The position numbers and the translations under genes are program-made. This document shows, one piece after another, positions 1 to 64,000 of a DNA stretch of 64,000 nucleotides. Under the pieces are notes generated by a model that did not search any database, was not told where the DNA came from, and saw nothing but the letters and a program-made list of their open reading frames with translations. Source of the stretch: Cyanophora paradoxa CCMP329. Lineage: Eukaryota; Plantae; Glaucophyta. How positions within the stretch are numbered: the first letter of the stretch is position 1; every line of letters begins with the position of its first letter. The stretch is from positions 310,001-374,000 of the forward strand of contig QPMI01000533.1 of the NCBI GenBank assembly GCA_004431415.1, read 5' to 3'.

Positions 1-1686
1 GCGCGCCCGACGCGTCGACACGCTTGTTCTTGCGGTCGTCTTTGCGATCACGGTCGTCCCGATCGTCGCGATCGTCCCGGCGGCGGTCGCGATCGTCCTT
101 GCGATACTTGCGGCGGCGATCGTCGCGATCGTCCTCCGAGTCGCTGCGCCGGTCCGTCCGCCGATCACGGTCGCGCTCGCTACGCTTCTCATGGACTGCA
201 GCGATGGCGGCGGCCCGCGCCTCGACCATCTGATGGAAGATGACGGGATCGACTGTTGCGGGGGTAGACGACACTTGGACGCCGGCGTTGGCCTGGACGG
301 GTGCGCTGTTGCCGCTGTTGACGTCGTCCGTGCCCCCGTTTATGCCGATCGGCAGGCTGTTTGCTCCCGTACCGAACTGAATGTTGTGGATGCGGCCGTG
401 GAGGGGTACACCATTCTTGGGCACGTTGAGGGAGTTGACGGCCTGGACACGCCGCGAGAACTTGCTGGTGCTCACGCGTTTGGCGATGTACTCTGCCCAC
501 TGATCGGGGTCCTCCTTGTGCTCACGAGCTGCCTTTTCCGCCAGATCGAAGAGGTCGATGTTCGAGATGAGGGCCTCTGTCATCTCGTAGACGAGCACGG
601 CGTCCGGCATCACGTGCTCAAGCTGCAGCAACGCGCGTGTCTCAACGGTACGTTGCTTGTAGTCCTTGATGTCGGCGGGGATGAGCATTGACTTCGTTGC
701 CAGCTTCATGCCCTCGTTGAAGATGCGCTGCTTCATCAAGGTCTGGGGATTGTAGACGTTGGCGTACTCGCGGATGAGGACCGTTCGCATATCCTCGTAG
801 GACATGTCAGGACGTAGCTCGCGGCGCAGCGCCTGTAGAGGCGTGCCCTCAGCTTGTAGCATTGCCTTGTACAACGACTGAGCTTTAACAGTCTCTTTAT
901 CGGCGATGGTAGAGCTGTCGATGTTGTGCGTCCAGTCGTGGAACAGACTCAGATAGCCCAACACATCACTGTCCTTCTGGGGCACAGGCGGCGGGTATTG
1001 ATTGATTACATTCGTATAGGCGGAATTCGCAGCGATCGACTGCATGGCGGCGGCGTGGTCGCGATTGACAGCGAGCGACTTGTTCACGATGCGCCTCATG
1101 AAGGAATGACTCATGATGATGAAGCTTGAGGCACGTCGGGAGAATCGAAGATCGGCGAGCCGAAGACGGACGGGGTCGGGGCAGTGGCCGACGGGGTCGG
1201 GAGCGAGCACAGGATGAACTCGCCGTTGACAGGCGAGGTCGGGAACTGGTCGCCGCCGACTACGATTGCGCGACGCGTAGCGGTAGGCGGAGTGAGCTCC
1301 GAGTGGTAGAGAGGCTTGGTCGGTTCGTTGCTCCGAATGAAGCCGGTGCAGCCCCCATGCGCGGCTAAGGGAAGCACGCCCAGTGCAGACCTGAGCAGGC
1401 AGGTTGATGGCAAGAGGCTGAGCAGCACCAGTGCGACGGAGCAGCAGAGTCTCGGTAGGATTGAGTACAAAGGGAACAGATATAGCGCTAGACATAGCTA
1501 CAGCGAGGCTAGTCATAGTGCTAGGGCTATTCTGAGCGTGCTAAGATGGTCGCTGGACCAGATGGCAACGCGTACAAGGGTACAGGCCCAGAGGACAGGG
1601 CTAAATAAGGGAGCAGAGGCCAAGGGCCTAGCTAAGAGCTAGAGGACTAGCCGACGAGCCGAGCGAGTCGGGAAGTGGATGGCACA
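1..1686 (-). mobile_element. Retrotransposon 5' part (LTR-like end plus gag), nested in the endogenous virus; continues beyond window start
   Basis: On the minus strand it begins TGTGCCATCC at 1686, exactly where a viral ORF is cut. A CTAG-rich non-coding stretch (~1470-1686) follows, then a long open gag-like ORF. The second LTR, TSD and pol lie outside the window. Confidence 0.65.
2..1114 (-). CDS. gag: Gag-like capsid protein (partial, runs off window)
   Basis: Manual translation from ATG 1114: MSHSFMRR...PPPVPQKDSDVLGYLSLFHDWTHNI...KAQSLYKAML...MSYEDMRTVLIREYANVYNP..., a helical pattern typical of retrotransposon gag, then an R/D-rich tract. It is missing from the ORF track because there is no stop in the window. 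Confidence 0.6.
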   Translation of the reverse strand, partial: MSHSFMRRIVNKSLAVNRDHAAAMQSIAANSAYTNVINQYPPPVPQKDSDVLGYLSLFHDWTHNIDSSTIADKETVKAQSLYKAMLQAEGTPLQALRRELRPDMSYEDMRTVLIREYANVYNPQTLMKQRIFNEGMKLATKSMLIPADIKDYKQRTVETRALLQLEHVMPDAVLVYEMTEALISNIDLFDLAEKAAREHKEDPDQWAEYIAKRVSTSKFSRRVQAVNSLNVPKNGVPLHGRIHNIQFGTGANSLPIGINGGTDDVNSGNSAPVQANAGVQVSSTPATVDPVIFHQMVEARAAAIAAVHEKRSERDRDRRTDRRSDSEDDRDDRRRKYRKDDRDRRRDDRDDRDDRDRKDDRKNKRVDASGA

Positions 1687-1804
1687 TGCCCGGAAGGAAC
1701 TTGTTCACGATGCCGTCCATGTCGGCCTTCAGGTCGTTCTTCAGCGACTGGCGCTGCTTCTTAGAGCCCTCCCCAATGTCCATCATAGAGTGGCCCTTCG
1801 TCAT
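1687..1804 (-). pseudogene. 5' stub of a viral gene truncated by the retrotransposon
   Basis: ATG 1804 gives MTKGHSMMDIGEGSKKQRQSLKNDLKADMDGIVNKFLPG and then reads into the element. It has virus-like GC3 codon usage and the shared upstream AAATTTTC motif. Confidence 0.6.
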
Positions 1805-1883
1805 CGCGCCTCGGTTAGGATCCCAGTGGGAAAATTTATTGGTTCACATCGGCCTACCAAGCACACCCTGGCTAACAAGCAAT

Positions 1884-3254
1884 CTAATGGAAGCGGCGGT
1901 AGGCGCCGCCGTTGGTGAAGGTGATCTCGTTGTAGTAGCGGCAGTAGATGTCGGCCACGGGCTTGTCCGCGCCGTAGGTCTTGAGCGTGGTGAGCGTGAG
2001 CTCGATGGTCTTGAAGGCGCCCATGTCGAGGCCGCCGAACATCTTGGTGTTGTCGGCCACGTCCGTGCCGAAGGGGAGCGAGTAGATGAACTCCGTCCCG
2101 AACTGGCCCACGTTGCGGGGCTGGATGTCGCTGCTGTGCCCGTCGTGGGTCGCGAGGGTCGTGGGGGGCGTGTCGTTGCCCGACCACGGGTGCGGGTGCA
2201 GCGCGTCGGCCACGTCGGCCGCCGCCGTCCCGTCCATCGAGGTCACGCCCCGCAGCAGCTCGAGGTGCTTGCGCGCGGGGGCGTGCGTGTGCTCCTTGTG
2301 CGCGATGGCCGTGCGAAGGAAGTGCGCGTCGTGGTTCGAGCTGTCGAGCACCTTGATGTTGTCGCACTTCAGCTCGATCTTGTCGAGCGGGCGGAAGCGC
2401 CAGAAGTGCTCGCCGTTGTCGGTGTGCGGCTTGTCGCGCACCACGATGATCAGCTCGTAGCAGATTCCGGTGAAGGGCAGGCGGATGGCCTTGCCCGACT
2501 CGAACGAGACGTGGTAGTGCTGCACGTACTTGCCGGCCCACGTGAACGAGTTCGGGTGCAGCGCCAGCTCGCGCGAGTCAATGTGCACGTAGCGCAGGAT
2601 GAGCTTGGTGTCCAGGCTGACGGTGCTCGTCAGGTTGGTGTTGGTGTGCAGGCCGCCGTCCACGTACGAGGCCGTGATCTCCTTCTGCGAGGCGTAGGTG
2701 ATCTGCAGCTTCATGTCGTTTCCGGAGCAGCGGAGCTTGTGGAGCGGCACGGCGAACTTTCGACCGTGGCCCGTCGCGATGCGAATCGGTATGTACAGCG
2801 TGTTCGGGGCCTTGCCCCGGCGGCGCAGCGGCTGGTGCGCCCAGAGGTTGTTCACCATGTCGACGTGCTGGACGACGGACTTGTCGTCCTCGAACTCGCC
2901 GTAGATGGCGTCGTGGTGGCCGGTGTACTCGTGGATCAGCTGCGCGCCCACGAAGATCTTCACGTTCTTGAGCAGCACGTAGCCGGCCTTCGGGATGTAG
3001 AAGTGGTCCGCGTTCGTCAGCGCCGGCAGCGTCACCTTGAGCCAGGAGTCGTTGAACATCGGCGCCGAGTGCGGGATGACGATGTCGACGGTCTGGCTGA
3101 AGCTCACGCCCGACTGCACGGGGCTCACCTCGAGCACCTCGTCCACGAACGGCATCGCCGTGTCAAAGGTCTCGTGCACGTGCACCGACGCGTCGGAGCT
3201 GCGCAGCGAGTGGTGCAGGGCGGTCGTGGGGGTGGAGATGAGCGCGGAAGCCAT
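1884..3254 (-). CDS. MCP: Major capsid protein, NCLDV-type double jelly-roll (456 aa)
   Basis: Motif series of NCLDV MCPs: SFSQTVDIVIP..FNDSWLKVTLPAL; GYVLLKNVKIFVGAQLIHEYTG; TLYIPIRI..FAVPLHKL; FIYSLPFG..FGGLDM..IELTL; YCRYYNEITFTNGG. Confidence 0.88.
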   Translation of the reverse strand: MASALISTPTTALHHSLRSSDASVHVHETFDTAMPFVDEVLEVSPVQSGVSFSQTVDIVIPHSAPMFNDSWLKVTLPALTNADHFYIPKAGYVLLKNVKIFVGAQLIHEYTGHHDAIYGEFEDDKSVVQHVDMVNNLWAHQPLRRRGKAPNTLYIPIRIATGHGRKFAVPLHKLRCSGNDMKLQITYASQKEITASYVDGGLHTNTNLTSTVSLDTKLILRYVHIDSRELALHPNSFTWAGKYVQHYHVSFESGKAIRLPFTGICYELIIVVRDKPHTDNGEHFWRFRPLDKIELKCDNIKVLDSSNHDAHFLRTAIAHKEHTHAPARKHLELLRGVTSMDGTAAADVADALHPHPWSGNDTPPTTLATHDGHSSDIQPRNVGQFGTEFIYSLPFGTDVADNTKMFGGLDMGAFKTIELTLTTLKTYGADKPVADIYCRYYNEITFTNGGAYRRFH

Positions 3255-3296
3255 GGTGGTTTAGGGGTGCGTTGAGAAAATTTTTTGGGTGGACGC

Positions 3297-5267
3297 CTAC
3301 GTTATTAGAGAGCGCGCCCCCCGTCTCGCTAGGTCCGCGTCGTACGCCTTCTTGCGGAGTGCGTCCGTGATCGCAGACCAGTCGCGTGTGCCGTTAAGAT
3401 AACCCAGGGCAAGTCCTTGGCCCAACATGAAGTAACGCTCTGGGTCCAAGTTCATGAGTTGCTGGGCCCGCTCCTCTACGCGCCGCACACGCTCCATAAA
3501 GGGGCCCTTTGCCGCAGATCCGAGCGGGTCCGCTTCTCGCTCAGCTTCGAAGAATTTCACGACATCCCCGCCCAGGTCCGAAATATCACGGTGCTGCTCT
3601 GCTATCCGTGCCTGTGCCTTGTTGACTCCAGCTGCCTGGGCATGGGCTATCGATGCCAGTTGGTTGTAATCGATTTCTTCTGCAAGGTATTTCGCAACGG
3701 CGGCGTCCCCTGCAGCGCGCGCGATTTCGGGCGATACGCTCACAAGGAATCCCTCCCGGCGAGCCCGATTGGCCGCGCGCTCCGCTTCCGTCTCCTCGTC
3801 CATGGGATCGTCTGGACTGGCTGGATTGCCTGGAGCACCGGAGCGAAGTTTCTTCAGCAGCCCCGCACGGCGAGCTTCTGTCGCCTCTTTCACCTTCTTG
3901 GCGGCCAGTTCAAGCGCATCGTTTACGTCCATGGTCGCATACCCGGGTCTCCGCCCCATATCCTTGTACGCGGCCCTGCGCTTGTCCATGGCTTCCTTCT
4001 CGCGCGGGGACGAGGGGGCGATTTCTATCCCCGCGTTTGCGAGTTGAGCCTGGACGGCGACGGGCACCTGCTCGAGCACGGCCCTTGCCGCCGCAACAGC
4101 CACCGCCTCGGCCGCCACCACCTCTGGCGGGCGCGAGGGCCCCGCCTGCGGCTCGGGTGGCGGCGGGGGCGGCGGTGGGGGTGGAGGCGGGGGCTGCTGC
4201 TCCGCTGGGGGCGCCGACGACCGGGCCACCGTGTCCGGGGGCTGCGAGGGGCCGGGCTGCGGCTGCAGCGGTGGCGTCTTCGGCCCGGGGGGCGGAGGCG
4301 GCGGAGGCGGAGGCCCCGGAGGCGGGGCCCCCCCTTCGTCGTCGGAGTCTGACTCGATCATTTCGTCTCTGGGTTCCTTGGACGGTAGGGCCTTCTGAAT
4401 GAGGGCCTCGCGCGCGCCCTTGCCCGCCTTGATTGCTCTGCCCATGGCCGCCTCCGGGAAACTGGCCTCGATGGCCTCGTTGTCCCCGTCCGTGATGCGC
4501 ACCTTCTGCTCGCGGCGGGCCTTGATGTACTTTTCCTTGTCCATCCGCTTCTTCGCCCGTCGCCTCTCCCTGGGCACGTCGCGCTGGCGGCTCTCGTCCG
4601 GCCCCGGCCCCTCGCTGTCCGAGCTCGAGGGCGGCTCGGCCTGGGCGAAGGGCTGGCGCGTGTTGCGGTTCGCGTAGTCGGGGTCGTACCTCCCTCCGAT
4701 CAGCTCCTCGGGCTTCTTGTTCTCGCGCGCGTAGATGCTCGTGGGCTTGAACTCCTCGCCGTTGATGATGTACTTGTAGTAGTAGTACGCATCCTCGAGG
4801 TTCATCGGCCCCAGCGTCTCGAGGCGCTTCTTGCGCTTCAGGAATTCGGTGATCTGATCCTCCTTCGACTTGCAGAACTCCCGCACGCCCGGCAGCACCG
4901 TCAGGTTCTTGCCGTCCACGTCGCAGGCGCCCGCTCCCTTGGCCTTCAGGTTCGCGGTGAAGGCCGACTGGCCCATCAGCCAGGCGCGGAAGCCCTCCTC
5001 GTACTCCTCGTCGAGGCTCGACTCCATCTGCTGGAACTTGTTGATGTAGTACGCGTTGGCGATGGCCTGCGCCTCCACCTCGGCGAGCTTGTCCGATTGA
5101 TCGCGCTCCTCGAACCGAATTTCCGGCGTGGCCCTCGCCAGCGCCGTCTTCATCAGCTGCTGAAAGTGCGCGTACTTGTCGCTCTCGAAGGGCGTGATGT
5201 GCGAGTCCCCGCCCCCCGGGATCGCGAGCACGTTGCGCGGCGCGAAACGCGAGGCGAGCCCCCTCAT
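3297..5267 (-). CDS. Viral protein with globular N-terminal domain and Pro-rich linker (656 aa)
   Basis: Long ORF with viral codon usage. N-domain FRAWLMGQS..LPGVREF..GPMNLEDAYYYYKYII, followed by poly-Pro tracts. Function unknown. Confidence 0.8.
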   Translation of the reverse strand: MRGLASRFAPRNVLAIPGGGDSHITPFESDKYAHFQQLMKTALARATPEIRFEERDQSDKLAEVEAQAIANAYYINKFQQMESSLDEEYEEGFRAWLMGQSAFTANLKAKGAGACDVDGKNLTVLPGVREFCKSKEDQITEFLKRKKRLETLGPMNLEDAYYYYKYIINGEEFKPTSIYARENKKPEELIGGRYDPDYANRNTRQPFAQAEPPSSSDSEGPGPDESRQRDVPRERRRAKKRMDKEKYIKARREQKVRITDGDNEAIEASFPEAAMGRAIKAGKGAREALIQKALPSKEPRDEMIESDSDDEGGAPPPGPPPPPPPPPGPKTPPLQPQPGPSQPPDTVARSSAPPAEQQPPPPPPPPPPPPPEPQAGPSRPPEVVAAEAVAVAAARAVLEQVPVAVQAQLANAGIEIAPSSPREKEAMDKRRAAYKDMGRRPGYATMDVNDALELAAKKVKEATEARRAGLLKKLRSGAPGNPASPDDPMDEETEAERAANRARREGFLVSVSPEIARAAGDAAVAKYLAEEIDYNQLASIAHAQAAGVNKAQARIAEQHRDISDLGGDVVKFFEAEREADPLGSAAKGPFMERVRRVEERAQQLMNLDPERYFMLGQGLALGYLNGTRDWSAITDALRKKAYDADLARRGARSLIT

Positions 5268-5542
5268 TTGCTCTTCTTAGGGGCTGGCTTTGAAATTTTA
5301 TCGGTCTTGGCCTTGTCTTCCTTCCCGTCCTTCTTATCGGCCCCCTTCTTCCCCTGCTTCGTCGGGCGCATCGCCACGAATATTTCGCCGGGCGAGACGT
5401 CCTCGTACAGCGGCTTCGGCCCCTTAGGAAATTCGGGCGGCCCCTTCAGCTTCTCCTTCGCCTCCTTCACCTCGGCCTTGGTGGGCCGCTCCTGCCCGTT
5501 CGTGGGCGCCTTTTTCGCGGGCTTCTTCTGCGCCTCCGGCAT
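5264..5542 (-). CDS. Small Lys-rich basic protein (possible DNA-binding core protein)
   Basis: 92 aa, K/P-rich; ATGA overlap with the next gene; upstream TATTTTTCTG motif. Confidence 0.7.
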   Translation of the reverse strand: MPEAQKKPAKKAPTNGQERPTKAEVKEAKEKLKGPPEFPKGPKPLYEDVSPGEIFVAMRPTKQGKKGADKKDGKEDKAKTDKISKPAPKKSK

Positions 5543-5544
5543 GT

Positions 5545-5883
5545 TTACCCATCACCAGAAAAATATGGGTTGGCGCCCCCGTACGTCTCGGGGAACTGCC
5601 TCTCCCACCTGCGCATGGCCGCGTCCCTCTGGTCGTCGAAGCTACGGTAGGCCGCGGCCCTCTGCCCCATCACGATTTGCCAGAGCCGTGCACGGACCTC
5701 GTCCTGCAGTCTGTACACCCAATCGCGAATGTTCTCGACGATATCCGTCGGCAGCGTGGCCAACCCCGCCTTGATCTCGGGTACATCCGTGGGATCCTCT
5801 TCGAGCGTAAGCTTCTGCATGCGAGCGCGCAGCATCTCAATTTGCGTATCGATTGGGGCCCAATAAGGGATAGATCGAGACAT
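5545..5883 (-). CDS. Hypothetical viral protein (112 aa)
   Basis: Tight packing, upstream TATTTCTC motif, weak similarity to 27082-27552. Confidence 0.65.
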   Translation of the reverse strand: MSRSIPYWAPIDTQIEMLRARMQKLTLEEDPTDVPEIKAGLATLPTDIVENIRDWVYRLQDEVRARLWQIVMGQRAAAYRSFDDQRDAAMRRWERQFPETYGGANPYFSGDG

Positions 5884-5895
5884 CGGGGTACGGGG

Positions 5896-6159
5896 TCACT
5901 GAGAAATAACACTGGGTCGGAAGAGGAGGTACCCCACCAGGATCCCCGCTATAATCCAGAGGGGCGACCAGTCGCGCTCCGCCGGCGCGCCCCCGGGCGT
6001 CACCATCAGCTGCCCCGCCCCGGGCCTGCGCAGGCCGTGCGTGCGGTGGTCCGCCCAGTGCGGGCGCGGGAACTGCTCCTGCGGCATGCGCTCGGGGTAG
6101 ATGCCGTCGAATCGGTTCTGCATTTGGTACATGTCCCTATCGAACAGCAGGGAGGCCAT
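5896..6159 (-). CDS. Small protein with C-terminal TM helix
   Basis: 87 aa ending LWIIAGILVGYLLF; upstream TATTTCT motif. Confidence 0.7.
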   Translation of the reverse strand: MASLLFDRDMYQMQNRFDGIYPERMPQEQFPRPHWADHRTHGLRRPGAGQLMVTPGGAPAERDWSPLWIIAGILVGYLLFRPSVISQ

Positions 6160-6385
6160 TTCTCAATTTGGGGAGGGACTTAGAAATACTGCCCGTGAGC
6201 TCCCTGTCGCGGATCCTGCGAAAATCCGCGAAGAGCCCGCGCGCGCAGCGCCTGCAGACGAGGCGGGCCCGCCCGCCCACGCGCGCCACCGAGATCTCGT
6301 GGCCGAACTGCAGGTGGCCCGGGAAGCAGGTGGGGGGGTAGTCGCAGACGAAGCAGTGGCAGGGGCAGTTGCGCCGCCGGATCAC
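6137..6385 (-). CDS. Possible small Cys-rich zinc-finger protein (start uncertain)
   Basis: CPCHCFVCD...LVCRRCARG fills the gap between genes; only a GTG start was found. Confidence 0.4.
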   Translation of the reverse strand: MIRRRNCPCHCFVCDYPPTCFPGHLQFGHEISVARVGGRARLVCRRCARGLFADFRRIRDRELTGSISKSLPKLRNGLPAVR

Positions 6386-6777
6386 ATCTGAATTGCAATC
6401 GCGGGCTCGCTCGCCGCCTTCCTCGGCGCGCGCTGGCGCTTGGGCTGGGCCTCGAGCGGGCTCGGGTCGCCCTCCGCGGGGGCCGCCTTGGCCTTCTGCC
6501 GGGGCGCCGCGGGGGGCTTCGGGGCCGTAGGGGCTGCCGGTGCCTGGCTCGAGCCGGCGGCCGGGCCAGCGGCGTCGGTCACCTGCGGGCGCTGCGGCGG
6601 CGGGCTGGTCTCCCGGGCCCCCTCCTCGAGGACCCGGCGCATGAAGCGCGAGACGCGGCCGCTGCATTGCGTGCAGGAGCCGACGGCCACCTGGCGGTTG
6701 TTCTTGCTGGTACGCACCTCGACGTTGGCGAGCTTGGTGTTGGAGCGGCACTTGAAGCAGTAGTGGGCGTGCTCCAT
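6382..6777 (-). CDS. DUF5679-like zinc-ribbon protein
   Basis: YCFKCRSNTKLANVEVRTSKNNRQVAVGSCTQCSGRVSRF follows the DUF5679 pattern (YCxKC..TKNGR..GxCxxC). Confidence 0.8.
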   Translation of the reverse strand: MEHAHYCFKCRSNTKLANVEVRTSKNNRQVAVGSCTQCSGRVSRFMRRVLEEGARETSPPPQRPQVTDAAGPAAGSSQAPAAPTAPKPPAAPRQKAKAAPAEGDPSPLEAQPKRQRAPRKAASEPAIAIQM

Positions 6778-6786
6778 GGGATCTAG

Positions 6787-6948
6787 CTACGGGTGTAGAC
6801 AGCCTTCAGAAAAAAGTGCGTAGTAGCGGACGGCGCACCGGGGGCAGCAGACGTAGACGCCCGCCTTGAGCACCCAGCCGCGCTTGGTCTGGGGCAGGCG
6901 GCAGATTTCGCAGCAGAGGGGCCTCGGCTTACGGCATGACGATCCCAT
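6787..6948 (-). CDS. Small zinc-finger protein
   Basis: CCEIC...VCCPRC; ATG 6948 is preceded by the GATTTCTG motif. Confidence 0.5.
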   Translation of the reverse strand: MGSSCRKPRPLCCEICRLPQTKRGWVLKAGVYVCCPRCAVRYYALFSEGCLHP

Positions 6949-6978
6949 CTGCGGGCCCTCCAGAAATCGCAACGGGAA

Positions 6979-7455
6979 TCACACCGGATTGAGCGCGGCG
7001 TAGAGCGCGATCAGGTAGGCGTCGCAGAGGTCGTCGAGCTTGCCGTTTCGATCCGCGATGTCGGCGAGCTCGGCGGGTACGAGGTCGCGGCACTTGTCCA
7101 CGGCGCCCCGCTTGCGCTCCTTGTAGCTCGGGTTCGAGATCTTGAAGAAGTGCTTGATGGCGCGCGGGCTCACGATCCGCGCACGCCCGTACAGGAGGGC
7201 GTGGAGCGTGCACTCGATGCAGCGATTGATTCCCGTCCTCTGGCCCTCGATCGCGATCTGGTCGGGAAGGCCGAAGGCGCTATGGCCGCGAGTAACCTCC
7301 ACCAGGCGCGCCACAAGGCGGCCACAGCAGCGCGCAGACGGGAAGAGGGCGATCTTCTGCCAGTCGAGAATCTGGGATTCCTTTGTCTGCGGATCGAATT
7401 CGATGAGGCACCATGCGAAATTGATGACCCCCACATCCACGCCGAGGATCTTCAT
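6979..7455 (-). CDS. RuvC/poxvirus A22-like Holliday junction resolvase (158 aa)
   Basis: MKILGVDVGVINFAWC (Asp I), IAIEGQ (Glu), SYKERK, KLDDLCDAYL (C-terminal Asp pair). Confidence 0.9.
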   Translation of the reverse strand: MKILGVDVGVINFAWCLIEFDPQTKESQILDWQKIALFPSARCCGRLVARLVEVTRGHSAFGLPDQIAIEGQRTGINRCIECTLHALLYGRARIVSPRAIKHFFKISNPSYKERKRGAVDKCRDLVPAELADIADRNGKLDDLCDAYLIALYAALNPV

Positions 7456-7492
7456 TCCAGGGTCGCAAGAAAATCTGAATGAAGGGGGTAAA
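7456..7492. promoter_or_regulatory. 37-bp divergent intergenic region (RuvC/ATPase) with the shared AT-rich viral motif
   Basis: GAAAATCTG lies between two head-to-head ATGs; the same layout occurs at 23137-23175. Confidence 0.5.
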
Positions 7493-8563
7493 ATGGCCAA
7501 AGACCCCAAGAAGCCGAAGAAGCCGAAGGCGGCCAAGCCCCAGCCCGCCCAGCCCCAGGGCGCCGCCCCGGCCCCCGCCCCCGCCGCGGGCCAGGCCACC
7601 GGCACGGGCGCGGGCACGGCCCCCGCCGCCGGCGCCAGCTGCGCCATGGGCATGACAGAGGACGGCCAGCAGCTCACGCCCGAGCAGGTCAACGCCTTCC
7701 TCGACAACTCGAAGACGGGCGGCATCGAGCGCATGGCCTGCCTGCCCGAGCTCAAGTGGTTCGACGTGAACACCGTCAAGTCCGATGCCACGGTCGTCTG
7801 CGTCGGCAAGCGGCGCACGGACAAGTCCTTCTTCCTCCGCGATCTCATGTTCAACCTCTCGGGCACCTTCCCGGGGGGTATCGTGATCAGCCAGACCGAT
7901 CGCCTGAACGGGTACTGGAAGCAGTACATCCCGCAGCGCTTCATCTGGCCCAAGTACAACCCGGGCGTGCTCTTCCATTTATTCAGGAGGCAGCAGGCGA
8001 TCATGCAGCACAACAAGTCCGAAGACGTGCTCGCGGGAAAGGAGGATCCCGTCGACCCGCGATTTTTCGTGCTGCTCGACGACGTGATTTCCGACGCTCG
8101 GCTGCGGTACGACGAGGCCCTCAACGAGCTCTTCGTGGCGGGGCGCCACTACAAAATCATGACCCTTATCACGACGCAGTATGCCAAGGGCATCAATCCC
8201 GTCCTGCGCTCCAATACTGATCTGGCTGTCATTTTCAAGTGCTCGCAGGCGATGCAGCGCGAGGCCCTCGCAAAGGAGTGGGGCGACATCATATCCCAGC
8301 GCGCCTTCTACTACCTGCTCGATAAATACACGCAGGATAACCACTGCCTTATCATCGATTCTTCCAACAACTCTACGAACCCTCTGGACGTCCTGTACGT
8401 CTACAAGGCCGAGGAGCCGCCCCCGTTCCGAATCGGATCCAAGGAGTACTGGGAGGGCGAAACCGTCAACGGGGAAAATCTCGTGGGTCCGGACGACGGC
8501 ACGGTGGACAAGACGCTCCTCGGCATGATAGATAATTTCAGGAAGCACCGCGGCCTCGCCTGA
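7493..8563 (+). CDS. A32-like (FtsK/HerA) genome-packaging ATPase; Walker A has G>D
   Basis: VVCVGKRRTDKS, GIVISQTD..YIP, FFVLLDDVI (Walker B), LFVAGRHYKI..TTQY..INPVLRSNTD. Confidence 0.92.
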   Translation: MAKDPKKPKKPKAAKPQPAQPQGAAPAPAPAAGQATGTGAGTAPAAGASCAMGMTEDGQQLTPEQVNAFLDNSKTGGIERMACLPELKWFDVNTVKSDATVVCVGKRRTDKSFFLRDLMFNLSGTFPGGIVISQTDRLNGYWKQYIPQRFIWPKYNPGVLFHLFRRQQAIMQHNKSEDVLAGKEDPVDPRFFVLLDDVISDARLRYDEALNELFVAGRHYKIMTLITTQYAKGINPVLRSNTDLAVIFKCSQAMQREALAKEWGDIISQRAFYYLLDKYTQDNHCLIIDSSNNSTNPLDVLYVYKAEEPPPFRIGSKEYWEGETVNGENLVGPDDGTVDKTLLGMIDNFRKHRGLA

Positions 8564-8589
8564 TTTTTTCTGAGGCTTCGTGCGTAACC

Positions 8590-8940
8590 ATGTCGCCCAG
8601 CGCCCACATCGCCTCCGTCTTCCGCGTCGAGTCCATCGCCTACGACTGCCTCCTCGAGGCCAGCCTCGACCCCTCCTCGCCCTTCAACGACGGCGAGGTC
8701 AGCAGCGCCCTGGAGAGGATCTGCGACGCGCTGGGAATTAACTGGGAGCGCCTGACCGCGGAGGCGGCGGACGAGGCCGCGGCCGAGTCGCTGGGAAGCG
8801 AGGACACCAGCTCGGAGGAGATGACAGACGAAGAGGGAGACAGGGTGATTTACGTGCGCGACCCGGACGATTTTGCGACCTCGGAATCGGGCTCGGAGGA
8901 GGAGGCAGAGGAGACCGAGGACGAGGACTCCGACGCCTAG
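8590..8940 (+). CDS. Acidic hypothetical viral protein
   Basis: 116 aa with E/D-rich tail; upstream ATTTTTTC motif. Confidence 0.7.
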   Translation: MSPSAHIASVFRVESIAYDCLLEASLDPSSPFNDGEVSSALERICDALGINWERLTAEAADEAAAESLGSEDTSSEEMTDEEGDRVIYVRDPDDFATSESGSEEEAEETEDEDSDA

Positions 8941-8976
8941 GCGCGCCCCTTAAAAAATTTCCGAGGCCCCAGGAAA

Positions 8977-9321
8977 ATGTCAAAGGTGCTCCTAGGGCTC
9001 TCCCAGGCCATCGTGCAGTACGCCCTCGGCCTGGCATCCGGCTCCCTCATCGACGCCGCCTTCTCCTCGCACGAAGGCGAAAACAGGGCCGGCCACGCGG
9101 CCGAGCTCGCCGCGCAGGTCGCCGTCAACGGCCTCTCCCTCGGCCTGCTCTCGAAGTACGTGCTCACCCTCAAGTTCTTCGACGACGACCCCACGGGCGG
9201 AATTATGTTCATCCTCGGATTTACACACGGGCAGACGAACATGCTAATCAAGGCTACCAGCGCTAGCTTCGGAATCAAGCAGGCGCTCGAGCGGAAGGCC
9301 GCCGCGATCACTAAAGAGTAG
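8977..9321 (+). CDS. Putative virion membrane protein
   Basis: 114 aa, three hydrophobic or amphipathic segments, DPTGGIMF motif. Confidence 0.65.
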   Translation: MSKVLLGLSQAIVQYALGLASGSLIDAAFSSHEGENRAGHAAELAAQVAVNGLSLGLLSKYVLTLKFFDDDPTGGIMFILGFTHGQTNMLIKATSASFGIKQALERKAAAITKE

Positions 9322-10152
9322 CTAAAGAGTAGGAAAGAAATGCCAGTCGTTGTACTCGCATATCCTGTTCCAAATGGAATCCAGCTCCGAGAGTTTCTGC
9401 CTGCTCTTGAGCAAGGGGAAAAAGGGGAGGTGCTGGGGCAAATCTAGCAGCACGAAAATCTGCCTGAAGACGTAGTTGTAGTTGAGCATGTTCTTCCTGC
9501 CCTGCGACTTGAAGATGCTGAAGGGGACCTCCACCAGGGCGAACATCTCCTGCACCCGGTCCATGTCCTCCGCGCTCATCGGAGGCGGGCGCTCGCCCGT
9601 GATGCGCCACTTGATCTGCGCCCAGCGCTCGATGTACTTCTGCTGCTTCAGAGCCCGGAGAACTTGGCGGATATTGTCTTTGCTCCACTCCTTCCCCGCC
9701 ATGCGCCTCGCAATAGCTGCCAGCACGTCCTCGGGTACTGGAGAATCCTCCAGGCAGTGCTGCTTAAGTCGCTCAGATACGTGGTACTTCCGCAGGTAGT
9801 TGCTGTGGAGCTCGCTGACAGCCAGGGGTTGATGGTCCGGATAATAAAAATCCAGGACCAGACCGCAGCCTTGGCAAACCAGATCCCCATCCAGGTGAAC
9901 ACCAACGAGGGCGGTAGAGCCGCAATTTCCGCAGGGGACAGCGGCTTCGCCTTGGGGGCCTTGGGTGCGGCGGTTGCGCTTGCGGGGGCGCTCTCCGGCC
10001 CCGAGGTAGGAGTTGGCGATGGCGGCGGCGGCGGCGGGGTACGGTGCCGGAGTGTCGAAGTCTGGGTCCCCCTCGTCGTGAAGGATGGCGCCGTAGCGCT
10101 GGATCTGCTCGAAGTTTCGGAGGAGGAGATCGATTTCGCCAGAGTCTGCCAT
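9322..10152 (-). CDS. VLTF3: Viral late transcription factor 3 (VLTF3, poxvirus A2-like)
   Basis: Zn ribbon CGNCGS..VCQGCG, YLRKYH..ERL, and the diagnostic RKNMLNYNYVFRQIFVLL..LPFFPLLKSRQKL..DSIWNRICEYNDWHFFPT. The start could be further upstream. Confidence 0.93.
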   Translation of the reverse strand: MADSGEIDLLLRNFEQIQRYGAILHDEGDPDFDTPAPYPAAAAAIANSYLGAGERPRKRNRRTQGPQGEAAVPCGNCGSTALVGVHLDGDLVCQGCGLVLDFYYPDHQPLAVSELHSNYLRKYHVSERLKQHCLEDSPVPEDVLAAIARRMAGKEWSKDNIRQVLRALKQQKYIERWAQIKWRITGERPPPMSAEDMDRVQEMFALVEVPFSIFKSQGRKNMLNYNYVFRQIFVLLDLPQHLPFFPLLKSRQKLSELDSIWNRICEYNDWHFFPTL

Positions 10153-10383
10153 TCCTCCGAGTCCTCGTACTGCAGCTGGGCTATTCCCTTGCAGAAGTGG
10201 CAAACGGGCTTCGCGCAATCGAGTGGGTCCCAACCGCAGGTGAGCCCGCAGATGTGACAGAAGGCGTTGCTCAGGTGATTCATGTGAGGCTCAGGTGGTG
10301 CTCAGGTGAGGTGCGGACGTACCCCGGGGCCCCACGTGGAAGCTCACCCCAGCCTCGGAAAATTTTCTAGGCCTTGGTCTGAC

Positions 10384-11226
10384 ATGCTCAACCTCATCGC
10401 GAGGGGCGTAGCAGCAAACAGGCAAGCCCGGGCACCGAACCCTCACCTCCGCATGGACGCCTCCGGCCGCTCCCGGGTAGAGACGCACATCGTGGTGGGC
10501 AACATCAACGACAAGGTGCTGGCGCCCGACAAGACGTGGTTCCAGAAGGTGCTGGACGCGGCGCCCGTGAGGAGACTGAACGGAGAGGATCGGCCCCAGC
10601 GCGAGTCGAATTTCATGATCACCATCCAGACCAACTACAAGCCGCGGAGCAGGGGAGAGGGCGCCAAGGTGCAGGACGCCTTTTACAGGGGGCTGGAGGC
10701 CCTCTTCTACGACGACAGGCAGCTGGCGCGGTGCATAAAGATGGGGGTGTACCCCGACAAGGCGAACCCCAAGGGCTTCGATTTCAAGTCCGACCAGTAC
10801 GACACGCACGTGGAGAAGGGCAACGCGAACATCGGCATCGAGTACGGGCCGCGGTCGGGGCGGCTCCACGCGCACATCCTGCTCACGCTGGTGCACTACT
10901 CGCGCGTGCAATTCGACGGCAAGCGGGCGTCGGATTTCCTCATCGATTTCATGCGGACGGAGGGGCAGGGCGGCCTGCCGAATTTCTACAAGGACGACTG
11001 GTTCGGGGAGGAGTACCAGAAGACGGCGGTGCGGCCGATACGGAGAAAGGACGCCCTCGGCATGCAGTGGACGGGCAAGGAGACGGGCTACAGGAAGCGA
11101 GAAACCGCCAGGCAGATGCACGTAGACGTGAAATTGCTGCCTCAGAGCAACCTCAAGGATCTGCTGCAGCTGTACATTACGAAGACGGTAGAGGCCCTCG
11201 AGACGGGCGCTGTAAAGCTCGTGTAA
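10384..11226 (+). CDS. HUH endonuclease (Rep-like), short form (280 aa)
   Basis: Motif I-like SNFMITIQTN, motif II IEYGPRSGRLHAHILL, motif III LQLYITK. Confidence 0.85.
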   Translation: MLNLIARGVAANRQARAPNPHLRMDASGRSRVETHIVVGNINDKVLAPDKTWFQKVLDAAPVRRLNGEDRPQRESNFMITIQTNYKPRSRGEGAKVQDAFYRGLEALFYDDRQLARCIKMGVYPDKANPKGFDFKSDQYDTHVEKGNANIGIEYGPRSGRLHAHILLTLVHYSRVQFDGKRASDFLIDFMRTEGQGGLPNFYKDDWFGEEYQKTAVRPIRRKDALGMQWTGKETGYRKRETARQMHVDVKLLPQSNLKDLLQLYITKTVEALETGAVKLV

Positions 11227-11249
11227 ATTTTTTCTCGTGTCCAATAAAT

Positions 11250-13280
11250 ATGCCTCCGAGGCGCCGAGGCCGCAAGAAGAAGCCAGAGAGCTCGAGCGAG
11301 TCAGAGGAAGAGGAGCCCACGTCCCCGTCCTCCGAGTCGGAGGAAGAAGAGGAGGAAGAGGAAGAGGAGCCGGAGCCTAAGCCGAAGGGTAAGGGCAAGG
11401 GGAAGGGAAAGGGAAAGGCAAAGGGAAACGCGCCCGATACCGGCGTGGACGAGCTCGAGACGCCCGTCGTTGAGATTCCGAAGCGATACGTGCTGGTGCA
11501 GGGCGAGGATGGCATATTCCAGCAGCAGAAGAGCATATCCGATTACATCAAGCTCTCGGCCACCAAAGAAGTTCAGATGCTCCCATCGCTGCTCGATAAA
11601 TCATACCACGAGCCCGCGACCCTCTGGAGCATCCACAGCGAAATCGAGTACGATAAACTCCCCGAGGAGCGACTGCGCGCCATACCGCGCACGTACCAGA
11701 GCGCGCAGAAATCGCCGCCGATCTGCTACCGCTGCCTTCGCCTCATGTACGAGGCCACGCCCGTGCCGAGCGCCAAGGGGGCCAACACGCCAGAGAAAAT
11801 CGCCGCGAGGGAGGCAGCGCAGGCGAGGAAGGATGCCGTGTACGAAGAGTACGTTGCAGTCATAGAGAAGGCAAACGCATGGGCAGCCAAGCAAAACGGC
11901 AAGGGGAAGAAAAAGGGTCAGGAGCCGTACCCCCTCATCAAGGACAAGAAGCCGGCGCAGGTGCCCACGGTGTCGCCCAGAAACTCGTGGCTCTGCCAGA
12001 AGTGCGTCACGCTGCTCGGCAACAAGGGCCTGCTCGTGATCTTGGGCCTGCAGAGGCGAAAGAGGGGCGACACGGCCACCGTCTCCAAGCAGACGCGCGA
12101 CCACATGGTCGAGAGCGTGCTCGGCGGGCCGAAGCCAAAGACCACGAAAAAGGCAAAGGATACGGCCGCTGACTTCGGATCGTCCGTCATCGAGCCCAAC
12201 TCCGCACAGTCGAAAATCAGAAAGGCGAAAATCGTGGCGCCGAGCATGGAAGATTTAATGGCAACCTTCGCGGACGCGCAAGAGGTGAAGCAGAACATAG
12301 AGAAGGCGAAAACGGGACTGCAGGCGGCGCAGGCAAACGGGCTGGAGGCGCTCGAGAAGGTGATCACGGAAATCAGCGAGACGGGGCGGTCGGTCTTCAT
12401 CCTCAACAAAAAGAATCCCGACGGAAGCACGCGGTACGACATACGACAGGCGCGCCAGTCGCGCTACTGGGTGCTCTTCAACACACACAAGCGCCTGGGA
12501 GAGGCGCGAGAATTCGAGGCGGCGGCGCTGCGCGACAGCCTCGCAGAGGTGCTCTCGGACGCAGAATTCTACAAGTTCATCCGCTTCAATTTGAAGGAAG
12601 AGAACGGCAAGTACAAGGACGACACGTACGCCAACGCAATCATCGGAATTCGCGTGCAAGGGGGCGTAGAGGTGGGGCCGACGGACGGGGCGCTGCACGC
12701 CCACGTGCTGGTGACGATCGATCACATATCGAATTTGCAGGTGCTGTGGGCGAATTACGACTGGGTGGTGCTGCTCAAGGAGAAGGAGCCGGGCACCACG
12801 ACGGTGTACGAGCGGCTGCACCAAATTCTGTCCGCGAAATTCACAGCGGCCGGGCAGCGCCTCGTAGACCAGAAGAGAGCAGAGGCAGGGCCGCAGCCGA
12901 GCATCGATACGATGGTGGAAATCGCAGAGCTCGAGCGCATGCTGACGGAAGAGAAGATAGGCATGGGGAAAGATCCGCCCACCGTCCTTGCGTCGCTGAT
13001 TCCGGAGGAAAATTACGCGAGCAAGCTGCAGGAGTACCTCTCGAAGACGCTGCCCGACAAGCAGAGGCGCGATTTACTGAAAGAGTGGTCGCACGCGCGA
13101 AACACGAACAACACCGACAACAACACGGACGGGTACCTCTTCACGATTTTCCAGGCGGACGCCGGCCAGGCGGACGACCCCCGCTTTGCGCCGCAGGCCG
13201 CGGAAATCGGCGACCTGAGGGCCAGGGGCCGAGGGCGCGGAAAGGGCAAGGGGCGCGGAAGGGGCAGGGGTAGCGGGTAA
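11250..13280 (+). CDS. HUH endonuclease, long form (676 aa) with acidic/KG N-terminus, split CxxC pair and RG tail
   Basis: SRYWVLFNTH, VEVGPTDGALHAHVLV, LQEYLSK; also CYRC...CQKC. Confidence 0.82.
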   Translation: MPPRRRGRKKKPESSSESEEEEPTSPSSESEEEEEEEEEEPEPKPKGKGKGKGKGKAKGNAPDTGVDELETPVVEIPKRYVLVQGEDGIFQQQKSISDYIKLSATKEVQMLPSLLDKSYHEPATLWSIHSEIEYDKLPEERLRAIPRTYQSAQKSPPICYRCLRLMYEATPVPSAKGANTPEKIAAREAAQARKDAVYEEYVAVIEKANAWAAKQNGKGKKKGQEPYPLIKDKKPAQVPTVSPRNSWLCQKCVTLLGNKGLLVILGLQRRKRGDTATVSKQTRDHMVESVLGGPKPKTTKKAKDTAADFGSSVIEPNSAQSKIRKAKIVAPSMEDLMATFADAQEVKQNIEKAKTGLQAAQANGLEALEKVITEISETGRSVFILNKKNPDGSTRYDIRQARQSRYWVLFNTHKRLGEAREFEAAALRDSLAEVLSDAEFYKFIRFNLKEENGKYKDDTYANAIIGIRVQGGVEVGPTDGALHAHVLVTIDHISNLQVLWANYDWVVLLKEKEPGTTTVYERLHQILSAKFTAAGQRLVDQKRAEAGPQPSIDTMVEIAELERMLTEEKIGMGKDPPTVLASLIPEENYASKLQEYLSKTLPDKQRRDLLKEWSHARNTNNTDNNTDGYLFTIFQADAGQADDPRFAPQAAEIGDLRARGRGRGKGKGRGRGRGSG

Positions 13281-13301
13281 TTGTTCTGATGCGCCCGCAA
13301 G

Positions 13302-13694
13302 ATGTTCGAGGGGGCATGCACCCACTCGGACGTCATCACCGTAATCTGCGGCGCGCTCTTCCTGGTTTCCGAGCTCCTGGGCGGCACGGAGCGCGTGCGC
13401 CCAAACACGGTGCTGGGCGCCCTGAAGGCGGCGGCCCTGAGGGTCGTGCGCCGCGGCGAGCCCGAGCCCGAGCCCCCGCCCGAGCAGCAGAGGCGCGAGA
13501 GCGTGCAGGCGATCGGCCCGCACCACGTGGACATCCAGATGACGCAGACCGGTACGCGTTTTTTTCTAGAGAACATGGGAAATGGAGACTCCCGCGACAA
13601 CAGCCCCCAGCGCAGAGGCTCCGTCGTCCTGCCCCGGCAGCAGCAGCACCAGTACGAGCACCAGCAGCAGCACAGCGTTCCCTTGGCTTCTTAG
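13302..13694 (+). CDS. Small membrane protein
   Basis: N-terminal TM VITVICGALFLVSELLG..PNTVLG, low-complexity tail. Confidence 0.65.
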   Translation: MFEGACTHSDVITVICGALFLVSELLGGTERVRPNTVLGALKAAALRVVRRGEPEPEPPPEQQRRESVQAIGPHHVDIQMTQTGTRFFLENMGNGDSRDNSPQRRGSVVLPRQQQHQYEHQQQHSVPLAS

Positions 13695-13740
13695 GACTTA
13701 CGCGCGAAAGAAGCAGCAGCAGCCGAAGGAGCCGGCCGAA

Positions 13741-13953
13741 ATGGCGGCTGACCTGGATCGGTGCACCCGCCGCGCCATCGCGAGCTACGCCAAGCGGGTC
13801 GAGCAGTACCACCCCCAGATGGCAGAGGACGCCCGAGCGTACGCGAAAAACCCCGCCGCGAGCCCGCCCGTGATGGCCGCGGTGATCGACAGGCTGCAGT
13901 GGGCGCTGCACGAGGAGGGGGAGCGGGTGAGGAATTTCTTCATGCCCAAGTAA
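13741..13953 (+). CDS. Hypothetical viral protein
   Basis: Gap-filling ORF with viral codon usage; start uncertain. Confidence 0.5.
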   Translation: MAADLDRCTRRAIASYAKRVEQYHPQMAEDARAYAKNPAASPPVMAAVIDRLQWALHEEGERVRNFFMPK

Positions 13954-13975
13954 ATTTCTGAATGGGCCCTTAACA

Positions 13976-14164
13976 ATGTCGTCCATGCTCCCGAGCCTCG
14001 ATGATATCACCAGCGATTCCCGCTACCTGGGCAGCCTGCTGACCCTCGGCGCGGTCGCCTACATGTCGCCCGCGCGCTACTACCTCGTGCGGATCCTCGC
14101 CGCGCAGTTCGCGGGCTACTACTTCGTGGGGCCCTACCTCCTCAACGGCCTGAGGAAGGCATAA
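13976..14164 (+). CDS. Small hydrophobic protein (62 aa)
   Basis: Two hydrophobic segments; upstream AAATTTCTG motif. Confidence 0.6.
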   Translation: MSSMLPSLDDITSDSRYLGSLLTLGAVAYMSPARYYLVRILAAQFAGYYFVGPYLLNGLRKA

Positions 14165-14187
14165 TTTCTCAGGCCCCTTCCTAAATA

Positions 14188-14637
14188 ATGTCCTGTGTCA
14201 ACCTCTACGTCCAGTCGAACGGGGAGACGCAGGATTCCGAGGGCTTCTGGCGCCTCAGGCTGAACCAGATCCCCGCCGACATCGACACGCTGCAGATCAA
14301 GGGCGTCTACCTGGAGCTGGACACGACCGCGATTCCGGACCCCACCGCCGCGAAAACCGTCAACGTTCTGCTGATGGACGCGCCCGACTTGAACGTGAGA
14401 ACCATCTCGAACGTCAACTCGTGCATCAACAAGGTCGTGATCCCGACGTGGGGCCACGACGGCCTGGAAAACACCATCCTCTACTGGTTCGAGGTGCCCA
14501 TGGCCGTGCGCCCGAACTACGTCGCGTACGACAAGTTCCAGGAGCTGCGCGTGCGCTTCACCGACATCACGGGCGCCACCAAGAAGAACAACGCCTTCAT
14601 CGTCAAGAACTTCGGCCTCTGGGCCTTTGCGAAATAG
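14188..14637 (+). CDS. Minor capsid (penton-like single jelly-roll) protein
   Basis: 149 aa, beta-rich; N-terminal LYVQS..FWRLRL and C-terminal FQELRVRFTDITG, typical of penton proteins. Confidence 0.65.
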   Translation: MSCVNLYVQSNGETQDSEGFWRLRLNQIPADIDTLQIKGVYLELDTTAIPDPTAAKTVNVLLMDAPDLNVRTISNVNSCINKVVIPTWGHDGLENTILYWFEVPMAVRPNYVAYDKFQELRVRFTDITGATKKNNAFIVKNFGLWAFAK

Positions 14638-14657
14638 ATTTTCGCAGGCCCCCTTAA

Positions 14658-15134
14658 ATGCGCCTGATCATATTCCCGCGGAAGGGCTCGGGCGTCAAGA
14701 CGCGCACCTTTGCGGGCGTGCCAGGCTACCCCTCGCCCCTCACTTACAGAGTCGATCTTGTAACCGCCTCTGGTCCAATTAAATACGGGCTGCTGCACAG
14801 CCTCAGTCACATCCGTCTCGGCGAGAGCGCATGGCAGGACCTGGCCTTAATCGTAGAATTCGAGTACAGGGGGGTAGACACGCTCACGGGCGAGCACTTC
14901 TACAGGGTACGGGTAGCGAGGGAGGGGTACTCGCTGCCGAACGGCGCGGGCGGGGAATACTGGGAGCCTAAGATACGCGATGCCTCCGAGGCCTACCGCT
15001 GGCTGCGCGACGAGCAGATCGTTGTCAGGCCCGATTACCCCTACGCCGACGTTTTCTGGCAGGTGCCGGCGGGCCGGTGGACGACGGGCGAGGTGAGCGG
15101 CAAGCTGAAGTGGACCTGGGAGGCGGAGCGCTAG
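14658..15134 (+). CDS. Hypothetical viral protein (158 aa)
   Basis: In the structural cluster; upstream GATTTTC motif. Confidence 0.65.
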   Translation: MRLIIFPRKGSGVKTRTFAGVPGYPSPLTYRVDLVTASGPIKYGLLHSLSHIRLGESAWQDLALIVEFEYRGVDTLTGEHFYRVRVAREGYSLPNGAGGEYWEPKIRDASEAYRWLRDEQIVVRPDYPYADVFWQVPAGRWTTGEVSGKLKWTWEAER

Positions 15135-15160
15135 TTAATTTTTCTCTCTCGCGAACAGAA

Positions 15161-18100
15161 ATGTCGATGCTTGCAGACCCCTGGCGCATGGCCATCCCGA
15201 ATCCCGACGAGGTGCTGAACGGTGCCTTCGCGATAGACGGGAGCCTGAGCGTGAGGGGAATTTACGCGGACGAGATTAGGCTGCGGCAGGGATCCACGTA
15301 CAACGATTTCCTGACGACCATAGGCTCGCTGGTGGACTACGGGGACCTCACCGCAATTATCAAGGGGCTCTGGGGGGTCACGACCGAGACGGGCGTGGAC
15401 TGGAACATTATTAAGAGGGCGGCCGACGTGAAAATCGCGAACGCCGTCACGGCAAAGGACGCCACCATCAACCTCGTGAAGCTGACCCTGCAGGGCGCAG
15501 AGGGAGACGTGAGGCCCGGGTACAACGCGCTCGAGCGCATCGCGGGCCCCCTGCGCCACATCTACTGGAGCCGCCAGGCGCTGCCGAGCATGGAGCCCGA
15601 GCAGTACAGGCGCGACAGGGAGGAGTTTTTCGCGTGGTTCGACCACTTCAAGGTGAACATCCGCGCCCTGAGCGCCGACAGGACGGGCGAGACGCCGGAG
15701 ACGACGGGCGGGGGCCGCATCCCAACGGCGCCCGACGTGCTCCCCGATCGCTCGGACTGGGCGAAGACGCAGAACTGGGCGCTGAAGGACCACTTCCACG
15801 ACGAGAGGTACGCCCTCGTCAAGCACCCGCACGTGAAGGCCGACATCACGGACTGGGCGCACCGCCACCTGTACGACGACATCATCGGCGGGCCCAAGGT
15901 GCCGGGTGCGATTCCGGTGGGGTACGGGTGGTGGAAGCACGGGAGGTGGGGGTACAGGCACCGGGGTGGGGTACAGGCACCGGGGTGGGGGTACAGGCAC
16001 GGGGGCGGAGGGGCTCCAGCGGCACGCCAGTGGGCGGGGCGGGGGCAGCAGCGGCTCGGGTGGCGGCGGCTCAGGCGGGGAGGGCATGGATAAGGTAGCA
16101 GGCCTTGCCACTTCAACGGCCATCTTCGGGGGCGCCCTCATCGTAGGCGGCATCAAATACTACAAGGATCGGAAGGGGTTCGTGAGGCAAATCGACGAGC
16201 TGAACGCGAGACCCCCCATTAAATTCGATTCCGAGGACGCGCAGCGCGAGTACTACAAACTCGAGAACGAAAAGAAGCAATGGAGCGAGCTGAAAGACAA
16301 GGAAATGACAGAGGTCGCGGAGAAGAAGGCGGAAGCGAACAAGCTGATGACAGACGCGCAAAGGCAGGAAGAGAGCGCCCTCACCGCGCTAAGGTCGGCA
16401 GAGCGCCAGGTCGCGGAAGAGCGCACGAAAATGATACTCGACGCCGAGGAGGAGCTGAAGAGGATAAACGAGCAAAGGGAAGCCGCCAAGGCGAAAAAGC
16501 TGCAGGAAATTGAAGCGCTGACCGCAGGCACCGAGCTGCTCGAGGCGCAGAGGAAAGAGATCGAGGATAGGAAGAAGAAATTGGAAAAGGAGGCAGAGAC
16601 GAGAAGGCAGCTGCTGGAAGAGGAAGAGGAAACGAGGAGAAAGGCAGGAGAGCTGCAAACGGGCGCGGTGCAGGAGGCGAACAGGCTCCGGGAGGAGATC
16701 AAAAATTTAAAGGAGGCCGCCGAGCGCGCGGACGAGCAGTCGAAAAATTCAAGGCCAACGCGGACGAGCTGGCACAGAGGCTGCTCAAGTACGCGGCCAC
16801 GGCAGAGGCTCGCTCGCCCATGGGGACGGCCGAGACGCAGACGACGCCGAGGCCCGATCCGAGGCCGGCCGCCGAGAGGCTGCCCTTCGCGCGGCTGGGT
16901 AGGAGCGACCAGGTGGAAGAGCTCATTGGCCTCACGCTCGAGGATCAGAGGGCCCTCTTCGACGCGTTAGAGCAGCGGCGCAGGGCGGACGAGGAGGCAG
17001 CTGCCAAGACAGAAGAGGAACGACTGAAGGCAATGCAAACTGCATCAGACGAGGAATTTGCACGGCTGGAGGAGCCGAAGGTAGCGGAGCGTAAGCGACG
17101 ACTGGAGACGTTCAGGGGGCGCAGATGGATTTTTACCGCTCGGAGCTCAAAAAACTGAAAGAAGGAAATGCATCGGGGGACAGGGTCCGCGCCATGGAAG
17201 AGAACATGCGCGACTTTAGCTACGTTATGGATCAGCTGACGGGAAGGGGTCAGAAAGACGCCGAAGAACTGAGGAGAAAGATGGCCGATGAGAAGTGGAA
17301 AAACTTTGAGCGTCAGGCTGTTCAGAGGCCCATCAGCGATGCCATCTGGATAGCATACGGCGACGTGGAGGAGATGCACCGCGAACTGCGGACGGAAGCG
17401 AGCCTATGGCGGGGAGCCCTCGAATGGTCACTGTACCGGATGCAAAGGGAAAGTTTGTGGCAGAGCTGCGAGCCAATCCGAAAACGGTGAGCGCGGGCGC
17501 ACAGAGCGCGTACCTCTCCATGGTCGATTACGTGGGCAAGCTGAGCAAATTTTGGGAAATGCGAAGAGCCATCATTCCAGCGGAGGGGCTCGCGCAGTAC
17601 GATGCCATGGTGCGCGATCTGGAGGCCTTCAAACGTGAGCACCCACCCGCCAAATACAAGATTCACATAGATACGACGGCATTCATGGGCGATCTAAGGA
17701 AGAGAGGAGACGAGGCCAAGAGTCAGATCGAGGAGCGCTACAGAAAGGCCCAAGCGGACAAGGAGTACGCAAACAGGGTGATCGAAGAGCGGAAGCAGCA
17801 AGCCAAGGAGAACGCGGCGAGACGCAACGCCGAGATAGAAGAGCAGAGGCGGAAGATCACAGAGCGCAAGGCGGCAGAGGAAGAGGCAAGAAAGACCAAG
17901 GTAGAGACAGAGTACCAAGCATTGAAACGGGAGGCCAATCAACTGTTAAAAAGGAGGGGAAGGGCCTACGCCGACGAGGGCGCGGGCGTGGGCTCGGCCA
18001 GCCCGGACGACATCACCCTCGCGGAAAGGGACGACGTTTCCGTAGAGGAAATGCGCCCGGGCACAGCTCGCCTGCCCTCCGAGGGCGTATTCCAGACGCT

Positions 18101-20399
18101 CGACAGGCGCGTGATGGGCGACTCGGACGTTATTTTGCGCAACGCCCTGATGCCCTACGGCGACTGGAACCGCGCCACCGCCGACGCCCTTGCGGATTTC
18201 GACCTCGAGCGATTCACCACCAAAGAGCAGCGCGACGCGTACCTGGGGCGCCCGAGGGCAAGGCGGCCCGGGGTGGCCAAGGAGGCCCTCAGCGCCGAGA
18301 CGCTCTTCTCGGCGGCGGGTACGGCGAACAACGACGGCATGTCTTTCGGGGCAGCCGATTTATTTCAGGGGGCGGGCATCGACCTGGTGGGCGCCGGGCT
18401 GGGGGGTACGGGCTCGCGTGCCATGCGGCGGGCGGGCGCGGCGGCGGCGGGCCTTGGGCTGGCGACGGCGGGCGGCCTGCTCTCGGCCTACCAGGCGCTC
18501 TCGCAGGGCAAGATAGGGGAGGCGGAGTTCTTCGATACGTTCCGCGATCAGATGATCATGACGGTCGGCTCCTTTGGCCTGCAGACGGGCATGTCGTCCG
18601 CCCTGAGCGCCCTCACGAAAATGAGGATCGGCACGGTGGGCGGACTTGGCCTGTCCATCCTCGCGGGCGCCATCGCGCAGGTGATCGTGGATATCATCAA
18701 CGGGCGCAGCGCGGAAGAGATCGTGAAGAACTTCTTCAAGTACCCCGTTGACTGGGCCGCCGACACCATCCAGTTCATCGCGCAGCTCTCGCAGCAGATC
18801 TACGACTGGGGCGTCGAGACGTGGGGCGACGAGGCGAGCCAGCTGCGCAACCGAATTAATCGGCTGGAGGGCGAACTGGGCTCCGGATTTTTGGGTGTGT
18901 ACGACCCCTCGGAGGCGCGCGAAATGGCCTCGCTCTTGGCCCAGGAGCTGCGGTTAAACGAAATAAAGGAGCCGAAGGAGCTGCAGGCCTTCATTCGCGC
19001 GCTCGACAACAGCATCAACGATTACCGTACCCCCAAGGACCAGAAGACTCTGCTCGAAATTGATCGCGCAACCGTGCTCTTCCTCTCTCAGCTCACCGTT
19101 AAAATGCAGGAGGGCTTCGGGTCGACCTCGCTCGCCCTGAGTCGGCTGATGCGCGACCTTAAGCAGATGGTGAAGGAGGAGACCAAGGGGCGGAAGCGCG
19201 TCTTAATAGCCGTCTACCAGGAGGGCCTCAACAGGATCAATCACATCGAAGCCCTAAGGCGCGAATTCGGCTCGGCCATCCGTCACTCGGGCGTCTCGTC
19301 GAACGGAGGGGCCCAGGTGGCCCGCCTGGCCGACGCTAACTCGCGCCTCGAAATTCCCGGGACCTTCCGCATGCAGGATTGGTGGGAGGCCGAGGCATTC
19401 AGGAACTACGGCGCCTTCATAGACAACGGGATCAATTCGCAGAGCCCCAAGGCCAACTGGCTGGTACCCAAGGCGTACGTCGATAAATTGATGGACAGGC
19501 CCGCGGCACCCTACAGCAAGAAGATCGCCAAAGGCGTAGAGTACTGGGCGCCCGAGCCCGGTCAGCCCGTGTTTGCGGCGCAGAACTACGAGTGGCACGT
19601 GCCCTCGGGGCCCAGCCAGGCCATCAGTACCGTGGGGGTTGCCGCGCCGCAGCTGGCGGCGGTTGCGCATACGGGGGAGTACAAAGATTTAAAAGGGAAG
19701 CCGGAGACGACGTGGGATAGCATCACGGGGAAGCCGAGCACGTACCCCCACGCAACTCACAGGCACACCATCTCCGAGATCAGCGACTGGACGGCCCCCA
19801 ACTTGACGAACATCACCGTTGACTGGGAAACCCAAGTTACGGGGAAGCCTCTCGCCTTCCCCCCCACGACCCACAGTCACGCCGTGAACTGGAACACAGA
19901 TATTTACAACTTACCAGGCACCTTCCCCCCCTCTACGCACAGTCACACCGTGGACTGGAATACAGATATTTCAAACTTACCAGACACCTTCCCCCCCTCT
20001 ACGCACGGCCATTCCCAGTACGCTGATGCCGACCATGGCCACAGAAACGTGAACATGTCAGATGCTTACGTGCAACATGGCACCTTCTTGTACACGTTCG
20101 CCTCAGGCACTTATTTGGATAGCAACTTTGCGTACACGACCACGTTTACCAACATTCCTTTCGCGACTGCGTACGACACAGGAGGTGGACTCTATCCCGC
20201 AAACCCCACCCCAACCGTAATACTTACCCCATTCTTCGTACTTGGCAGCCAGGAAGTTGAGATCGGGGCCCGCCTCGTCGCGTTAGACCATACCAAATTT
20301 ACGGCCAAAGTGAGGATGAAGCCCTCGGTGTCAGTCACTATTACCGACCATGTACCGCTCAAGCTCCATTGGATTGCAGTGGGCAAGCTGGTCATATGA
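15161..20399 (+). CDS. Giant fibre-like protein (~1,745 codons), split by at least 4 frameshifts in this sequence
   Basis: Five overlapping ORF segments give HxH repeat, Gly linker, coiled coil, Gly/Ala hydrophobic block, phage-fibre repeats (WDSITGKPSTYPHATHRH; W..DI.NLP.TFPPSTHSH) and an H-lectin/gp53-like end (IPFATAY..PTVILT..LHWIAVG). Confidence 0.7.
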
Positions 20400-20423
20400 T
20401 TGATTTTCTGATGCAATCCAAAA

Positions 20424-21251
20424 ATGTCCGTTGCTGTCCCTCTGTTCACCTACGCTGCCAGCGTGAATCACAAGGGCGATCACACGATCAAGGAAACCAC
20501 CCTCGGGGATCAGGCCACCGAGACCCCCTACAACGCCACGGCCGTCCCCTTCACCGAGGCCGACCTGGTGCGAGTGGGCGAGCTGCGCTGCGATAAGATG
20601 CGCACGCGGGAGGGTGGGCCGGCCGTGCCGGGGCGCGTGAAGACGCAGAGGCTCACCGTCACGAACGGGTCCTGGGATGGGACGGGTCACACTACGAACA
20701 CCATAACTCATAACCCCGATGCGGACGGAGAGGGGAACTCTGCACTTTACGTGCATACAGGGGGCGCAAACGTGGTAGGGGGGCTCAGGGTCAACGGGAC
20801 CGTCACGGTGGTTTCTGGGCACCTTCGAGTCGCTTTGCACCCTTTCTTCTGCGCGGCCATGATAGCGGATTTCACACCAGCGAGCGGCAGAATCCTGGGC
20901 GTTTGGCAGAATTCTGCAAACTCGGGTGCATGGGACGGAAGCACGGGGCTGTTCACCAGCCCCGTGACTGGGTACTACCGGTTTACGTTCACCGGAATCG
21001 CAGATTGGATCGGGGGAGTTCGGACAACCGTACAGCTGTACGTGAACGGATCGGCGCACGCCAACCCTCTAATCAGCGCGCACACAGATGGGGACCCGGA
21101 CGCGCCACAGAAATACAGACATATAGGATTCAATGCTATCGTCTACATGGTCGCCGGATGGACCGCGAACCTGCACCTGGCGATCGGGAAATTGTATGGA
21201 TCGTCCAAGGGGTACACATTCTTCACAGGCGAGCTTGTACAGGCCACCTAA
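20424..21251 (+). CDS. C1q-domain protein (putative spike/adhesin)
   Basis: AWDGSTGLFTSPVTGYYRFTF..VQLYVNG..YTFFTGELV follows the C1q consensus. Confidence 0.85.
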   Translation: MSVAVPLFTYAASVNHKGDHTIKETTLGDQATETPYNATAVPFTEADLVRVGELRCDKMRTREGGPAVPGRVKTQRLTVTNGSWDGTGHTTNTITHNPDADGEGNSALYVHTGGANVVGGLRVNGTVTVVSGHLRVALHPFFCAAMIADFTPASGRILGVWQNSANSGAWDGSTGLFTSPVTGYYRFTFTGIADWIGGVRTTVQLYVNGSAHANPLISAHTDGDPDAPQKYRHIGFNAIVYMVAGWTANLHLAIGKLYGSSKGYTFFTGELVQAT

Positions 21252-21258
21252 GAGCGTC

Positions 21259-23136
21259 TCATCGCACAAAGGCTAAAATGCCCCCGTTGGCATTCTTGAA
21301 ACCAGTGTGGGGGGAGATCGCACTTCCGTTTTCGCCCCAGAGAACTTGGGCGGAGTCATGGCTCGAGGAAGTCGTGATCCACGGATCTTCGGGAGATGCA
21401 CTGCTGGTGCGGAACAATACATTTGCGTACGTGTTAGCATTCGGGCTCCCAAAATTAGCGGACGATCCCGATACGAGAACAGACCTTCCCGGCAGCTCGG
21501 AAGGATAAACCACTTCGGATAGGGGGAAGTACATGTAGTAGGTTCCATTCCCAGTTCGGAAGAGGATGTCGGACACAGCGGGACCGGCCTGTAGCGTGTA
21601 GTTTCGCCAGTAGGTCCCAACTTCGCCGGTGGTGCTGTAGGTGCTGTTACTCGCGAAGGAGAGGCCAGACCAGCTGACTTTTCCTGTATCAAACGTCGAA
21701 AAGCCACCGGAAGCAGGCTGTGCTGCAAACGACATCCAACCGCCCCCGCCGATGGTCATGTTGCAGTAGATGTCCTGAAGGGTGCCGTTTGCCAGGCGGA
21801 ATTTGTACGTCCCGTCGCCAAGGGTCGTGTTCACGGCCTTCAGCTGCGTGGCGTTCTGCGAGTAGCACGTGATTGCAGAGGACGACGAGGCGGGGCCCTC
21901 CTCGCCCACGATGTTGACGGCCTTGACCATATAGCTGTACTCGGTGATGAAGAGGGTCACGCTGTCGGTGAAAGGGCTCGAAACGTTGTGTCCGACTTTC
22001 GTGCTCCCCCTGTAGACGTTGTAAGACGTGGCCGTGCCGGTGGCCGGGGCCGTCCAGGTGACGGTGACATTGGGCGAGGCCGCAGAGGGCTGCGCGGTTG
22101 ATATGGTTGCAGGCGCGGCGGGGTCTGTGGTGACGTACGTCGCAATACTCTTCGGTCCCTCCCCTCCCGAGTTCGTCGCGGAGACCTGGTACTCGTACCC
22201 CGTACCCCAGATCGTGGTCGCGTCGCTATAGGAGTTGGTCGCGGAGTCTGCGAGGTAGGCCCCGTCCCTGTAGATCTTGTACCCCGTCGCCCCCGTTGGC
22301 GCCGTCCAGCTGAGGCTGACGGGCTGCTCTATGTCGTCGGGCGCAGTCGCCGTCACGTTCGTGGGCGCGTTCGGCGTCGTCCAGACCGGGAGCGGATCGG
22401 ACTTTTCGTATTCGACCCCGCCCACGATGCCGGCCACCTGGTAGGAGTACTCCGTACCCCACGCAAGGGCAGTGCTATCGTCGATGTACGAGGTAGCTAG
22501 GGCGCTGCTTGCGAATCCGATAGGGGTGCCGTCTCTGTAAATTCGAATCGAGTCCGCGCCCTCCATGGCCACCCAGTTGATTGTGACGACGATGGCGGGT
22601 ATCGGGAAGCCGGAAGACGCGGGGCCGCCCCCGGCAATAAAATCGCCGTAGGTCTGGGCCGTGGCGGTTGTGAGCGTGGTGTACGCCTCGATCTGAGGGT
22701 TGAAGCCGCTCAGGCCTTGGAAGAGAATGTAATTGCTTGTAGTGCCCTCGTGCGTGTAGAGAAGCGACTGTGCGTAGGTTGTGGGTGGGGCTTTGCCATC
22801 GGAGCCCGTGCTGCTGCTGCCCTGCTCGCGAACCGCGGCCACCCGGTAGAGACGTAGCTCGCCAAAATTAAAGGGCGTGTCCGTGTACGTGAGCGTGGGG
22901 GCGTTCACAGTGTTCACCAGCGTCCAGGTGCCATTGAGGCTCGTCGCCCTGTACACCTTGTACTTGACGGCGTTGGTGACAGCACCCCAGTTCAGTCGAA
23001 ATCCGTAGGTACCGCCCCCGTTGTTGAGCACGGAGCCCGATCGCACCTGGGGCCTGCCCACAGTGAGCGAGATCGGCTCCACGCCGTACTGCGGAGCCTG
23101 CACCACCTGCTTTCTCACGAAAACGAAGCGGGGCAT
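21259..23136 (-). CDS. Fibronectin type III repeat protein with fibrinogen-like C-terminal domain (625 aa)
   Basis: About four FN3 units (LSWTAP..YKIYRDG..YSD..YEYQVSATN..EG) and DGTYKF..DIYCNMTIGGGGW. Confidence 0.88.
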   Translation of the reverse strand: MPRFVFVRKQVVQAPQYGVEPISLTVGRPQVRSGSVLNNGGGTYGFRLNWGAVTNAVKYKVYRATSLNGTWTLVNTVNAPTLTYTDTPFNFGELRLYRVAAVREQGSSSTGSDGKAPPTTYAQSLLYTHEGTTSNYILFQGLSGFNPQIEAYTTLTTATAQTYGDFIAGGGPASSGFPIPAIVVTINWVAMEGADSIRIYRDGTPIGFASSALATSYIDDSTALAWGTEYSYQVAGIVGGVEYEKSDPLPVWTTPNAPTNVTATAPDDIEQPVSLSWTAPTGATGYKIYRDGAYLADSATNSYSDATTIWGTGYEYQVSATNSGGEGPKSIATYVTTDPAAPATISTAQPSAASPNVTVTWTAPATGTATSYNVYRGSTKVGHNVSSPFTDSVTLFITEYSYMVKAVNIVGEEGPASSSSAITCYSQNATQLKAVNTTLGDGTYKFRLANGTLQDIYCNMTIGGGGWMSFAAQPASGGFSTFDTGKVSWSGLSFASNSTYSTTGEVGTYWRNYTLQAGPAVSDILFRTGNGTYYMYFPLSEVVYPSELPGRSVLVSGSSANFGSPNANTYANVLFRTSSASPEDPWITTSSSHDSAQVLWGENGSAISPHTGFKNANGGILAFVR

Positions 23137-23175
23137 TTTCCTCTACGGTCCGAAAAAATATCTGCGCCGGGGTAA

Positions 23176-23853
23176 ATGACTTCCAACTGGTACCAGACCC
23201 TCAACGCCCTGGACGCCGGCAACAACACCAAGGATTTCGCGCGCATCCCCTCCGGCAGTTACGTCGACGTCTTCCTGCAGAATCCCGTCGTGATTCAAGC
23301 CGTTCAGAACGCCTACGCCACGCCCAAGATCTACTCCTACCAGCTCTTCTTCGACCCGTCCACTCTCAGCGCAGAGGTCATTGAGCTGCTCCACGAATCC
23401 GGCCTCGTGAAAAGGGTGGCGCCCGCCACGGCCACGGCCAACGTCCTGCGCTGTCTCGAGGTTAAGTTCAGGGAGACGGGGTACGGCCCCACCGTGAACC
23501 AGCACACGGATACCAACCTGCCGGGTACGGGTGCATTTACTGCGCGGGGTACGCTCAAGGGCGACGTGCTCTTCACGAAATTCAACCCGAGTCCCGCGAC
23601 CCTGGGGGCCCTCTACACGGGCGGCAATCCGCGCGCTTCCGGGCTACCCCGCTTCCCCTTCACCTTCTTCAAGTTCCAGGTCTTCCCCCTGCCCTACGCC
23701 GCCGACCAGCCCCACTTCAGCACGGGCGCCAGCCTCTGCGCGGAGCTGCGCGAGTGCTCGATTTCCTACAGGCACACCACCGGCTCCGACGCCGTGCAGC
23801 CCGCCGCCCGCCTCTCGGGCATCGGCAACGACATCGCCCTCTTCTACGGATAA
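23176..23853 (+). CDS. Uncharacterised viral protein, paralog A
   Basis: 225 aa; colinear similarity to the next ORF. Confidence 0.75.
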   Translation: MTSNWYQTLNALDAGNNTKDFARIPSGSYVDVFLQNPVVIQAVQNAYATPKIYSYQLFFDPSTLSAEVIELLHESGLVKRVAPATATANVLRCLEVKFRETGYGPTVNQHTDTNLPGTGAFTARGTLKGDVLFTKFNPSPATLGALYTGGNPRASGLPRFPFTFFKFQVFPLPYAADQPHFSTGASLCAELRECSISYRHTTGSDAVQPAARLSGIGNDIALFYG

Positions 23854-23876
23854 TCTTTCTCATCCGAGGTCGCAAA

Positions 23877-24662
23877 ATGCCTTCCACCTCCGGCACCATC
23901 GTGAAGACCGTGCTGCCCACCCCCGATTTCTATGGCGATGCCGTTGCGGCGGCCAACGCCGGGACGGATTCCGTGGTCTGGGACGGCAGCTACGCCTCCA
24001 TGCTGACCGTGAAGATCCAGAATCCGATCATGCTGCGCGTCACCTCCAACGATTTCGAGAATCCCGCCTCCTGCTCCGTGTACGTGTACTTTGACATCGA
24101 CTCGGGCGTGAGCGCGGACGAGGCGGAGGCCCTCTGGCTCTCCGGCCTCCTGAAAAAGATAGAGCCCTCTGTGCCGGATCGGCCCGCGATTCGCGTGCTC
24201 GAGCTCAAGTTCACTGCGAACACCGCCCTCACCCGCACCTTTAACGGCGGCTCCAAGACCCACATAGACGGCGCTGCCATTGACGCCACGCACAAGACCA
24301 CACAGGCAGTCCCCTTCGAAATGTACAATCTCTGGAAGATGACCGCAAAGGAAATGATGACCAACGCAACCACAGGCGGCTCGTCAGGTACTGCCTCTGC
24401 TTTCGACTCCTCGAATCCCCGTACCCAAGTCTGGCCCCGGCTCCTCTTCACGAAATTCACTTTCCGTCTGTTCAACAACATCGCCGGAATGCCTACCTCT
24501 GGAATGGTCGTGGGCTCTACTCTCATGGCTGAGCTGATCGAGGCGGAGGCTGACTACACGACTGCCACCACCAACCTTGCCAACGGCACCGCTACGAACT
24601 ACGTGGCCTGGAGCACGATTGACCGCGAGTACGACACTAAGATTCACACCACTAGCGTCTAG
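23877..24662 (+). CDS. Uncharacterised viral protein, paralog B
   Basis: 261 aa; QNP..D..SA..L..SGL.K...P..LE.KF..NPR..PR..FT.F.F..SL.AEL.E shared with paralog A. Confidence 0.75.
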   Translation: MPSTSGTIVKTVLPTPDFYGDAVAAANAGTDSVVWDGSYASMLTVKIQNPIMLRVTSNDFENPASCSVYVYFDIDSGVSADEAEALWLSGLLKKIEPSVPDRPAIRVLELKFTANTALTRTFNGGSKTHIDGAAIDATHKTTQAVPFEMYNLWKMTAKEMMTNATTGGSSGTASAFDSSNPRTQVWPRLLFTKFTFRLFNNIAGMPTSGMVVGSTLMAELIEAEADYTTATTNLANGTATNYVAWSTIDREYDTKIHTTSV

Positions 24663-25017
24663 ACTGGCTAAGCTGCACTAGTGCCTGCGCCGCCTCCATC
24701 ATCTCCGCAATCTCCTCGCTCTTCTCCTGTAAATTGGCGTACCCCCTCCTCTTCTTTCGAATCTCCGACATCGATGCCCAGCGCAGGTTCTCCCTCCTGT
24801 AGTCCAGCGGGTTGCCGTTGATGTGTTCCACGTAGCGTCCACGTGGCGACTTCCCGAGGATCAGCTGGGAGAGGTAGTGCTTGCGTCCTCCAAACGTCTT
24901 GCTCACCCTGTCCCTGTCCACTCTCCAGGGAAACTCCAAGGCACTCGGGGGTACGTCCGAGTTGACCAGGACGTTGTAGGCGACGTCTTGCGAGTCGGTG
25001 CACCGGAGCAGGGCCAT
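24652..25017 (-). CDS. HNH endonuclease-like protein (degenerate motif)
   Basis: YLSQLIL..VEHINGNPLDYRRENLRW versus the phage HNH consensus VDHINGN.LDNRR.NLR. Confidence 0.78.
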   Translation of the reverse strand: MALLRCTDSQDVAYNVLVNSDVPPSALEFPWRVDRDRVSKTFGGRKHYLSQLILGKSPRGRYVEHINGNPLDYRRENLRWASMSEIRKKRRGYANLQEKSEEIAEMMEAAQALVQLSQSRR

Positions 25018-25040
25018 TTTGCCCTAGGTTCGGAAAAACC

Positions 25041-25094
25041 TGGGACTTGGGACTTGGGACTTGGGACTTGGGACTTGGGACTTGGGACTTGGGA
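25041..25094 (+). repeat. (TGGGACT)x7.7 heptamer array
   Basis: Perfect tandem repeat read directly. Confidence 0.97.
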
Positions 25095-25519
25095 AGAGTT
25101 GAAACCCAGGTCCCGGCCCAGACTTTCTCCAGGATCAGAAATTTGTCAGACAAGTCAGGTGAGTTTTTCTACCGACTTTTTTACTCCTACCACCCCTCAT
25201 ACTCTTTTTTACTCGTAGTCTTTTTTACTCGTATCCCATCTCGTACCCTCCTTCTCTCGACATCTCGCACGAAAACTCCTACCCCTCTTCACATCCTTTT
25301 TCGGTTGCATACTCTCGTGAGCTTTCATGTCCAGTATCATGCTACAAGTCGTACACCAGTTCAGACTCTACCTCGCTTGAAATCTCACCTGGAATGTCAC
25401 CAGAAACGTCGTATCCAGAATTCCGTACCCCTTTCTAAGTCTGCCCGGTGGTTAGGGACTTGGTGCAGCAAACTCTCAGATCCGGAGAAAGTCTGGGCCC
25501 AGACCCTGAGTCTAACTCT

Positions 25520-25615
25520 TCCCAAGTCCCAAGTCCCAAGTCCCAAGTCCCAAGTCCCAAGTCCCAAGTCCCAAGTCCCAAGTCCCAAGTCCCAAGTCCC
25601 AAGTCCCAAGTCCCA
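25520..25615 (-). repeat. (TGGGACT)x13.7 heptamer array, inverted relative to the first
   Basis: (TCCCAAG)n on the + strand. Confidence 0.97.
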
Positions 25616-25688
25616 GGATCGCGCCAAGTCGTAACTGAATAGTCGGCCAATTTTTACAAGTATGTACAGTGGAATGACGCAATACTAT

Positions 25689-26741
25689 TTACAGCATCTC
25701 AAAATCAGAGTCATCATCGGAAACCAAGTCAATCGGTGCATCGGGCGCGGACTTAAGGGGAATGCGGGGAAGGGCCTGCGCTGCCTGCACTAAGTCCTGC
25801 CGCTCCTGCTCGCGCTGCGCCGCCAAGGCCGCTGCCGCCTCTGCCTCGCGCCGCTGCTGAGCCTCGACGCGCGCCCTAAGTTCCGCTGCCTCCTTCTTCT
25901 TGCGCTCGGCAATCTTGGCCAGCGTCATCTCGCGACGAAGAAGGCGCTCGTGACGCAACTTGCGCCGGAGTTCGGCCATTTCGCGCTTGGCGATGATGCG
26001 CTTCTCAATGGTCTTGACGTGCTGAGTCAGGCGCTCGGTGTAGTGTGACGTCACGCGAGAACGGGCAATGCCAGCGCCGATCTTCAAGTCTTTTTCGTGT
26101 TCCTTGGCGGGATTCTTGACTCGCTCGGAGTTGTCGGTGAATGACGTGGTCTCCATGAACTTCTTCTTGACGATTGACTTGGTCTTGATAATGCGGCGCT
26201 TGCGAGTCGGGTTTTCGTTGTCGCCTTCAGAGTCGGAAGAGGACTCAGAGTCGTATTGAATCGGCACGTCAAAGTCGATAAAGTCGTTGATGTCAGACTC
26301 GGCGTCAGAGGCCTCGGACTCGGCGTCATCGGCGGGCTCAGGGGCGGGCTCGGCGACGGGCTGAGGGGCAGATGACGACGATGACGGAGGGGGGAAATTC
26401 GTGAAGACTTGAGGGGGATAGGCCCAGGCGAGCGTCTCGGCGGCAGACTCGGCGAAAAGCTTGGGGTCGCCCCAGCCAGTGGGAGTCTTGACCCAGCCGG
26501 GGACGGGGGGCACGTCGACGGGCTCGGGCTTGGGCTCGGGCTTGGGTTGCTTGGACTTGGGCAGAAGGGAGGATACAAAGTTGAGGTTGATGGTATGGAA
26601 GCCTTCTCCGCTGTGAGCTTGGTAGAGGTACCCCAGCTTGCGGGCACGCTTCTCCATTTCACGGGTAGGCCAATCGCGGGACTTAGCCCACATCTCACGG
26701 GCCTTGGCAAGGTCCTCGACAAGCTCAGAGGGAATCGACAT
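25689..26741 (-). CDS. Hypothetical viral protein (350 aa; Pro-rich, acidic, coiled-coil)
   Basis: Long ORF; ATG 26741 directly follows an intron-like segment. Confidence 0.7.
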   Translation of the reverse strand: MSIPSELVEDLAKAREMWAKSRDWPTREMEKRARKLGYLYQAHSGEGFHTINLNFVSSLLPKSKQPKPEPKPEPVDVPPVPGWVKTPTGWGDPKLFAESAAETLAWAYPPQVFTNFPPPSSSSSAPQPVAEPAPEPADDAESEASDAESDINDFIDFDVPIQYDSESSSDSEGDNENPTRKRRIIKTKSIVKKKFMETTSFTDNSERVKNPAKEHEKDLKIGAGIARSRVTSHYTERLTQHVKTIEKRIIAKREMAELRRKLRHERLLRREMTLAKIAERKKKEAAELRARVEAQQRREAEAAAALAAQREQERQDLVQAAQALPRIPLKSAPDAPIDLVSDDDSDFEML

Positions 26742-27081
26742 CTGCGCAAAGGGAAGAGAGATCAGCAAAGGCAAAACGTGAGGTGACTGAGAGAGCGGAC
26801 TTGTGAAAATTCGGAGAGGCGGGGATTCCTTGGGCTGAGAGAAGGCGGCGAACCCGTTTCAAGAGTGAGCCAAAATGGCGGCGGACCGCGGTTTTGTGGG
26901 CGATTTTTTTCGCGGTCTAGTTCGCAACGGAAAACGTTGCCAACTGGCCTGAAAAAAGCCAAATTTAGCGTTGGGCCGAAGGCAGAAAAAGGGAGCCGGC
27001 CTGACGGAAATCGCCCGAGTGCGTCCGCCGAAGGTCGAGTCTCGGGCCGGGGGTACACCCTCAGGGGCCCCCCCTGGCCCC

Positions 27082-27552
27082 TCACCCTGGTAGTGCCCTC
27101 TCAAAGGGATTTTCGAAGCCGTACAATTCTTGGTAAGTCTCGTAATCCGGGCTGTACCCCCTCACAATCTGCGGGAGCCCCATTGAAAGCCTCCGTCTAT
27201 CCTCTCTCAATTCCCTGCGGAAAAGTCTACGGTCTTCTCGAGCTTCGCGCGTCACGCCAGCTGGGCGTGGTCTATGATTGTTAGGGTTGTCGTAGCCTGG
27301 CCCCACCAGCCTCACGAAATTTTCGCGTATGGCCTCGGGGAGACTCTGGAAACGGTTCGTCGTGTGGAACGCAATCCATTCATTGAATCGGCGCGGATAT
27401 TGACGGATGACTTCAAGCACGCCCTGTAAGTTGGGCTCTGGTGTTACGTCGGGGATGTCATGTCCCGTGAGGTGCCAACGCCAGAACTCGCGCAACCTCT
27501 CGAATGCCATATGCAACTCAAAGGGAAAATCGTAATAGAGATTGCCTGACAT
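27082..27552 (-). CDS. Hypothetical viral protein (156 aa)
   Basis: ATG 27552 preceded by the AAATTTTCG motif. Confidence 0.6.
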   Translation of the reverse strand: MSGNLYYDFPFELHMAFERLREFWRWHLTGHDIPDVTPEPNLQGVLEVIRQYPRRFNEWIAFHTTNRFQSLPEAIRENFVRLVGPGYDNPNNHRPRPAGVTREAREDRRLFRRELREDRRRLSMGLPQIVRGYSPDYETYQELYGFENPFERALPG

Positions 27553-27609
27553 TTTTCTCCCCGTCCGAAAATTTCCCCGCTTTTGAGTCCAGACTCTGAT
27601 TCCAACTCT

Positions 27610-27663
27610 TCCCAAGTCCCAAGTCCCAAGTCCCAAGTCCCAAGTCCCAAGTCCCAAGTCCCA
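27610..27663 (-). repeat. (TGGGACT)x7.7 heptamer array, third copy
   Basis: (TCCCAAG)n with the same AACTCTT...TCCCAGG flanks. Confidence 0.97.
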
Positions 27664-28296
27664 GGTCCCATTTTTCTCCCATTTCAGCCCGAGATTTTGC
27701 CCAAGTCCAAATCCGGACCCGGGATTCGAACCCTCGTTTTCGATCGATTTCACGCGTGAAAAACGCACTTTTCGGCCTTTTCGCATTTATTTTCTCTACC
27801 CCGGCCCAAAATGGACCCCCTCCCCGAAATCGCGATCGAAAATGGTCGCGATCGTCTCGTTTTCGCGATCGTCGTGATCGGAATCGTCATCGCGATCGTC
27901 GCGATCATGGTGATCACCAGCCTCGTCTACGGTACCCCCCAGCTGTGACCCGGAGGTTATAAGAACCTCCGCAATCCAAGCGTCACTTCCGAGTCTCGAG
28001 CTCTCGGAGTTGACTTTTCGCGTTTGGCCCATTGTTGGCCCTCATATATATATATCATATTCCGATTTCGAAGTTCGGTCTGATCATGACAGATATCGAT
28101 GGAAGAACAGCCAATACAAATCGGATCGGGAAGCTCAGCCGGCCGTGTCTCCGAAGTGTCCGCTTGCGTCTTAAGTAATTGGGTATAGCTTAGTGTATAT
28201 GTGTTTGTAGAAACCCGTCGACGTCACATGTAGAAACTAAAGCACCTGCGCCGGCGATCGCTTGATGAGATGGCGGAGGGTAACAGCGGCGTTTCA

Positions 28297-31200
28297 TCAT
28301 AAGAGTCGCACGGCGGCCTCAAAGCCTAGGCCTGCTGCGTCGCATGCATCGCTCATCAGCGCGGCGGTCGACAGCAGCTCATCGGAGTCCACCTCGTCCC
28401 CTTCGAATTCCTCGCCCTCGATCTCCTCCTAAAAATTAAAATGGTTCCGTCAGTCAATCGTATATATAGTACTAGTTAGCCAAAGATTCCTATCCGAGAC
28501 TCACTTGAAGCTGCATTGACTCGGTGTCCACAATTGCGGTGTCCGAGTCCAATTGCTCGTACAGAGGGTTGCACTGGACGCGGCGCCATGGCCAGTGAGC
28601 TCGATGGGAGCATCGACAGAGATCTAGAGAAGAGCGCGGGCCCGACCGGGCCGACCTTGTTCACCACCGTGTTGGGTCGGTTCTTCGTCATGATGCCATA
28701 GGAGGACTTGTTCGTGCATGGACAGATCTTGCCGCTGTGCTTGAGCGCGTACCACATGTAGTTGGATCCGCTCGCGCACGCGTTGTCGTCTTCGTACCAG
28801 TCAAGCATCACGTGTCGGCTGGCCTCGGAAACCTTGCCTTCGGAAAGCCCGCAATGGGTGGTTTTGGCCCCCGGCTTCTGGTTCAACAGACTCTCTTCGG
28901 GATTCCACATACAGCACGGCGTCAGTTTCTGGCAGGTACCATCGGGCGCTGCCGGTAGAGGTACCGGTCAACCAACGTACGCGTCGTCACCAAGGAAGAC
29001 ATATCAGTCGAATTTAGAGGCGCACCCTTCCCTGCCAGCACGCGCTGCCACGTGCCGGACCCATCCTTGAAAACGGGGGGGCAGCTGAACCTGCGGACAA
29101 GCAAACGCTTAGTCAGGCTGACGTCGACACGGACATGCCCAGGCTCGGTTTAGAGATGCGAGCGTAGGCGCGCACGGACTGTCGGTTGCGCCATGGACCG
29201 CCGCGGTCTTGCAGCTCGCGTCGCTGTAGCCTTCGACCCGGTCCGGTTTGTAATCGATATCAATTCATGGAAAGCTAAAAACAGAATTTAAACAGAACGC
29301 ACATGTGGCAAACTTTTTGCAGCCGCCCGTGAATGGTTCTTTATAAGATTTGGAAGACTGCGGGCAAACCTGATATATAGGGAATTCGGAATTCGGTAGG
29401 GGGAAACCTCGATATACAGCATATCAATATCACAAGGACGTACGCCGTAGTTATCGTTCTTGGTGAAGAACAAGCTCACGCTGAGCGACAATGTCATTCT
29501 TTACTCAAGATTCAGTTGCGCATGCAGTCAGTCCCCCGGGCTCACCTGGGCGAATTCCAAGGGTAGCTTCGGGCTTCAGCTTTCGAATCCGCGCCAGCGA
29601 AAGAGGTCTCCGACCACGTCCCGATCGTGAAGTCGCCCGAGCAGCTGGGAGAAACCGTGAGCGGCGGACATTCGAATCGCGATCGGAAAGCTGAAGTGCG
29701 GCACTGTGCGGAACGTCCTGCACTCACTTGTCCGACGCGTAGCACTGTGTCGTGTTGGGGACGCATTTCTCAGCCTCATCCTTCACGAATACGCCGCCTT
29801 TGGAAATGGTTTCGTGCGAGCAGCTGTCTCTGTTCGCCGCGGAATGCATCCATGGCCATGAATATGTTAGTATAGACGGTACGGTATACGTAGAGATTAA
29901 CTCGGAAGCGGCGCGTGCGCAACGTGTCGCTGTTCTTTGCAAAGAAGAACTTGCTGTCATCGCAGTCGGCTGATTGTGGAGGTTAGAGTGTACCAGCATG
30001 CGAAACGATTGTATGACTGGAACAAGACTATCGCACGAGACGTGTAGCATTTGGCTGGCTTCATGCACGTAGCGGCCGTCTGGACGTTGCGTGCGGCAGC
30101 AGATAAAGAGCCTTCAGGACATGTGCTGCGCATCCGGTGCGCGCGATCAAGTCGTATACGTAGTAGATATAGACTAATTCGCTCAGCTCTAACCTGAAAT
30201 CGCCGTCTCGGTAGCTGTACGAGAGTGGCTTGCCCGAGCCTGAGCACGCATTGATATCGATATAAATCGGGATCGATATCGATCGATTGAAAAAGCACAT
30301 CAAATTAAATCCCTGAGCGCACAGTCCGAGCTCGCGAAACAAGCCGACTTGTTAGTGAAGCAAGTGTCCCGTGATTCCGAAAAAGAGGCCAGCGTATCGC
30401 ATTTAGAGAAAAGCAAGCGCGCGCTTGGTGGTCGATAGACGTTCAGATCCCTGCCCTAAGCTCGTCAACTGTGCGGACAAAATGTGAAACTTAAGATGCT
30501 TGGGCATTGGCAGGCACCACTCTGTCTTCCACGTCGCGTTGTCCGTGCTGCACAAAGACATTCATGCGATTGCGCAAGAACAAGCGTTAGCTGCAGCTGT
30601 ATACGTAGCGCGCGGCCGTATGCATGGCCAGCTGCAGGCCCTAGGTCCGGGATCCTGCATAAGTAGCTCTTGATAATGAATGAATGCGCACCATCCGAAA
30701 CTCTGCACATTATTACATAAATTTGCAAGGAAGCGCAAGAGGAAGAGGGGGCCGGGGGAGGAGGGGAGGGAGCGGCGCACGTTGTGGCAGCGCGCTAACC
30801 AGTCATCGAAATTTTCGCCTGGAGGGCGTCATCACATGAACCAGGAAAAAGGGGCAGCTTTAAGGGGGAGGCTGGCCATGGGGAGTTCGCGGGGAGAGCT
30901 GGGTTGGAGGGGGAGGGGCGGGGGGGGGGGGGGGGGGGGGAAGGGGATGGAACGGCGGCCCACATTTTGCATTCTCGATGGGGCTCATCATTTGAGCGCT
31001 CGCAGTGCCGGGCGGGCACTTCCAAGCGTAGAGCTTCCCGACGTCGCGAGATTCTGCATCGCGGGAAATCCTTGGCTGGAATTCCTCGCGGGCCTCGCTG
31101 AGGGCGTTGACGGCAGAGCCCGCGCTGCGCATGCGACAGTGTGTCATGCGTATGCTCGTTTTAATTATATAAGTTCTAGCGTAGCGTACACGTAGAAGGC

Positions 31201-32614
31201 TTAATTATATAAGCTTCCACATCTAGAACGATCGCGTTGATTGCGACTCACCAATCCTTCTCAGAATAGCAACGAACGATCTGCCGGCACACAGGCGTGC
31301 GGCCTTCGTTGTAGTCCTTGACCGAAATATAAGCTCCGTCCGCAGCTGCGCTTAGACAGCCGGCACTGTCCTCGAACTCGTGTGAGTTTCATGGGGGCAT
31401 GCGCTGTTTTGAAGCCACCGCGCACCTTGAGGACTTCCAATCAAATTCAGAGGATTCAGAGCAGTGGTTTTGCTTGAAACACTACGTGTACGTATACGGA
31501 GGAGGGGGGTACGGGTGAGGCCCAGGGAGTCGCGGGTGAGAATTGCGCTGACGGCCATACCTGCGCTCCCGCCACGGCCTTCTTGCATTCGGCCGAGCCT
31601 GCTCGGCACATATAAGCATCCTTGAAAGCTGACGAAGCAACGATCTTGATCATATGAATGATAGCAAGCGAACCCGCGTCCTTGTAGGAAAGGAATCCGT
31701 GCGGGCAGCGCTCGCTCGTAAAGACTTGGTCGTCTGTCTCCCCCAGGTGTCGGCTGCCGTATACGTATACACGCCATCATGGCATGGTTATCCACAGATG
31801 AAGAACAGCATCTAGAAGGTACGCCGCGCGCGCACTACGTGGTGAGATTTTCTTGAATCGAGTATTTTCCCGTGCAGTCGGTGTTTTCCCAACATCTGCG
31901 CGTGCGGGCGCGCCCAGCGTCAGGTGCACATGCATATGTCCGCAACAGTCTCCAAAATCACCCCGGGCCCGCGGCGCGCTCACGTCAGCTTCGTAGGGGC
32001 GCAAGGCATTGGTTTTCTGGCATGAACTAAGTCTAAAAAATCGCCGTAGGGTTTGCCGGACTTGTGGTCGCCGGATTTGCAGAACTTTGTCACGTCGGTA
32101 TCTTCTCTGCGATCGCGAGCAAGTGCGAGAGCGCTTCTGTGAGCAAGAGCGGCTGCCATGAATGCTTTGCATGTGTATGTCCACAGCGCACGGATTCCAT
32201 GATTGGTCTCGGGGTGAAAGGTTCTTGCTGCATACAAAGCATGAGATACAATTCCAACCCATGGCTATGCCATGCGTGCGGCCTTTTCACGAACCATTCC
32301 GGATCGGAAAAGCATTTCGCGGTTACCGGATACACTCTCAGCGAAACAGGCGTACCGAGGTATAAGCCGGCTATGTCCAAGATCGACAAGGATCCCTCAA
32401 ATTCAGCTTTCATATAAAGGTTGAATATGTCTTGCCCGTCTACAAGCCCTTTACTAGTCAAGTCTGCGACAGCCTCCTCTAAGATTTGCTCCAGCTCCGG
32501 ACGCATGTTTACGTTCGTGGCTAGCTCAGTGGCTATAGCGCTGCGCGTTGCGCGGATGCAGCTGCAGGTGCGGTCAAGCGCGAAGCTTGAGCTCGGGCAC
32601 AAAGTACGACACAC
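28297..32614 (-). other. Probable multi-exon Cys-rich host gene, structure unresolved
   Basis: Exon-like fragments with KCPPGTASAQ, TCPEGSLSA, Cys-rich segments and an acidic final exon. Confidence 0.3.
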
Positions 32615-32971
32615 ACACTATGACAGGCCTAGGCTGTCCCACAGCCCTGGCAGGCTGTGGCAGCTGCACAACCTGCACTGCGGCAGTGCAGATGATGCAG
32701 CAGATATCTCGGTGGCTGCAATTGCAAGCGCCGCGGCGTCTACGTATACGTACTACGGACAGTCCACGGTAGACGTACTAGTAGTCTAGTACGTGCGCCG
32801 CTCACTACAGCGCCGCTCACTAGCTGAGTCCGAGTCGGACCGACTCGGACGTCAGCGGCTGGCAGCCCGGGCCGGCTGCCCGCCGGTGCCCGGCCTAGCT
32901 ACTTACTAGCTTATATATGATAGCCAACTTGGCAAAGTTAGTACTACGGTAGTAGCCTTACTAGCCTAGTA

Positions 32972-33190
32972 CTGTACGTAGGACGGCTTTTTTAGCCGTA
33001 GTTTTAAATTGCCGTATATTGCCGAGAGGCCGAATTCGGCAGTGGCAATATTTAGGGGGTAGTGCTAAACGGCCGCTTTTGTCTGGCGCCATAGAAGAAA
33101 TCCAGAGTTTCGGCAATTTATCACCACGGCAATTTCAGTTTTGGGCGAATTCGGCAATCTTTCACCTCGGCAATTTAAGCCGTCCTACAG
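32972..33190. mobile_element. MITE copy 1
   Basis: TIR GTAGGACGGCTT / AAGCCGTCCTAC(AG); internal CGGCAATT repeats; similar to copies 2 and 3. Confidence 0.75.
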
Positions 33191-33524
33191 GCTACAGTAG
33201 CCATATTTTTCTGTATTACGTAATACGACCTCGACGGGCCGACGACCGTCGGACGGGCCGTTGACGTCGACGCCGTGACGGGCCTACCGTACTGACGGCC
33301 GGTCTCACACGGTCAAGTACGTAATACGTACGTGACTGTACGTCAGCCGTGCTCGAAAAAAGTTGACTTTTGTCTTTCAGCACCGAGAAAGAGCCCTCAC
33401 GAGTCAAAGCGGTGTATATCGGGTATCACAGAGTCACCGGTACCGAGAAAGAGCCTTAATTCGCGGTACCAACCGACGCAACATTAACTTAGTAACCGTG
33501 CACGTGCACCGTGCCACCGTGCCA

Positions 33525-33860
33525 CCGGCCTTCGGCGGCCTAGGCCTAGGCCTCCGGGCCGCCGGGCCTCCGAGGCTCCGGCCGCCGGCCCGGCGCCGGG
33601 CGGCCCGCCGGGCCCCGCCCCGGCCGCGGCCCCGGCCGGGCCGGCCCCCGGCCCCGGCCCCGGCCCCCGGGCGGCCGGGCCCCGGCCCGGCGGCCCCGGG
33701 CCCGCCGGCCCGGCGGGCCCCGGGCGGCCGGGCCCCGGCCCCCAGGGCCCAGCCTGGCAGCCGTCCAGGCCCCCGCCGGCGCCGCCGCCGGCCCGGCGCC
33801 GGGCCGCCGCCGCCGGCCCGCCGGGGCGCCGGCCGCCGGGCCCGCGGGCCCGCGGCCGGT
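33525..33860. repeat. Almost pure G+C low-complexity (GGCC/CCGG) tract
   Basis: Read directly; lies between the two MITEs. Confidence 0.8.
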
Positions 33861-33892
33861 ACCGTTACTACCGTACTACGGTAATAACGGTA

Positions 33893-34136
33893 CTGTGGGA
33901 TGGCTTTTTTAGCCGTACTTTTAAATTGCCGTATATTGCCGAGACGCCAAATTCGGCAATTTAGAGCCGCGGCAATTCTCAGGGGGTAGGGCTAAATTTT
34001 TTTAAAACGGCCGCTTTTGTATGGCGCCATAGAAAAGAAATCCAGAGTTTCGGCAATTTATCGCCACGGCAATTCCGGTTTTGGCCGAATTCGGCAATTT
34101 AACTACACGGCAATTGCAATTTAAGCCATCCTACAG
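33893..34136. mobile_element. MITE copy 2 with TA target-site duplication (Tc1/mariner-type)
   Basis: TA|CTGTGGGATGGCTT ... AAGCCATCCTACAG|TA. Confidence 0.85.
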
Positions 34137-35614
34137 TATACGTACCACTGTACTACTACGGTACGGTATACCGTAGTACCGTATACGTAGTACGTAACTG
34201 TCACGCGGCGTAGACTCCGCAGTACCGTAGTACATCACTGTGCATGCCATGATTTGCAGGGAAATTGCAGCTCCGACTCGCCGAGTCGGCGAGTCCGTGC
34301 AAGCTTGCAATAGCGAATTATTTGCGATCGACATCGCGCATGCGCACCCCAAGTTCCCCAACCTGGCAATCTAGCTACCCATAATCTCCCCTTGCCAAGT
34401 TACCAAGTTGGACCGAGTCCGCGCGCGCGCTGCAGCATGACAACGGAGGCCAAGAGAGCCGAGTGCTTCATCAGCGAAGACTGGTGCGCGCGCGCCTGCA
34501 GCTGCCCCGGCCCCAGCTCGCGGCACTTGCGCAGCTCACGCACGCGCCGCGCGCGGCGCCGCCGGCCGGCGCAGCTCGGGGAAGCCATCGTGGGAAGGTG
34601 AAATACCGAGCGATGCAGAGTGCGAGCTCGAGCTTATCTCAGAATGCATATACATATGCGTACATATGCATATGCATATTGGGCGCGCGCACTGAAACTC
34701 CGGATCCTGCTTCGCATGCGTAGGGAATCTGCCAGGGATCCAAATCAGTTCTGCCCGAACCCCGCGTTCCAGTCTGGACGGATTGTCGGCGAGAAATGCG
34801 TAAACCTCAGCAGAGAGCCCTTGAAGCTCACGTGCGCGTGCGATTGTCAATAATCCCGCGGGCCGATCATGACCACGGCCGCGCGTTAACGTTGACGTTA
34901 CGTGAACATGTCAGATGCTACGCGACGCCTAATTGCGGCGGCCGGCTCATCACGCGCGAGTTCGAAGAGTATCCAGCGTAGTGCGTCCTTTTGGGGGTTT
35001 TGGACTTTTTTTAAAAACAATTGCCGTGCTGACTCGGTAGCTTGCCAGCCGAAGCGCAGGGGAGACGGACAAGGAACTTTTTGAGGGCGAACGTTGCCCG
35101 AAAGGATGGGGCGGATACAAGGACACCTCATCGCTGAATTACTGCGCGCCGACCGTCGCTGGGGTGAAGGTGTGATGCCGAATTCTTTGTGCGGAACCCT
35201 AAAGCAAAAGAATCAATTTTGCTAACTCATGATCATGATCGGATCATGAATTCATGATTACTAATACACAACAATATTCAGTGCTTTCGCGACCCGGCGT
35301 GCTCGGGCAGTGATTTCGTTTGGAAGCACAGCTCGTGCGTTTCTTGCAATTGTCGGGAGACCATCGAATATTAATACTCGCAATCCGGAACTCATTCATC
35401 AACTCGCAGAGCGGCGTGTGCCGAGGCCGGCAGCGAGTTCCTCTGGTCGGTCGATTACACGGAAGGCCAGAACGCGCTTTGCAAGCAGCTCGTCCGCTGC
35501 TTCGCAAGCGCGAAATGGTGAGCGCTCGCGCGTGCACAGTTGGCTTGAACGTTGTATTGACGTCGGTACCGGCGCCCGATCGCGAGCAGCACTGGATCCA
35601 GTGTCCTGTCGAAG

Positions 35615-36276
35615 ATGAAGGGCTCCGCCGACTCTCTCAAGGCCCAGTCGTGCCCGGAGGGCAGTCTGAGTGCCCAAGTGCCCGGCACCTCCGTCTGCAA
35701 GCAGCTCGCCACTTGCTTCAAAGGGAAGGACTGGCGAGCCTACCCCCCCCCCCCCCCCCCCCCCCCCCGCTCCTCTGATCACAAAGATCTAGACGCCGTC
35801 ATTTTGATGTGCCGAACGTGCAGCACGGGTGACAAGATCCAAGCGAGGCTGTTTGCCTCCGCCGACACCATCGACGGTTCCGCCTGCTCGACGGCCAAGA
35901 AGGCCTTCCAAAGCGTCCGCGTGCCCGGCTCGTCCGCCTGCAAGAATCTGGGAGAAGTTAGCAACACGGTTCGTCTCGTGCACGTTCACGTGAACTGCGC
36001 ACGAAATTACGCGCCCGCGCTCAAGCAGTATTAATTTCTGTGCAGGACGAGGACAGCGAAGACTCTGCCGAAATCGACGAGATTAATATTGATCACGAAG
36101 CTGACATCGCTCATGACATGTTTGGCATCGATATCGCCGAGACCTTGGTGCGCGAAGTCGGAAGCCTAGGGCGCAGGGCTCTGCTGATCATGATCATGGT
36201 ATATTCACGCACACGCGTACGCCTGCATGCGCAGACGCTGGACGGTTTTGAAGCCATTTGCGATGCGCTTGCTTAA
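35615..36276 (+). other. Exons of a Cys-rich host gene related to 28.3-32.6 kb
   Basis: SCPEGSLSAQ, several Cys, acidic exon, ends GFEAICDALA. Confidence 0.3.
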
Positions 36277-37470
36277 GTATCTCCCCTATCTGAGCGAGCC
36301 AAAGGACCCCTCCCTGGCCTGGCTGCCTGGCCCGAATCCAAATGCATCCCCAGTCCCCCGGGCCCTGCGCATGCCAGGGGTCCCTTTTCATGATCTGCGC
36401 GAAATGAGATGTGGGTTGAGAACCTTAATACAGTGTTGGTGTTTTCTACACCAGTGTCATCAGTTTCCTCTACGATACATTCATGAATTATATGTATATA
36501 AGACGCTTAAATCGAACTCAATTTCAACAACAACCTCGGAGCCTCGGAGTTCAGAGCACAGAGTGGGAACATGCCCTTTTCAAATGGAGAGGGGATCCCG
36601 GAGGTTCTGCCAAGGTGCACGTGGTTGCCGCCTTCACCAGCGGAAATGAGGCCGCCTGCGAGACGTCGCCGAGTCGACGCATTTTGTTTTTGGAAGTCTG
36701 CTGCATTCGTACATGTACACACTTGACAGCAGTCACTAAGTCCCCCGCTCCGCGCCTATACCGGATACTGGGACGCCAAGCTAAGGGCGGGAGGATAAGG
36801 GCGAAATCGGATCTACAGCTTGTTGTCGTAGTCGAGCTGTGGCTGAAGCTGTAGCCGTCCAGATCACCCCCAGCCCGGCAGAACATAATATGCGCCGGTC
36901 TTCGAGTAGGGCGCGTGGATACTGGGAAGCCTAGCTACACTGAGGAAAAAGGGCGAGCTCGGTTCCACGGCTTGCTGTCGTAGTCGAGCTGAAGCTGCCC
37001 CCAGCACATAATATGCGCCGGTCCGCAAGTAGGAGGCGTGGGCACGCTGAGCTACACGGTCCTAGATGCCCTCTTGCTGGGTTTTAAAGCGTGGCCATGC
37101 ATGGCCGCGGGTTGCTCGCGGGGGAGGGAGATAGAGAGAGAGGGGAACTTCGGAAGAGGTGGGAGGGTAGGTTTGAATGCGGTCGTTGGGTCTTAAGATT
37201 TTAAACACGGGGGCGACCCCCCAGCGCGCGGGGGCCCGAGCTCGAGCTATAACGCCGGCGCCCCGGATACCGGCATGTGCACTACGCCCGGGTGTGCACG
37301 TGCTCTCCTAACGCCCCGGCGCCGGCGCAGGGTCGGCGGCCGAGCAGTGCATGTGCACGCGCGCATGCAGGCGCGCATGAAATTCGAAGAGCTTGACTTG
37401 AATGAAAGACGGGGCGGGCCCCGCAAGAGAGGCCCGGGGGCGGGGGCGGGAGCGGGGGCGGGGGCGGGGG

Positions 37471-40400
37471 CTAGCAGTACTGGACGCGGACGCAGAGGCA
37501 GTCCTCGCTCTTGTCCTCCGCGTCGTTCACGAAGACGTGCACCTCCTCCACCCGCGGCACCGACTGCCCCCGCGTAGGGTTTGCAGCGGCGGGCGGGGGG
37601 GCGGGTGGGGGGGCGAGGCTCGGACCTGCGGGAGGAGGCGCAGGCCGATGTACGCCGCGCCAAACGGCTCCAGGTCGAGCCTGGCCCCGGGCCCCGGCCC
37701 GGATCAGCGGGCGGGTCCGGGGTCCGGGGCGAGGGCCGCGGTACCGGGTGTCCCGGAACTGGACGAGGTGGGGGTGGCTGGTCCGCAGCACGAAGGCCTT
37801 GCGCTCGCCGTAGGGGTTCTTGAACGATATTTTCTGCGCCCGCCGCTCGCCGCCGGGGGGGAACGCGCGGCGGACGAAGGGGGGGCGGACCTTGTTGCAG
37901 GCGATGCCGGAGGGTACAGCGACCTCGAAGGTCTTGCCTGCGCCGGCCGCTCGCCCCCGGGGCGCGGAGCGGGGGCCGGGGAGGGGTACAGGGCCGCACC
38001 GACGTAGGGGGGGCGAGCGTTGGTCTCGACAAGCCACGCGCCGACGAGCTCCCGAACCGCGACGTCTGCGGGGCGGCCCGCTCGGCGGGTCCCCGGGGGG
38101 TACGGGAGGGCGAGGGGGGTACCGACGACGTGGAGGAGGACGTCGGCGGGCCCGACGCGGAGGGGGCGGTACGCCATCGAGAGCTCGTTGACGCTGCGGC
38201 GAAAGTGGGCGGGGGAGGGGGGTACAAGTGCCGGGGAGCGGCGGACCTGCCGGGGACGAGGGCGAAGGGGGCGGAGGGCTGGACCTGCACCAGGTCCGGG
38301 TTCGAGGAGTGGACCTGCGGGGGTACACGTGAGTGGGGGGCAGGCAAGGGAGGGCCGGTGGGGGGTACGAGCCTGGACGGTGCGCGGGGCGGCGGCGGCG
38401 GGGATGAAGAGCGAGGCGCGGTGCGTCTGCGGGGCCGGTCAGCGTACCCCTCGCCCCTGGGGCGGGGTACGCGCCTGGCCGACGGGGGAGGAGACGTCCA
38501 TCGAGTGGAGGGTCGAGACGAAGACCTGCCACACCTGTACCCCCGCCCAGCCCCATGAGCCGGGCCGCGCGCGGGGACGGGCGGGGCGGGGCGGGGCAGG
38601 GCGGGCCTCGTGGAGGAACGAGTGGGCGGCGTCGTGGTAGACGAGGAGGAAGAAGCGGCCGACGTGGGGCCAGCTCCCGCACCGGTACTTCACGAACACG
38701 TCCTGCCCGCCCCGGCGTCAGGAGGCGGCGGGGCGGGGGGTGCAGGGCGGGGCGCCCGGCTCGCCTGGCGCTTGGCGCCGTTCTCGGTGCGGACGACGAC
38801 GTTGGCGTGGGAGCAGCGGACGTGCTTGTAGCCGCGGCCCGCCGGGTCGAGCGCCGCCAGCACCTGCTCCGCCGGCGTCGACGCCGCCGTCACCTCGATC
38901 CCCAGCCGCGTCTGTCCGCCGCCCCCGTCAGCGCGCTGGGGTACAGGGTACAGGGATGCCGAGTGGAAGGGGCTACCTTGAAGAAGTCGTTCTCGGGGTG
39001 GTGGAAGCGGAAGGTGCGGTCGGGGGCGAAGGGCTGCCGGCGCGTCAGGGGGGGAGGGGGGGGGAAGGGGCGGGGGGTACGGGGCGGGGACCTGGGGGGC
39101 TACGTGGACGCGGACGACGTAGACGAGGCGGCCGGCGCGGTTGTAGAAGGAGACGTCCGTCCGGCGCGGGCGGATCGGCTCGTCGGGGCCCTCCTCCCCG
39201 CCCCGCTCCTGCCGCACCCGCGGCGTCGCCTCCTCGCCGCCCGCCGCGCCGTCGCCCAGCATCGCCGCCCGCAGCGTCCCGCAGCTGAAGCTCTGGAAGA
39301 CGAACGGCACGTACACCGTCTCCCGCGCGTGCACCAGCAGCTGCGGGGGGTACCCCGTCAGGTTGGAGGGGGGAAGAAGCGGAGCGGGGGGTACCTCGTT
39401 GTGCTCGGAGACGAGGTCGTCCTCGAGCGGCGTCGTGAGCCCGCGCACGCGCTTGTGGGCCCGCCACTCCCTCGTGTCCCGCACGATCCTGTACCCCCCG
39501 GGGGCCGTCGGCCGCGGCCGGGCGGGGGGAGGGAGTACCCCCCGCACCGAAGATCGGGGTCGTCGAAGGAGATGATGAAGCAGTCGTCGTGGGGGTACGG
39601 GTTCACGAACGCAATCTCGAAGAAGCTGCGCGGAGGGGGTACGGCGATCGCTTCGCGGCGCGGGGACCGCAGCCTCGAGGGGTACGGACCAGGTGCGACC
39701 GAAGGAGGGGTAGATGGTGTGGACGGTGGTGAGGCTCTGCATGAGCATGTCCTGGATCACCTGCTTCTTCCGCCTGCGCCCCGCCCCGCCGCGCCGCGCC
39801 GCTCAGCCGCGTCGGCGACTCGCACAAAGCATCGGGCGGGCGGTGCGCACCGCTCGCGCCAGTTCTGGATCGCGCGCAGGTTCCGCTCCCGCTGGCGGAT
39901 TTCCTGCTCCCGCGCCATAGGCCGCCTCTCCACCCCCGACCTGCGCGGAGCCCGTCCTTCAGACCCCGCCGGCCCGCGCCCCTTCCCCCCCTCCGGGATC
40001 GACGTACCCCTCCGAGTCGGCGTAGCGCGACTCCTCCTCGCGGATCGCGTCGGCGAGCTCCCGGTCGCTCTCCTAAACGACGCGGGTTCGAATCCCGGCG
40101 ATGAAGTTCGGAGCGGAGAGGGGGCGGGCGGGCAGACCTTGACGGGGCGCGCGCGGTGCGTGCGGACGCGCCCGGGCTCCGTGGGGACCTCCGTCCCGAG
40201 GCGAGAGACCGGAATAACGGCCAGCGAGGAGCGCACGCGGGGCGCGACGGGCGCCGGCCGCCCCTCCGCATCCTTCGCCGGCCTGGGGCCCTCTGCGCCC
40301 CCGCGGATCAGAGAATGAATGACTAAGTAAAGAGAGCCGGCGCCGCGGACGGACCGCTCATGTGGCCCTCGTTGGAGATGCGGAGCTGCAGGCGGCCGCG

Positions 40401-41990
40401 GGCCTGCGGGGCGCCGTGCGCCTTGTACACGGGCCCCGGCGTCGCGTTGACGCCCCCGGGCCGCAGCGGCGTGCTGCGCGCCGACAGCCCGTCCTCCTCC
40501 TCCGGCGGCGGGCCGTACGGCGTGTGCACGATCTCGAACTCTGCCGGCGCGCCGTCAGCTGCAGGGGCGCCCGGAGCATCGCGGTACCCCCCTGCGGACC
40601 CTGCGTGATCTGTACCGCCTCCTTGTGCTTGCGCATGAGCGACTTGAGCGGGATGCGGACGGTGCCTGCCCCCGCCGGCGTCGGTCGGGAGGGAGGGAGG
40701 GGTACGAGGTCTCGGGGCCGAGGGGAGGGGTACCGATAAGGAAGAGCGAAGTGGCGTCCCACACGTCAATCTCGAGGGCCTTGTCCCGCAGGTACTGCGA
40801 AGGGGGTTACGACGTTAGGTTCAGCGGGCGGGAGAAAGATTGGAGAAAGGGGGTACCTCGGCGAAGACGCGGCACTCGTCCGCGCGCGCGAACTTGAGCA
40901 GGTCGACCTGCGGCCGCGGGTTCGATTCCGGGCGGGAACCGTTTCGAAGAGGATAGGGGTACGGCGCGCCTTGTACTTGATGGGGAGGCCCGGGCCGCCG
41001 CTGTTCTCCTGCTCGGCCGAGCGGACCAGGATGCGCGGCGCCGTGGGCGGCGCCGAGGCCGCCGGCTTGGCCAGCATCAGGGGCTCCGTGACCACTGGGG
41101 CGTAGTGGTAGAACTGCAGGGCGGACCAGCGTCACGCAGCGGCGCGGCCGGCGGAAAGGGGCCCGCGCGGGTTCGAACCTGGAACGTGAAGTAGACGGAC
41201 TAGGGGGCGTTGCTGTGGGCGGGGGGGGCGAGCGCGAGGAAGTGGATCGTGATGTCGTTCCTCTGCGGGGTACCGGTTTGTCCCCGGGGTACCGGAGTAG
41301 GGTTTACTCGGGGGTACGCGGACCTGCCGGGGATCGTTCTCCTCGAGGAGCACGTCAGCAGTGCGGGGGCTCCGCGGGTACTCGGATCTGCGGACGAGAA
41401 GGGACGTGAGGGGCGGCGGGGAGGCGGTCGGGAAGGCGGGGCACGCATTACGCGGAGGGCGGCGATGGGGTGGCGGGCGACGGCGCCGGCGCCCTCCTCG
41501 TCCTCGGGGGGCGCCTCCCCCGCGTCGGTCAGGCCAGCCTTCCACAGGCGCGCCCGGCCCGCCCGCGTCAGCGCCCCCGCCTGGCCCCCGGCCTCTGCCC
41601 CCGCCCGCCCTCAGCGCGGGCGGCCGCGGCGGAGCGCGGGCCCGGGACGGGTACGGCGCACGGTCGGAGACGAACGCGGCCTCGGGGATCGAAGCGTAGA
41701 GGCGGGAGCCGTCGAGGGACATCGAAGCCGTCAGCTCCGTCTCCTCGGGGTCCCTGCACCGGCGTCGGGCGGGGGCGGGGCGGCGGGCGGGGCGGGCGCA
41801 CGTCTGGGTGCCGGTCTCCTCCAGGTCGACCTTGCGGGCGGGCACGAGCGGCCGCATCGCCTCCCACACGCGCCCGCCCTCCGCCGGCGGCGCTGGCGCA
41901 GGGGCTGGAGCGGCGAGGGGCTCGTTGGCGAGTGCCGGCGCCAGGGCGGGCGGGGAGGGCGGCGCGGCGGCCTTAACCGGAGGCGCCGCG
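37471..41990 (-). CDS. NPHP4: Nephrocystin-4 (ciliary transition zone), multi-exon, C-terminal part only; copy 1
   Basis: Exons RNDITIHFLA, LEIDVWDATSLFLIG, GRLQLRISNEGH, TTVHTIYPSFG/FFEIAFVNPY, WQVFVSTLHSMDVS, KISFKNPY, EVHVFVNDAEDKSEDCLCVRVQY*, colinear with known NPHP4. Confidence 0.88.
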
Positions 41991-42924
41991 CGCGCAGCGC
42001 ACCGGTGAGACCGCGCGGCCGCGGGAGCGCGCCCTGAGCGTGCCCCGAGCGTGCCGTCCCCGCGCCGCATGTCGCGGCGGCGAGCGATGGCAACGAGCGG
42101 CGGCGAGCGAGGCACGCGCAAGGCGCTGCGCATGCATGGCCAGCAAGGTCAGCTGCCCGCGCGCGGCTGTGGCGCGGTTGGCTGGGGCGCTGCGAGGGGG
42201 GCGCTGCCTACCGCGCAAAGCTGCTCTGCTTGATGCTGCTAGTCCACGCTGCAAAGATCGCAAAGAGGAGCGCGAAGAAGGGAGAGACCGTTGCAAAACA
42301 CGCGCTCTACGGGAGCTCTGCTGCCTCTCGAGAGCGTCGCGGCGCCCGGCGGCAGCTTGTAGTGACCGCAGCCGTTGCAAACTGGCCGGCATCACTCTAC
42401 CCCAAACGAGCCGCCAAGCGCCCACAGGAACCCACCCGCGGTGTGCAGCGAGTCATTATCGCCTGTCTGCTCGACGCCACCGACGCGTTTCTCGCGCAGG
42501 TTCGCTCTGCGGCTGCCCTGCGCAGAGTTGGGCGCGTGCCGCGAATTGAGAGCCCCGCTCCCGCATGGCGCTGGCAATGAACGCCCCTGCTCTCGTAGCG
42601 ATCGGCCCCCGCGGGACGCGCTGAGGGCGCCACGACCCGGCCGCACAGTCCTGTCCCGCGCGGGCCCAACGCTCGCCATGTGCTAACAGAGCGCGCAGCC
42701 ACAGAATGCCGACGCCGGGCTGCAGCGCGGGAGCTGCGGCGCGCGCCAGGGACGACAACGCGGGCGGGCGACGCGAGCTCGACGAGTCCGGGGGCCCGAC
42801 CGCCGCAGGGGCCGCCGCGCCGCCGCAGCCCTTTGCACCCGCGCCGTCCTCCCGCGCCGAGCGGCGCCGCCCGCCTTGACCGCCCCTCCCGCGCCTTGGC
42901 CTGACCGCGGCTCTCCGCGTGCAG

Positions 42925-43820
42925 CCCAAGAGAGCCGACAGCATCGCGCTGAAGGTCAAGGGCTTCGAAAAGGTGAGCCGCCTCCGCGGGCGGGCGCCGC
43001 GGCGCGCGCGCCCCGCGCCGAGCGCCGCGCAGGCGGAGTGGACGGAGCAGCGGACTGTGTCGGACGGAAAGAGCTCTCACACAGTCACGGACCACTACGA
43101 GGGAAAGCACGAGTTTTTCAGGGCACCCCGCCTCCTCCCTCACGCCAGCGCCGCGCGCTCTCTACCCCCTCCCCCACCCACGCCCGCGCCGGGTACAGGT
43201 CAAGATCCCTATGGCGACGTACCAGGTCGAGATCGCGCCCGGCCAGTGCCCGCTCCCCTTCTCCTTCCCCCTCCCCCCGGAACTCCCCTCCAGGCGCGCC
43301 GCGACGCCCGTACTCCTCCCTCCCCCGCCTTACCCCCCCCCCCTCCCCCCCTCCCCCCGCAGCTTCCACGAGGAGCGCGGGAGCTACAAGGCCCGCACCT
43401 GCTACAAGCTGAAGGCGCGCCCGGGCGCAGCCGTACGTATACCCCCCACACGCCCCGGTCCCGCCTGACCCGCTTCCCTGTACCCCGCAGGGCGTTGTGG
43501 AGGTACTAGGTCTGCTCAAGCCGAACATCAAGAACACGGCGCAGGTAATCGTTCGCCAGGTGCGCGTACCCCCTGCCCTTCCAGCAGCCAAGCCGCGCGT
43601 ACCCCCGCACGGTCTGCCTAACCGGCCTGGCAGCGATTCGCGCAGCCGATCACGCAACAGAAGAAGCAGCTCGAGACCGAGCTCCGCGTCTGCTGCTGCA
43701 TCGGCCGCGGCCGCGTCAAGGTCCGCGTACCCCCGCCCTGGTTCATTCTGTACCCCCTCAGCCAACCCGGTACCCCCGCAGGTGGAGACCTGGGTGGACA
43801 AGACGGCGTTTTTTTTCACT
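42925..43820 (+). pseudogene. Alpha-arrestin N-domain gene fragment (multi-exon)
   Basis: IALKVKGFEK|AEWTE..YEGKHEFF..PFSFPLPPELPS..F..A..CYKLK|GVVEV. No 5' start or C-domain was recognised. Confidence 0.65.
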
Positions 43821-45367
43821 GGGTGGTGGGCGTAGACAGGTTTAGAGCTGGGTGGACAAGACGGCGTACAGGCCCGGCGAGATTGCGCAGATCTTCTCAG
43901 GTCTTCAAAGGCACCCGTCCCCCTGACCGCCGCCGCCCCGGCTGCTGCCCGTCCCCGTCCCCGTCCCCCTGCTCGCCCGCCCCGGCTCGCCCGCCCCTAC
44001 CTCCGGCGCGTCGGGCGCCCCTCGCACCCCGGGCCCCGGCCCCGCCCCATCGTCCCCCGGGGACGCCCCCTTGGAGCAGCCCCCCGCCTCGCCCGCCCTT
44101 CCGGCCCCTGCACCGGAGCCCGCCGTACCCCCCGCCACCCCTCCGCCGGGACCGCCTTTGCTTCCCCCGCTACTTTCCGTTTCGGCCCCTTCGCCCCCGC
44201 CGGCCCCCGAGACGCTCGCGAACGGCACCGGTACCCCCCCACCCGCGGCCGCCGCTCCGCCGCCCCCGCGGGCCCGGCCCAGCCAGCCATCGCCTCGCAA
44301 CCCTTCCCCGTCCCCCGCCGCCGCCGCTCCCGGCCCCTCCGAGCCCAGCCGCACCTCACCCCTCCCCTTCTCCGCCGCGCGCCGCCCGCCCTCCACCGCC
44401 TTCGCGCCCAAGCGCTCTCCCGGACCCCCTTCCGAGCCATCCTCCCCGCACCCCGCGGCCATGTCCGCCCGCCCCCAGCGGATCGTGCCCGTACCCCTCC
44501 CCACGAAGCTCTCCGCCATCGGTCTCCTCCGCCGCCCCCGCACCGGTGCGGGCGGGGCGCCCCCGGACAATGTTCCGCGCCGCTCTGACGTACCCCGCAG
44601 ACTTCGAAGCGCTCGCGGACCTCGTCCGATCCGTCCCCGGTGTGCCGTACCCCCCGCGGGCCGCCGTACCCCGCGGCCGACGCCGCTCGGGCTCGCAGAC
44701 GCGTAGGGGCAGCGGCAGCTGCGGCGGGAGCTGGCGGAGCAGGCGCGGGCGCACAGGAAGCGGCGGTCCCTCGTGGACCGAATGGAGGGCCTCGCGGCGT
44801 CCTCGTGAGGCCCGGCGCCGCGGACGCCGCCGGGGGGGCCGCGTGGGCTAGACTATAGCTATAGGAGGCGGTGTAATTCAGAAGATCATGATCAGTAGCA
44901 GAGCTTCATCAAATATGAGAGAAAGTTGAAGGGTTGAACTGAAAAGTAATCACTCGGATAGGTCCGGCCATGCAGGCAGGAAGATGGTCATCGGATCGAT
45001 GCCGTAGATTCGAATTCCGCTTCAGGTAGGATGTAGAGAAGTTCTGCGCGTGCCGAGGCATCTCACAACAAGGAATGGGCCCCCGCGGGCGCCCCTGTAC
45101 CAGCGCGCCCCCGGGGCCCAGTACCAGCGCGCCCGCGCCCTCGCCGCCCCGCGCCCCCGCCCCCGCCACCCCTCCCCGGGCCCCCGCGGGGCGGGCGGCT
45201 GGGGCGGCGGGCGGGGCGGCGGGGGCGGCGCGCCCGAGCTTCCACCACCGGTCCCCGGGGCACGAGCGGGCCCAGGCCTAGGCCGCCCTCAACGGCTCCC
45301 TCGCCTCTTAAGCTTCCTCCGCCTCTGCCTCTGCCTCCGGACCCGTCTCGGCCTTGCAATTGCCTAA

Positions 45368-45406
<39 letters not shown>

Positions 45407-46284
45407 GCTTTTAGTCTCCGCTCCGCGGCCGCTTGCTAGCGGCCGCTAGACTTCTTTACGAACGACTAGATCTAGATTGTATTTTGCCAGGTTGCAATTT
45501 GATGCTTTCCTATGCGATTTTCTAGCTTTCACGCTGCTCACTTCGACTCGTCCCGACGGTCAATGTCTGAAGACGAATGAACGGACGCTGAGCATCGACT
45601 ATTGCGGGAAAATAAACCCTAACACGACTCTGAATCGGCTACGCAAACCATGCGCTAGCTATTCGAACGTGAAGTTGAAGCGACAAAATCGAATCTCGGA
45701 AGGACGATATCGATGCAGCTAATAGCGCCCCTGTTTTTGATGACTGGACCTAAAATTCGGTTCTACGTATACTTCGGAAAACTCTATTCGTAAAGGCGAT
45801 AAGACGATAACAGACTGAAGTCTTAAACACGGATTCTACTTCGGAGAACACGAAAACGGAGCTCGGGAGCGCGATGCAGCAGGCGGCGCCGGCGCCCGTC
45901 ACTCCAGACCGGCCCGAGCCGCTGAGCCGCCGCCTGAAGCTGGGCCGCCTGGCCCGAGCCACCGCCTGAAGCTGTTCCTCTGGCGCCGGACGGCTGGAGG
46001 GCCCGCCGAGAGCTTGCACGTATATACGACGTCGACTACCTGGATAAAACCGGTCTAAAGCTTGCGATTGTAGATGACTAACTGAGCTGATGCGGATGCA
46101 AGAGGTTGCTGATATAACTGCTGGAGATTGTTGATGCAAGAGCGCCGGCGGCCTATCGAACCGCCCGCGCCCCACCCCACCACTGGATATAACTGCTGGA
46201 GATTGCTGATGCGCATGCAAGAGAGCCGCCTTTCGAGCCGCCCGTGCCCCCGGCACTTGACGCAAGGAGCACCCACCGGCGCCC

Positions 46285-49200
46285 TCACGTGGAGCGGCCG
46301 AAGAGGCCGAAGAGGCCGCCGGCGCCCCCCGCTGCGCCCGCCCCGCCCCGCGTGAGGGGCGCCGGACAGGGTGCCGGGCCAGCGCGGGGCCGGCGGCGGG
46401 CCGCACCGGTACCGGCGTCGGGCTTGACGGCCGCGAGGATGGCGTCCAGCTTGGCCTCGAGCTTTGCCTGCTGCGCCTTCGTCTCCGCCTGCTGCGCCTC
46501 CAACTTGGCCTCCAGCTTGGCCTCGACCTTCTCCAGCTTGGCCGTGAGCTGCGGGAGCGTATGTGTTATTGCAGGGCGACAGAAGGAGCGGAGGGGCGGC
46601 CGCGGACCTTGGCATCGAGGCGCTCGACGTGGGCGCGGGGCGGCGCCTCGTCGTTCAGCTCCAGCGGCCCCGTGTGGGTCGGGTCCGGCTCCTCCCGAGA
46701 CTCGTCGTACCGCATCGGGCTGAGCTGCGGCTCCTTGCGGCCTTCCGAAGCGCTCTCGGCAGCGCCGTTCGCTTCTGGAGCGCTTGCTGCAGCGCCAACG
46801 CTGTTCGCTTCAACAGCAACGCCGTGCTGCTTGCTCTTGTCAGCGGCCATCTTTCCGTGCGCCTCGGTAGCCTTGCCCGCGGGCTTCCGCCGGTGCTTCT
46901 CGATGGACTCCGCCCACGCCTTGCGGATGCCGTGCTCGTAACTGATGAACCTGTCTCGGGACCAAAGATCAATCGATCTTTCATCCGACTCTGCATGTAC
47001 ACTGGAGGCTGGGCTGTGGGCATTGGTGGCAATCGAATCTGCTTCGGAAGTGGACCCTTGCCTCGCATCGGCGGCTGGGCCGGAGAACGCGCGAGCGAAG
47101 AGCCGCCCCAGGTCCGCGAGCGCCGCGAGGAGCAGCAGCGGCGGAAGCAGCACGATGCCCGAGGCGATGTTGACCGCGAAGGTGGCGAGGCGCGGAAAGA
47201 AGAAGCGAAGCAGCCACAGGAGGTTGAAGGGCGCTGCAACCTGCTGCTCCCGGCGGTGGTACCGCAGCAGCATCTGCAGGAGCCAATAACGATATGATAT
47301 TGCGAAATCAGCACAGCAAAGCAGAGGGCAGCACCTTCGTGCGGCCATAAGCGTATACAGTTTGCGCCTTCTCAAACGTTGCCGTGATAGTCGAGCTGCA
47401 CACGAGACGTGCTTCAGAACGTACAATCCGAGACAATATTAATAATATTAAGACGTTCAGAATGCACATAAGACGGTCTTAAGAGTACGAGACAATAATA
47501 ATAAAGAAGAGTGAGACATGCACGGACCTGAACAGACCGGTGAGGACGTTGAGCAGCAGCACAACGGTCAGGATCTGGTAGATGGAGAGAAGCGTGGAGC
47601 CTTGAGTGGGAATGAATGTGAGTCACCTGACGGGCACAACAACTGAAAGGAAACCGCGAACCGATGAACGGTACGCGGGCAGCGAAATCGTTCGAGTCGC
47701 TCTCGCCTAGCACAGCAAAATACAGCGTGCCGCTACGACACCGGCATTAAAGTTATATGATTCCGGGTATCCTGATTATTGGAAGATGCAGAAAGACGGA
47801 CGCCATCTCGCGAAGGCTGGAAGGACCCTCCGTGCCATCTGCATTGGAGGCCGCGTGGACGTTCAGAGACCAGGCCCAGAGGCCGATGCAGAAGCTGCCG
47901 AAGACGACGACAAGGACGAGCAGCACCGTGAGGACGTCTTTGGCCATCTGTCACAAACGTGAGACAGAATGTGAAACATAATTTGGAGCTGAAGGCGATG
48001 GTTGCAAGGTCACCTGCCCAAGCACGGTGAGCATTGGACCCAGGATCTCGCTGATGTATCCAAACTCGAGGATGCGCAGCCCAGCCAAGATGAAAACTGC
48101 GCGATAAGGTTGTAAAATTGAAAAGACTCAGTTCGGCCTCCGTGCGGATGCGCCAAGAATCGAAACGCACCCACGGCAAGAAATGGAATTGGGAGAGACC
48201 AGAAGCCGCCCTCGAGATGGAACGTCTGGGCACAGAATGCTACAGCTGATGCTGTTAACGTCGCGTGCAATCAAATTATGTCAGGATGTGACAACGCTGA
48301 CGAAACAGGCACGTTAACTAGCGTAAAGCGAGGTGGCCAAAGTTGCAGGGAAGTGGGCAAAAAGGATATAATCAAGATAAACCAGTCCATCAAATTGAAG
48401 ACATCAACGAAGTGCGCATAGGCGCCTCCGAAGGCACGCTCGTGCAAGAACTGAAACTTGGACAAATCCATGATCAGTATTCCGAACTAATTCGACCCCA
48501 GGATCTGGATCCGGGAAAGCACTTGCGAGATTTCGTAGATGAGCAAACCAAGAGACTGCAACGCGAGGGGCACCAGCAGCCACCCGCCGCCGCTGCAGAC
48601 CGCTGCTCGGAATGACTGACCATGAGACTGCTATTATAATTACATCAAGCGGAATACAATTTCAATGCACTCACCGGCTCCCAGAAAGAAGAGAAACGCC
48701 ATGTAGGCGCCGAGATCCATCGCAAAGCGTCCACGCCAGCCGCCAAGCGGGTTCGCTGGCGACTCGAACCACAGCTGCTCGGTCAAATTGACAGGCTTCG
48801 TCTCCTCAAGCTTGTCGGGCTTGTCCGTTTTCTTAAATTTGTGCCACGAGTGACGAAGCGCCTTCATGCACGCTGCGCAGAGGTTGCAATCTTCACATTC
48901 CTCGCACGTGAAGCGAGGGCCGACAATCGGCTCCTGTGGATTTATAGCCATGGATAGAAAAAGGGTTAAAAGGTTCATTGAAAGGCTGTAAAACATGGAT
49001 GAGTCTACATACCGCCCAGCAAGTTGTGCACTTCACTCCATTCCAGATCGCCAGCTCGCAATCCCTATTGTGAAGTTGAAGGACAGAGACTAGCGACGCA
49101 GGCAAGAGCGACGACAACGTTAGCGCTGCGCCGCTCTCCCAGATGCGGTCCACGTAGCGCTGCACGAAGCGGTGCGCCTGTGCGTATGTTTACATCTGTG

Positions 49201-52200
49201 CGCAGAATGAAATATCCGCCCCGTGTGTGCACACCACGAACTCGTGGAAGCCGAGGTCGAGGGCCACTTCGAGCGCAGACGGCGCACCGCCAAAAGGGCT
49301 CTCGAGACTCTGACAACACGATGATTAGCGCCCCAAATAGGCCATGGCAATTGGCGTTTATAATCTGGAAGATGCACCTTCACCGCGTCACGGATCGGCT
49401 CCCCCGAGCAAGAGATCCTTGACCAGAGCTGCTCGCGTGCTCAGTTCAGTTCCCGCGCGTTCAAAATGATTACGTGTCGTACCTTTGCTTGTACAAGCCA
49501 CGAGTCCAAAGGATCATGTTCCGTTCGATCTAAGCTTCTCTTAAGAGCGTCGGCGCTTGTGCATCTGAGTGTATGCGTAGTCGCATCTTGATCAATCGCG
49601 TTCTTTTCAACCATCAACCAAGACGCTGAGAATGAAATCAGGTGAACATCAAGTAGCGAGCTCGAGCAGAAACAATTACCCTCAAACAGCCCTTCAGGAC
49701 ATCTTCGCTGGAGGCGCTCGCCAAAAGCAGTCTCCATCCTGTCGAGTAGCTCGACGGCAATGCGCTGTAGATCCTTCATGCGGTCGCCGAGGAGCGCTTG
49801 CTGGTCCGCGTTTGCGCTTTCCTGCATTCGCAAACGTGCTTATATTAATTTTAAATTTGATTAATACGCGGCGCTCGCTGATCCTCGTTTTAATCTGCTC
49901 CTTCCTTGTTCGAAATTATCCTCTGCAGTAAACCTGTCTATAGCTGCATATAATAGCGGCGCGCACTTGAAAGAGCCGCGCAGTGTACAGTACAACGTTG
50001 AGCTTTCCAGCAGGAAAGCGGTCCACCAAGGCTCTGACGTCGAGCTCGAGGCCCATCACATCGACGAAATTCATGCATAGCTGAGACAGACAGTCTTTTG
50101 AGAATTGCACGGTCTTGCTGTTAAGAAACAGCTTCATAAGCGGTTTGCTCTTCGATCTCAGAGCATAGTCCAGCGGCGAGAGGCCTTCCTGGTCACGCGC
50201 TGCCCACAAAGCACCTCCAGCCCACTCGAGAATTAATCTAATTGATTGTAAGACACGAACAACAATCACAGGTGAAGATGCTTTATATGTCATGCTAACG
50301 CGCAGATCTGACTCACCGGGCCGATCCTTCCTGCCCCGTTGCGTTAGCGTAGTGCAATGCAGTGCGCCCCTTCTTGTCTTGGATGCTGATGTTGGCTTCA
50401 CTCTTCAGCAGCAATCTGCGCATGCAATGCACGTGCACATGACAGTTTAGCAAGAGCCAACGCTTATTCCGGAACTAAACGAGTACTGTTGCTCTCGTCC
50501 TCTGTTTCTCCGCCGGTTCCGAATTCGAAGTTCATCACTCTATAGTGCAGCTCTCGTATACGTATGTATTTATATATGTCTCTGTTGTTCTTCTTTATTT
50601 ATATTAATTAACTCTATAGTTATCTATCCAGTATAGTTATCAGTCTTGCAGGTCCCAACTTTATAGTTATCTATCCAGTATAGGTATCACTCTAAATGCA
50701 TTTAAATGCATGTTGGGGTCCAAGCGAAGCTCTCACGCACTGGGCTACCGCCTCGTGCCCGCTGACCGCGGCCAATTGCAGCGCAGTCGATCCGTCGTCT
50801 GCCTGAGCGTTGACGTCGGACCCGCGCCCCAGAAGCAGCCTGCGCACGCCCCGACATCACTTCAGAGCCTGCCAGCGGCTGCCATGCTTGGACTCAATCC
50901 AACCCTCCATTATCCGTGTATATTTCGAAGACTACATTAAAACCAATTCAGAGTTAGGTCTTGTGTATGTTATTTGTATATTTTTAAGGTCGATCTTGCA
51001 GAGTTAGTTGCGCACCGGACAATCGCCTCGTGCCCCATGTTCGCGGCCAGATGCAGCGCGGTCGATTCATTCTCGTTCCGAGCGTTGACATCGGCCCCGC
51101 GCTCCAGCAGCAGCCTGCGTACACGCTTTGAAGTCACTACTAAGGCATGCTGGCCACGGATCGCAGGGCATGCGCGGTGCAAGCCAGTAGTGGCCGCGGG
51201 AGTCAACAAGACCACCGTGCACCTGGCGATCGCCTCATGCCCTGCGGAAGCGGTGCTATGCAGCGCGGTCCGTCCGTCCTTGTCCCGAGCGTTGACGTCG
51301 GCCCCGTGCTCCAGAAGCAGCCTGCGTACGTATAGTGTCACTTGAAATTCATCGCACATATGCATTCTTCAAAGCGTCTGAATATGTATACGTAAATTGG
51401 GAATCTTCGCATCTATGCCAGATTCCCAATTTTTGATCGCTAATTGCGTGATTGTGGACAGCTGCTGCCCACCTTCCGCATCTAACCCGAAAACTTGAGC
51501 CGGATGACTGACCCAAACATTAAACGCTTCTAAATTAAATGTTTCATTCTGCGATATCGCCGGGCCACCAGCGCACGACGGGCCCTGGCAGTTTCAGCCC
51601 ACATCATCTCCCCGCATTGCTCTATCAAGACTCCATCCCTCTAATCGACCAGAACTCTCCCGGTGTCCTGGCCCGGCCCCTAGGCCTGCCCCACGCACCC
51701 GGCGGTCGCCTCGTGCCCATTTTCGGCAGCTACATACAATGCAGTCCTTCCATCCTTGTTCGGAATGTCGACGCTGGCCCCGAACTCCAGCAGCAGCCTG
51801 CGTGAGCACGCGCGCCGTCACTTGGGGCTCTTCACGTCCGATGCGCACTGTCGTTCAGGATCCGAGACCGCGGCCCCAGTAGGCACACTCTCGCGGCTCG
51901 AGCTCCCACGCTGCCCGCGGCCCCTGCGCACCGGGCGATGTCCTTGTACCCTTTATCGACGGCCCCATGCAGCGCAGTCGCTCCGTGCATGTTCAGAGCG
52001 TTGACGTCTGCCCCGCGCTCCAGCAGCAGCCTGCGCACCCGCCGTTACTCGAGCTCGCAGCTGACACGTGCGCATGCAGTCGCAGCACGCTTGAATGTAC
52101 TCCCACTGGATTTGACTTGCCGTGCCAGCAACCGAAGCTTATTAGCGATAGGCCTATCTTTACGCATAATTTTGCGTGCCAAGGCTTATCTGCATGAACT

Positions 52201-55200
52201 TTCAAATGCGAATTCTAATTTCAAGGCCATGGAATCCTGGCCGCCCGTTCTCAGCTTTGTTTCTTTGACTCTCGCGATCGATTAGATAGATTTTGTTTAA
52301 TTTAGTATTTAAATATAGAAGCTTCAGAACGAGTGACCTTGGCCGAGAAGGAACCCGCCCGCCCGCCCGCCCCCTCCCCTCCCCTCTTCCTCCCCCCCTC
52401 CCTCCCACCCCCCCCCCCCCCCCACCTCCCCCGCCCCCTCTCCCTTCCCTTCCCTTCCACGATGGAACACGGCTGGCGCCTGCTTTCGGCATTTCGCCGG
52501 GGCCGCGTTAAGGCTTCCCACTTGCCTCATCGAAACCCATGTAGGCCCAGCCGGAAGCCCCTGCTCTGTCCCACGCACCGGACAATCCCTTCGTTTCCCT
52601 CGATGGAAGCTTGCAGCAGCGCGGTCCATCCGGAGTCGCTCTGAGCGTTGATGTCGGCCCCGCGCTCCAGCAGCAGCCTGCACGCGCCCCGGCATCACTT
52701 TCGAGCCAACCACGTGCACACATCAAGGCTTGAATGCACTCCCATGTGCTTTACGCTTGCTTGCGATAGCTCTAGTCCTCGGACGGGAAATGCGGCTAGG
52801 GAAAGGGACTGGAGGCTGCAGCTAGGAGGTCGGCCCACGGAATGGACCCAGCCGGCTGGCCATGGTGGCGCCGAGTTAGAAGGCCGTCGAGCCAGCAGGC
52901 ACCGGAGCCCTCTGAAAAGGAGGGGGTTCTTCAGCTTAAGACTGACAGCTATAGGTCTGGTGTGCCCTGCCAGAATTCCCCGTATGCGTAATTGTACTTC
53001 CCCTCCTGGTGCCCCGCACGAAAGCCCCCCGCTCGTTTCACCGGCTCAGTGCGAGTTAGAACCGTCACGGCGTCTTGTGCCCCGCGCACCGCCCCACGCA
53101 CCTGGCGATCGCCTCATGCCCTCTGAAGGCAACAAAATGCAGCACAGTCCATCCGTCCTTGCAGCGAGCGTTGACGTCGGCCCCGTGCTCCAGCAGCAGC
53201 CTGCGTACGTACAGTGTCACTTGAGATTCACAGCGCATGCTTGAAAGCGTCTGAAGACTTAGCAGTTTTTGCTTCTTTCGTGCCCGCTAGCTATACATTG
53301 CGCTTTCGCGACTGAAGCTTGGCATCGAAATCCGATTCTCAATTCGTGATCGCTTATCGCATGGGTGCGGACAGCTGCGCATGCAGCCCATGGCCACCAT
53401 GCGCATCTAACCCAAAATCTTAATCTGGATGACAAACCCAAACATTCAACACTTCTAAATGATTCATTCTGCGATATCGCCGGGCCACCAGCGCACGACG
53501 GGCCCTGGCAGTTTCAGCCCACATCATCTCCCCGCATTGCTCTATCAAGACTCCATCCCTCTAATCGACCAGAACTCTCCCGGTGTCCTGGCCCGGCCCC
53601 TAGGCCTGCCCCACGCACCCGGCGGTCGCCTCGTGCCCATTTTCGGCAGCTACATACAATGCAGTCCTTCCATCCTTGTTCGGAATGTCGACGCTGGCCC
53701 CGAACTCCAGCAGCAGCCTGCGTGAGCACGCGCGCCGTCACTTGGGCTCTTCACGTCCGATGCGCACTGTCGTTCAGGATCCGAGACCGCGGCCCAGTAG
53801 GCACACTCTCGCGGCTCGAGCTCCCACGCTGCCCGCGGCCCCTGCGCACCGGGCGATGTCCTTGTACCCTTTATCGACGGCCCCATGCAGCGCAGTCGCT
53901 CCGTGCATGTTCAGAGCGTTGACGTCTGCCCCGCGCTCCAGCAGCAGCCTGCGCACCCGCCGTTACTCGAGCTCGCAGCTGACACGTGCGCATGCAGTCG
54001 CAGCACGCTTGAATGTACTCCCACTGGATTTGACTTGCCGTGCCAGCAACCGAAGCTTATTAGCGATAGGCCTATCTTTACGCATAATTTTGCGTGCCAA
54101 GGCTTATCTGCATGAACTTTCAAATGCGAATTCTAATTTCAAGGCCATGGAATCCTGGCCGCCCGTTCTCAGCTTTGTTTCTTTGACTCTCGCGATCGAT
54201 TAGATAGATTTTGTTTAATTTAGTATTTAAATATAGAAGCTTCAGAACGAGTGACCTTGGCCGAGAAGGAACCCGCCCGCCCGCCCGCCCCCTCCCCCTC
54301 CCCTCTTCCTCCCCCCTCCCTCCCACCCCCCCCCCCCCCACCTCCCCCCGCCCCCCTCTCCCTTCCCTTCCCTTCCACGATGGAACACGGCTGGCGCCTG
54401 CTTTCGGCATTTCGCCGGGGCCGCGTTAAGGCTTCCCACTTGCCTCATCGAAACCCATGTAGGCCCAGCCGGAAGCCCCTGCTCTGTCCCCACGCACCGG
54501 ACAATCCCTTCGTTTCCCTCGATGGAAGCTTGCAGCAGCGCGGTCCATCCGGAGTCGCTCTGAGCGTTGATGTCGGCCCCGCGCTCCAGCAGCAGCCTGC
54601 ACGCGCCCCGGCATCACTTTCGAGCCAACCACGTGCACACATCAAGGCTTGAATGCACTCCCATGTGCTTTACGCTTGCTTGCGATAGCTCTAGTCCTCG
54701 GACGGGAAATGCGGCTAGGGAAAGGGACTGGAGGCTGCAGCTAGGAGGTCGGCCCACGGAATGGACCCAGCCGGCTGGCCATGGTGGCGCCGACTTAGAA
54801 GGCCGTCGAGCCAGCAGGCACCGGAGCCCTCTGAAAAGGAGGGGGTTCTTCAGCTTAAGACTGACAGCTATAGGTCTGGTGTGCCCTGCCAGAATTCCCC
54901 GTATGCGTAATTGTACTTCCCCTCCTGGTGCCCCGCACGAAAGCCCCCCGCTCGTTTCACCGGCTCAGTGCGAGTTAGAACCGTCACGGCGTCTTGTGCC
55001 CCGCGCACCGCCCCACGCACCTGGCGATCGCCTCATGCCCTCTGAAGGCAACAAAATGCAGCACAGTCCATCCGTCCTTGCAGCGAGCGTTGACGTCGGC
55101 CCCGTGCTCCAGCAGCAGCCTGCGTACGTACAGTGTCACTTGAGATTCACAGCGCATGCTTGAAAGCGTCTGAAGACTTAGCAGTTTTTGCTTCTTTCGT

Positions 55201-58200
55201 GCCCGCTAGCTATACATTGCGCTTTCGCGACTGAAGCTTGGCATCGAAATCCGATTCTCAATTCGTGATCGCTTATCGCATGGGTGCGGACAGCTGCGCA
55301 TGCAGCCCATGGCCACCATGCGCATCTAACCCAAAATCTTAATCTGGATGACAAACCCAAACATTCAACACTTCTAAATGATTCATTCTGCGATATCGCC
55401 GGGCCACCAGCGCACGACGGGCCCTGGCAGTTTCAGCCCACATCATCTCCCCGCATTGCTCTATCAAGACTCCATCCCTCTAATCGACCAGAACTCTCCC
55501 GGTGTCCTGGCCCGGCCCCTAGGCCTGCCCCACGCACCCGGCGGTCGCCTCGTGCCCATTTTCGGCAGCTACATACAATGCAGTCCTTCCATCCTTGTTC
55601 GGAATGTCGACGCTGGCCCCGAACTCCAGCAGCAGCCTGCGTGAGCACGCGCGCCGTCACTTGGGGCTCTTCACGTCCGATGCGCACTGTCGTTCAGGAT
55701 CCGAGACCGCGGCCCCAGTAGGCACACTCTCGCGGCTCGAGCTCCCACGCTGCCCGCGGCCCCTGCGCACCGGCGATGTCCTTGTACCCTTTATCGACGG
55801 CCCCATGCAGCGCAGTCGCTCCGTGCATGTTCAGAGCGTTGACGTCTGCCCCGCGCTCCAGCAGCAGCCTGCGCACCCGCCGTTACTCGAGCTCGCAGCT
55901 GACACGTGCGCATGCAGTCGCAGCACGCTTGAATGTACTCCACTGGATTTGACTTGCCGTGCCAGCAACCGAAGCTTATTAGCGATAGGCCTATCTTTAC
56001 GCATAATTTTGCGTGCCAAGGCTTATCTGCATGAACTTTCAAATGCGAATTCTAATTTCAAGGCCATGGAATCCTGGCCGCCCGTTCTCAGCTTTGTTTC
56101 TTTGACTCTCGCGATCGATTAGATAGATTTTGTTTAATTTAGTATTTAAATATAGAAGCTTCAGAACGAGTGACCTTGGCCGAGAAGGAACCCGCCCGCC
56201 CGCCCGCCCCCTCCCCTCCCCCTCTTCCTCCCCCCTCCTCCCACCCCCCCCCCCCCCCCCCCCCACCTCCCCCGCCCCCCTCTCCCTTCCCTTCCCTTCC
56301 ACGATGGAACACGGCTGGCGCCTGCTTTCGGCATTTCGCCGGGGCCGCGTTAAGGCTTCCCACTTGCCTCATCGAAACCCATGTAGGCCCAGCCGGAAGC
56401 CCCTGCTCTGTCCCCACGCACCGGACAATCCCTTCGTTTCCCTCGATGGAAGCTTGCAGCAGCGCGGTCCATCCGGAGTCGCTCTGAGCGTTGATGTCGG
56501 CCCCGCGCTCCAGCAGCAGCCTGCACGCGCCCCGGCATCACTTTCGAGCCAACCACGTGCACACATCAAGGCTTGAATGCACTCCCATGTGCTTTACGCT
56601 TGCTTGCGATAGCTCTAGTCCTCGGACGGGAAATGCGGCTAGGGAAAGGGACTGGAGGCTGCAGCTAGGAGGTCGGCCCACGGAATGGACCCAGCCGGCT
56701 GGCCATGGTGGCGCCGAGTTAGAAGGCCGTCGAGCCAGCAGGCACCGGAGCCCTCTGAAAAGGAGGGGGTTCTTCAGCTTAAGACTGACAGCTATAGGTC
56801 TGGTGTGCCCTGCCAGAATTCCCCGTATGCGTAATTGTACTTCCCCTCCTGGTGCCCCGCACGAAAGCCCCCCGCTCGTTTCACCGGCTCAGTGCGAGTT
56901 AGAACCGTCACGGCGTCTTGTGCCCCGCGCACCGCCCCACGCACCTGGCGATCGCCTCATGCCCTCTGAAGGCAACAAAATGCAGCACAGTCCATCCGTC
57001 CTTGCAGCGAGCGTTGACGTCGGCCCCGTGCTCCAGCAGCAGCCTGCGTCCGCCCCTGCGTCACCTCCGAGCCAGCCATGCTTTATGTACTCCCATATAC
57101 TAGGGCCCGGGGGCCCGGCCGCGTTTGGCGCGCCGGGGGTGCAAGGGGGGAATCGGGATCTAATGAAAGAGTAGTATACGTAGTGGCACGAACATGCACG
57201 GGGCAGATGTAGATCGACCCCGGCCCAGCGCGCGCGGCAGGTTGAAGTAGTAAAGATCTAGATAGACACAGATTATATATGATTGAAAAGAATAGAAAAG
57301 GGCTGATAAGCAGAGGCTGCGATCTAACCGAATAAAGAAAAGCCTGAATGAAATTTTAAAGGCCAGATTCAGCGGGTGGCAGGCGGCGCCGGCGGGGGCG
57401 CACGCACGTGCACGCGGCGCAACACAGGGCGCACGCGGGGAGCCGAATGGGCGGACAAGCGCCACGTCGTGCGCAGCACACGAACTATATATAGCTAGTC
57501 TGCTGTCCGGTTGCCGATCGCAACAAGAGCGCCGAGCGCCCGGCCCGGCCGGCGTGCTCGGCCGGCACACGCGGTTCTGCAATATAAGCTCGATATAAGC
57601 TCGATATAAGCGCAGCAAGAGAGTACGGTCTAGATCTGGCCGGCCGGGCGTGCTCGGCTGCGATCAGCTGCAGCGGCGCAGGCAGCAACGCAAGCAGTTT
57701 CTAGGCGGAAATCTAGAGGAGACGTTGACAGGTAGAGAGAAGTGGTTCCATGCAGAACCGCGCAACGAAGAGCAAGGCGTACGCGACGCACTGCGAGGAA
57801 GCCGAAATCTAGAGGAGACAGCTAGGGAGAACTGGTTCCATGCAGAACCGCGCAAGGAATTCGAAGACCGGAGTTAGAGAGAAGTTAGTTTTCCCCTCGA
57901 AAACCACTTTTTCCCCTCGAATTCGACGCTCTAAAGTCGAGAGCTGACCGGTCCACCGAGCCAATCCGAACGCGAATAACCCGTCATTTTTTTCCGGTGT
58001 TGCAAACTGGACCTCGAAAACGGCCTCATAGAAAACTTTTGGCTGAAGCGAGGGAACGGGAAGCAAGGGGGGAAGACCTTCGGTCTTCTTTCCCCCCTTG
58101 CAATATGTATATATGCATGTTGTTTTTTTGCGAATGCTTGCGATCGCGATACCTGTTGCCCTCGGCTGGAAAAAGTAGGGGAGGCCAGGTAAGGGGGCGT

Positions 58201-58373
58201 GAAGGCTGCAGCTAGAAGGTAGGCCCGTGGAAGGGAACCAGCCTTGTGGGGTTCGGGGCTAGTGGCGCCGAGCTAGAAGATCGTTGAGCCACCAGGCGCT
58301 AGAAACCCCTAAAGAGGAAAGGGGCGGGGGGGGGGGGGGGGGGGGGGGAGCAGAGGTGGCAAGGGGAGGGTGT

Positions 58374-58404
<31 letters not shown>

Positions 58405-59535
58405 GGGGGGGCGGGAAGCTCGTGATGCCCTGCACCAGGACAGCCACTCGCTTTGGCGCTCGCCGGCCGGAACCCTCTCGCCGCCCAGGCACCACCCTAC
58501 GCACCTGGCAGCTGCCTCGTGCCCGCTGTTGGCGGCGTAGCGTAGCGCGGCCCTTCCACCCACGTCCCGGGCGTTGAAGTCTGCCCTGCGCTCCAGCAGC
58601 AGCCTGCGTACATGCCATGACGTCACGACCAATACTTGCTGCCCCTCCCCCCCGCGCGATTTCTTCTCCGAGACTCTGTCGCGACCCTGTCCGTCCCTCT
58701 GCCCCTCCCATCGCACCTGGCAACCTCCTCGTGGCCAGCATGGCAGGCGACCATCAGAACAGTGGGCTTCTCCTCGTCCTTGGGGTCCACCGCCTCGACG
58801 GGGACCCCGACGTCCAGCTGCGCCCTGCGCATGCATATGCGGCCGAGCGCGTCAGAGCGAAGGCGAGGGCGCAGTGAGACGGCGGCCGCACCGGACGGCA
58901 GCAGCGTCTCCCGCCTTCACTGCAGCGATAAGCTGCTTGGCCGCCTCGAGCTCCAGCCTCGAGCCAGCTGCCGCAGCCGAGCCTGCAGCAGAGGCGCCCA
59001 CGCCCGACCCTTCTTCCGCTGCCGCGGAAGGGCCGCTGGGCGCCGGGACCGGAGCTCGAGCCGGAGGGGCGGGCGCCGCCGCGGCCGCCGCCGCGGCCGG
59101 CGCCTCGTCGGCGGCGGGGCGGAGCTCGCGGGCCCGACGCGCGGCAGAAGCGGCGCGCGGTCGCCTGCAGCGGCGTCGGTCTCGAGGCCGCCCGCCTCGC
59201 CCCCCGCAACCGCGCCCGCGCCCGCGGCCGCGCCTGCCCGACTGAGTACATGTACACGGGCAACGCCCGCGGCGCGGCGCGCGGCAGTGGGGCTGGGCTG
59301 GCCGACTCACTGTAAGATCCTTCAACGTCAGAGAACGGAACGAAGGTGACAGCGCCCGCGAAAGACCTCCGGCCTGCGCATCGCTGTCATCGCACGTGTG
59401 TTCGCAGACTTCGAAGCGGAGCGGCGGCTGCTCGCCGATCGTACCGCTTTTTTCGACGGTCGCGCGGTCAGAGAACGAGCCGGAGACCGAGCTCGAGCCC
59501 GAGGGCAAGCCAGGCCGCCGCGCCACGCCGCGCAT
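46285..59535 (-). CDS. Ankyrin-repeat TRP-like cation channel with ZZ zinc finger (multi-exon; start uncertain)
   Basis: About 17-18 ankyrin exons, ZZ finger CTTC|EPIVGPRFTCEECEDCNLCAAC..HSWHKF, S1-S6 with DVFNLMDW and LGPML..|MAKDV, pore LYFAVLGE, post-S6 YWLLQ..APFNLL, C-terminal coiled coil. Confidence 0.82.
51543..57047. repeat. Tandem triplication, unit ~1,919 bp, each unit holding 4 ankyrin exons
   Basis: TTCATTCTGCGATATCGCCGGG recurs at ~51543, ~53463 and ~55382; copies are near-identical including introns. Confidence 0.95.
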
Positions 59536-60076
59536 GATTTTGCTGGGCGGCGGTTAGGTCACGAAGCAGGTGAGATCGCCAGTGAAGGTGGCAGACTCTG
59601 AGAGGGGTCGCCGACGACTCGGCGCTGGCGCGCACGTTCGAATTCGAGGGCAGCCGGGGCGGGAAAGCGGCCTTATCCCGGGTCCGAACTTGACTCCGAA
59701 GCCGAGCCCCGTAGTAGAGGCCGTACTAGTACGGTACTACGGTACTCGTACGGGAGTCGTACCCTCAGGGCCTAGGCATCGGCCAGGCTCATCAGCGGCT
59801 GCAGCCTGCAGGCTGCAGGCTGCAGGCAGGCTGCAGAGGCTGCAGGCTGCAGCCTACCGTACGACAGAATGTCACAGACTCTCACTGTGAGTCTCACAGT
59901 GCAGCTGTGCATGTCACAGTGTGTGCGCATGCCATCATGGCATGATGCAGGCTGCGCATACAGCCAGGCTGATGAGCCAGCGCGCGCGCGCGCGGCCCAG
60001 CGCTAGCGGCGGCCAGCGCAGCTGTACATGTGCAGGTGTTCGAATTCGCTGTGTTCGCGATCGCCCGGTTACGTTA

Positions 60077-60327
60077 CTGTAGGCGCAGTTTTTTAGCCGT
60101 GGTAAATAATTGCCGTAAATTGCCGAGAGGCGGAATTAATTCGGCAATTTAGTATGACGGCAATTGCTGAGGGGGTAGGTATTTGCTTCGCCCGTCATAG
60201 AGCAGAAATCTGGATTCGTCGTCGGCAAGTTATTGTCAGTGTAATTTGTCACGGCAATCCCGGTTTTGGATCGACGAATTCGGCAATTTTACCGTAGTAC
60301 TACGCGGCAATTTAAAGACGCATTCAG
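60077..60327. mobile_element. MITE copy 3 (diverged)
   Basis: TA|CTGTAGG...TTTTTTAGCCGT..AATTGCCG..CAG|TA; same internal motifs as copies 1 and 2. Confidence 0.65.
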
Positions 60328-60901
60328 TAACCCCCGCGGCTCCCGGCCCGGGGAGTCCCGGGTCCCGCGCCGACGACTCGGACTCCCGGCAGTACTAGTC
60401 TCCCGCATGCGCAGGCAGCGCAGCAGCTGCATGATGAGCCTGCATCTGCATCTGCGCGCGCCGAGCACCTGCGCTACGAGCAGCTACGAGCACCTCAGGG
60501 CCTGCGCCCGTGCGCCCGCCGCGGCGCCTGGCGCGCGCGGCCGCGGCCGGGCCGCGGGCCCTCGCGAACAGCGCTAGCCGCAGAGCGCCAGCTGCAGCTG
60601 TCGCTCTCAGCTCGGGCTTGGCCGCTGGGCGGCTCGAGCTGTGCACGTCGACGTCGGCGGCTTGAAAGACATGTACAGCTGCATGCGCAGGGGCAAGCCT
60701 CTCCGCTTCGGCGGCTTCGGATACCCCTCCTCCCCACGAACCTCCCGGCGCCCCGGCCCGGCGCCCGGGCAGGCCTGGGTGCCCAGCAGTGCACGTGCAT
60801 GCGCGCATGGAATCCGAAGAGCTTGAATGAAAGACGGGGCGGGCCCCGCAGAGGAGGCCCATGGGCGGCCGCGGGGGCGGGGGCGGGGGCGGGGGCTAAA
60901 G

Positions 60902-63900
60902 CTAGCAGTACTGGACGCGGACGCAGAGGCAGTCCTCGCTCTTGTCCTCCGCGTCGTTCACGAAGACGTGCACCTCCTCCACCCGCGGCACCGACTGCAC
61001 CCGCGTCGGCTTTGGGGGGGGGGGGGGGGGGGGAGAAAGGGGGGTATCGGACCTGCGGGAGGAGGCGCAGGCCGATGTACGCCGCGCCGAACGGCTCCAG
61101 GTCGAGCCTGGCCCCGGCCCCCGCCCGGATCAGAAGGGGGAACGCGGTCCGGGGCGAGGGCGGGGGTACCGGGAGTCCCGGAACTGGACGAGGTGGGGGT
61201 GGCTGGTCCGCAGCACGAAGGCCTTGCGCTCGCCGTAGGGGTTCTTGAACGATATTTTCTGCGCCCGCCGCTCGCCGCCGGGGGGGTACGCGCGGCGGAC
61301 GAGGGGGTGGTGGGGAGGTGCGGACCTTGTTGCAGGCGATGCCGGAGGGTACAGCGACCTCGAAGGTCTTGCCTGCGCCGGCCGCTCGCCCCCGGGGCAC
61401 GGGACAGGGGCCGGGGAGGGGTAAATGGCCGCACCGACGTAGGGGGGGCGAGCGTTGGTCTCGACAAGCCACGCGCCAACGAGCTCCCGCGCCGCGACGT
61501 CTGCGGGGCGGCCCGCTCGGCGGGTCCCGGTACGGGGAGGCGAGGGGGGTACCGACGACGTGGAGGAGGACGTCGGCGGGCCCGACGCGGAGGGGGCGGT
61601 ACGCCATCGAGAGCTCGTTGACGCTGCGGCGAAAGTGGGCGGGGGAGGGGGGTACAAGGGCCGGGGAGCGGCAGACCTGCCGGGGACGAGGGCGAAGGGA
61701 GCGGAGGGCTGGACCTGCACCAGGTCCGGGTTCGAGGAGTGGACCTGCGGGGGTACAGCTGAGCGGCGGGAGGGCAGGGGCGGGCAGGTGGGGGGGGGGG
61801 GTACGGGCCTGGACGGTGCGGGGGGCGGCGGCGGCGGGGATGAAGAGCGAGGCGCGGTGCGTCTGCGGGGCCGATCAGCGTATCCCCCGCCCCGGGGGCG
61901 GGGCACGCGCCTGGCCGACGGGGGAGGAGACGTCCATCGAGTGGAGGGCCGAGACGAAGACCTGCCACACCTGTACCCCCGCCCCGCCCCGTGAGCCGAA
62001 CCGCGCGCGAGCGCGGGGCGGGGAGGGGCGGGGCGGGGCGGGGCGGGGCGGGCCTCGTGGAGGAACGAGTGGGCGGCGTCGTGGTAGACGAGGAGGAAGA
62101 AGCGGCCGACGTGGGGCCAGCTCCCGCACCGGTACTTCACGAACACGTCCTGCCCGCCCCGGCGTCAGGAGGGGGCGGGGCGGGGGGTGCAGGGCGGGGC
62201 GGCCGCTCGCCTGGCGCTTGGCGCCGTTCTCGGTGCGGACGACGACGTTGGCGTGGGAGCAGCGGACGTGCTTGTAGCCGCGGCCCGCCGGGTCGAGCGC
62301 CGCCAGCACCTGCTCCGCCGGCGTCGACGCCGCCGTCACCTCGATCCCCAGCCGCGTCTGTCCGCCGCTCCCGTCAGCGCGCTGGGGTACAATGCACTGG
62401 GATGCAGGGCGGAGGGGGTACCTTGAAGAAGTCGTTCTCGGGGTGGTGGAAGCGGAAGGTGCGGTCGGGGGCGAAGGGCTGCCGGCGCGTCAGGGGAGGG
62501 GGGGGGAAGGGGCGGGGGGTACGGGGCGGGGACCTGGGGGGCTACGTGGACGCGGACGACGTAGACGAGGCGGCCGGCGCGGTTGTAGAAGGAGACGTCC
62601 GTCCGGCGCGGGCGGATCGGCTCGTCGGGGCCCTCCTCCGCGCCCCGCTCCTGCCGCCCACGCGGCGTCGCCTCCTCGCCCCCCGCCCCGCCGTCGCCCA
62701 GCATCGCCGCCCGCAGCGTCCCGCAGCTGAAGCTCTGGAAGACGAACGGCACGTACACCGTCTCCCGCGCGTGCACCAGCAGCTGCGGGGGGTACCCCGT
62801 CAGGTTGGAGGGGTGAAGAAGCGGGGCGGGGGTACCTCGTTGTGCTCGGAGACGAGGTCGTCCTCGAGCGGCGTCGTGAGCCCGCGCACGCGCTTGTGGG
62901 CCCGCCACTCCTTCGTGTCCCGCACGATCCTGTACCCCCCGAGGGGGCCGTCGGCGGCGGCCGGGCGGGAGGATGGGGTACACCGCACTGGAGGTCGGGG
63001 TCGTCGAAGGAGATGATGAAGCAGTCGTCGTGGGGGTACGGGTTCACGAACGCGATCTCGAAGAAGCTGCGCGGAGGGGTACGGCGATCGCTTCGCGGCG
63101 CGGAGGCCACTGCCTCCAGGGGTACGCACCAGGTGCGGCCGAAGGAGGGGTAGATGGTGTGGACGGTGGTGAGGCTCTGCATGAGCATGTCCTGGATCAC
63201 CTGCTTCTTCCGCCTGCGTCCCGCCGCGCAGCGCCGCGCCGCTCAGCCGCGGCGGCTACTCGTTCAAAGCGTCGAGCAGGCGGAGCGCACCGCTCGCGCC
63301 AGTTCTGGATCGCGCGCAGGTTCCGCTCCCGCTGGCGAATTTCCTGCTCCCGCGCCATAGGCCGCCTCTCCACCCCCGACCTGCGCGGAGCCCGTCCTTC
63401 AGACCCCGCCGGCCTGCGCCCCGTACCCCCTTCCGGGATTGGCGTACCCCTCCGAGTCGGCGTAGCGCGACTCCTCCTCGCGGATCGCGTCGGCGAGCTC
63501 CCGGTCGCTCTCCTAAACGACCCGGGTTCGAATCCCGGCGAGGGAGTTCGGAGAAGAGAGCGGGCGAGCGGGCAGACCTTGACGGGCCGCGCGCGGTGCG
63601 TGCGGACGCGCCCTGGCTCCGTGGGGACCTCCGTCCCGAGGCGGGAGACAGGGATGACGGCCAGCGAGGAGCGCACGCGGGGCGCCGCGGGCGCGGGGCG
63701 CCCCTCCCCGTCCTTCGCAGGCCTGGGGCCCTCTGCGCCCCCCGCGGATCAGAGAATGAAGGGCGAAGTAAAGGGAGCCGGCGCCGCGGACGGACCGCTC
63801 ATGTGGCCCTCGTTGGAGATGCGGAGCTGCAGGCGCCCACGGGCCTGCGGGGCGCCGTGCGCCTTGTACACGGGCCCCGGCGTCGCGTTGACGCCCCCGG

Positions 63901-64000
63901 GCCGCAGCGGCGTGCTGCGCGCCGACAGCCCGTCCTCCTCCTCCGGCGGCGGGCCGTACGGCGTGTGCACGATCTCGAACTCTGCCGGCGCGCCGTCAGC
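60902..64000 (-). CDS. NPHP4: Nephrocystin-4, copy 2 (3' part; continues beyond window)
   Basis: Highly similar, colinear copy of 37471-40560 including introns and 3' flank. Confidence 0.88.

Follow-up and report, generated by a model that had tools for sequence, protein, structure and literature searches.

How does a virus with no recognizable integrase in its visible part come to lie in host DNA? The stretch of 64,000 nucleotides analyzed here (the window) raises this question, because its left part holds a compact viral block that ends abruptly at non-viral sequence. Mriyaviruses, known mostly from metagenomes, are according to one proposal the nearest surviving kin of the ancestor of giant viruses. 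Our best explanation, which we favor tentatively, is that a dwarf virus related to Gamadviridae, present in many copies, has left a damaged one here and probably inserts at AT repeats, most likely with one of the two HUH endonucleases it encodes catalyzing strand transfer. Text passages of a recent report (10.1101/2025.04.19.649669) have already noted endogenous mriyaviruses at class level, among them some from a glaucophyte assembly. What is new is that a family of roughly 30 copies has a sharply defined end and, apparently, AT repeats as its target. With about 30 near-identical copies, a defined end and a cultured alga, the integration route of mriyaviruses becomes directly testable, and the sibling ends and two small proteins are the material for such a test.

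Gene content and condition of the viral block

In the open-reading-frame list of the window, the block consists of densely packed genes without introns (Table 1). Its right end, originally predicted at 27971, is corrected to 28043, and a 12-nt AT run comes next. Pfam matches among 31 open reading frames (ORFs) comprise MCP, A32, RuvC-like A22, VLTF3, HNH, DUF5679, C1q and fn3. HAH and YxxK are preserved in both HUH genes, and gamadvirus-locus profiles match the pair at 1.7e-37 and 3.8e-20; an HUH profile search of solved structures gave no match. The MCP, A32 ATPase, VLTF3, RuvC and two HUH nucleases listed in the original prediction were thus each matched by Pfam or profile. A Pfam scan of the 31 ORFs found no polymerase, helicase, integrase or protease domain in the visible 26 kb.

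Table 1. Features of the viral block and its borders, in window coordinates
Feature	Position	Strand	Evidence or remark
Inserted element cutting the virus	1..1686	-	TGT at break; 505-aa ORF open at window edge
Endogenous virus, visible part (26.4 kb)	1687..28043	.	Continues left beyond inserted element, outside window
Mriyavirus core gene, cluster c13 (Mriya_51), first 39 codons	1687..1804	-	Cut by insertion
Major capsid protein (MCP), double jelly roll, highly divergent	1884..3254	-	Pfam Capsid_N 1e-6; structure model
Conserved mriyavirus gene, cluster c3 (Mriya_1)	3297..5267	-	Profile 7.7e-9; matches 19 loci
DUF5679 zinc-ribbon protein	6382..6777	-	Pfam
RuvC-like resolvase	6979..7455	-	Pox_A22 5e-5 (Pfam); gamadvirus-locus profile 4e-16
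A32 packaging ATPase	7493..8563	+	Gamadvirus profile 2e-99
114-aa gene, cluster c6, between ATPase and VLTF3	8977..9321	+	Profile 3.5e-13
VLTF3 late transcription factor	9322..10152	-	Pfam 3e-24; gamadvirus-locus profile
HUH endonuclease, short	10384..11226	+	Profile match; HAH motif and YxxK
HUH_long: N-terminal extension, C-terminal HUH domain	11250..13280	+	HAH and YxxK
149-aa gene, penton candidate	14188..14637	+	91-97% identity in 10 named siblings
Five overlapping ORFs	15161..20399	+	Final part with tail-fibre-like repeats, phrog_14 9e-10
C1q-like fibre/receptor-binding candidate	20424..21251	+	Pfam; varies among copies
Fibronectin-III repeat protein	21259..23136	-	Pfam; varies among copies
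Paralogous gene pair (225 aa and 261 aa, 29% identity)	23176..24662	+	No family match; kept in siblings
HNH endonuclease	24652..25017	-	HNH_3 1.8e-7
Inverted pair of (CCCAAGT)n arrays, 353-nt spacer	25038..25617	.	Repeat analysis
Third (CCCAAGT)n array, subterminal	27570..27670	+	Repeat analysis
High-copy terminal segment, two hairpins (8-bp and 6-bp stems)	27951..28043	+	Contig depth; folding
(AT)6 run at junction, likely insertion target	28044..28055	+	Letters and contig exits

The predicted MCP structure (pLDDT 81) resembles NCLDV double jelly rolls, and giant-virus capsids are its best structural matches; the underlying 78-row alignment was rich in NCLDV-like MCPs, which biases this ranking, so the model speaks for the fold and not for the nearest family. 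A first model (pLDDT 36) was unusable and was set aside. VLTF3 reaches its best score, 144 bits, against gamadvirus-like loci, versus 89 bits against giant-virus loci, and c6 is present in 78 of 80 gamadvirus-like loci, placed between ATPase and VLTF3.

Other genes are harder to name. The penton of the original prediction is unconfirmed: its candidate gene has no Pfam, PHROG or PDB match, and its best Atlas score (0.86, to unnamed viral clusters) is no more than a lead. The five overlapping ORFs are probably one or two long genes with apparent frame breaks. Eight of ten ORFs looked up in the protein collection, including four of the frame-broken pieces, have no sibling there, and a profile comparison of 41 gamadvirus clusters with ten of 16 unknown ORFs and half of an eleventh gave no match. 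The inverted pair of (CCCAAGT)n arrays is a candidate origin or iteron region. The motif [AT]TTT+C, chosen by eye beforehand, lies 10 to 45 nt upstream of 21 of 26 viral gene starts (three starts were excluded from the count), compared with 44 of 513 other ATGs.

The description of this copy as a largely intact provirus has to be abandoned. A core gene is cut, region 15161-20399 falls into five overlapping frames (through real breaks or an assembly error), and the Walker A motif of the ATPase carries a G-to-D change at residue 110 that is private to the window copy (GKRRTDK, versus GKRRTGK in 19 of 21 siblings; the motif is absent in the other two). A sibling protein, P0003, continues the cut gene and matches c13 at 6.5e-9; when longer fused versions of this gene were sought, P0003 alone turned up. 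The element at the left had been called a retrotransposon. It does cut the viral gene at 1687/1686, as comparison with P0003 reveals, while the element itself has no Pfam match; its 505-aa ORF may be gag-like. The names Mriya_1 and Mriya_51 rest on gene position relative to Table 1 of PMC11253617, not on sequence.

Class, relatives and host

We consider it very probable that the virus is of the Mriyaviricetes type. It has a double-jelly-roll MCP, A32 ATPase, VLTF3, HUH with intact motifs, RuvC, Mriya_1 and Mriya_51. It also has the HUH duplication (HUH plus HUH_long), a Gamadviridae feature that the passages of PMC11253617 report for gamadviruses only. Mriyavirus genomes are 35-45 kb long, without DNA or RNA polymerase, according to the same passages. 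For five of 12 mriyavirus core genes (helicase, PDDEXK, VLTF2, Mriya_48 and Mriya_50), Pfam and gamadvirus-locus profiles gave no match across the visible 26 kb (helicase by Pfam only); the left arm lies outside the window.

As reference we used 80 IMG/VR loci of the ATPase profile, of which 33 were taken as gamadvirus and one as "Yaravirus" of Table S1 of PMC11253617; two loci match that table outright by accession. Gamadvirus-locus profiles match the ATPase, VLTF3, RuvC, HUH, HUH_long, c6, c3 and MCP, as well as c13 in sibling P0003, and 24 of 32 such profiles gave no convincing match. The window ATPase shares 38-47% identity with the ATPases of 18 gamadviruses, versus 27-30% with two from giant viruses.

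Trees were computed for VLTF3 (51 rows), MCP (46) and ATPase (34), each from a subset of the available rows; they hold neither true Yaraviridae nor PLV rows, and long-branch warnings were raised. In all three, the virus family forms a long branch that falls neither within the gamadvirus clade nor among the giant-virus rows. The split from giant viruses has support of 100/100 (VLTF3), SH 97 (MCP) and 100/100 (ATPase, with two outgroup rows), and the placement outside the gamadvirus clade 99/91, SH 99 and 96/91, respectively; nesting inside that clade was seen in none of the three trees. The locus labelled "Yaravirus" (L001) groups with gamadviruses in the MCP and VLTF3 trees. We read the branch as a deep mriyavirus lineage that appears nearest Gamadviridae and outside that family as sampled. 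The original prediction had named Mriyaviricetes and pointed to profile searches and phylogenies; in these, MCP and VLTF3 do not group with the sampled giant viruses, and the class is supported by the gene set, a partly matching gene order and the trees. Its wording "Mriyavirus/Yaravirus-like" survives in its first half, because the affinity, as far as tested, is with Gamadviridae rather than with Yaravirus.

A word search with the MCP gave 15 matches, all to EukProt proteins labelled Cyanophora paradoxa. Outside the window, 29 named contigs carry the MCP, some of the copies being fragmentary. Sibling identity is 91-99% for HUH, RuvC, ATPase and the 14188 gene, and gene numbers indicate that gene order is kept, for example on tig00020824 from the MCP to the 23877 gene. 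Sibling MCPs form groups of 92-99% and 59-66% identity. The ATPases P0086 (89%) and P0091 (80%) are relatives in other samples. The window VLTF3 alone found no match in IMG/VR, nor did the MCP among phages or the family ATPase in JGI metagenomes. The original prediction had proposed a check for sibling copies in the assembly and held that the virus can be tied to a host, which the near-identical siblings support; judging from their labels, the host of the window copy would be Cyanophora paradoxa or close kin.

The right flank is single-copy, non-viral DNA in which inspection by eye shows short GT..AG introns at 37.5-40.8 kb; at 54 kb there are ankyrin repeats. This is consistent with the intron-rich host DNA described originally. 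The host gene at 37.5-42 kb may be NPHP4; Pfam searches of gene fragments gave no support for this name. The flank also carries large duplications, with repeats of 23.4 kb and 1.9 kb.

The terminal segment and the AT run

Sequencing runs containing 23000-30000 number 20, all from a single organism, and short-read contigs of four of them were mapped on 27680-30850. Summed contig depth, from which copy number can be judged only roughly, is about 70 times single copy at 27955-28007 and 18-22 times at 27754-27984 (run X11). Folding of the final 100 nt yields two hairpins (z -3.8; 0 of 200 shuffles). After 28055, depth falls from thousands to single copy (40, 114, 41 and 114) in all four runs. Contigs exit at 28050, 28051, 28054 or 28055 in all 11 rows listed, and 26 further loose-end rows exist. 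These exits lie 7-12 letters inside the AT run, and at least 7 AT letters are common to every listed junction. Past the exits, the flanks differ among themselves, with an agreement of 0.47-0.68 where several are pooled and up to eight contigs (run X3).

A single-copy contig extends from 28021/28022 to at least 30751, without other letters, in all four runs, and so crosses the viral end into the flank, as expected from the original claim that the virus is integrated in host DNA. This junction contig has 22-23 viral letters before the AT run, below the 31-letter bridging rule, and supports the junction. Another single-copy contig, of 8 kb and likewise present in all four runs, holds only 27990-28055 of the window, with five differences; its lone 54-nt end piece is flanked by AT runs, and in the single row listed the letters ATATATA precede it. 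There are three AT runs of at least eight letters in the 64 kb, and the junction run is the longest.

The many copies with a common hairpin end, different flanks, AT runs and the lone 54-nt piece argue for targeted insertion, and insertion targeted at AT runs is, in our assessment, likely; the AT run at the junction would be such a target. No empty site appears in the contig rows listed for the four runs over 27680-30850, and part of the AT run may therefore belong to the virus. We rejected the idea of a 54-nt direct terminal repeat because high depth begins by 27955, not 27990. A 19-nt hairpin match in one metagenome contig (L192), with no other likeness, was taken as chance. The viral end can also be read as ...CA, the signature of retroviral integrases, which counts against the HUH reading given below. 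The literature searched, whose coverage leaves out most subscription journals, holds no description of mriyavirus ends or of an AT target.

Possible routes of insertion

With no integrase in the visible 26 kb, strand transfer by HUH is the best guess, and we hold a slightly doubtful view of the HUH endonuclease as the insertion catalyst. In this scheme, the virus would replicate by rolling circle in the nucleus with the host polymerase, as the passages of PMC11253617 also propose. HUH would nick at the terminal hairpins and, by analogy with HUH transposases, might join the nicked end to an easily melted (AT)n tract, after which host repair or RuvC could complete insertion. A bolder version seems to us possible but more questionable: an integrase-free, capsid-encoding giant-virus relative that uses HUH as a transposase at (AT)n, represents a new family-level glaucophyte lineage and has split replication and integration between its duplicated HUH proteins.

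The main rival keeps virus and target and assigns insertion to an integrase or recombinase in the left arm, outside the window, acting on terminal repeats at both ends. Genomes of 35-45 kb leave a left arm of 9-19 kb for such a gene, which counts against the HUH reading. At about 70-fold, the terminal depth comes close to two ends for each of the roughly 30 MCP loci, and the subterminal variants that occur behind 27782 and before 27951 may represent the other arm. Passages of 10.64898/2026.06.19.733378 add that the relatives Zora, VC134 and VC218 have RVE or YR; they also state, however, that integration genes are absent from mriyaviruses, and none was found in the visible 26 kb. Truncated one-end copies, of which the lone 54-nt piece may be an example, would explain the depth excess equally well, so the 70-fold end is as compatible with a pair of similar ends on each copy as with numerous copies cut down to one end. 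On balance, we regard a left-arm integrase as rather unlikely. Less probable still is that the viral end or circle junction has its own AT tract, which host recombination or repair joins to AT microsatellites with no dedicated viral enzyme. The shared AT letters at every listed junction suit this idea, and RuvC could perhaps resolve such crossovers, but about 30 near-identical copies suggest an efficient route and the exit points are spread over 28050-28055.

It is very improbable that the locus stems from a single accidental capture, or a few, that host duplication multiplied or another transposon, supplying the end, carried along. Accidental insertion is suggested for Nucleocytoviricota regions without mobility genes in passages of 10.1101/2025.04.19.649669, the 23.4-kb and 1.9-kb repeats attest to duplication in the host flank, and the high-copy stretch of 90 nt may be a small element in its own right. 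Against this, flanks diverge right at the viral end, MCP identities cluster at 92-99% and at 59-66%, the CCCAAGT array and the viral upstream motif reach the terminal segment, and siblings stopping at the same base in unrelated flanks are already indicated. A free-virus contig mis-joined to host DNA in assembly is barely credible: best runs cover 59-65% of sampled words of 23000-30000, with short-read contigs only, but the single-copy contig from 28021/28022 to at least 30751 crosses the junction, with no other letters, in all four runs. Insertion at AT runs by HUH strand transfer is our preferred reading.

Comparison with known systems

The closest counterparts are the Gamadviridae (Pleurochrysis endemic viruses and Phaglo-G), for which the passages of PMC11253617 describe the same MCP, ATPase, VLTF3, RuvC and tandem short and long HUH. 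The c3, c13 and c6 genes and the gene order ATPase+/c6+/VLTF3- are also in common. Short HUH precedes long HUH on one strand in six of eight HUH-region maps of gamadvirus loci, as in the window, and these loci have a weak DUF5679 match beside HUH, a gene that the window virus also carries. A TTTC-type motif precedes 41 of 78 c6, 23 of 38 MCP and 1 of 42 c14 genes of gamadviruses, counts that come without a background rate. In contrast, HUH_long has 676 aa in the window virus versus about 1,600-2,100 aa in gamadviruses, and the gamadvirus ssb, PDDEXK, mCP and PEV genes (PEV_12/14/15/20/27/34/35) have no profile match in the visible part. The window virus further differs in its glaucophyte-labelled siblings and its about 30 integrated copies. 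Gamadviruses have the same HUH pair yet are known chiefly as free genomes; the pair alone therefore does not imply integration. With Yaraviridae, as described in passages of PMC11253617, the class-level gene set is in common.

Mriyaviricetes-related regions in a Glaucocystophyceae assembly (Fig. 5f of 10.1101/2025.04.19.649669) probably belong to the window virus family; the text passages of that report do not give their ends, target, copy structure or HUH. Zora (VC102), VC134 and VC218, likened here by description, are 20-30 kb long and contain a capsid module related to that of mriyaviruses; HUH occurs in some of them. Most encode RVE or YR plus Mriya48, and the passages of 10.64898/2026.06.19.733378 ascribe neither VLTF3 nor the HUH pair to them, while reporting HUH together with RVE or YR in groups related to mriyaviruses. 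The pPolB or polymerase-helicase, RVE/YR integrase and protease of Polintons and PLVs were not found in the visible part, and the VLTF3 and MCP type argue against these elements. A transposon that targets TA microsatellites is the subject of PMC4486113. That Helitrons, IS91, IS200/IS605 and Replitrons use HUH transposases is established, according to passages of PMC10288648. Such transposons resemble the window virus, as a functional analogy, in their Y1 HUH motifs, a hairpin near the end and a short target preference; unlike them, the window virus encodes a full virion module.

The c6 gene and the VLTF3 tail

In all 78 of the loci L001-L080 (gamadvirus-like IMG/VR loci retained for their ATPase profile) that carry both genes, the 3' end of VLTF3 is overlapped on the opposite strand by c6, a gene of 114 aa belonging to one of the clusters built from these loci. 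The overlap ranges from 77 to 374 nt, with a constant frame offset. In the window, c6 (8977-9321) and VLTF3 (9322-10152) are adjacent, with an overlap of 0. Because they abut in this way, the arrangement suggests that c6 is a genuine gene and that the gamadvirus VLTF3 tail is its antisense. In Table 1 of PMC11253617, no c6 entry appears between genes 24 and 25 of the gamadvirus genome PEV2.

Variation among viral copies

Copies represented by P0005, P0008, P0032 and P0033 have an MCP identity of just 59-66%, yet their ATPases fall in the same 90% cluster; among siblings with divergent MCPs, the P0048 ATPase shows 98% identity. Capsid exchange between copies and rapid capsid evolution are both candidate readings of divergent MCPs accompanied by similar ATPases. 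At 90% identity, named siblings number 0 for the C1q-like gene and 1 for the fn3 gene (20424-23136), and 11-16 for the adjoining genes. The C1q-like and fn3 genes form a variable cassette, probably for host recognition.

Repeats and host flank

Repetitive features occur in both the viral and host parts (see table). Two of the three arrays of CCCAAGT, a 7-mer resembling a telomere repeat, are inverted about a pyrimidine-rich spacer of 353 nt. The two copies of the host gene, possibly NPHP4-like, lie 23.4 kb apart and are 90-98% identical.

Repeated and duplicated features of the window
Feature	Position	Remarks
Tandem repeat, 20-nt unit	15945-16005	3.1 copies; within first frame-break region
Perfect (CCCAAGT)n arrays	25038-25617; 27570-27670	three: two and one, respectively
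Duplicated host gene	37.2-41 kb; 60.5-64 kb	many short introns
Ankyrin-repeat-coding tandem units	51.5-57 kb	three, near-identical, 1.92 kb each

Relatives and a shared upstream motif

ATPases P0086 and P0091 are 89% and 80% identical, respectively, to that of the window, and P0388, a RuvC, comes from a contig equal in length to that of P0086. These three proteins point to related viruses beyond the labelled proteome. L001, a candidate Yaravirus-labelled entry of Table S1 (PMC11253617), has the gamadvirus ssb cluster, and MCP and VLTF3 trees place it among gamadviruses.

Among 26 viral gene starts at 1804-27811, AAATG occurs at 13, and 21 are preceded by [AT]TTT+C, a candidate promoter. Many gamadvirus genes are likewise preceded by [AT]TTT+C.

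What the first reader, a model, noticed from the sequence alone, without database searches (positions are those of the whole stretch)
10384..13280. Tandem pair of HUH endonucleases, both with intact catalytic motifs: candidate replication plus integration module
Seen: adjacent paralogs sharing E.GP..G.LHAH(I/V)L and Y(I/L)(T/S)K. The long one adds an acidic/KG head, a split CxxC pair and an RG tail. Known: HUH enzymes nick and rejoin ssDNA in rolling-circle replication, in Helitron/IS91 transposition and in AAV Rep-mediated integration. Inference: with no integrase seen, one HUH may insert or excise the provirus, with RuvC resolving intermediates.
Basis: partly seen in the sequence, partly recalled or inferred. 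Interest (0 to 1): 0.8.

Follow-up and report, generated by a model that had tools for sequence, protein, structure and literature searches.

The report
Mriyavirus-type HUH nuclease gene pair
Two neighbouring genes in a virus-derived stretch of an alga-like genome both carry the full catalytic signature of DNA-nicking HUH enzymes and match a gene pair already described in mriyaviruses, small relatives of giant viruses, where they are predicted to start viral DNA replication; nothing found here shows that they insert the virus into the chromosome.

Summary
ORF A (10384-11226, 280 aa) and ORF B (11250-13280, 676 aa) are adjacent on the same strand and are paralogous (BLASTP E 2e-8). Both keep HUH motifs I, II (E..G..HAH) and III (Y..K).

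They belong to a family with 489 relatives (E <= 1e-3), including a Pleurochrysis endemic virus 1a/1b protein (E 1e-14). Neighbouring genes encode an NCLDV-type capsid protein, A32 ATPase, VLTF3 and A22/RuvC. This is the published mriyavirus gene set, and the "HUH + HUH_long" pair is already described for 'Gamadviridae' (Yutin 2024).

In 8 of 15 related IMG/VR viral contigs, a short HUH gene is followed about 20-40 nt later by a long ORF that ends in a second HUH domain. The pair therefore belongs to the free virus and is not specific to proviruses.

What differs here is the long protein. It is 676 aa rather than 1,591-2,114 aa, and it has an unrelated head with an acidic/KG stretch and two conserved CxxC pairs.

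The most likely role is nicking to initiate replication. An integration role has no support, but it is not excluded: no integrase was found in the window or in 12 related loci. Fold searches agree with an HUH fold but do not discriminate it from other folds. Interest is moderate to low: a new variant of a known kind.

The parts
10384..11226 (+). Short HUH endonuclease gene (280 aa, P0001). Motif I is at 10606-10635, Glu153 at 10840-10842, HAH at 10867-10875 and YITK at 11173-11184.
   Evidence: coordinates. (motif conservation). BLASTP E 1e-14 to the Pleurochrysis endemic virus 1a protein AUD57243.1; model with core pLDDT 90-97.
11250..13280 (+). HUH_long-like gene (676 aa, P0002): a lineage-specific N-terminal region followed by a C-terminal HUH domain.
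11250..11429 (+). Basic-acidic-KG low-complexity head of the long protein (residues 1-60).
   Evidence: An acidic head is also present in P0021, P0031 and P0033.
11724..12005 (+). Split four-cysteine module: CYRC (11724-11735) and CQKC (11994-12005), likely a zinc-binding element.
   Evidence: Both CxxC pairs are conserved in the 5 aligned long forms of this lineage. They are the only CxxC motifs in the protein. The zinc-binding role is inferred.
12432..13064 (+). C-terminal HUH domain of the long protein. Motif I is at 12456-12485, HAH at 12696-12704 and YLSK at 13035-13046.
13200..13277 (+). RG/KG-rich tail of the long protein.
   Evidence: The only matches are chance-level, to Sm D1 RG tails (E 0.09).
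10269..10308 (+). Three copies of GCTCAGGTG within 40 nt, 76-115 nt upstream of the short HUH start codon. They are candidate promoter or initiator-binding repeats.
   Evidence: these are the only 3 matches in 64 kb (0.63 expected; 2 of 100 shuffles reach 3). The function is inferred.
9322..10152 (-). VLTF3-like late transcription factor, transcribed divergently from the HUH pair.
   Evidence: Pox_VLTF3 E 4.3e-24, TFIIB zinc ribbon; 34-39% identity to ORFs in 8 of 15 viral loci.
7493..8563 (+). A32-like DNA-packaging ATPase.
   Evidence: Pox_A32 E 0.0024, below the curated cut-off; 52% identity over 238 aa to an ORF of viral locus L008.
6979..7455 (-). A22/RuvC-like Holliday junction resolvase.
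   Evidence: Pox_A22 E 7.2e-7; Ydc2 catalytic domain 4.7e-6.
1884..3254 (-). NCLDV-type major capsid protein.
   Evidence: Capsid_N E 1e-6; codon-position GC pattern.

Best explanation
The two adjacent genes are paralogous members of the mriyavirus HUH endonuclease family, a short 'HUH' and a short-headed form of 'HUH_long', and they are predicted to nick one strand of the viral DNA at an origin and thereby likely start its replication by a host polymerase.

Shown directly:
- The two proteins are paralogs, and motifs I, II and III are intact in both.
- They are homologous to a Pleurochrysis endemic virus protein and to hundreds of metagenomic relatives.
- The short-then-long gene order is conserved in related viral contigs.
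- The surrounding genes are mriyavirus-like: NCLDV-type capsid, A32 ATPase, VLTF3 and A22/RuvC.

Inferred:
- The conserved Glu and the two His hold a divalent metal.
- The single Tyr on the following helix attacks the DNA and stays linked to the 5' end.
- The freed 3'-OH primes strand-displacement synthesis.
- The neighbouring RuvC-like resolvase would process branched or palindromic intermediates, as proposed for the rudivirus Rep plus resolvase system.
- Because each protein has one Tyr and the closest solved relative (SIRV1 Rep) is reported to be a dimer, the two paralogs may act as a pair that supplies two tyrosines. The long protein's four-Cys head and RG tail may add DNA binding or nuclear targeting. 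This last step is speculation and could not be tested.
For: Paralogy: (E 2e-8).

Motif conservation:
- of 169 proteins, His 161 and 162, Glu 162, Tyr 143, Lys 142. No other residue is ever aligned at the Tyr or Lys position.
- H162 and H164 are invariant in 79 sequences.
- all catalytic positions are kept in both the short and the long lines (47 proteins; Tyr in 45).

Family size: one search gives 489 hits at E <= 1e-3 and 118 at <= 1e-10.

Link to named mriyaviruses. P0190 is AUD57243.1 / AUL80779.1 of Pleurochrysis sp. endemic virus 1a/1b, with BLASTP E 1e-14 and 39/116 identical to P0001.

Published description of the pair (passages of PMC11253617): all mriyaviruses encode an HUH endonuclease. 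Gamadviruses add HUH_long, which has a C-terminal HUH domain, and both are predicted active. In PEV2 these are genes 11 and 10.

Conserved adjacency: 8 of 15 IMG/VR loci have a short HUH followed on the same strand by a 1,591-2,114-aa ORF ending in an HUH domain. In 2 more loci a long ORF opens at that spot and runs off the contig.

Context genes.

Fold: model 2 has core pLDDT 90-97, with motif I on strand 73-82, HAH at the start of strand 161-171 and Tyr264 on helix 257-266.
- VIA-align: rank 2 is an S. tokodaii transposase, 2ec2_A (Z 7.1, rmsd 3.9, 116 aligned). Also listed are bocavirus NS1 nickase (Z 5.5), TrwC relaxase (Z 5.4) and SIRV1 ORF119 (Z 5.3, 21% identity).
- BFVD: the top hit has E 4.5e-11. 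Of the 16 named rows among the 50 shown, 11 are replication initiators of rudi-, micro-, gemini-, parvo-, circo-like and bacilladnaviruses.
- Pfam: 6 of 79 family members weakly match REP_ORF2-G2P (best E 0.0013) and 1 matches Rep_1.

Mechanistic precedent (passages of PMC5062984): rudivirus Rep nicks the genome terminus and a viral Holliday junction resolvase is proposed to resolve the intermediates.
Against: - Neither protein matches a Pfam, PHROG or NCBIfam family at a curated threshold.
- Sequence and profile searches of the PDB find nothing.
- Foldseek against the PDB gives no match at E <= 1e-3.
- In both VIA-align searches, generic ferredoxin-like or palm folds (GGDEF, adenovirus E4-ORF3, Thg1) score as high as or higher than the HUH enzymes, and all Z are below 8. 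The fold evidence is compatible but not discriminating.
- No origin or nick site was identified. The 231-nt region upstream of the short gene folds no better than shuffles (z +1.41).
- No helicase was found: no Walker A motif occurs in any of 29 window genes. No ssDNA-binding protein was recognised in the part of the element seen.
- Nothing biochemical is known for any member of this family.
- The heterodimer idea is untested.
Confidence: 0.7

Rival explanations
1. One of the two HUH paralogs, most plausibly the long one with the Cys-rich head, would catalyse insertion or excision of the viral genome in the host chromosome. The chemistry would resemble AAV Rep or HUH transposases, and RuvC would resolve the intermediates.
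For: - The element is embedded in a eukaryote-like sequence and is multi-copy. Clusters at 90% identity hold 12 members each, and there are many gene models from one alga.
- No integrase, recombinase or transposase domain was found in the window genes, in 53 ORFs from 24.6-38.9 kb, or in 120 ORFs of 12 related viral loci.
- A duplicated nuclease invites sub-functionalisation.
Against: - The pair is equally present in viral contigs from metagenomes (8 of 15) and in the Pleurochrysis endemic viruses, so it does not track integration.
- Both paralogs have a single Tyr and no fused helicase. My recollection, not from any call, is that IS91 and Helitron enzymes have two Tyr.
- Only one end of the element can lie in the window, and no junction, target-site feature or second copy could be compared.
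- The left part of the element is unseen and could hold an integrase.
Confidence: 0.12
2. Only one paralog, the short one, is the working initiator. The long one would be a non-catalytic or regulatory partner, for example an origin-binding, genome-end-attached or packaging-linked protein that keeps the motifs for binding.
For: - The long form carries lineage-specific heads that differ completely between lineages: 676 aa here against 1,591-2,114 aa elsewhere, with no profile match. That suggests an adaptor role.
- In runs guessed to be RNA, contigs cover the short gene as a discrete unit of about 780-830 nt, while the long gene is covered only in fragments at lower depth. This is a weak hint.
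Against: All catalytic residues (D, E, G, H, H, H; Y and K wherever aligned) are kept in the 23 long forms examined, across very deep divergence. That is hard to explain without catalysis.
Confidence: 0.1
3. The proteins are not HUH nucleases at all. They would be another ferredoxin-like or palm-fold enzyme, for example a nucleotidyl cyclase or transferase, whose His-x-His and Tyr resemble HUH motifs by chance.
For: The top structural matches by Z are GGDEF cyclases with model 1 (Z 7.8) and adenovirus E4-ORF3 with model 2 (Z 7.4). There is no significant sequence match to any solved Rep.
Against: - The order and spacing of the three motifs and their placement on strand, strand and helix fit HUH.
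- The only recurrent Pfam family is a Rep family.
- The named viral structure matches are mostly Reps.
- SIRV1 Rep has the highest sequence identity (21%) among the listed structural hits.
- The published HHpred probability to SIRV1 Rep is 96.7.
Confidence: 0.04

Closest known systems
HUH and HUH_long of 'Gamadviridae' (Mriyaviricetes; Pleurochrysis sp. endemic viruses; Yutin et al. 2024, PMC11253617)
   Same: - A short stand-alone HUH gene lies next to a longer gene whose C-terminus is a second HUH domain with intact motifs.
- The genomic company is the same: NCLDV-type MCP, A32 ATPase, VLTF3 and A22-like RuvC, with no DNA or RNA polymerase seen.
- There is direct sequence homology to the PEV1a/1b protein (E 1e-14).
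   Different: - The long protein is 676 aa here. In PEV2 the HUH domain sits at aa 1353-1574, and the related IMG/VR loci have 1,591-2,114 aa.
- Its head (acidic/KG stretch, two CxxC pairs) has no detectable similarity to the long heads.
- The short protein has an insertion of roughly 50 aa between motifs II and III.
- This lineage branches outside the PEV/IMG-VR clade.
- Whether the duplication is shared with gamadviruses or arose independently is unresolved (p-AU 0.506).
- The element is chromosomal and multi-copy.
SIRV1 ORF119 Rep (PDB 2X3G) of rudiviruses
   Same: - It is a small single-Tyr HUH initiator of a dsDNA virus that also encodes a Holliday junction resolvase.
- It is the published best match of mriyavirus HUH.
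- It is listed here with Z 6.4 and 5.3 and the highest identity, 21%.
- A rudivirus replication protein appears among the BFVD hits (prob 0.97).
   Different: - It is an archaeal virus protein of about 119 aa with no paralog pair.
- The similarity found here is weak, and no sequence-level match was found.
- Hairpin-ended linear genome ends are documented for rudiviruses but not for this element.
AAV Rep68/78 and HUH transposases (IS200/IS605 TnpA, IS91, Helitron)
   Same: - They use HUH chemistry that can cut and rejoin DNA and so, in principle, integrate it.
- An S. tokodaii transposase (2ec2) is the best HUH structural match (Z 7.1). That it is of IS200/IS605 TnpA type is my recollection.
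- ISDra2 TnpA appears weakly in Foldseek (E 0.03-0.04).
   Different: - There is no fused helicase.
- No transposon-like ends were identified.
- No evidence of site-specific insertion was found.
- The family's distribution follows a virus genome, not a transposon.

Membership tests
HUH endonuclease superfamily | Motif I: a hydrophobic beta-strand upstream of the HUH motif | tested here: met
   FMITIQT in A and YWVLFNT in B. The positions are hydrophobic in the family (F/L/Y, I/V, I/Y/L) and lie on strand 73-82 of the model.
HUH endonuclease superfamily | Motif II: His-hydrophobic-His | tested here: met
   HAH in both proteins. His is kept in 161 and 162 of 169 proteins, is invariant in 79 and is present in 47 of 47. 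An upstream Glu is kept in 162 of 169; a role for it as third metal ligand is inferred.
HUH endonuclease superfamily | Motif III: catalytic Tyr followed by Lys (Yx2-3K) on a helix | tested here: met
   YITK and YLSK. Tyr is aligned in 143 of 169 proteins and Lys in 142, and no other residue is ever aligned there. Tyr264 lies on helix 257-266.
HUH endonuclease superfamily | HUH fold, with the His pair and the Tyr juxtaposed at one active site | tested here: inconclusive
   HUH enzymes are among the matches: 2ec2 Z 7.1, 4kw3 Z 5.5, 1omh Z 5.4 and 2x3g Z 5.3, plus Rep proteins in BFVD. They do not stand above generic ferredoxin-like folds, and Foldseek against the PDB has no hit at E <= 1e-3.
HUH endonuclease superfamily | Metal-dependent ssDNA nicking with a covalent 5'-phosphotyrosine intermediate | not testable with these tools
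   This needs biochemistry.
Mriyavirus HUH endonuclease (Yutin et al. 2024) | Sequence homology to the HUH proteins of named mriyaviruses | tested here: met
   P0190 is AUD57243.1 (PEV1a) / AUL80779.1 (PEV1b). The profile gives E 5.9e-85 and BLASTP to P0001 gives E 1e-14. The accessions in the paper's table (PEV2 AUD57292.1, yaravirus YP_010800648.1) were not themselves retrieved.
Mriyavirus HUH endonuclease (Yutin et al. 2024) | Encoded in a small genome with NCLDV-type MCP, A32 ATPase, VLTF3 and RuvC, and without DNA or RNA polymerase | tested here: met
   MCP, ATPase, VLTF3 and RuvC were found, and no polymerase domain was found in the window genes scanned. Only about 25-28 kb of the element is in the window. 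No helicase was seen. Other core genes such as Mriya_48 were not tested.
Gamadvirus HUH_long | A C-terminal HUH domain with intact motifs, encoded next to the short HUH gene | tested here: met
   Adjacency is seen in 8 of 15 related loci, and in PEV2 as genes 10 and 11.
Gamadvirus HUH_long | A long conserved N-terminal region (about 1,350 aa in PEV2) homologous among gamadviruses | tested here: not met
   The head here is about 390 aa. A profile of the heads of the 5 long forms of this lineage finds none of the other long forms or proteins over 500 aa held, at E <= 10. Pfam finds nothing in either kind of head.
Gamadvirus HUH_long | Descent from the same duplication as the gamadvirus HUH_long | tested here: inconclusive
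   The short forms are one side of a branch (SH-aLRT 88), and the nearest rows to P0002 are other long forms. However, a tree that holds this lineage's short and long forms together is not rejected (p-AU 0.506).
HUH transposases and integrating Reps (IS91/Helitron, IS200/IS605, AAV Rep) | Transposon or provirus ends recognised by the enzyme, and defined insertion junctions | not tested
   No second copy of the element and no whole genome were available.
HUH transposases and integrating Reps (IS91/Helitron, IS200/IS605, AAV Rep) | A fused or adjacent helicase (Helitron, AAV Rep) or a two-Tyr motif (IS91/Helitron; recalled, not from a call) | tested here: not met
   There is one Tyr in motif III of each protein. 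No Walker A motif occurs in either protein or in any of the 29 window genes.

The most novel reading that the evidence does not exclude
Mriyavirus-like viruses that lack any integrase enter and leave algal chromosomes by HUH chemistry. After an ancient duplication, the short paralog kept replication initiation. The long paralog, with its zinc-binding head and RG tail, became a Rep-like integrase/excisionase acting at the repeat-array ends. That would be a first for viruses of the giant-virus phylum.
Probability: 0.08. Interest if true: 0.85.

Novelty: new variant of a known kind. Interest (0 to 1): 0.38.

Why it matters
The HUH plus HUH_long pair is a published hallmark of gamadvirus-type mriyaviruses, the small relatives of giant viruses thought to replicate from a nick. 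The core of the finding is therefore not new.

Three things are added here:
- A divergent, chromosome-embedded, multi-copy lineage, whose closest proteins are Cyanophora paradoxa gene models.
- A long paralog with a much shorter and unrelated Cys-rich head.
- A conserved short-then-long gene order across free viral contigs.

Mriyavirus-related regions are known to be integrated in algae, yet no integration gene is known for them. Well-assembled copies like this one are a good place to read insertion junctions and to test what the second nuclease does.

Tried and rejected
Family and sequence searches with no result:
- Pfam, PHROGs and NCBIfam on both proteins gave no family at a curated threshold.
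- PDB sequence searches with P0001, P0002 and the 79-sequence profile gave nothing, or chance-level rows only.
- An ESM Atlas search with the head of the long protein gave no usable hit.

Locus and genome searches:
- The search for related loci with the narrow alignment A2 found no confirmed locus in viral contigs or metagenome contigs. One earlier try failed because the machine was busy.
- The 79-sequence alignment A3 had no stretch conserved enough to search with. The smaller alignment A5 worked.
- No whole genome is held for the window.
- Of 5 viral records asked for, only one was held (estimated 7% complete), and it had no capsid match.

Sequencing runs:
- No listed holder is on record as RNA.
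- The laid runs X15-X17 are only guessed to be RNA and are contigs, so the cover of the short gene is a weak hint of transcription at most.
The element's right end could therefore not be examined on reads.

Other attempts:
- Complex prediction for the short HUH with the C-terminal domain of the long one was never accepted because the queue was full (searches came before the allowed time).
- The DNA between VLTF3 and the short HUH gene folds no better than shuffled sequence (z +1.41).
- Tandem Repeats Finder on the 15 viral loci found no heptamer arrays like those in the window.
- A self-comparison of the window found no second copy of the element.

Rejected readings:
- A polinton-like virus or virophage reading was considered. 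It was dropped in favour of a mriyavirus-like one because of the NCLDV-type capsid, VLTF3 and HUH set. The Bellas 2023 paper has 0 occurrences of 'HUH' or 'Cyanophora' (passages only).
Full report
**Observation**

ORF A is 10384-11226 (280 aa, P0001) and ORF B is 11250-13280 (676 aa, P0002), with 23 AT-rich bases between them. Both show the codon-position GC pattern of the other likely genes of this region.

BLASTP of A against B gives E 2e-8, with 28/108 identical and A residues 70-177 aligned to B residues 399-498. They are real paralogs over a domain of about 200 residues that fills most of A and the C-terminal third of B.

The shared motifs are all present:
- A: SNFMITIQTN, E153, H162-A-H164 and Y264-ITK.
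- B: QSRYWVLFNT, E474, H483-A-H485 and Y596-LSK.

**What surrounds it**

The genes around the pair are those of a small virus related to giant viruses:
- an NCLDV-type major capsid protein (1884-3254, minus strand; Capsid_N E 1e-6);
- an A22/RuvC-like resolvase (6979-7455, minus; E 7.2e-7);
- an A32-like packaging ATPase (7493-8563; Pfam E 0.0024, below the curated cut-off, but 52% identical over 238 aa to an ORF of viral locus L008);
- a VLTF3-like factor (9322-10152, minus; E 4.3e-24), divergent from ORF A.

Further right lie fibre-like and adhesin-like genes and an HNH endonuclease at 24652-25017.

No integrase, recombinase, transposase, DNA polymerase or RNA polymerase domain was found in the window genes scanned, nor in 53 stop-to-stop ORFs of at least 100 codons between 24.6 and 38.9 kb. 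No Walker A motif occurs in any of the 29 genes I listed. A helicase, if the element has one, must therefore lie in the part to the left of the window.

The window starts inside the element. Its right end lies somewhere near 25-28 kb, where GC content drops and three heptamer arrays sit.

**Relatives**

A word-indexed search with A gave 17 proteins. Of these, 15 are gene models named tig..._g....t1 from EukProt, at up to 93% identity, and 2 are metagenome proteins (72% and 55%). The same search with the domain of B gave only the protein itself and 6 such gene models. One of these models is labelled EP00741_Cyanophora_paradoxa. The window therefore most likely comes from that glaucophyte or a close relative, and the element is multi-copy there, with clusters of 12 members at 90% identity.

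A profile search of 1.84 billion representatives found 489 proteins at E <= 1e-3, 118 at <= 1e-10 and 11 at <= 1e-30. A second profile search found 145 proteins, one of them named: a hypothetical protein of Pleurochrysis sp. endemic virus 1a/1b (AUD57243.1, AUL80779.1). BLASTP of this protein against A gives E 1e-14 with 39/116 identical, and the two align over their full length. A has an extra stretch of roughly 50 residues between motifs II and III.

**Motif conservation**

Among the 169 family proteins held at that point, the two His are present in 161 and 162, the Glu in 162, the Tyr in 143 and the Lys in 142. At the Tyr and Lys positions no other residue is ever aligned; the remaining proteins are truncated gene models or are unaligned there.

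In the 79-sequence alignment, D137, H162, H164 and H171 are invariant, and E153, G155, Y264 and K267 are at least 90% conserved.

In a table of 24 short and 23 long forms, D, E, G and the three His are kept in 47 of 47, the Tyr in 45 of 47 and the Lys in 44 of 47. Both paralog lines have thus kept the catalytic set through deep divergence.

**The literature already describes this pair**

I read passages, not whole texts, of the following papers.

*Yutin et al. 2024 (PMC11253617).* All mriyaviruses encode an HUH endonuclease with conserved motifs I-III, and its best HHpred and structural match is SIRV1 ORF119 (PDB 2X3G). Members of the proposed 'Gamadviridae', which include the Pleurochrysis endemic viruses, additionally encode HUH_long. 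This is a larger protein with a C-terminal HUH domain (aa 1353-1574 in PEV2 gene 10) and an uncharacterised N-terminal region. [quoted passage not shown] They propose initiation of rolling-circle replication. The word 'integrat' does not occur in the text.

*bioRxiv 10.1101/2025.04.19.649669.* This preprint reports Mriyaviricetes-related viral regions embedded in a Glaucocystophyceae assembly. It has no mention of HUH.

**Conserved gene order**

With an 11-sequence alignment I fetched 15 IMG/VR loci, from contigs of 15.3-43.9 kb.

- In 8 of the 15 (L001, L005, L006, L007, L009, L012, L014, L015), a short HUH gene of 241-299 aa is followed on the same strand, after about 20-40 nt, by an ORF of 1,591-2,114 aa whose last 250-300 residues or so are a second HUH domain.
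- In 2 more (L008, L011), a long ORF opens at the same spot and runs off the contig.
- In L002 the contig ends just after the short gene.
- L003, L004, L010 and L013 have no long form nearby.

Two Logan contig lengths (8,181 and 4,240 nt) are each shared by a short and a long protein of the window's own lineage (P0027 with P0031, P0030 with P0043). I take this, by inference only, to mean the pairs are also adjacent there.

The pair is therefore a module of the free virus, not something particular to proviruses.

**What differs here**

The long protein of this lineage is 611-724 aa rather than 1,591 aa or more. A profile of its head, built from 5 sequences, matches none of the other long forms or proteins over 500 aa held, at E <= 10. 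Neither kind of head has a Pfam domain. The two CxxC pairs are conserved in all 5 long forms of the lineage. This suggests a zinc-binding module, which is an inference.

In a tree of 45 HUH domains, the short forms are one side of a branch (SH-aLRT 88). I left out P0033 and P0104 because their domain envelopes were partial. The nearest rows to B are other long forms of its lineage (support 99), and this lineage sits outside the PEV/IMG-VR clade on both sides of the tree. However, a tree that holds this lineage's short and long forms together is not rejected, and is in fact marginally better (p-AU 0.506). Whether this is the gamadvirus duplication with a swapped head, or an independent duplication, is undecided.

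**Fold**

With 6 sequences the model was poor (mean pLDDT 60). With 79 sequences it reached mean 76 and 90-97 in the core. Motif I lies on strand 73-82, the His pair at the start of strand 161-171, and Tyr264 on helix 257-266. This is the layout expected of an HUH domain.

The searches do not single HUH out:
- *Foldseek against the PDB:* no match at E <= 1e-3. ISDra2 TnpA appears at E 0.03-0.04 among MoaC and other folds.
- *VIA-align, model 1, against 48,161 chains:* GGDEF domains come first (Z 7.8). SIRV1 ORF119 has Z 6.4 (rmsd 5.8, 104 aligned, 21% identity) and the parvovirus NS1 nickases have Z 6.0-6.1.
- *VIA-align, model 2:* adenovirus E4-ORF3 comes first (Z 7.4). Next is an S. tokodaii transposase, 2ec2_A (Z 7.1, rmsd 3.9, 116 aligned of 130). 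Bocavirus NS1 has Z 5.5, TrwC Z 5.4 and 2x3g Z 5.3 (rmsd 3.2, 86 aligned, 21% identity). All Z are below the level of 8 that the tool calls common.
- *BFVD:* there is one strong hit (A0A2H4YB87_2, E 4.5e-11, unnamed in the tables at hand). Of the 16 named rows among the 50 shown, 11 are HUH-type replication initiators, including a rudivirus replication protein (prob 0.97).
- *Pfam on the 79 members one by one:* the only recurrent family is REP_ORF2-G2P (6 of 79, best E 0.0013). One member matches Rep_1 (E 0.03).

Taken together, the fold evidence agrees with HUH but rests mainly on the motifs and on the published profile-profile match.

**Mechanism**

The best-supported reading is that both proteins are single-tyrosine HUH nickases that initiate viral DNA synthesis. 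Glu plus the two His would hold the metal. The Tyr would cut one strand and stay attached to the 5' end, and the 3'-OH would prime strand displacement by a host polymerase. All of this is inferred from the family.

The nearest characterised analogue is the rudivirus system. There the Rep nicks the terminus of a hairpin-ended linear genome, and a viral Holliday junction resolvase is proposed to resolve the linked intermediates (passages; the title of Oke et al. 2011 in that paper's reference list calls the Rep dimeric). The A22/RuvC gene 3 kb from the pair fits such a scheme.

Each paralog has a single Tyr and the two genes are kept side by side, so a heterodimer with two active sites is an attractive idea. 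The complex predictor was not available, and this remains speculation.

**Integration**

No result speaks for it. The premise that no integrase is seen holds in the window, in 120 ORFs of at least 150 aa from 12 related loci (only VLTF3, DUF5767 and SET domains were found) and in the literature. The question of how such viruses become endogenous is therefore genuinely open. But the pair does not track integration, no junction could be studied, and part of the element is unseen.

I put this reading at about 0.1.

**Expression**

Twenty listed run rows from one organism hold the stretch or a part of it, and none is on record as RNA. In three runs guessed to be RNA, contigs of 789, 827 and 779 nt cover 10411-11199, 10343-11169 and 10351-11108. 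That is the short gene alone. The long gene is covered in pieces at lower depth. Contigs cannot show the ends or level of an RNA, and no silent control stretch was laid, so this is only a hint.

**Verdict**

The pair is an already published feature of gamadvirus-type mriyaviruses. Here it appears in a divergent, endogenous, multi-copy lineage with a new short head on the long paralog. The integration idea is unsupported.

Noticed in passing
window 25038-25130, 25484-25617, 27584-27670: There are three arrays of one heptamer: (TGGGACT)n once, and its reverse complement (TCCCAAG)n twice, with 7.7, 13.7 and 8.7 copies. The first two form an inverted repeat of 93-nt arms (90% complementary) around a 353-nt spacer, just beyond the last clear viral genes. 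They may mark the element's end or a palindromic junction. A related haptophyte element is reported to be flanked by short tandem repeats.
   Followed up: partly
window 10269-10308: Three copies of GCTCAGGTG lie within 40 nt, in the divergent region between VLTF3 and the short HUH gene. They are the only three in 64 kb. The contigs of the runs guessed to be RNA begin about 35-45 nt downstream. They could be a promoter element or initiator-binding repeats.
   Followed up: partly
window 24652-25017 (-): A small HNH endonuclease gene (HNH_3, E 1.8e-7) lies directly beside the inverted heptamer arrays.
   Followed up: no
window 23176-23853 and 23877-24662 (+): This is another tandem pair of paralogous genes (about 29% identity over about 210 aa). 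Neither has a family match.
   Followed up: no
L001, L005, L006, L007, L009, L012, L014, L015 (e.g. L006:10543-16884): The HUH_long ORFs of the IMG/VR viral contigs are 1,591-2,114 aa. Three library representatives of the same very long kind (P0071, P0089, P0108) have no Pfam domain at all, so a head of more than 1,300 residues has unknown function.
   Followed up: partly
L014:2733-2819: A 24-nt repeat (3.6 copies, 93% matches) sits immediately upstream of the short HUH gene (2847-3653) of this viral contig. It is possibly iteron-like.
   Followed up: no
window 17406-20399, 20424-21251, 21259-23136: There is a cluster of large putative surface or fibre genes. The first is a 997-aa ORF with weak matches to phage tail-fibre families. 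The second has a C1q-like domain, and the third has fn3 and rhamnogalacturonan-lyase beta-sheet domains.
   Followed up: no
window 51466-57049; 37366-40559 vs 60796-64000: Outside the viral region there are two host-side repeats: a unit of about 1.9 kb repeated three times in tandem (98-99% identity), and a 3.2-kb segmental duplication (93.5%).
   Followed up: no
P0213 (EukProt Prymnesium polylepis) and MMETSP transcripts in the cluster of P0190: A short HUH protein nearly identical to that of viral locus L005 is a gene model of the haptophyte Prymnesium polylepis. The PEV1a/1b protein also occurs as MMETSP transcripts. This suggests that such elements are present, and transcribed, in haptophyte cultures.
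   Followed up: no

Follow-up and report, generated by a model that had tools for sequence, protein, structure and literature searches.

Mriyaviruses have been proposed as the closest living relatives of the giant-virus ancestor. In the accessible text of PMC11253617, members of the class Mriyaviricetes have no polymerase, the start of replication by an HUH endonuclease is proposed, and the Rep of SIRV1 is the best match of the mriyavirus HUH protein. HUH-initiated rolling-circle replication has been inferred for these viruses, which are integrated yet lack an integrase; the class paper names no origin, its accessible text (PMC11253617) containing no mention of a replication origin, hairpin, tandem repeats or integration. 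No description of a mriyavirus origin, or of the arrays reported here, was found in the literature checked; relevant material may stand in the supplements to PMC11253617 and to the Phaglo-G preprint. As far as the available parts of the sources go, the iterons of begomoviruses are 5–8 nt long (PMC10880892) and are read by the Reps through a variable segment beside motif 1 (PMC10880892, PMC2974675), and the Rep of AAV binds a tandem repeat in the ITR (PMC5511163). From what is accessible of the respective reports, a Mriyaviricetes region has already been noted in a glaucophyte (10.1101/2025.04.19.649669), and viral endogenizations in Cyanophora paradoxa are in print (PMC12344493).

The locus described here lies in a window of 64,000 nucleotides from C. 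paradoxa CCMP329 (contig QPMI01000533.1, positions 310,001 to 374,000 of the forward strand), to which all coordinates refer. Judged by its genes, the element that carries the locus is an endogenous gamadvirus-like mriyavirus:

1884–3254, minus strand: major capsid protein (PF16903; Pfam)
6979–8004, minus strand: ORF with an A22/RuvC-like resolvase domain (PF04848; Pfam)
7493–8563, plus strand: A32 packaging ATPase (PF04665, below cut-off, E 0.002; Pfam)
9322–10152, minus strand: VLTF3-like late transcription factor (PF04947, E 3e-24; Pfam)
10384–11226, plus strand: short HUH endonuclease (motif I at residues 77–81, H162/H164, Y264/K267)
11250–13280, plus strand: long HUH protein with a C-terminal HUH domain

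The NCLDV-type genes recognized by Pfam (capsid, A32, VLTF3 and RuvC/A22) correspond to the gene set of the 'Gamadviridae' as given in the accessible text of PMC11253617, and the A32 ATPase is about 40–53% identical to gamadvirus-like environmental ATPases. No polymerase or integrase was seen in the viral part of the window; the left end of the provirus lies outside it. All 15 capsid homologs found belong to one EukProt proteome, labelled Cyanophora paradoxa, in which capsid homologs lie on 30 named contigs, and a capsid search of viral contigs and GenBank phages gave no match. An environmental sequence from IMG/VR (L003), with a close gamadvirus-like ATPase and a VLTF3 remnant beside eukaryotic-looking sequence, may be another endogenous copy.

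Several further features of the window were recorded. Downstream of the capsid gene, an insertion at 1–1690, by its appearance possibly an LTR-retroelement, breaks the next viral gene, whose similarity to the sibling protein P0003 ends near 1676; a long open minus-strand frame lies in the insertion below 1140. A 997-aa viral ORF contains a 66-bp tandem repeat of 2.3 copies (19855–20006). A (TA)n tract at 28042–28060 may mark the right proviral boundary. In the host part, a 1.92-kb unit is present as three near-identical tandem copies (51500–57100), the blocks at 37900–40560 and 61300–64000 repeat one another 23.4 kb apart at 90–98%, and nine ORFs had no Pfam match.

The HUH and YxxK motifs are intact in both the short and the long HUH protein, and H162, H164, Y264 and K267 are invariant in all 14 aligned sequences. 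The first Atlas match was a rolling-circle Rep cluster (0.95), environmental HUHs were matched by tblastn down to E 7e-11, and motif I, ESNF[FM]IT, is common to environmental gamadvirus members. PDB sequence searches with the HUH profiles returned no match. After a single-sequence model had been discarded (pLDDT 36), a ferredoxin-like core was predicted for the short HUH at a mean pLDDT of 64. The fold search recovered the IS200 transposase 2ec2 (Z 7.1, rmsd 5.7, 119 aligned) and parvovirus NS1 domains (Z 5.5), level with unrelated ferredoxin-like folds; all HUH proteins scored Z ≤7.1, and SIRV1 Rep was not among the best 50 fold matches listed. The short HUHs of the sibling copies (n = 11, excluding the 209-aa fragment P0065) are 94–99% identical and split 7:4 at residues 62–69, a segment modelled, at a block pLDDT of 79, as a β-hairpin that enters the strand of motif I. 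In the 11 environmental gamadvirus HUHs inspected, indels are frequent ahead of motif I, so that the two alleles may be neutral.

The two facing repeat arrays lie in the gap at 25018–25688. With 671 nt, it is the largest gap among the 26 curated viral ORFs, as the preliminary description had stated; the second largest spans 498 nt and contains an 87-aa ORF. The repeats and the core between them are arranged as follows:

25039–25094, plus strand: array of module 1, 7.7 copies of the heptamer unit A, TGGGACT (sequence, TRF)
25095–25139, plus strand: inner flank of module 1, mirrored in module 2
25140–25475, no strand: 336-nt core, T/C-rich, without an ATG-started ORF of at least 100 aa
25476–25519, minus strand: inner flank of module 2, with a 14-bp palindrome absent from modules 1 and 3
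25520–25617, minus strand: array of module 2, 13.7 copies of unit A, inverted relative to module 1 (TRF)
27589–27670, minus strand: module 3, inner flank and array of 8.7 copies, oriented as module 2

The preliminary description had given two oppositely oriented arrays, of 7.7 and 13.7 perfect heptamers, with about 45 bp of mirrored inner flank. TRF recovered both arrays at a purity of 100% (TGGGACT ×7.7 at 25041–25094; TCCCAAG ×13.7 at 25520–25615), and the mirrored flank proved to be part of a 103-nt inverted repeat at 91% identity (25038–25139 versus 25476–25576, E 5e-32; a second estimate gave 93 nt at 90%). The two facing arrays are real; a third array with a shared flank had been overlooked. 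It lies at 27610–27670 (×8.7, purity 98%, TRF), and module 3 as a whole matches the module 2 arm over 82 nt at 95%, its last unit and some 25 nt of its flank being shared. Module 3 follows module 2 as a direct repeat at a distance of 2.05 kb and is enclosed by a 12-bp direct repeat (27550 and 27669). The repeated entity is therefore a module of array plus flank, with module 1 pointing right and modules 2 and 3 pointing left. A scan for inverted short-unit pairs gave one pair in the viral part of the window and none in its 36 kb of host DNA, which likewise holds no TGGGACT-type array.

The core had been described as a pyrimidine-skewed spacer of about 340 bp. Its length and composition (336 nt, 64% pyrimidine) agree with this, but the skew is mild, being equalled in 6% of viral windows of the same size. 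A 16-bp direct repeat at 25203–25233 varies in copy number. A stop-free plus-strand frame of 222 codons crosses the core; it has no ATG and was not accepted as a gene. Neither a conserved stem-loop nor a nick motif was found, the inner flanks and core folding like shuffled sequences (z −0.6 to +1.4). The whole region folds strongly (z −14), which reflects only the arms. A search of Rfam over 24600–28200 gave a single chance match of 13 nt (E 0.56).

Two candidate splice donors lie in the core:

25156–25164, plus strand: donor-like CAG/GTGAGT, GT from 25159
25383–25391, minus strand: second donor-like site, GT at 25388

The first, already reported as a perfect donor, is the sole CAGGTGAGT in the 62 kb counted; the second had been overlooked. 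The donor at 25159 lies 58 nt from the end of array 1, and the ATG of a 156-aa ORF lies at the same distance of 58 nt in module 3. From this spacing and their resemblance, the donor may be a remnant of the shared module. In each of the public runs X15 and X16 a single piece spans the core, and neither donor shows a joint or a loose end; as both runs are only guessed to be RNA, their one-piece cores neither prove transcription nor rule out splicing. No RNA data set was listed as containing the locus, and in this weak test a spliced non-coding RNA gained no support. A GT..AG joint at 25230–25360 in run X2 was rejected as an intron: the run is of the DNA type, and unknown letters between the two ends point to a variant core.

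The genes next to the modules and their start motifs are the following:

24652–25017, minus strand: HNH endonuclease gene (PF13392, E 2e-7), with two allelic types in siblings
25031–25038, minus strand: T-tract start motif for HNH, adjoining array 1 on its outer side
25689–26741, minus strand: 350-aa ORF, its 3' end towards array 2
27082–27552, minus strand: 156-aa ORF with a T-tract motif, its ATG 58 nt inside module 3
27811–27948, plus strand: 45-aa hydrophobic ORF with a T-tract motif, probably the last viral gene

The T-tract occurs 10–35 nt upstream of 15 of 24 viral ORFs, compared with 5% of random positions, and touches the outer edges of arrays 1 and 3. This pattern favours the main rival explanation, in which the arrays are purely transcriptional upstream elements, repeated sites at which a host or viral factor binds and activates or silences the neighbouring genes. 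In the ancestral arrangement, HNH would have lain on one side and the small hydrophobic ORF on the other, and the 2 kb that now separate modules 2 and 3 would have come in later; the direct repetition of these modules at a distance of 2.05 kb suits such a history. Nevertheless, the longest array, array 2, has no T-tract outside it and faces a 3' end, the remaining viral genes use the T-tract without arrays, and the factor is hypothetical. We consider a purely transcriptional role rather unlikely.

The 350-aa ORF has no T-tract. A strong acceptor-like sequence stands directly before its ATG (26742–26890), and a GCCGCCATTTTG motif lies upstream, which we presume to be YY1-like; the ORF is possibly an early gene transcribed by the host polymerase. 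Its N-terminus differs in two siblings. For the 156-aa ORF, no homolog and no usable Atlas match were found. A 234-aa reading through module 3 was discarded: its eight matches each cover 9–26% of the query, and seven of them carry a period-7 peptide repeat. The HNH nucleases of the siblings fall into two types (13 and 5 accessions) that differ at 19 of 121 positions and reassort with the HUH and capsid types across sibling contigs. No tie between HNH type and unit type was found; that the HNH type reads the arrays may be kept as a minor idea.

Four public runs were aligned to 25100–25512, an interval that covers the core only; X2 and X3 are of the DNA type. At least three core haplotypes are present in both X2 and X3, at a summed core depth of about 4200–5000 in X2 and 1600–1850 in X3, a depth that does not equal copy number. 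Among the pieces listed (18 of 62), those overrunning the left edge of the core do so by 27–29 letters, as expected for pieces that stop in the array. The core is multi-copy, and its copies would presumably be located within proviruses. In four of the seven named copies of the 350-aa gene in siblings, HNH is the next gene model; the gene-free gap has thus been kept.

A second version of the module was seen at loose ends in these runs. Its heptamer is unit B, TTGGTGC, and the last unit and the flank are changed as well. In X2 the unit B version forms the right arm, at a depth of 554 out of about 4970 (about 11%); it forms the left arm in X16, whose record appears to finish in a normal right arm. 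In X2 the depths sum to 4975 on the left and 4970 on the right, and a branch at 25164 is present in X2, not in X3; together these suggest that the left arm of the X2 variant has stayed normal. The core in X16 carries variants of the major right-hand haplotype of X2, and its B flank differs by one letter. No unit B arm was found among the X3 pieces listed, though the minor HUH allele accounts for 4 of 11 sequences. The arrays can be taken as genuine: they are associated with the virus, multi-copy and present in two natural versions.

These variants bear on the idea that 25039–25617 is a foldback or MITE-like element, or a recombination cassette that moves or flips, with module 3 as a stray end. 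Terminal inverted repeats do flank a non-coding body of 580 bp, module 3 sits within its 12-bp direct repeat, and the B-left/A-right arrangement in X16 could have arisen by inversion of an A-left/B-right copy. The haplotype variants in the X16 core and the single-letter difference in its B flank argue against a simple flip, however, and arms of differing types (A and B) are poor candidates for paired ends. Moreover, no target duplication of 2–12 nt surrounds modules 1–2 or 1–3, and the 36 kb of host DNA contain no copy. A mobile or invertible element is, on this evidence, distinctly improbable.

Unit B also speaks to the earlier proposals of telomere mimicry and G-quadruplex formation, by which the arrays would serve integration at telomeres, in the manner of HHV-6 and Marek's disease virus. 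The G3N4 spacing of unit A gives a borderline G4Hunter score of 1.15–1.2, and in the available parts of the literature checked no telomere repeat of Cyanophora was found. Unit B has no GGG and scores 0.57, so that the quadruplex proposal holds at best for unit A and fails for unit B. The telomerase of Glaucocystis, the only glaucophyte tested, makes TTAGGG (PMC3622300, the accessible text of which does not mention Cyanophora), and the arrays have an internal position: at least 36 kb of host DNA that is not telomeric follow on their right. Being borderline in A and lost in B, the quadruplex is not a kept property of the arrays, and neither is telomere mimicry; the latter proposal is not supported by these data, and a telomere mimic or quadruplex element for integration is scarcely credible.

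Related layouts were sought in 156 partial gamadvirus-like loci from IMG/VR and metagenomes, forming 78 clusters at 95% ATPase identity. Inverted short-unit pairs were detected in three of them (L232, L161 and L211), the hexamer pairs of L161 and L211 not being counted as analogues. A non-coding pair comparable to that of Cyanophora is found in 1 of 78 ATPase clusters and in none of 13 HUH-centred loci, counts that are limited by short-read contigs and 20-kb windows. Control scans gave none in 83 giant-virus loci and none in three rounds of shuffling; a first ATPase-based scan, 79 of whose 80 loci were giant viruses, supplied controls. By a strict filter, a long perfect array was absent from all 156 gamadvirus-like loci.

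In each of the two non-coding modules of the L232 locus, an AT-rich core is bordered on both sides by two or three octamers. T-tracts lie outside all four arrays, and both modules stand between divergent genes, one pair being VLTF3/YqaJ. The T-tracts, the AT-rich core and the position between divergent genes count in favour of the purely transcriptional explanation given above. A gapped-pattern search for relatives of L232 returned no match, the gap of the pattern being too short. The L257 locus has a non-coding array of 19 bp ×8.3 at 19654–19833; a 1009-aa ORF that weakly matches DUF927 lies downstream of this array, which looks like a plasmid iteron. A 23-bp array stands at the contig end of L121. 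Two further loci, L226 (271–314, 1201–1244) and L220 (431–472, 1583–1624), share an inverted repeat of 40–44 bp with a small hairpin and a C-run, seen in no other locus examined. It encloses 0.9–1.1 kb with one ORF, between divergent genes, and is a further candidate for an origin or mini-element.

Similar short arrays also occur in unrelated viruses (L001, L002, L242 and L243). The octamer array of L232 recurs in an unrelated phage-like contig and in a giant-virus contig, which makes likeness of unit sequence weak evidence. In the unrelated phage-like L242, inverted CTTCGAGA repeats surround an AT-rich core at 600–780 in the layout of L232. An exact-array scan of IMG/VR gave two matches that are unrelated to the Cyanophora virus beyond the repeat by tblastx and blastn; they were taken as convergent. 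Such exact or related arrays in phage and giant-virus contigs would be expected if the repeats were functionless minisatellites that arose by neutral slippage and spread by gene conversion. Set against this, the three copies have a common non-repetitive flank and a unit purity of 98–100%, and in the variant, whichever arm it occupies, the unit has changed along with the flank. Neutral slippage is accordingly a very unlikely account of the modules.

The position of module 3, about 370 nt from the (TA)n tract at about 28042 that may form the proviral boundary, raises the question of genome ends. The modules could be genome-end, packaging or concatemer-resolution signals acted on by the A22 resolvase and HUH, and could also serve integration without an integrase. 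In the parts accessible, integration genes are reported absent from mriyaviruses (10.64898/2026.06.19.733378), and in rudiviruses terminal repeats are served by a Rep paired with a resolvase (PMC5062984). However, modules 1 and 2 have an internal position, virus-type genes lie beyond all three modules, and the layout is unlike the spacer-less palindrome of an end-to-end junction. We give this explanation only a slim chance.

The explanation that we prefer, tentatively, is that the modules form an iteron-type control region, comprising an origin and adjoining promoters, to which a viral HUH protein would putatively bind. The virus-linked cis element put forward in the preliminary description as an iteron or origin candidate is thereby supported indirectly, by the multi-copy core, the HNH/350-aa adjacency in four of seven copies and the reality of both HUH genes. 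The origin reading is favoured by a polymerase-less class of virus combined with two HUH genes whose motifs are intact, and by arrays that occupy the largest gene-free gap. The unit of 7 nt falls within the size range of begomovirus iterons, and the arrays provide iterated sites of 5–8 nt in the main intergenic region. The unit, the last unit and the flank change together, a coordinated change as for a binding code. The 7:4 split of HUH alleles at the hairpin is a further point in favour, since begomovirus Reps hold an iteron-related domain next to motif 1. So are the inverted-array layout, present twice in L232, and the 19-bp ×8.3 array of L257.

Other observations weaken the origin reading. 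There is no conserved stem-loop or nick motif, which lowers the case for an origin of the begomovirus type, not for one that works like it. The presence of three modules instead of one, and of two in L232, both between divergent genes, suits promoters. Comparable pairs are scarce (one of 78 ATPase clusters, none of 13 HUH-centred loci), similar short arrays exist in unrelated viruses, and the fold search reached only Z ≤7.1. Arrays of 7–14 units exceed typical iteron sets.

In the proposed mechanism, HUH oligomers would bind the heptamers, and melting and nicking would take place in the T/C-rich core or in the flank directly next to the array on its inner side, as with the AAV Rep-binding repeats beside their nick site. 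The bound protein might also regulate HNH and the module 3 genes, the T-tracts of which touch the arrays. The hairpin before motif I may determine which unit is read. An extension of this model is a lock-and-key code in which co-resident provirus lineages use heptamer A or B, read by different HUH hairpin alleles, with hybrid A/B origins formed by module exchange; the code would set which silent copies replicate in trans, and the locus would be the first mriyavirus origin to be identified. We regard this extension as unlikely in its entirety. A putative tie between HUH allele and unit is weakened by the lack of a B arm among the listed X3 pieces and by the reassortment of HUH and HNH types. 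With this locus, a culturable alga provides a defined substrate together with natural variants of both partners, two of the sequence and two alleles of the protein, and the rolling-circle proposal for mriyaviruses thereby becomes directly testable.

Compared with the 'Gamadviridae' (Mriyaviricetes; Pleurochrysis endemic viruses and Phaglo-G) as described in the accessible text of PMC11253617, the Cyanophora provirus has the capsid, A32, VLTF3 and A22-like resolvase in common, together with adjacent short and long HUH genes and no polymerase or integrase seen. It differs in its arrays, most environmental loci having none in their available parts. The telomeric repeats of HHV-6 and avian alphaherpesviruses, in the sources' accessible text, are likewise G-rich short tandem repeats in an integrating virus. 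Those repeats equal the host telomere and flank the genome ends. The Cyanophora arrays, in contrast, are not TTAGGG, are internal and have a GGG-less variant.

The rudivirus SIRV, judged from the accessible part of PMC5062984, likewise has dsDNA, a similar size, an HUH Rep that stands alone and a resolvase of Holliday junctions; its nick site is at the hairpin ends of long terminal repeats, whereas any nick site of the Cyanophora provirus is putative. The AAV ITR resembles the locus in having an HUH Rep-bound tandem repeat within an inverted repeat (accessible text of PMC5511163), binding by HUH being putative here; it differs in its 4-nt units and hairpin genome ends, the Cyanophora units being 7 nt long and internal, without a T-shaped hairpin. 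The begomovirus intergenic region, as far as the available descriptions go, shares variable iterated sites of 5–8 nt beside a promoter and an HUH Rep with a variable segment. Begomoviruses differ in having ssDNA, few iterons and a conserved stem-loop nonanucleotide, compared with 7–14 perfect units, three modules, no conserved hairpin and putative binding in the Cyanophora provirus. Despite the missing stem-loop, the locus could plausibly work like this known kind of origin.
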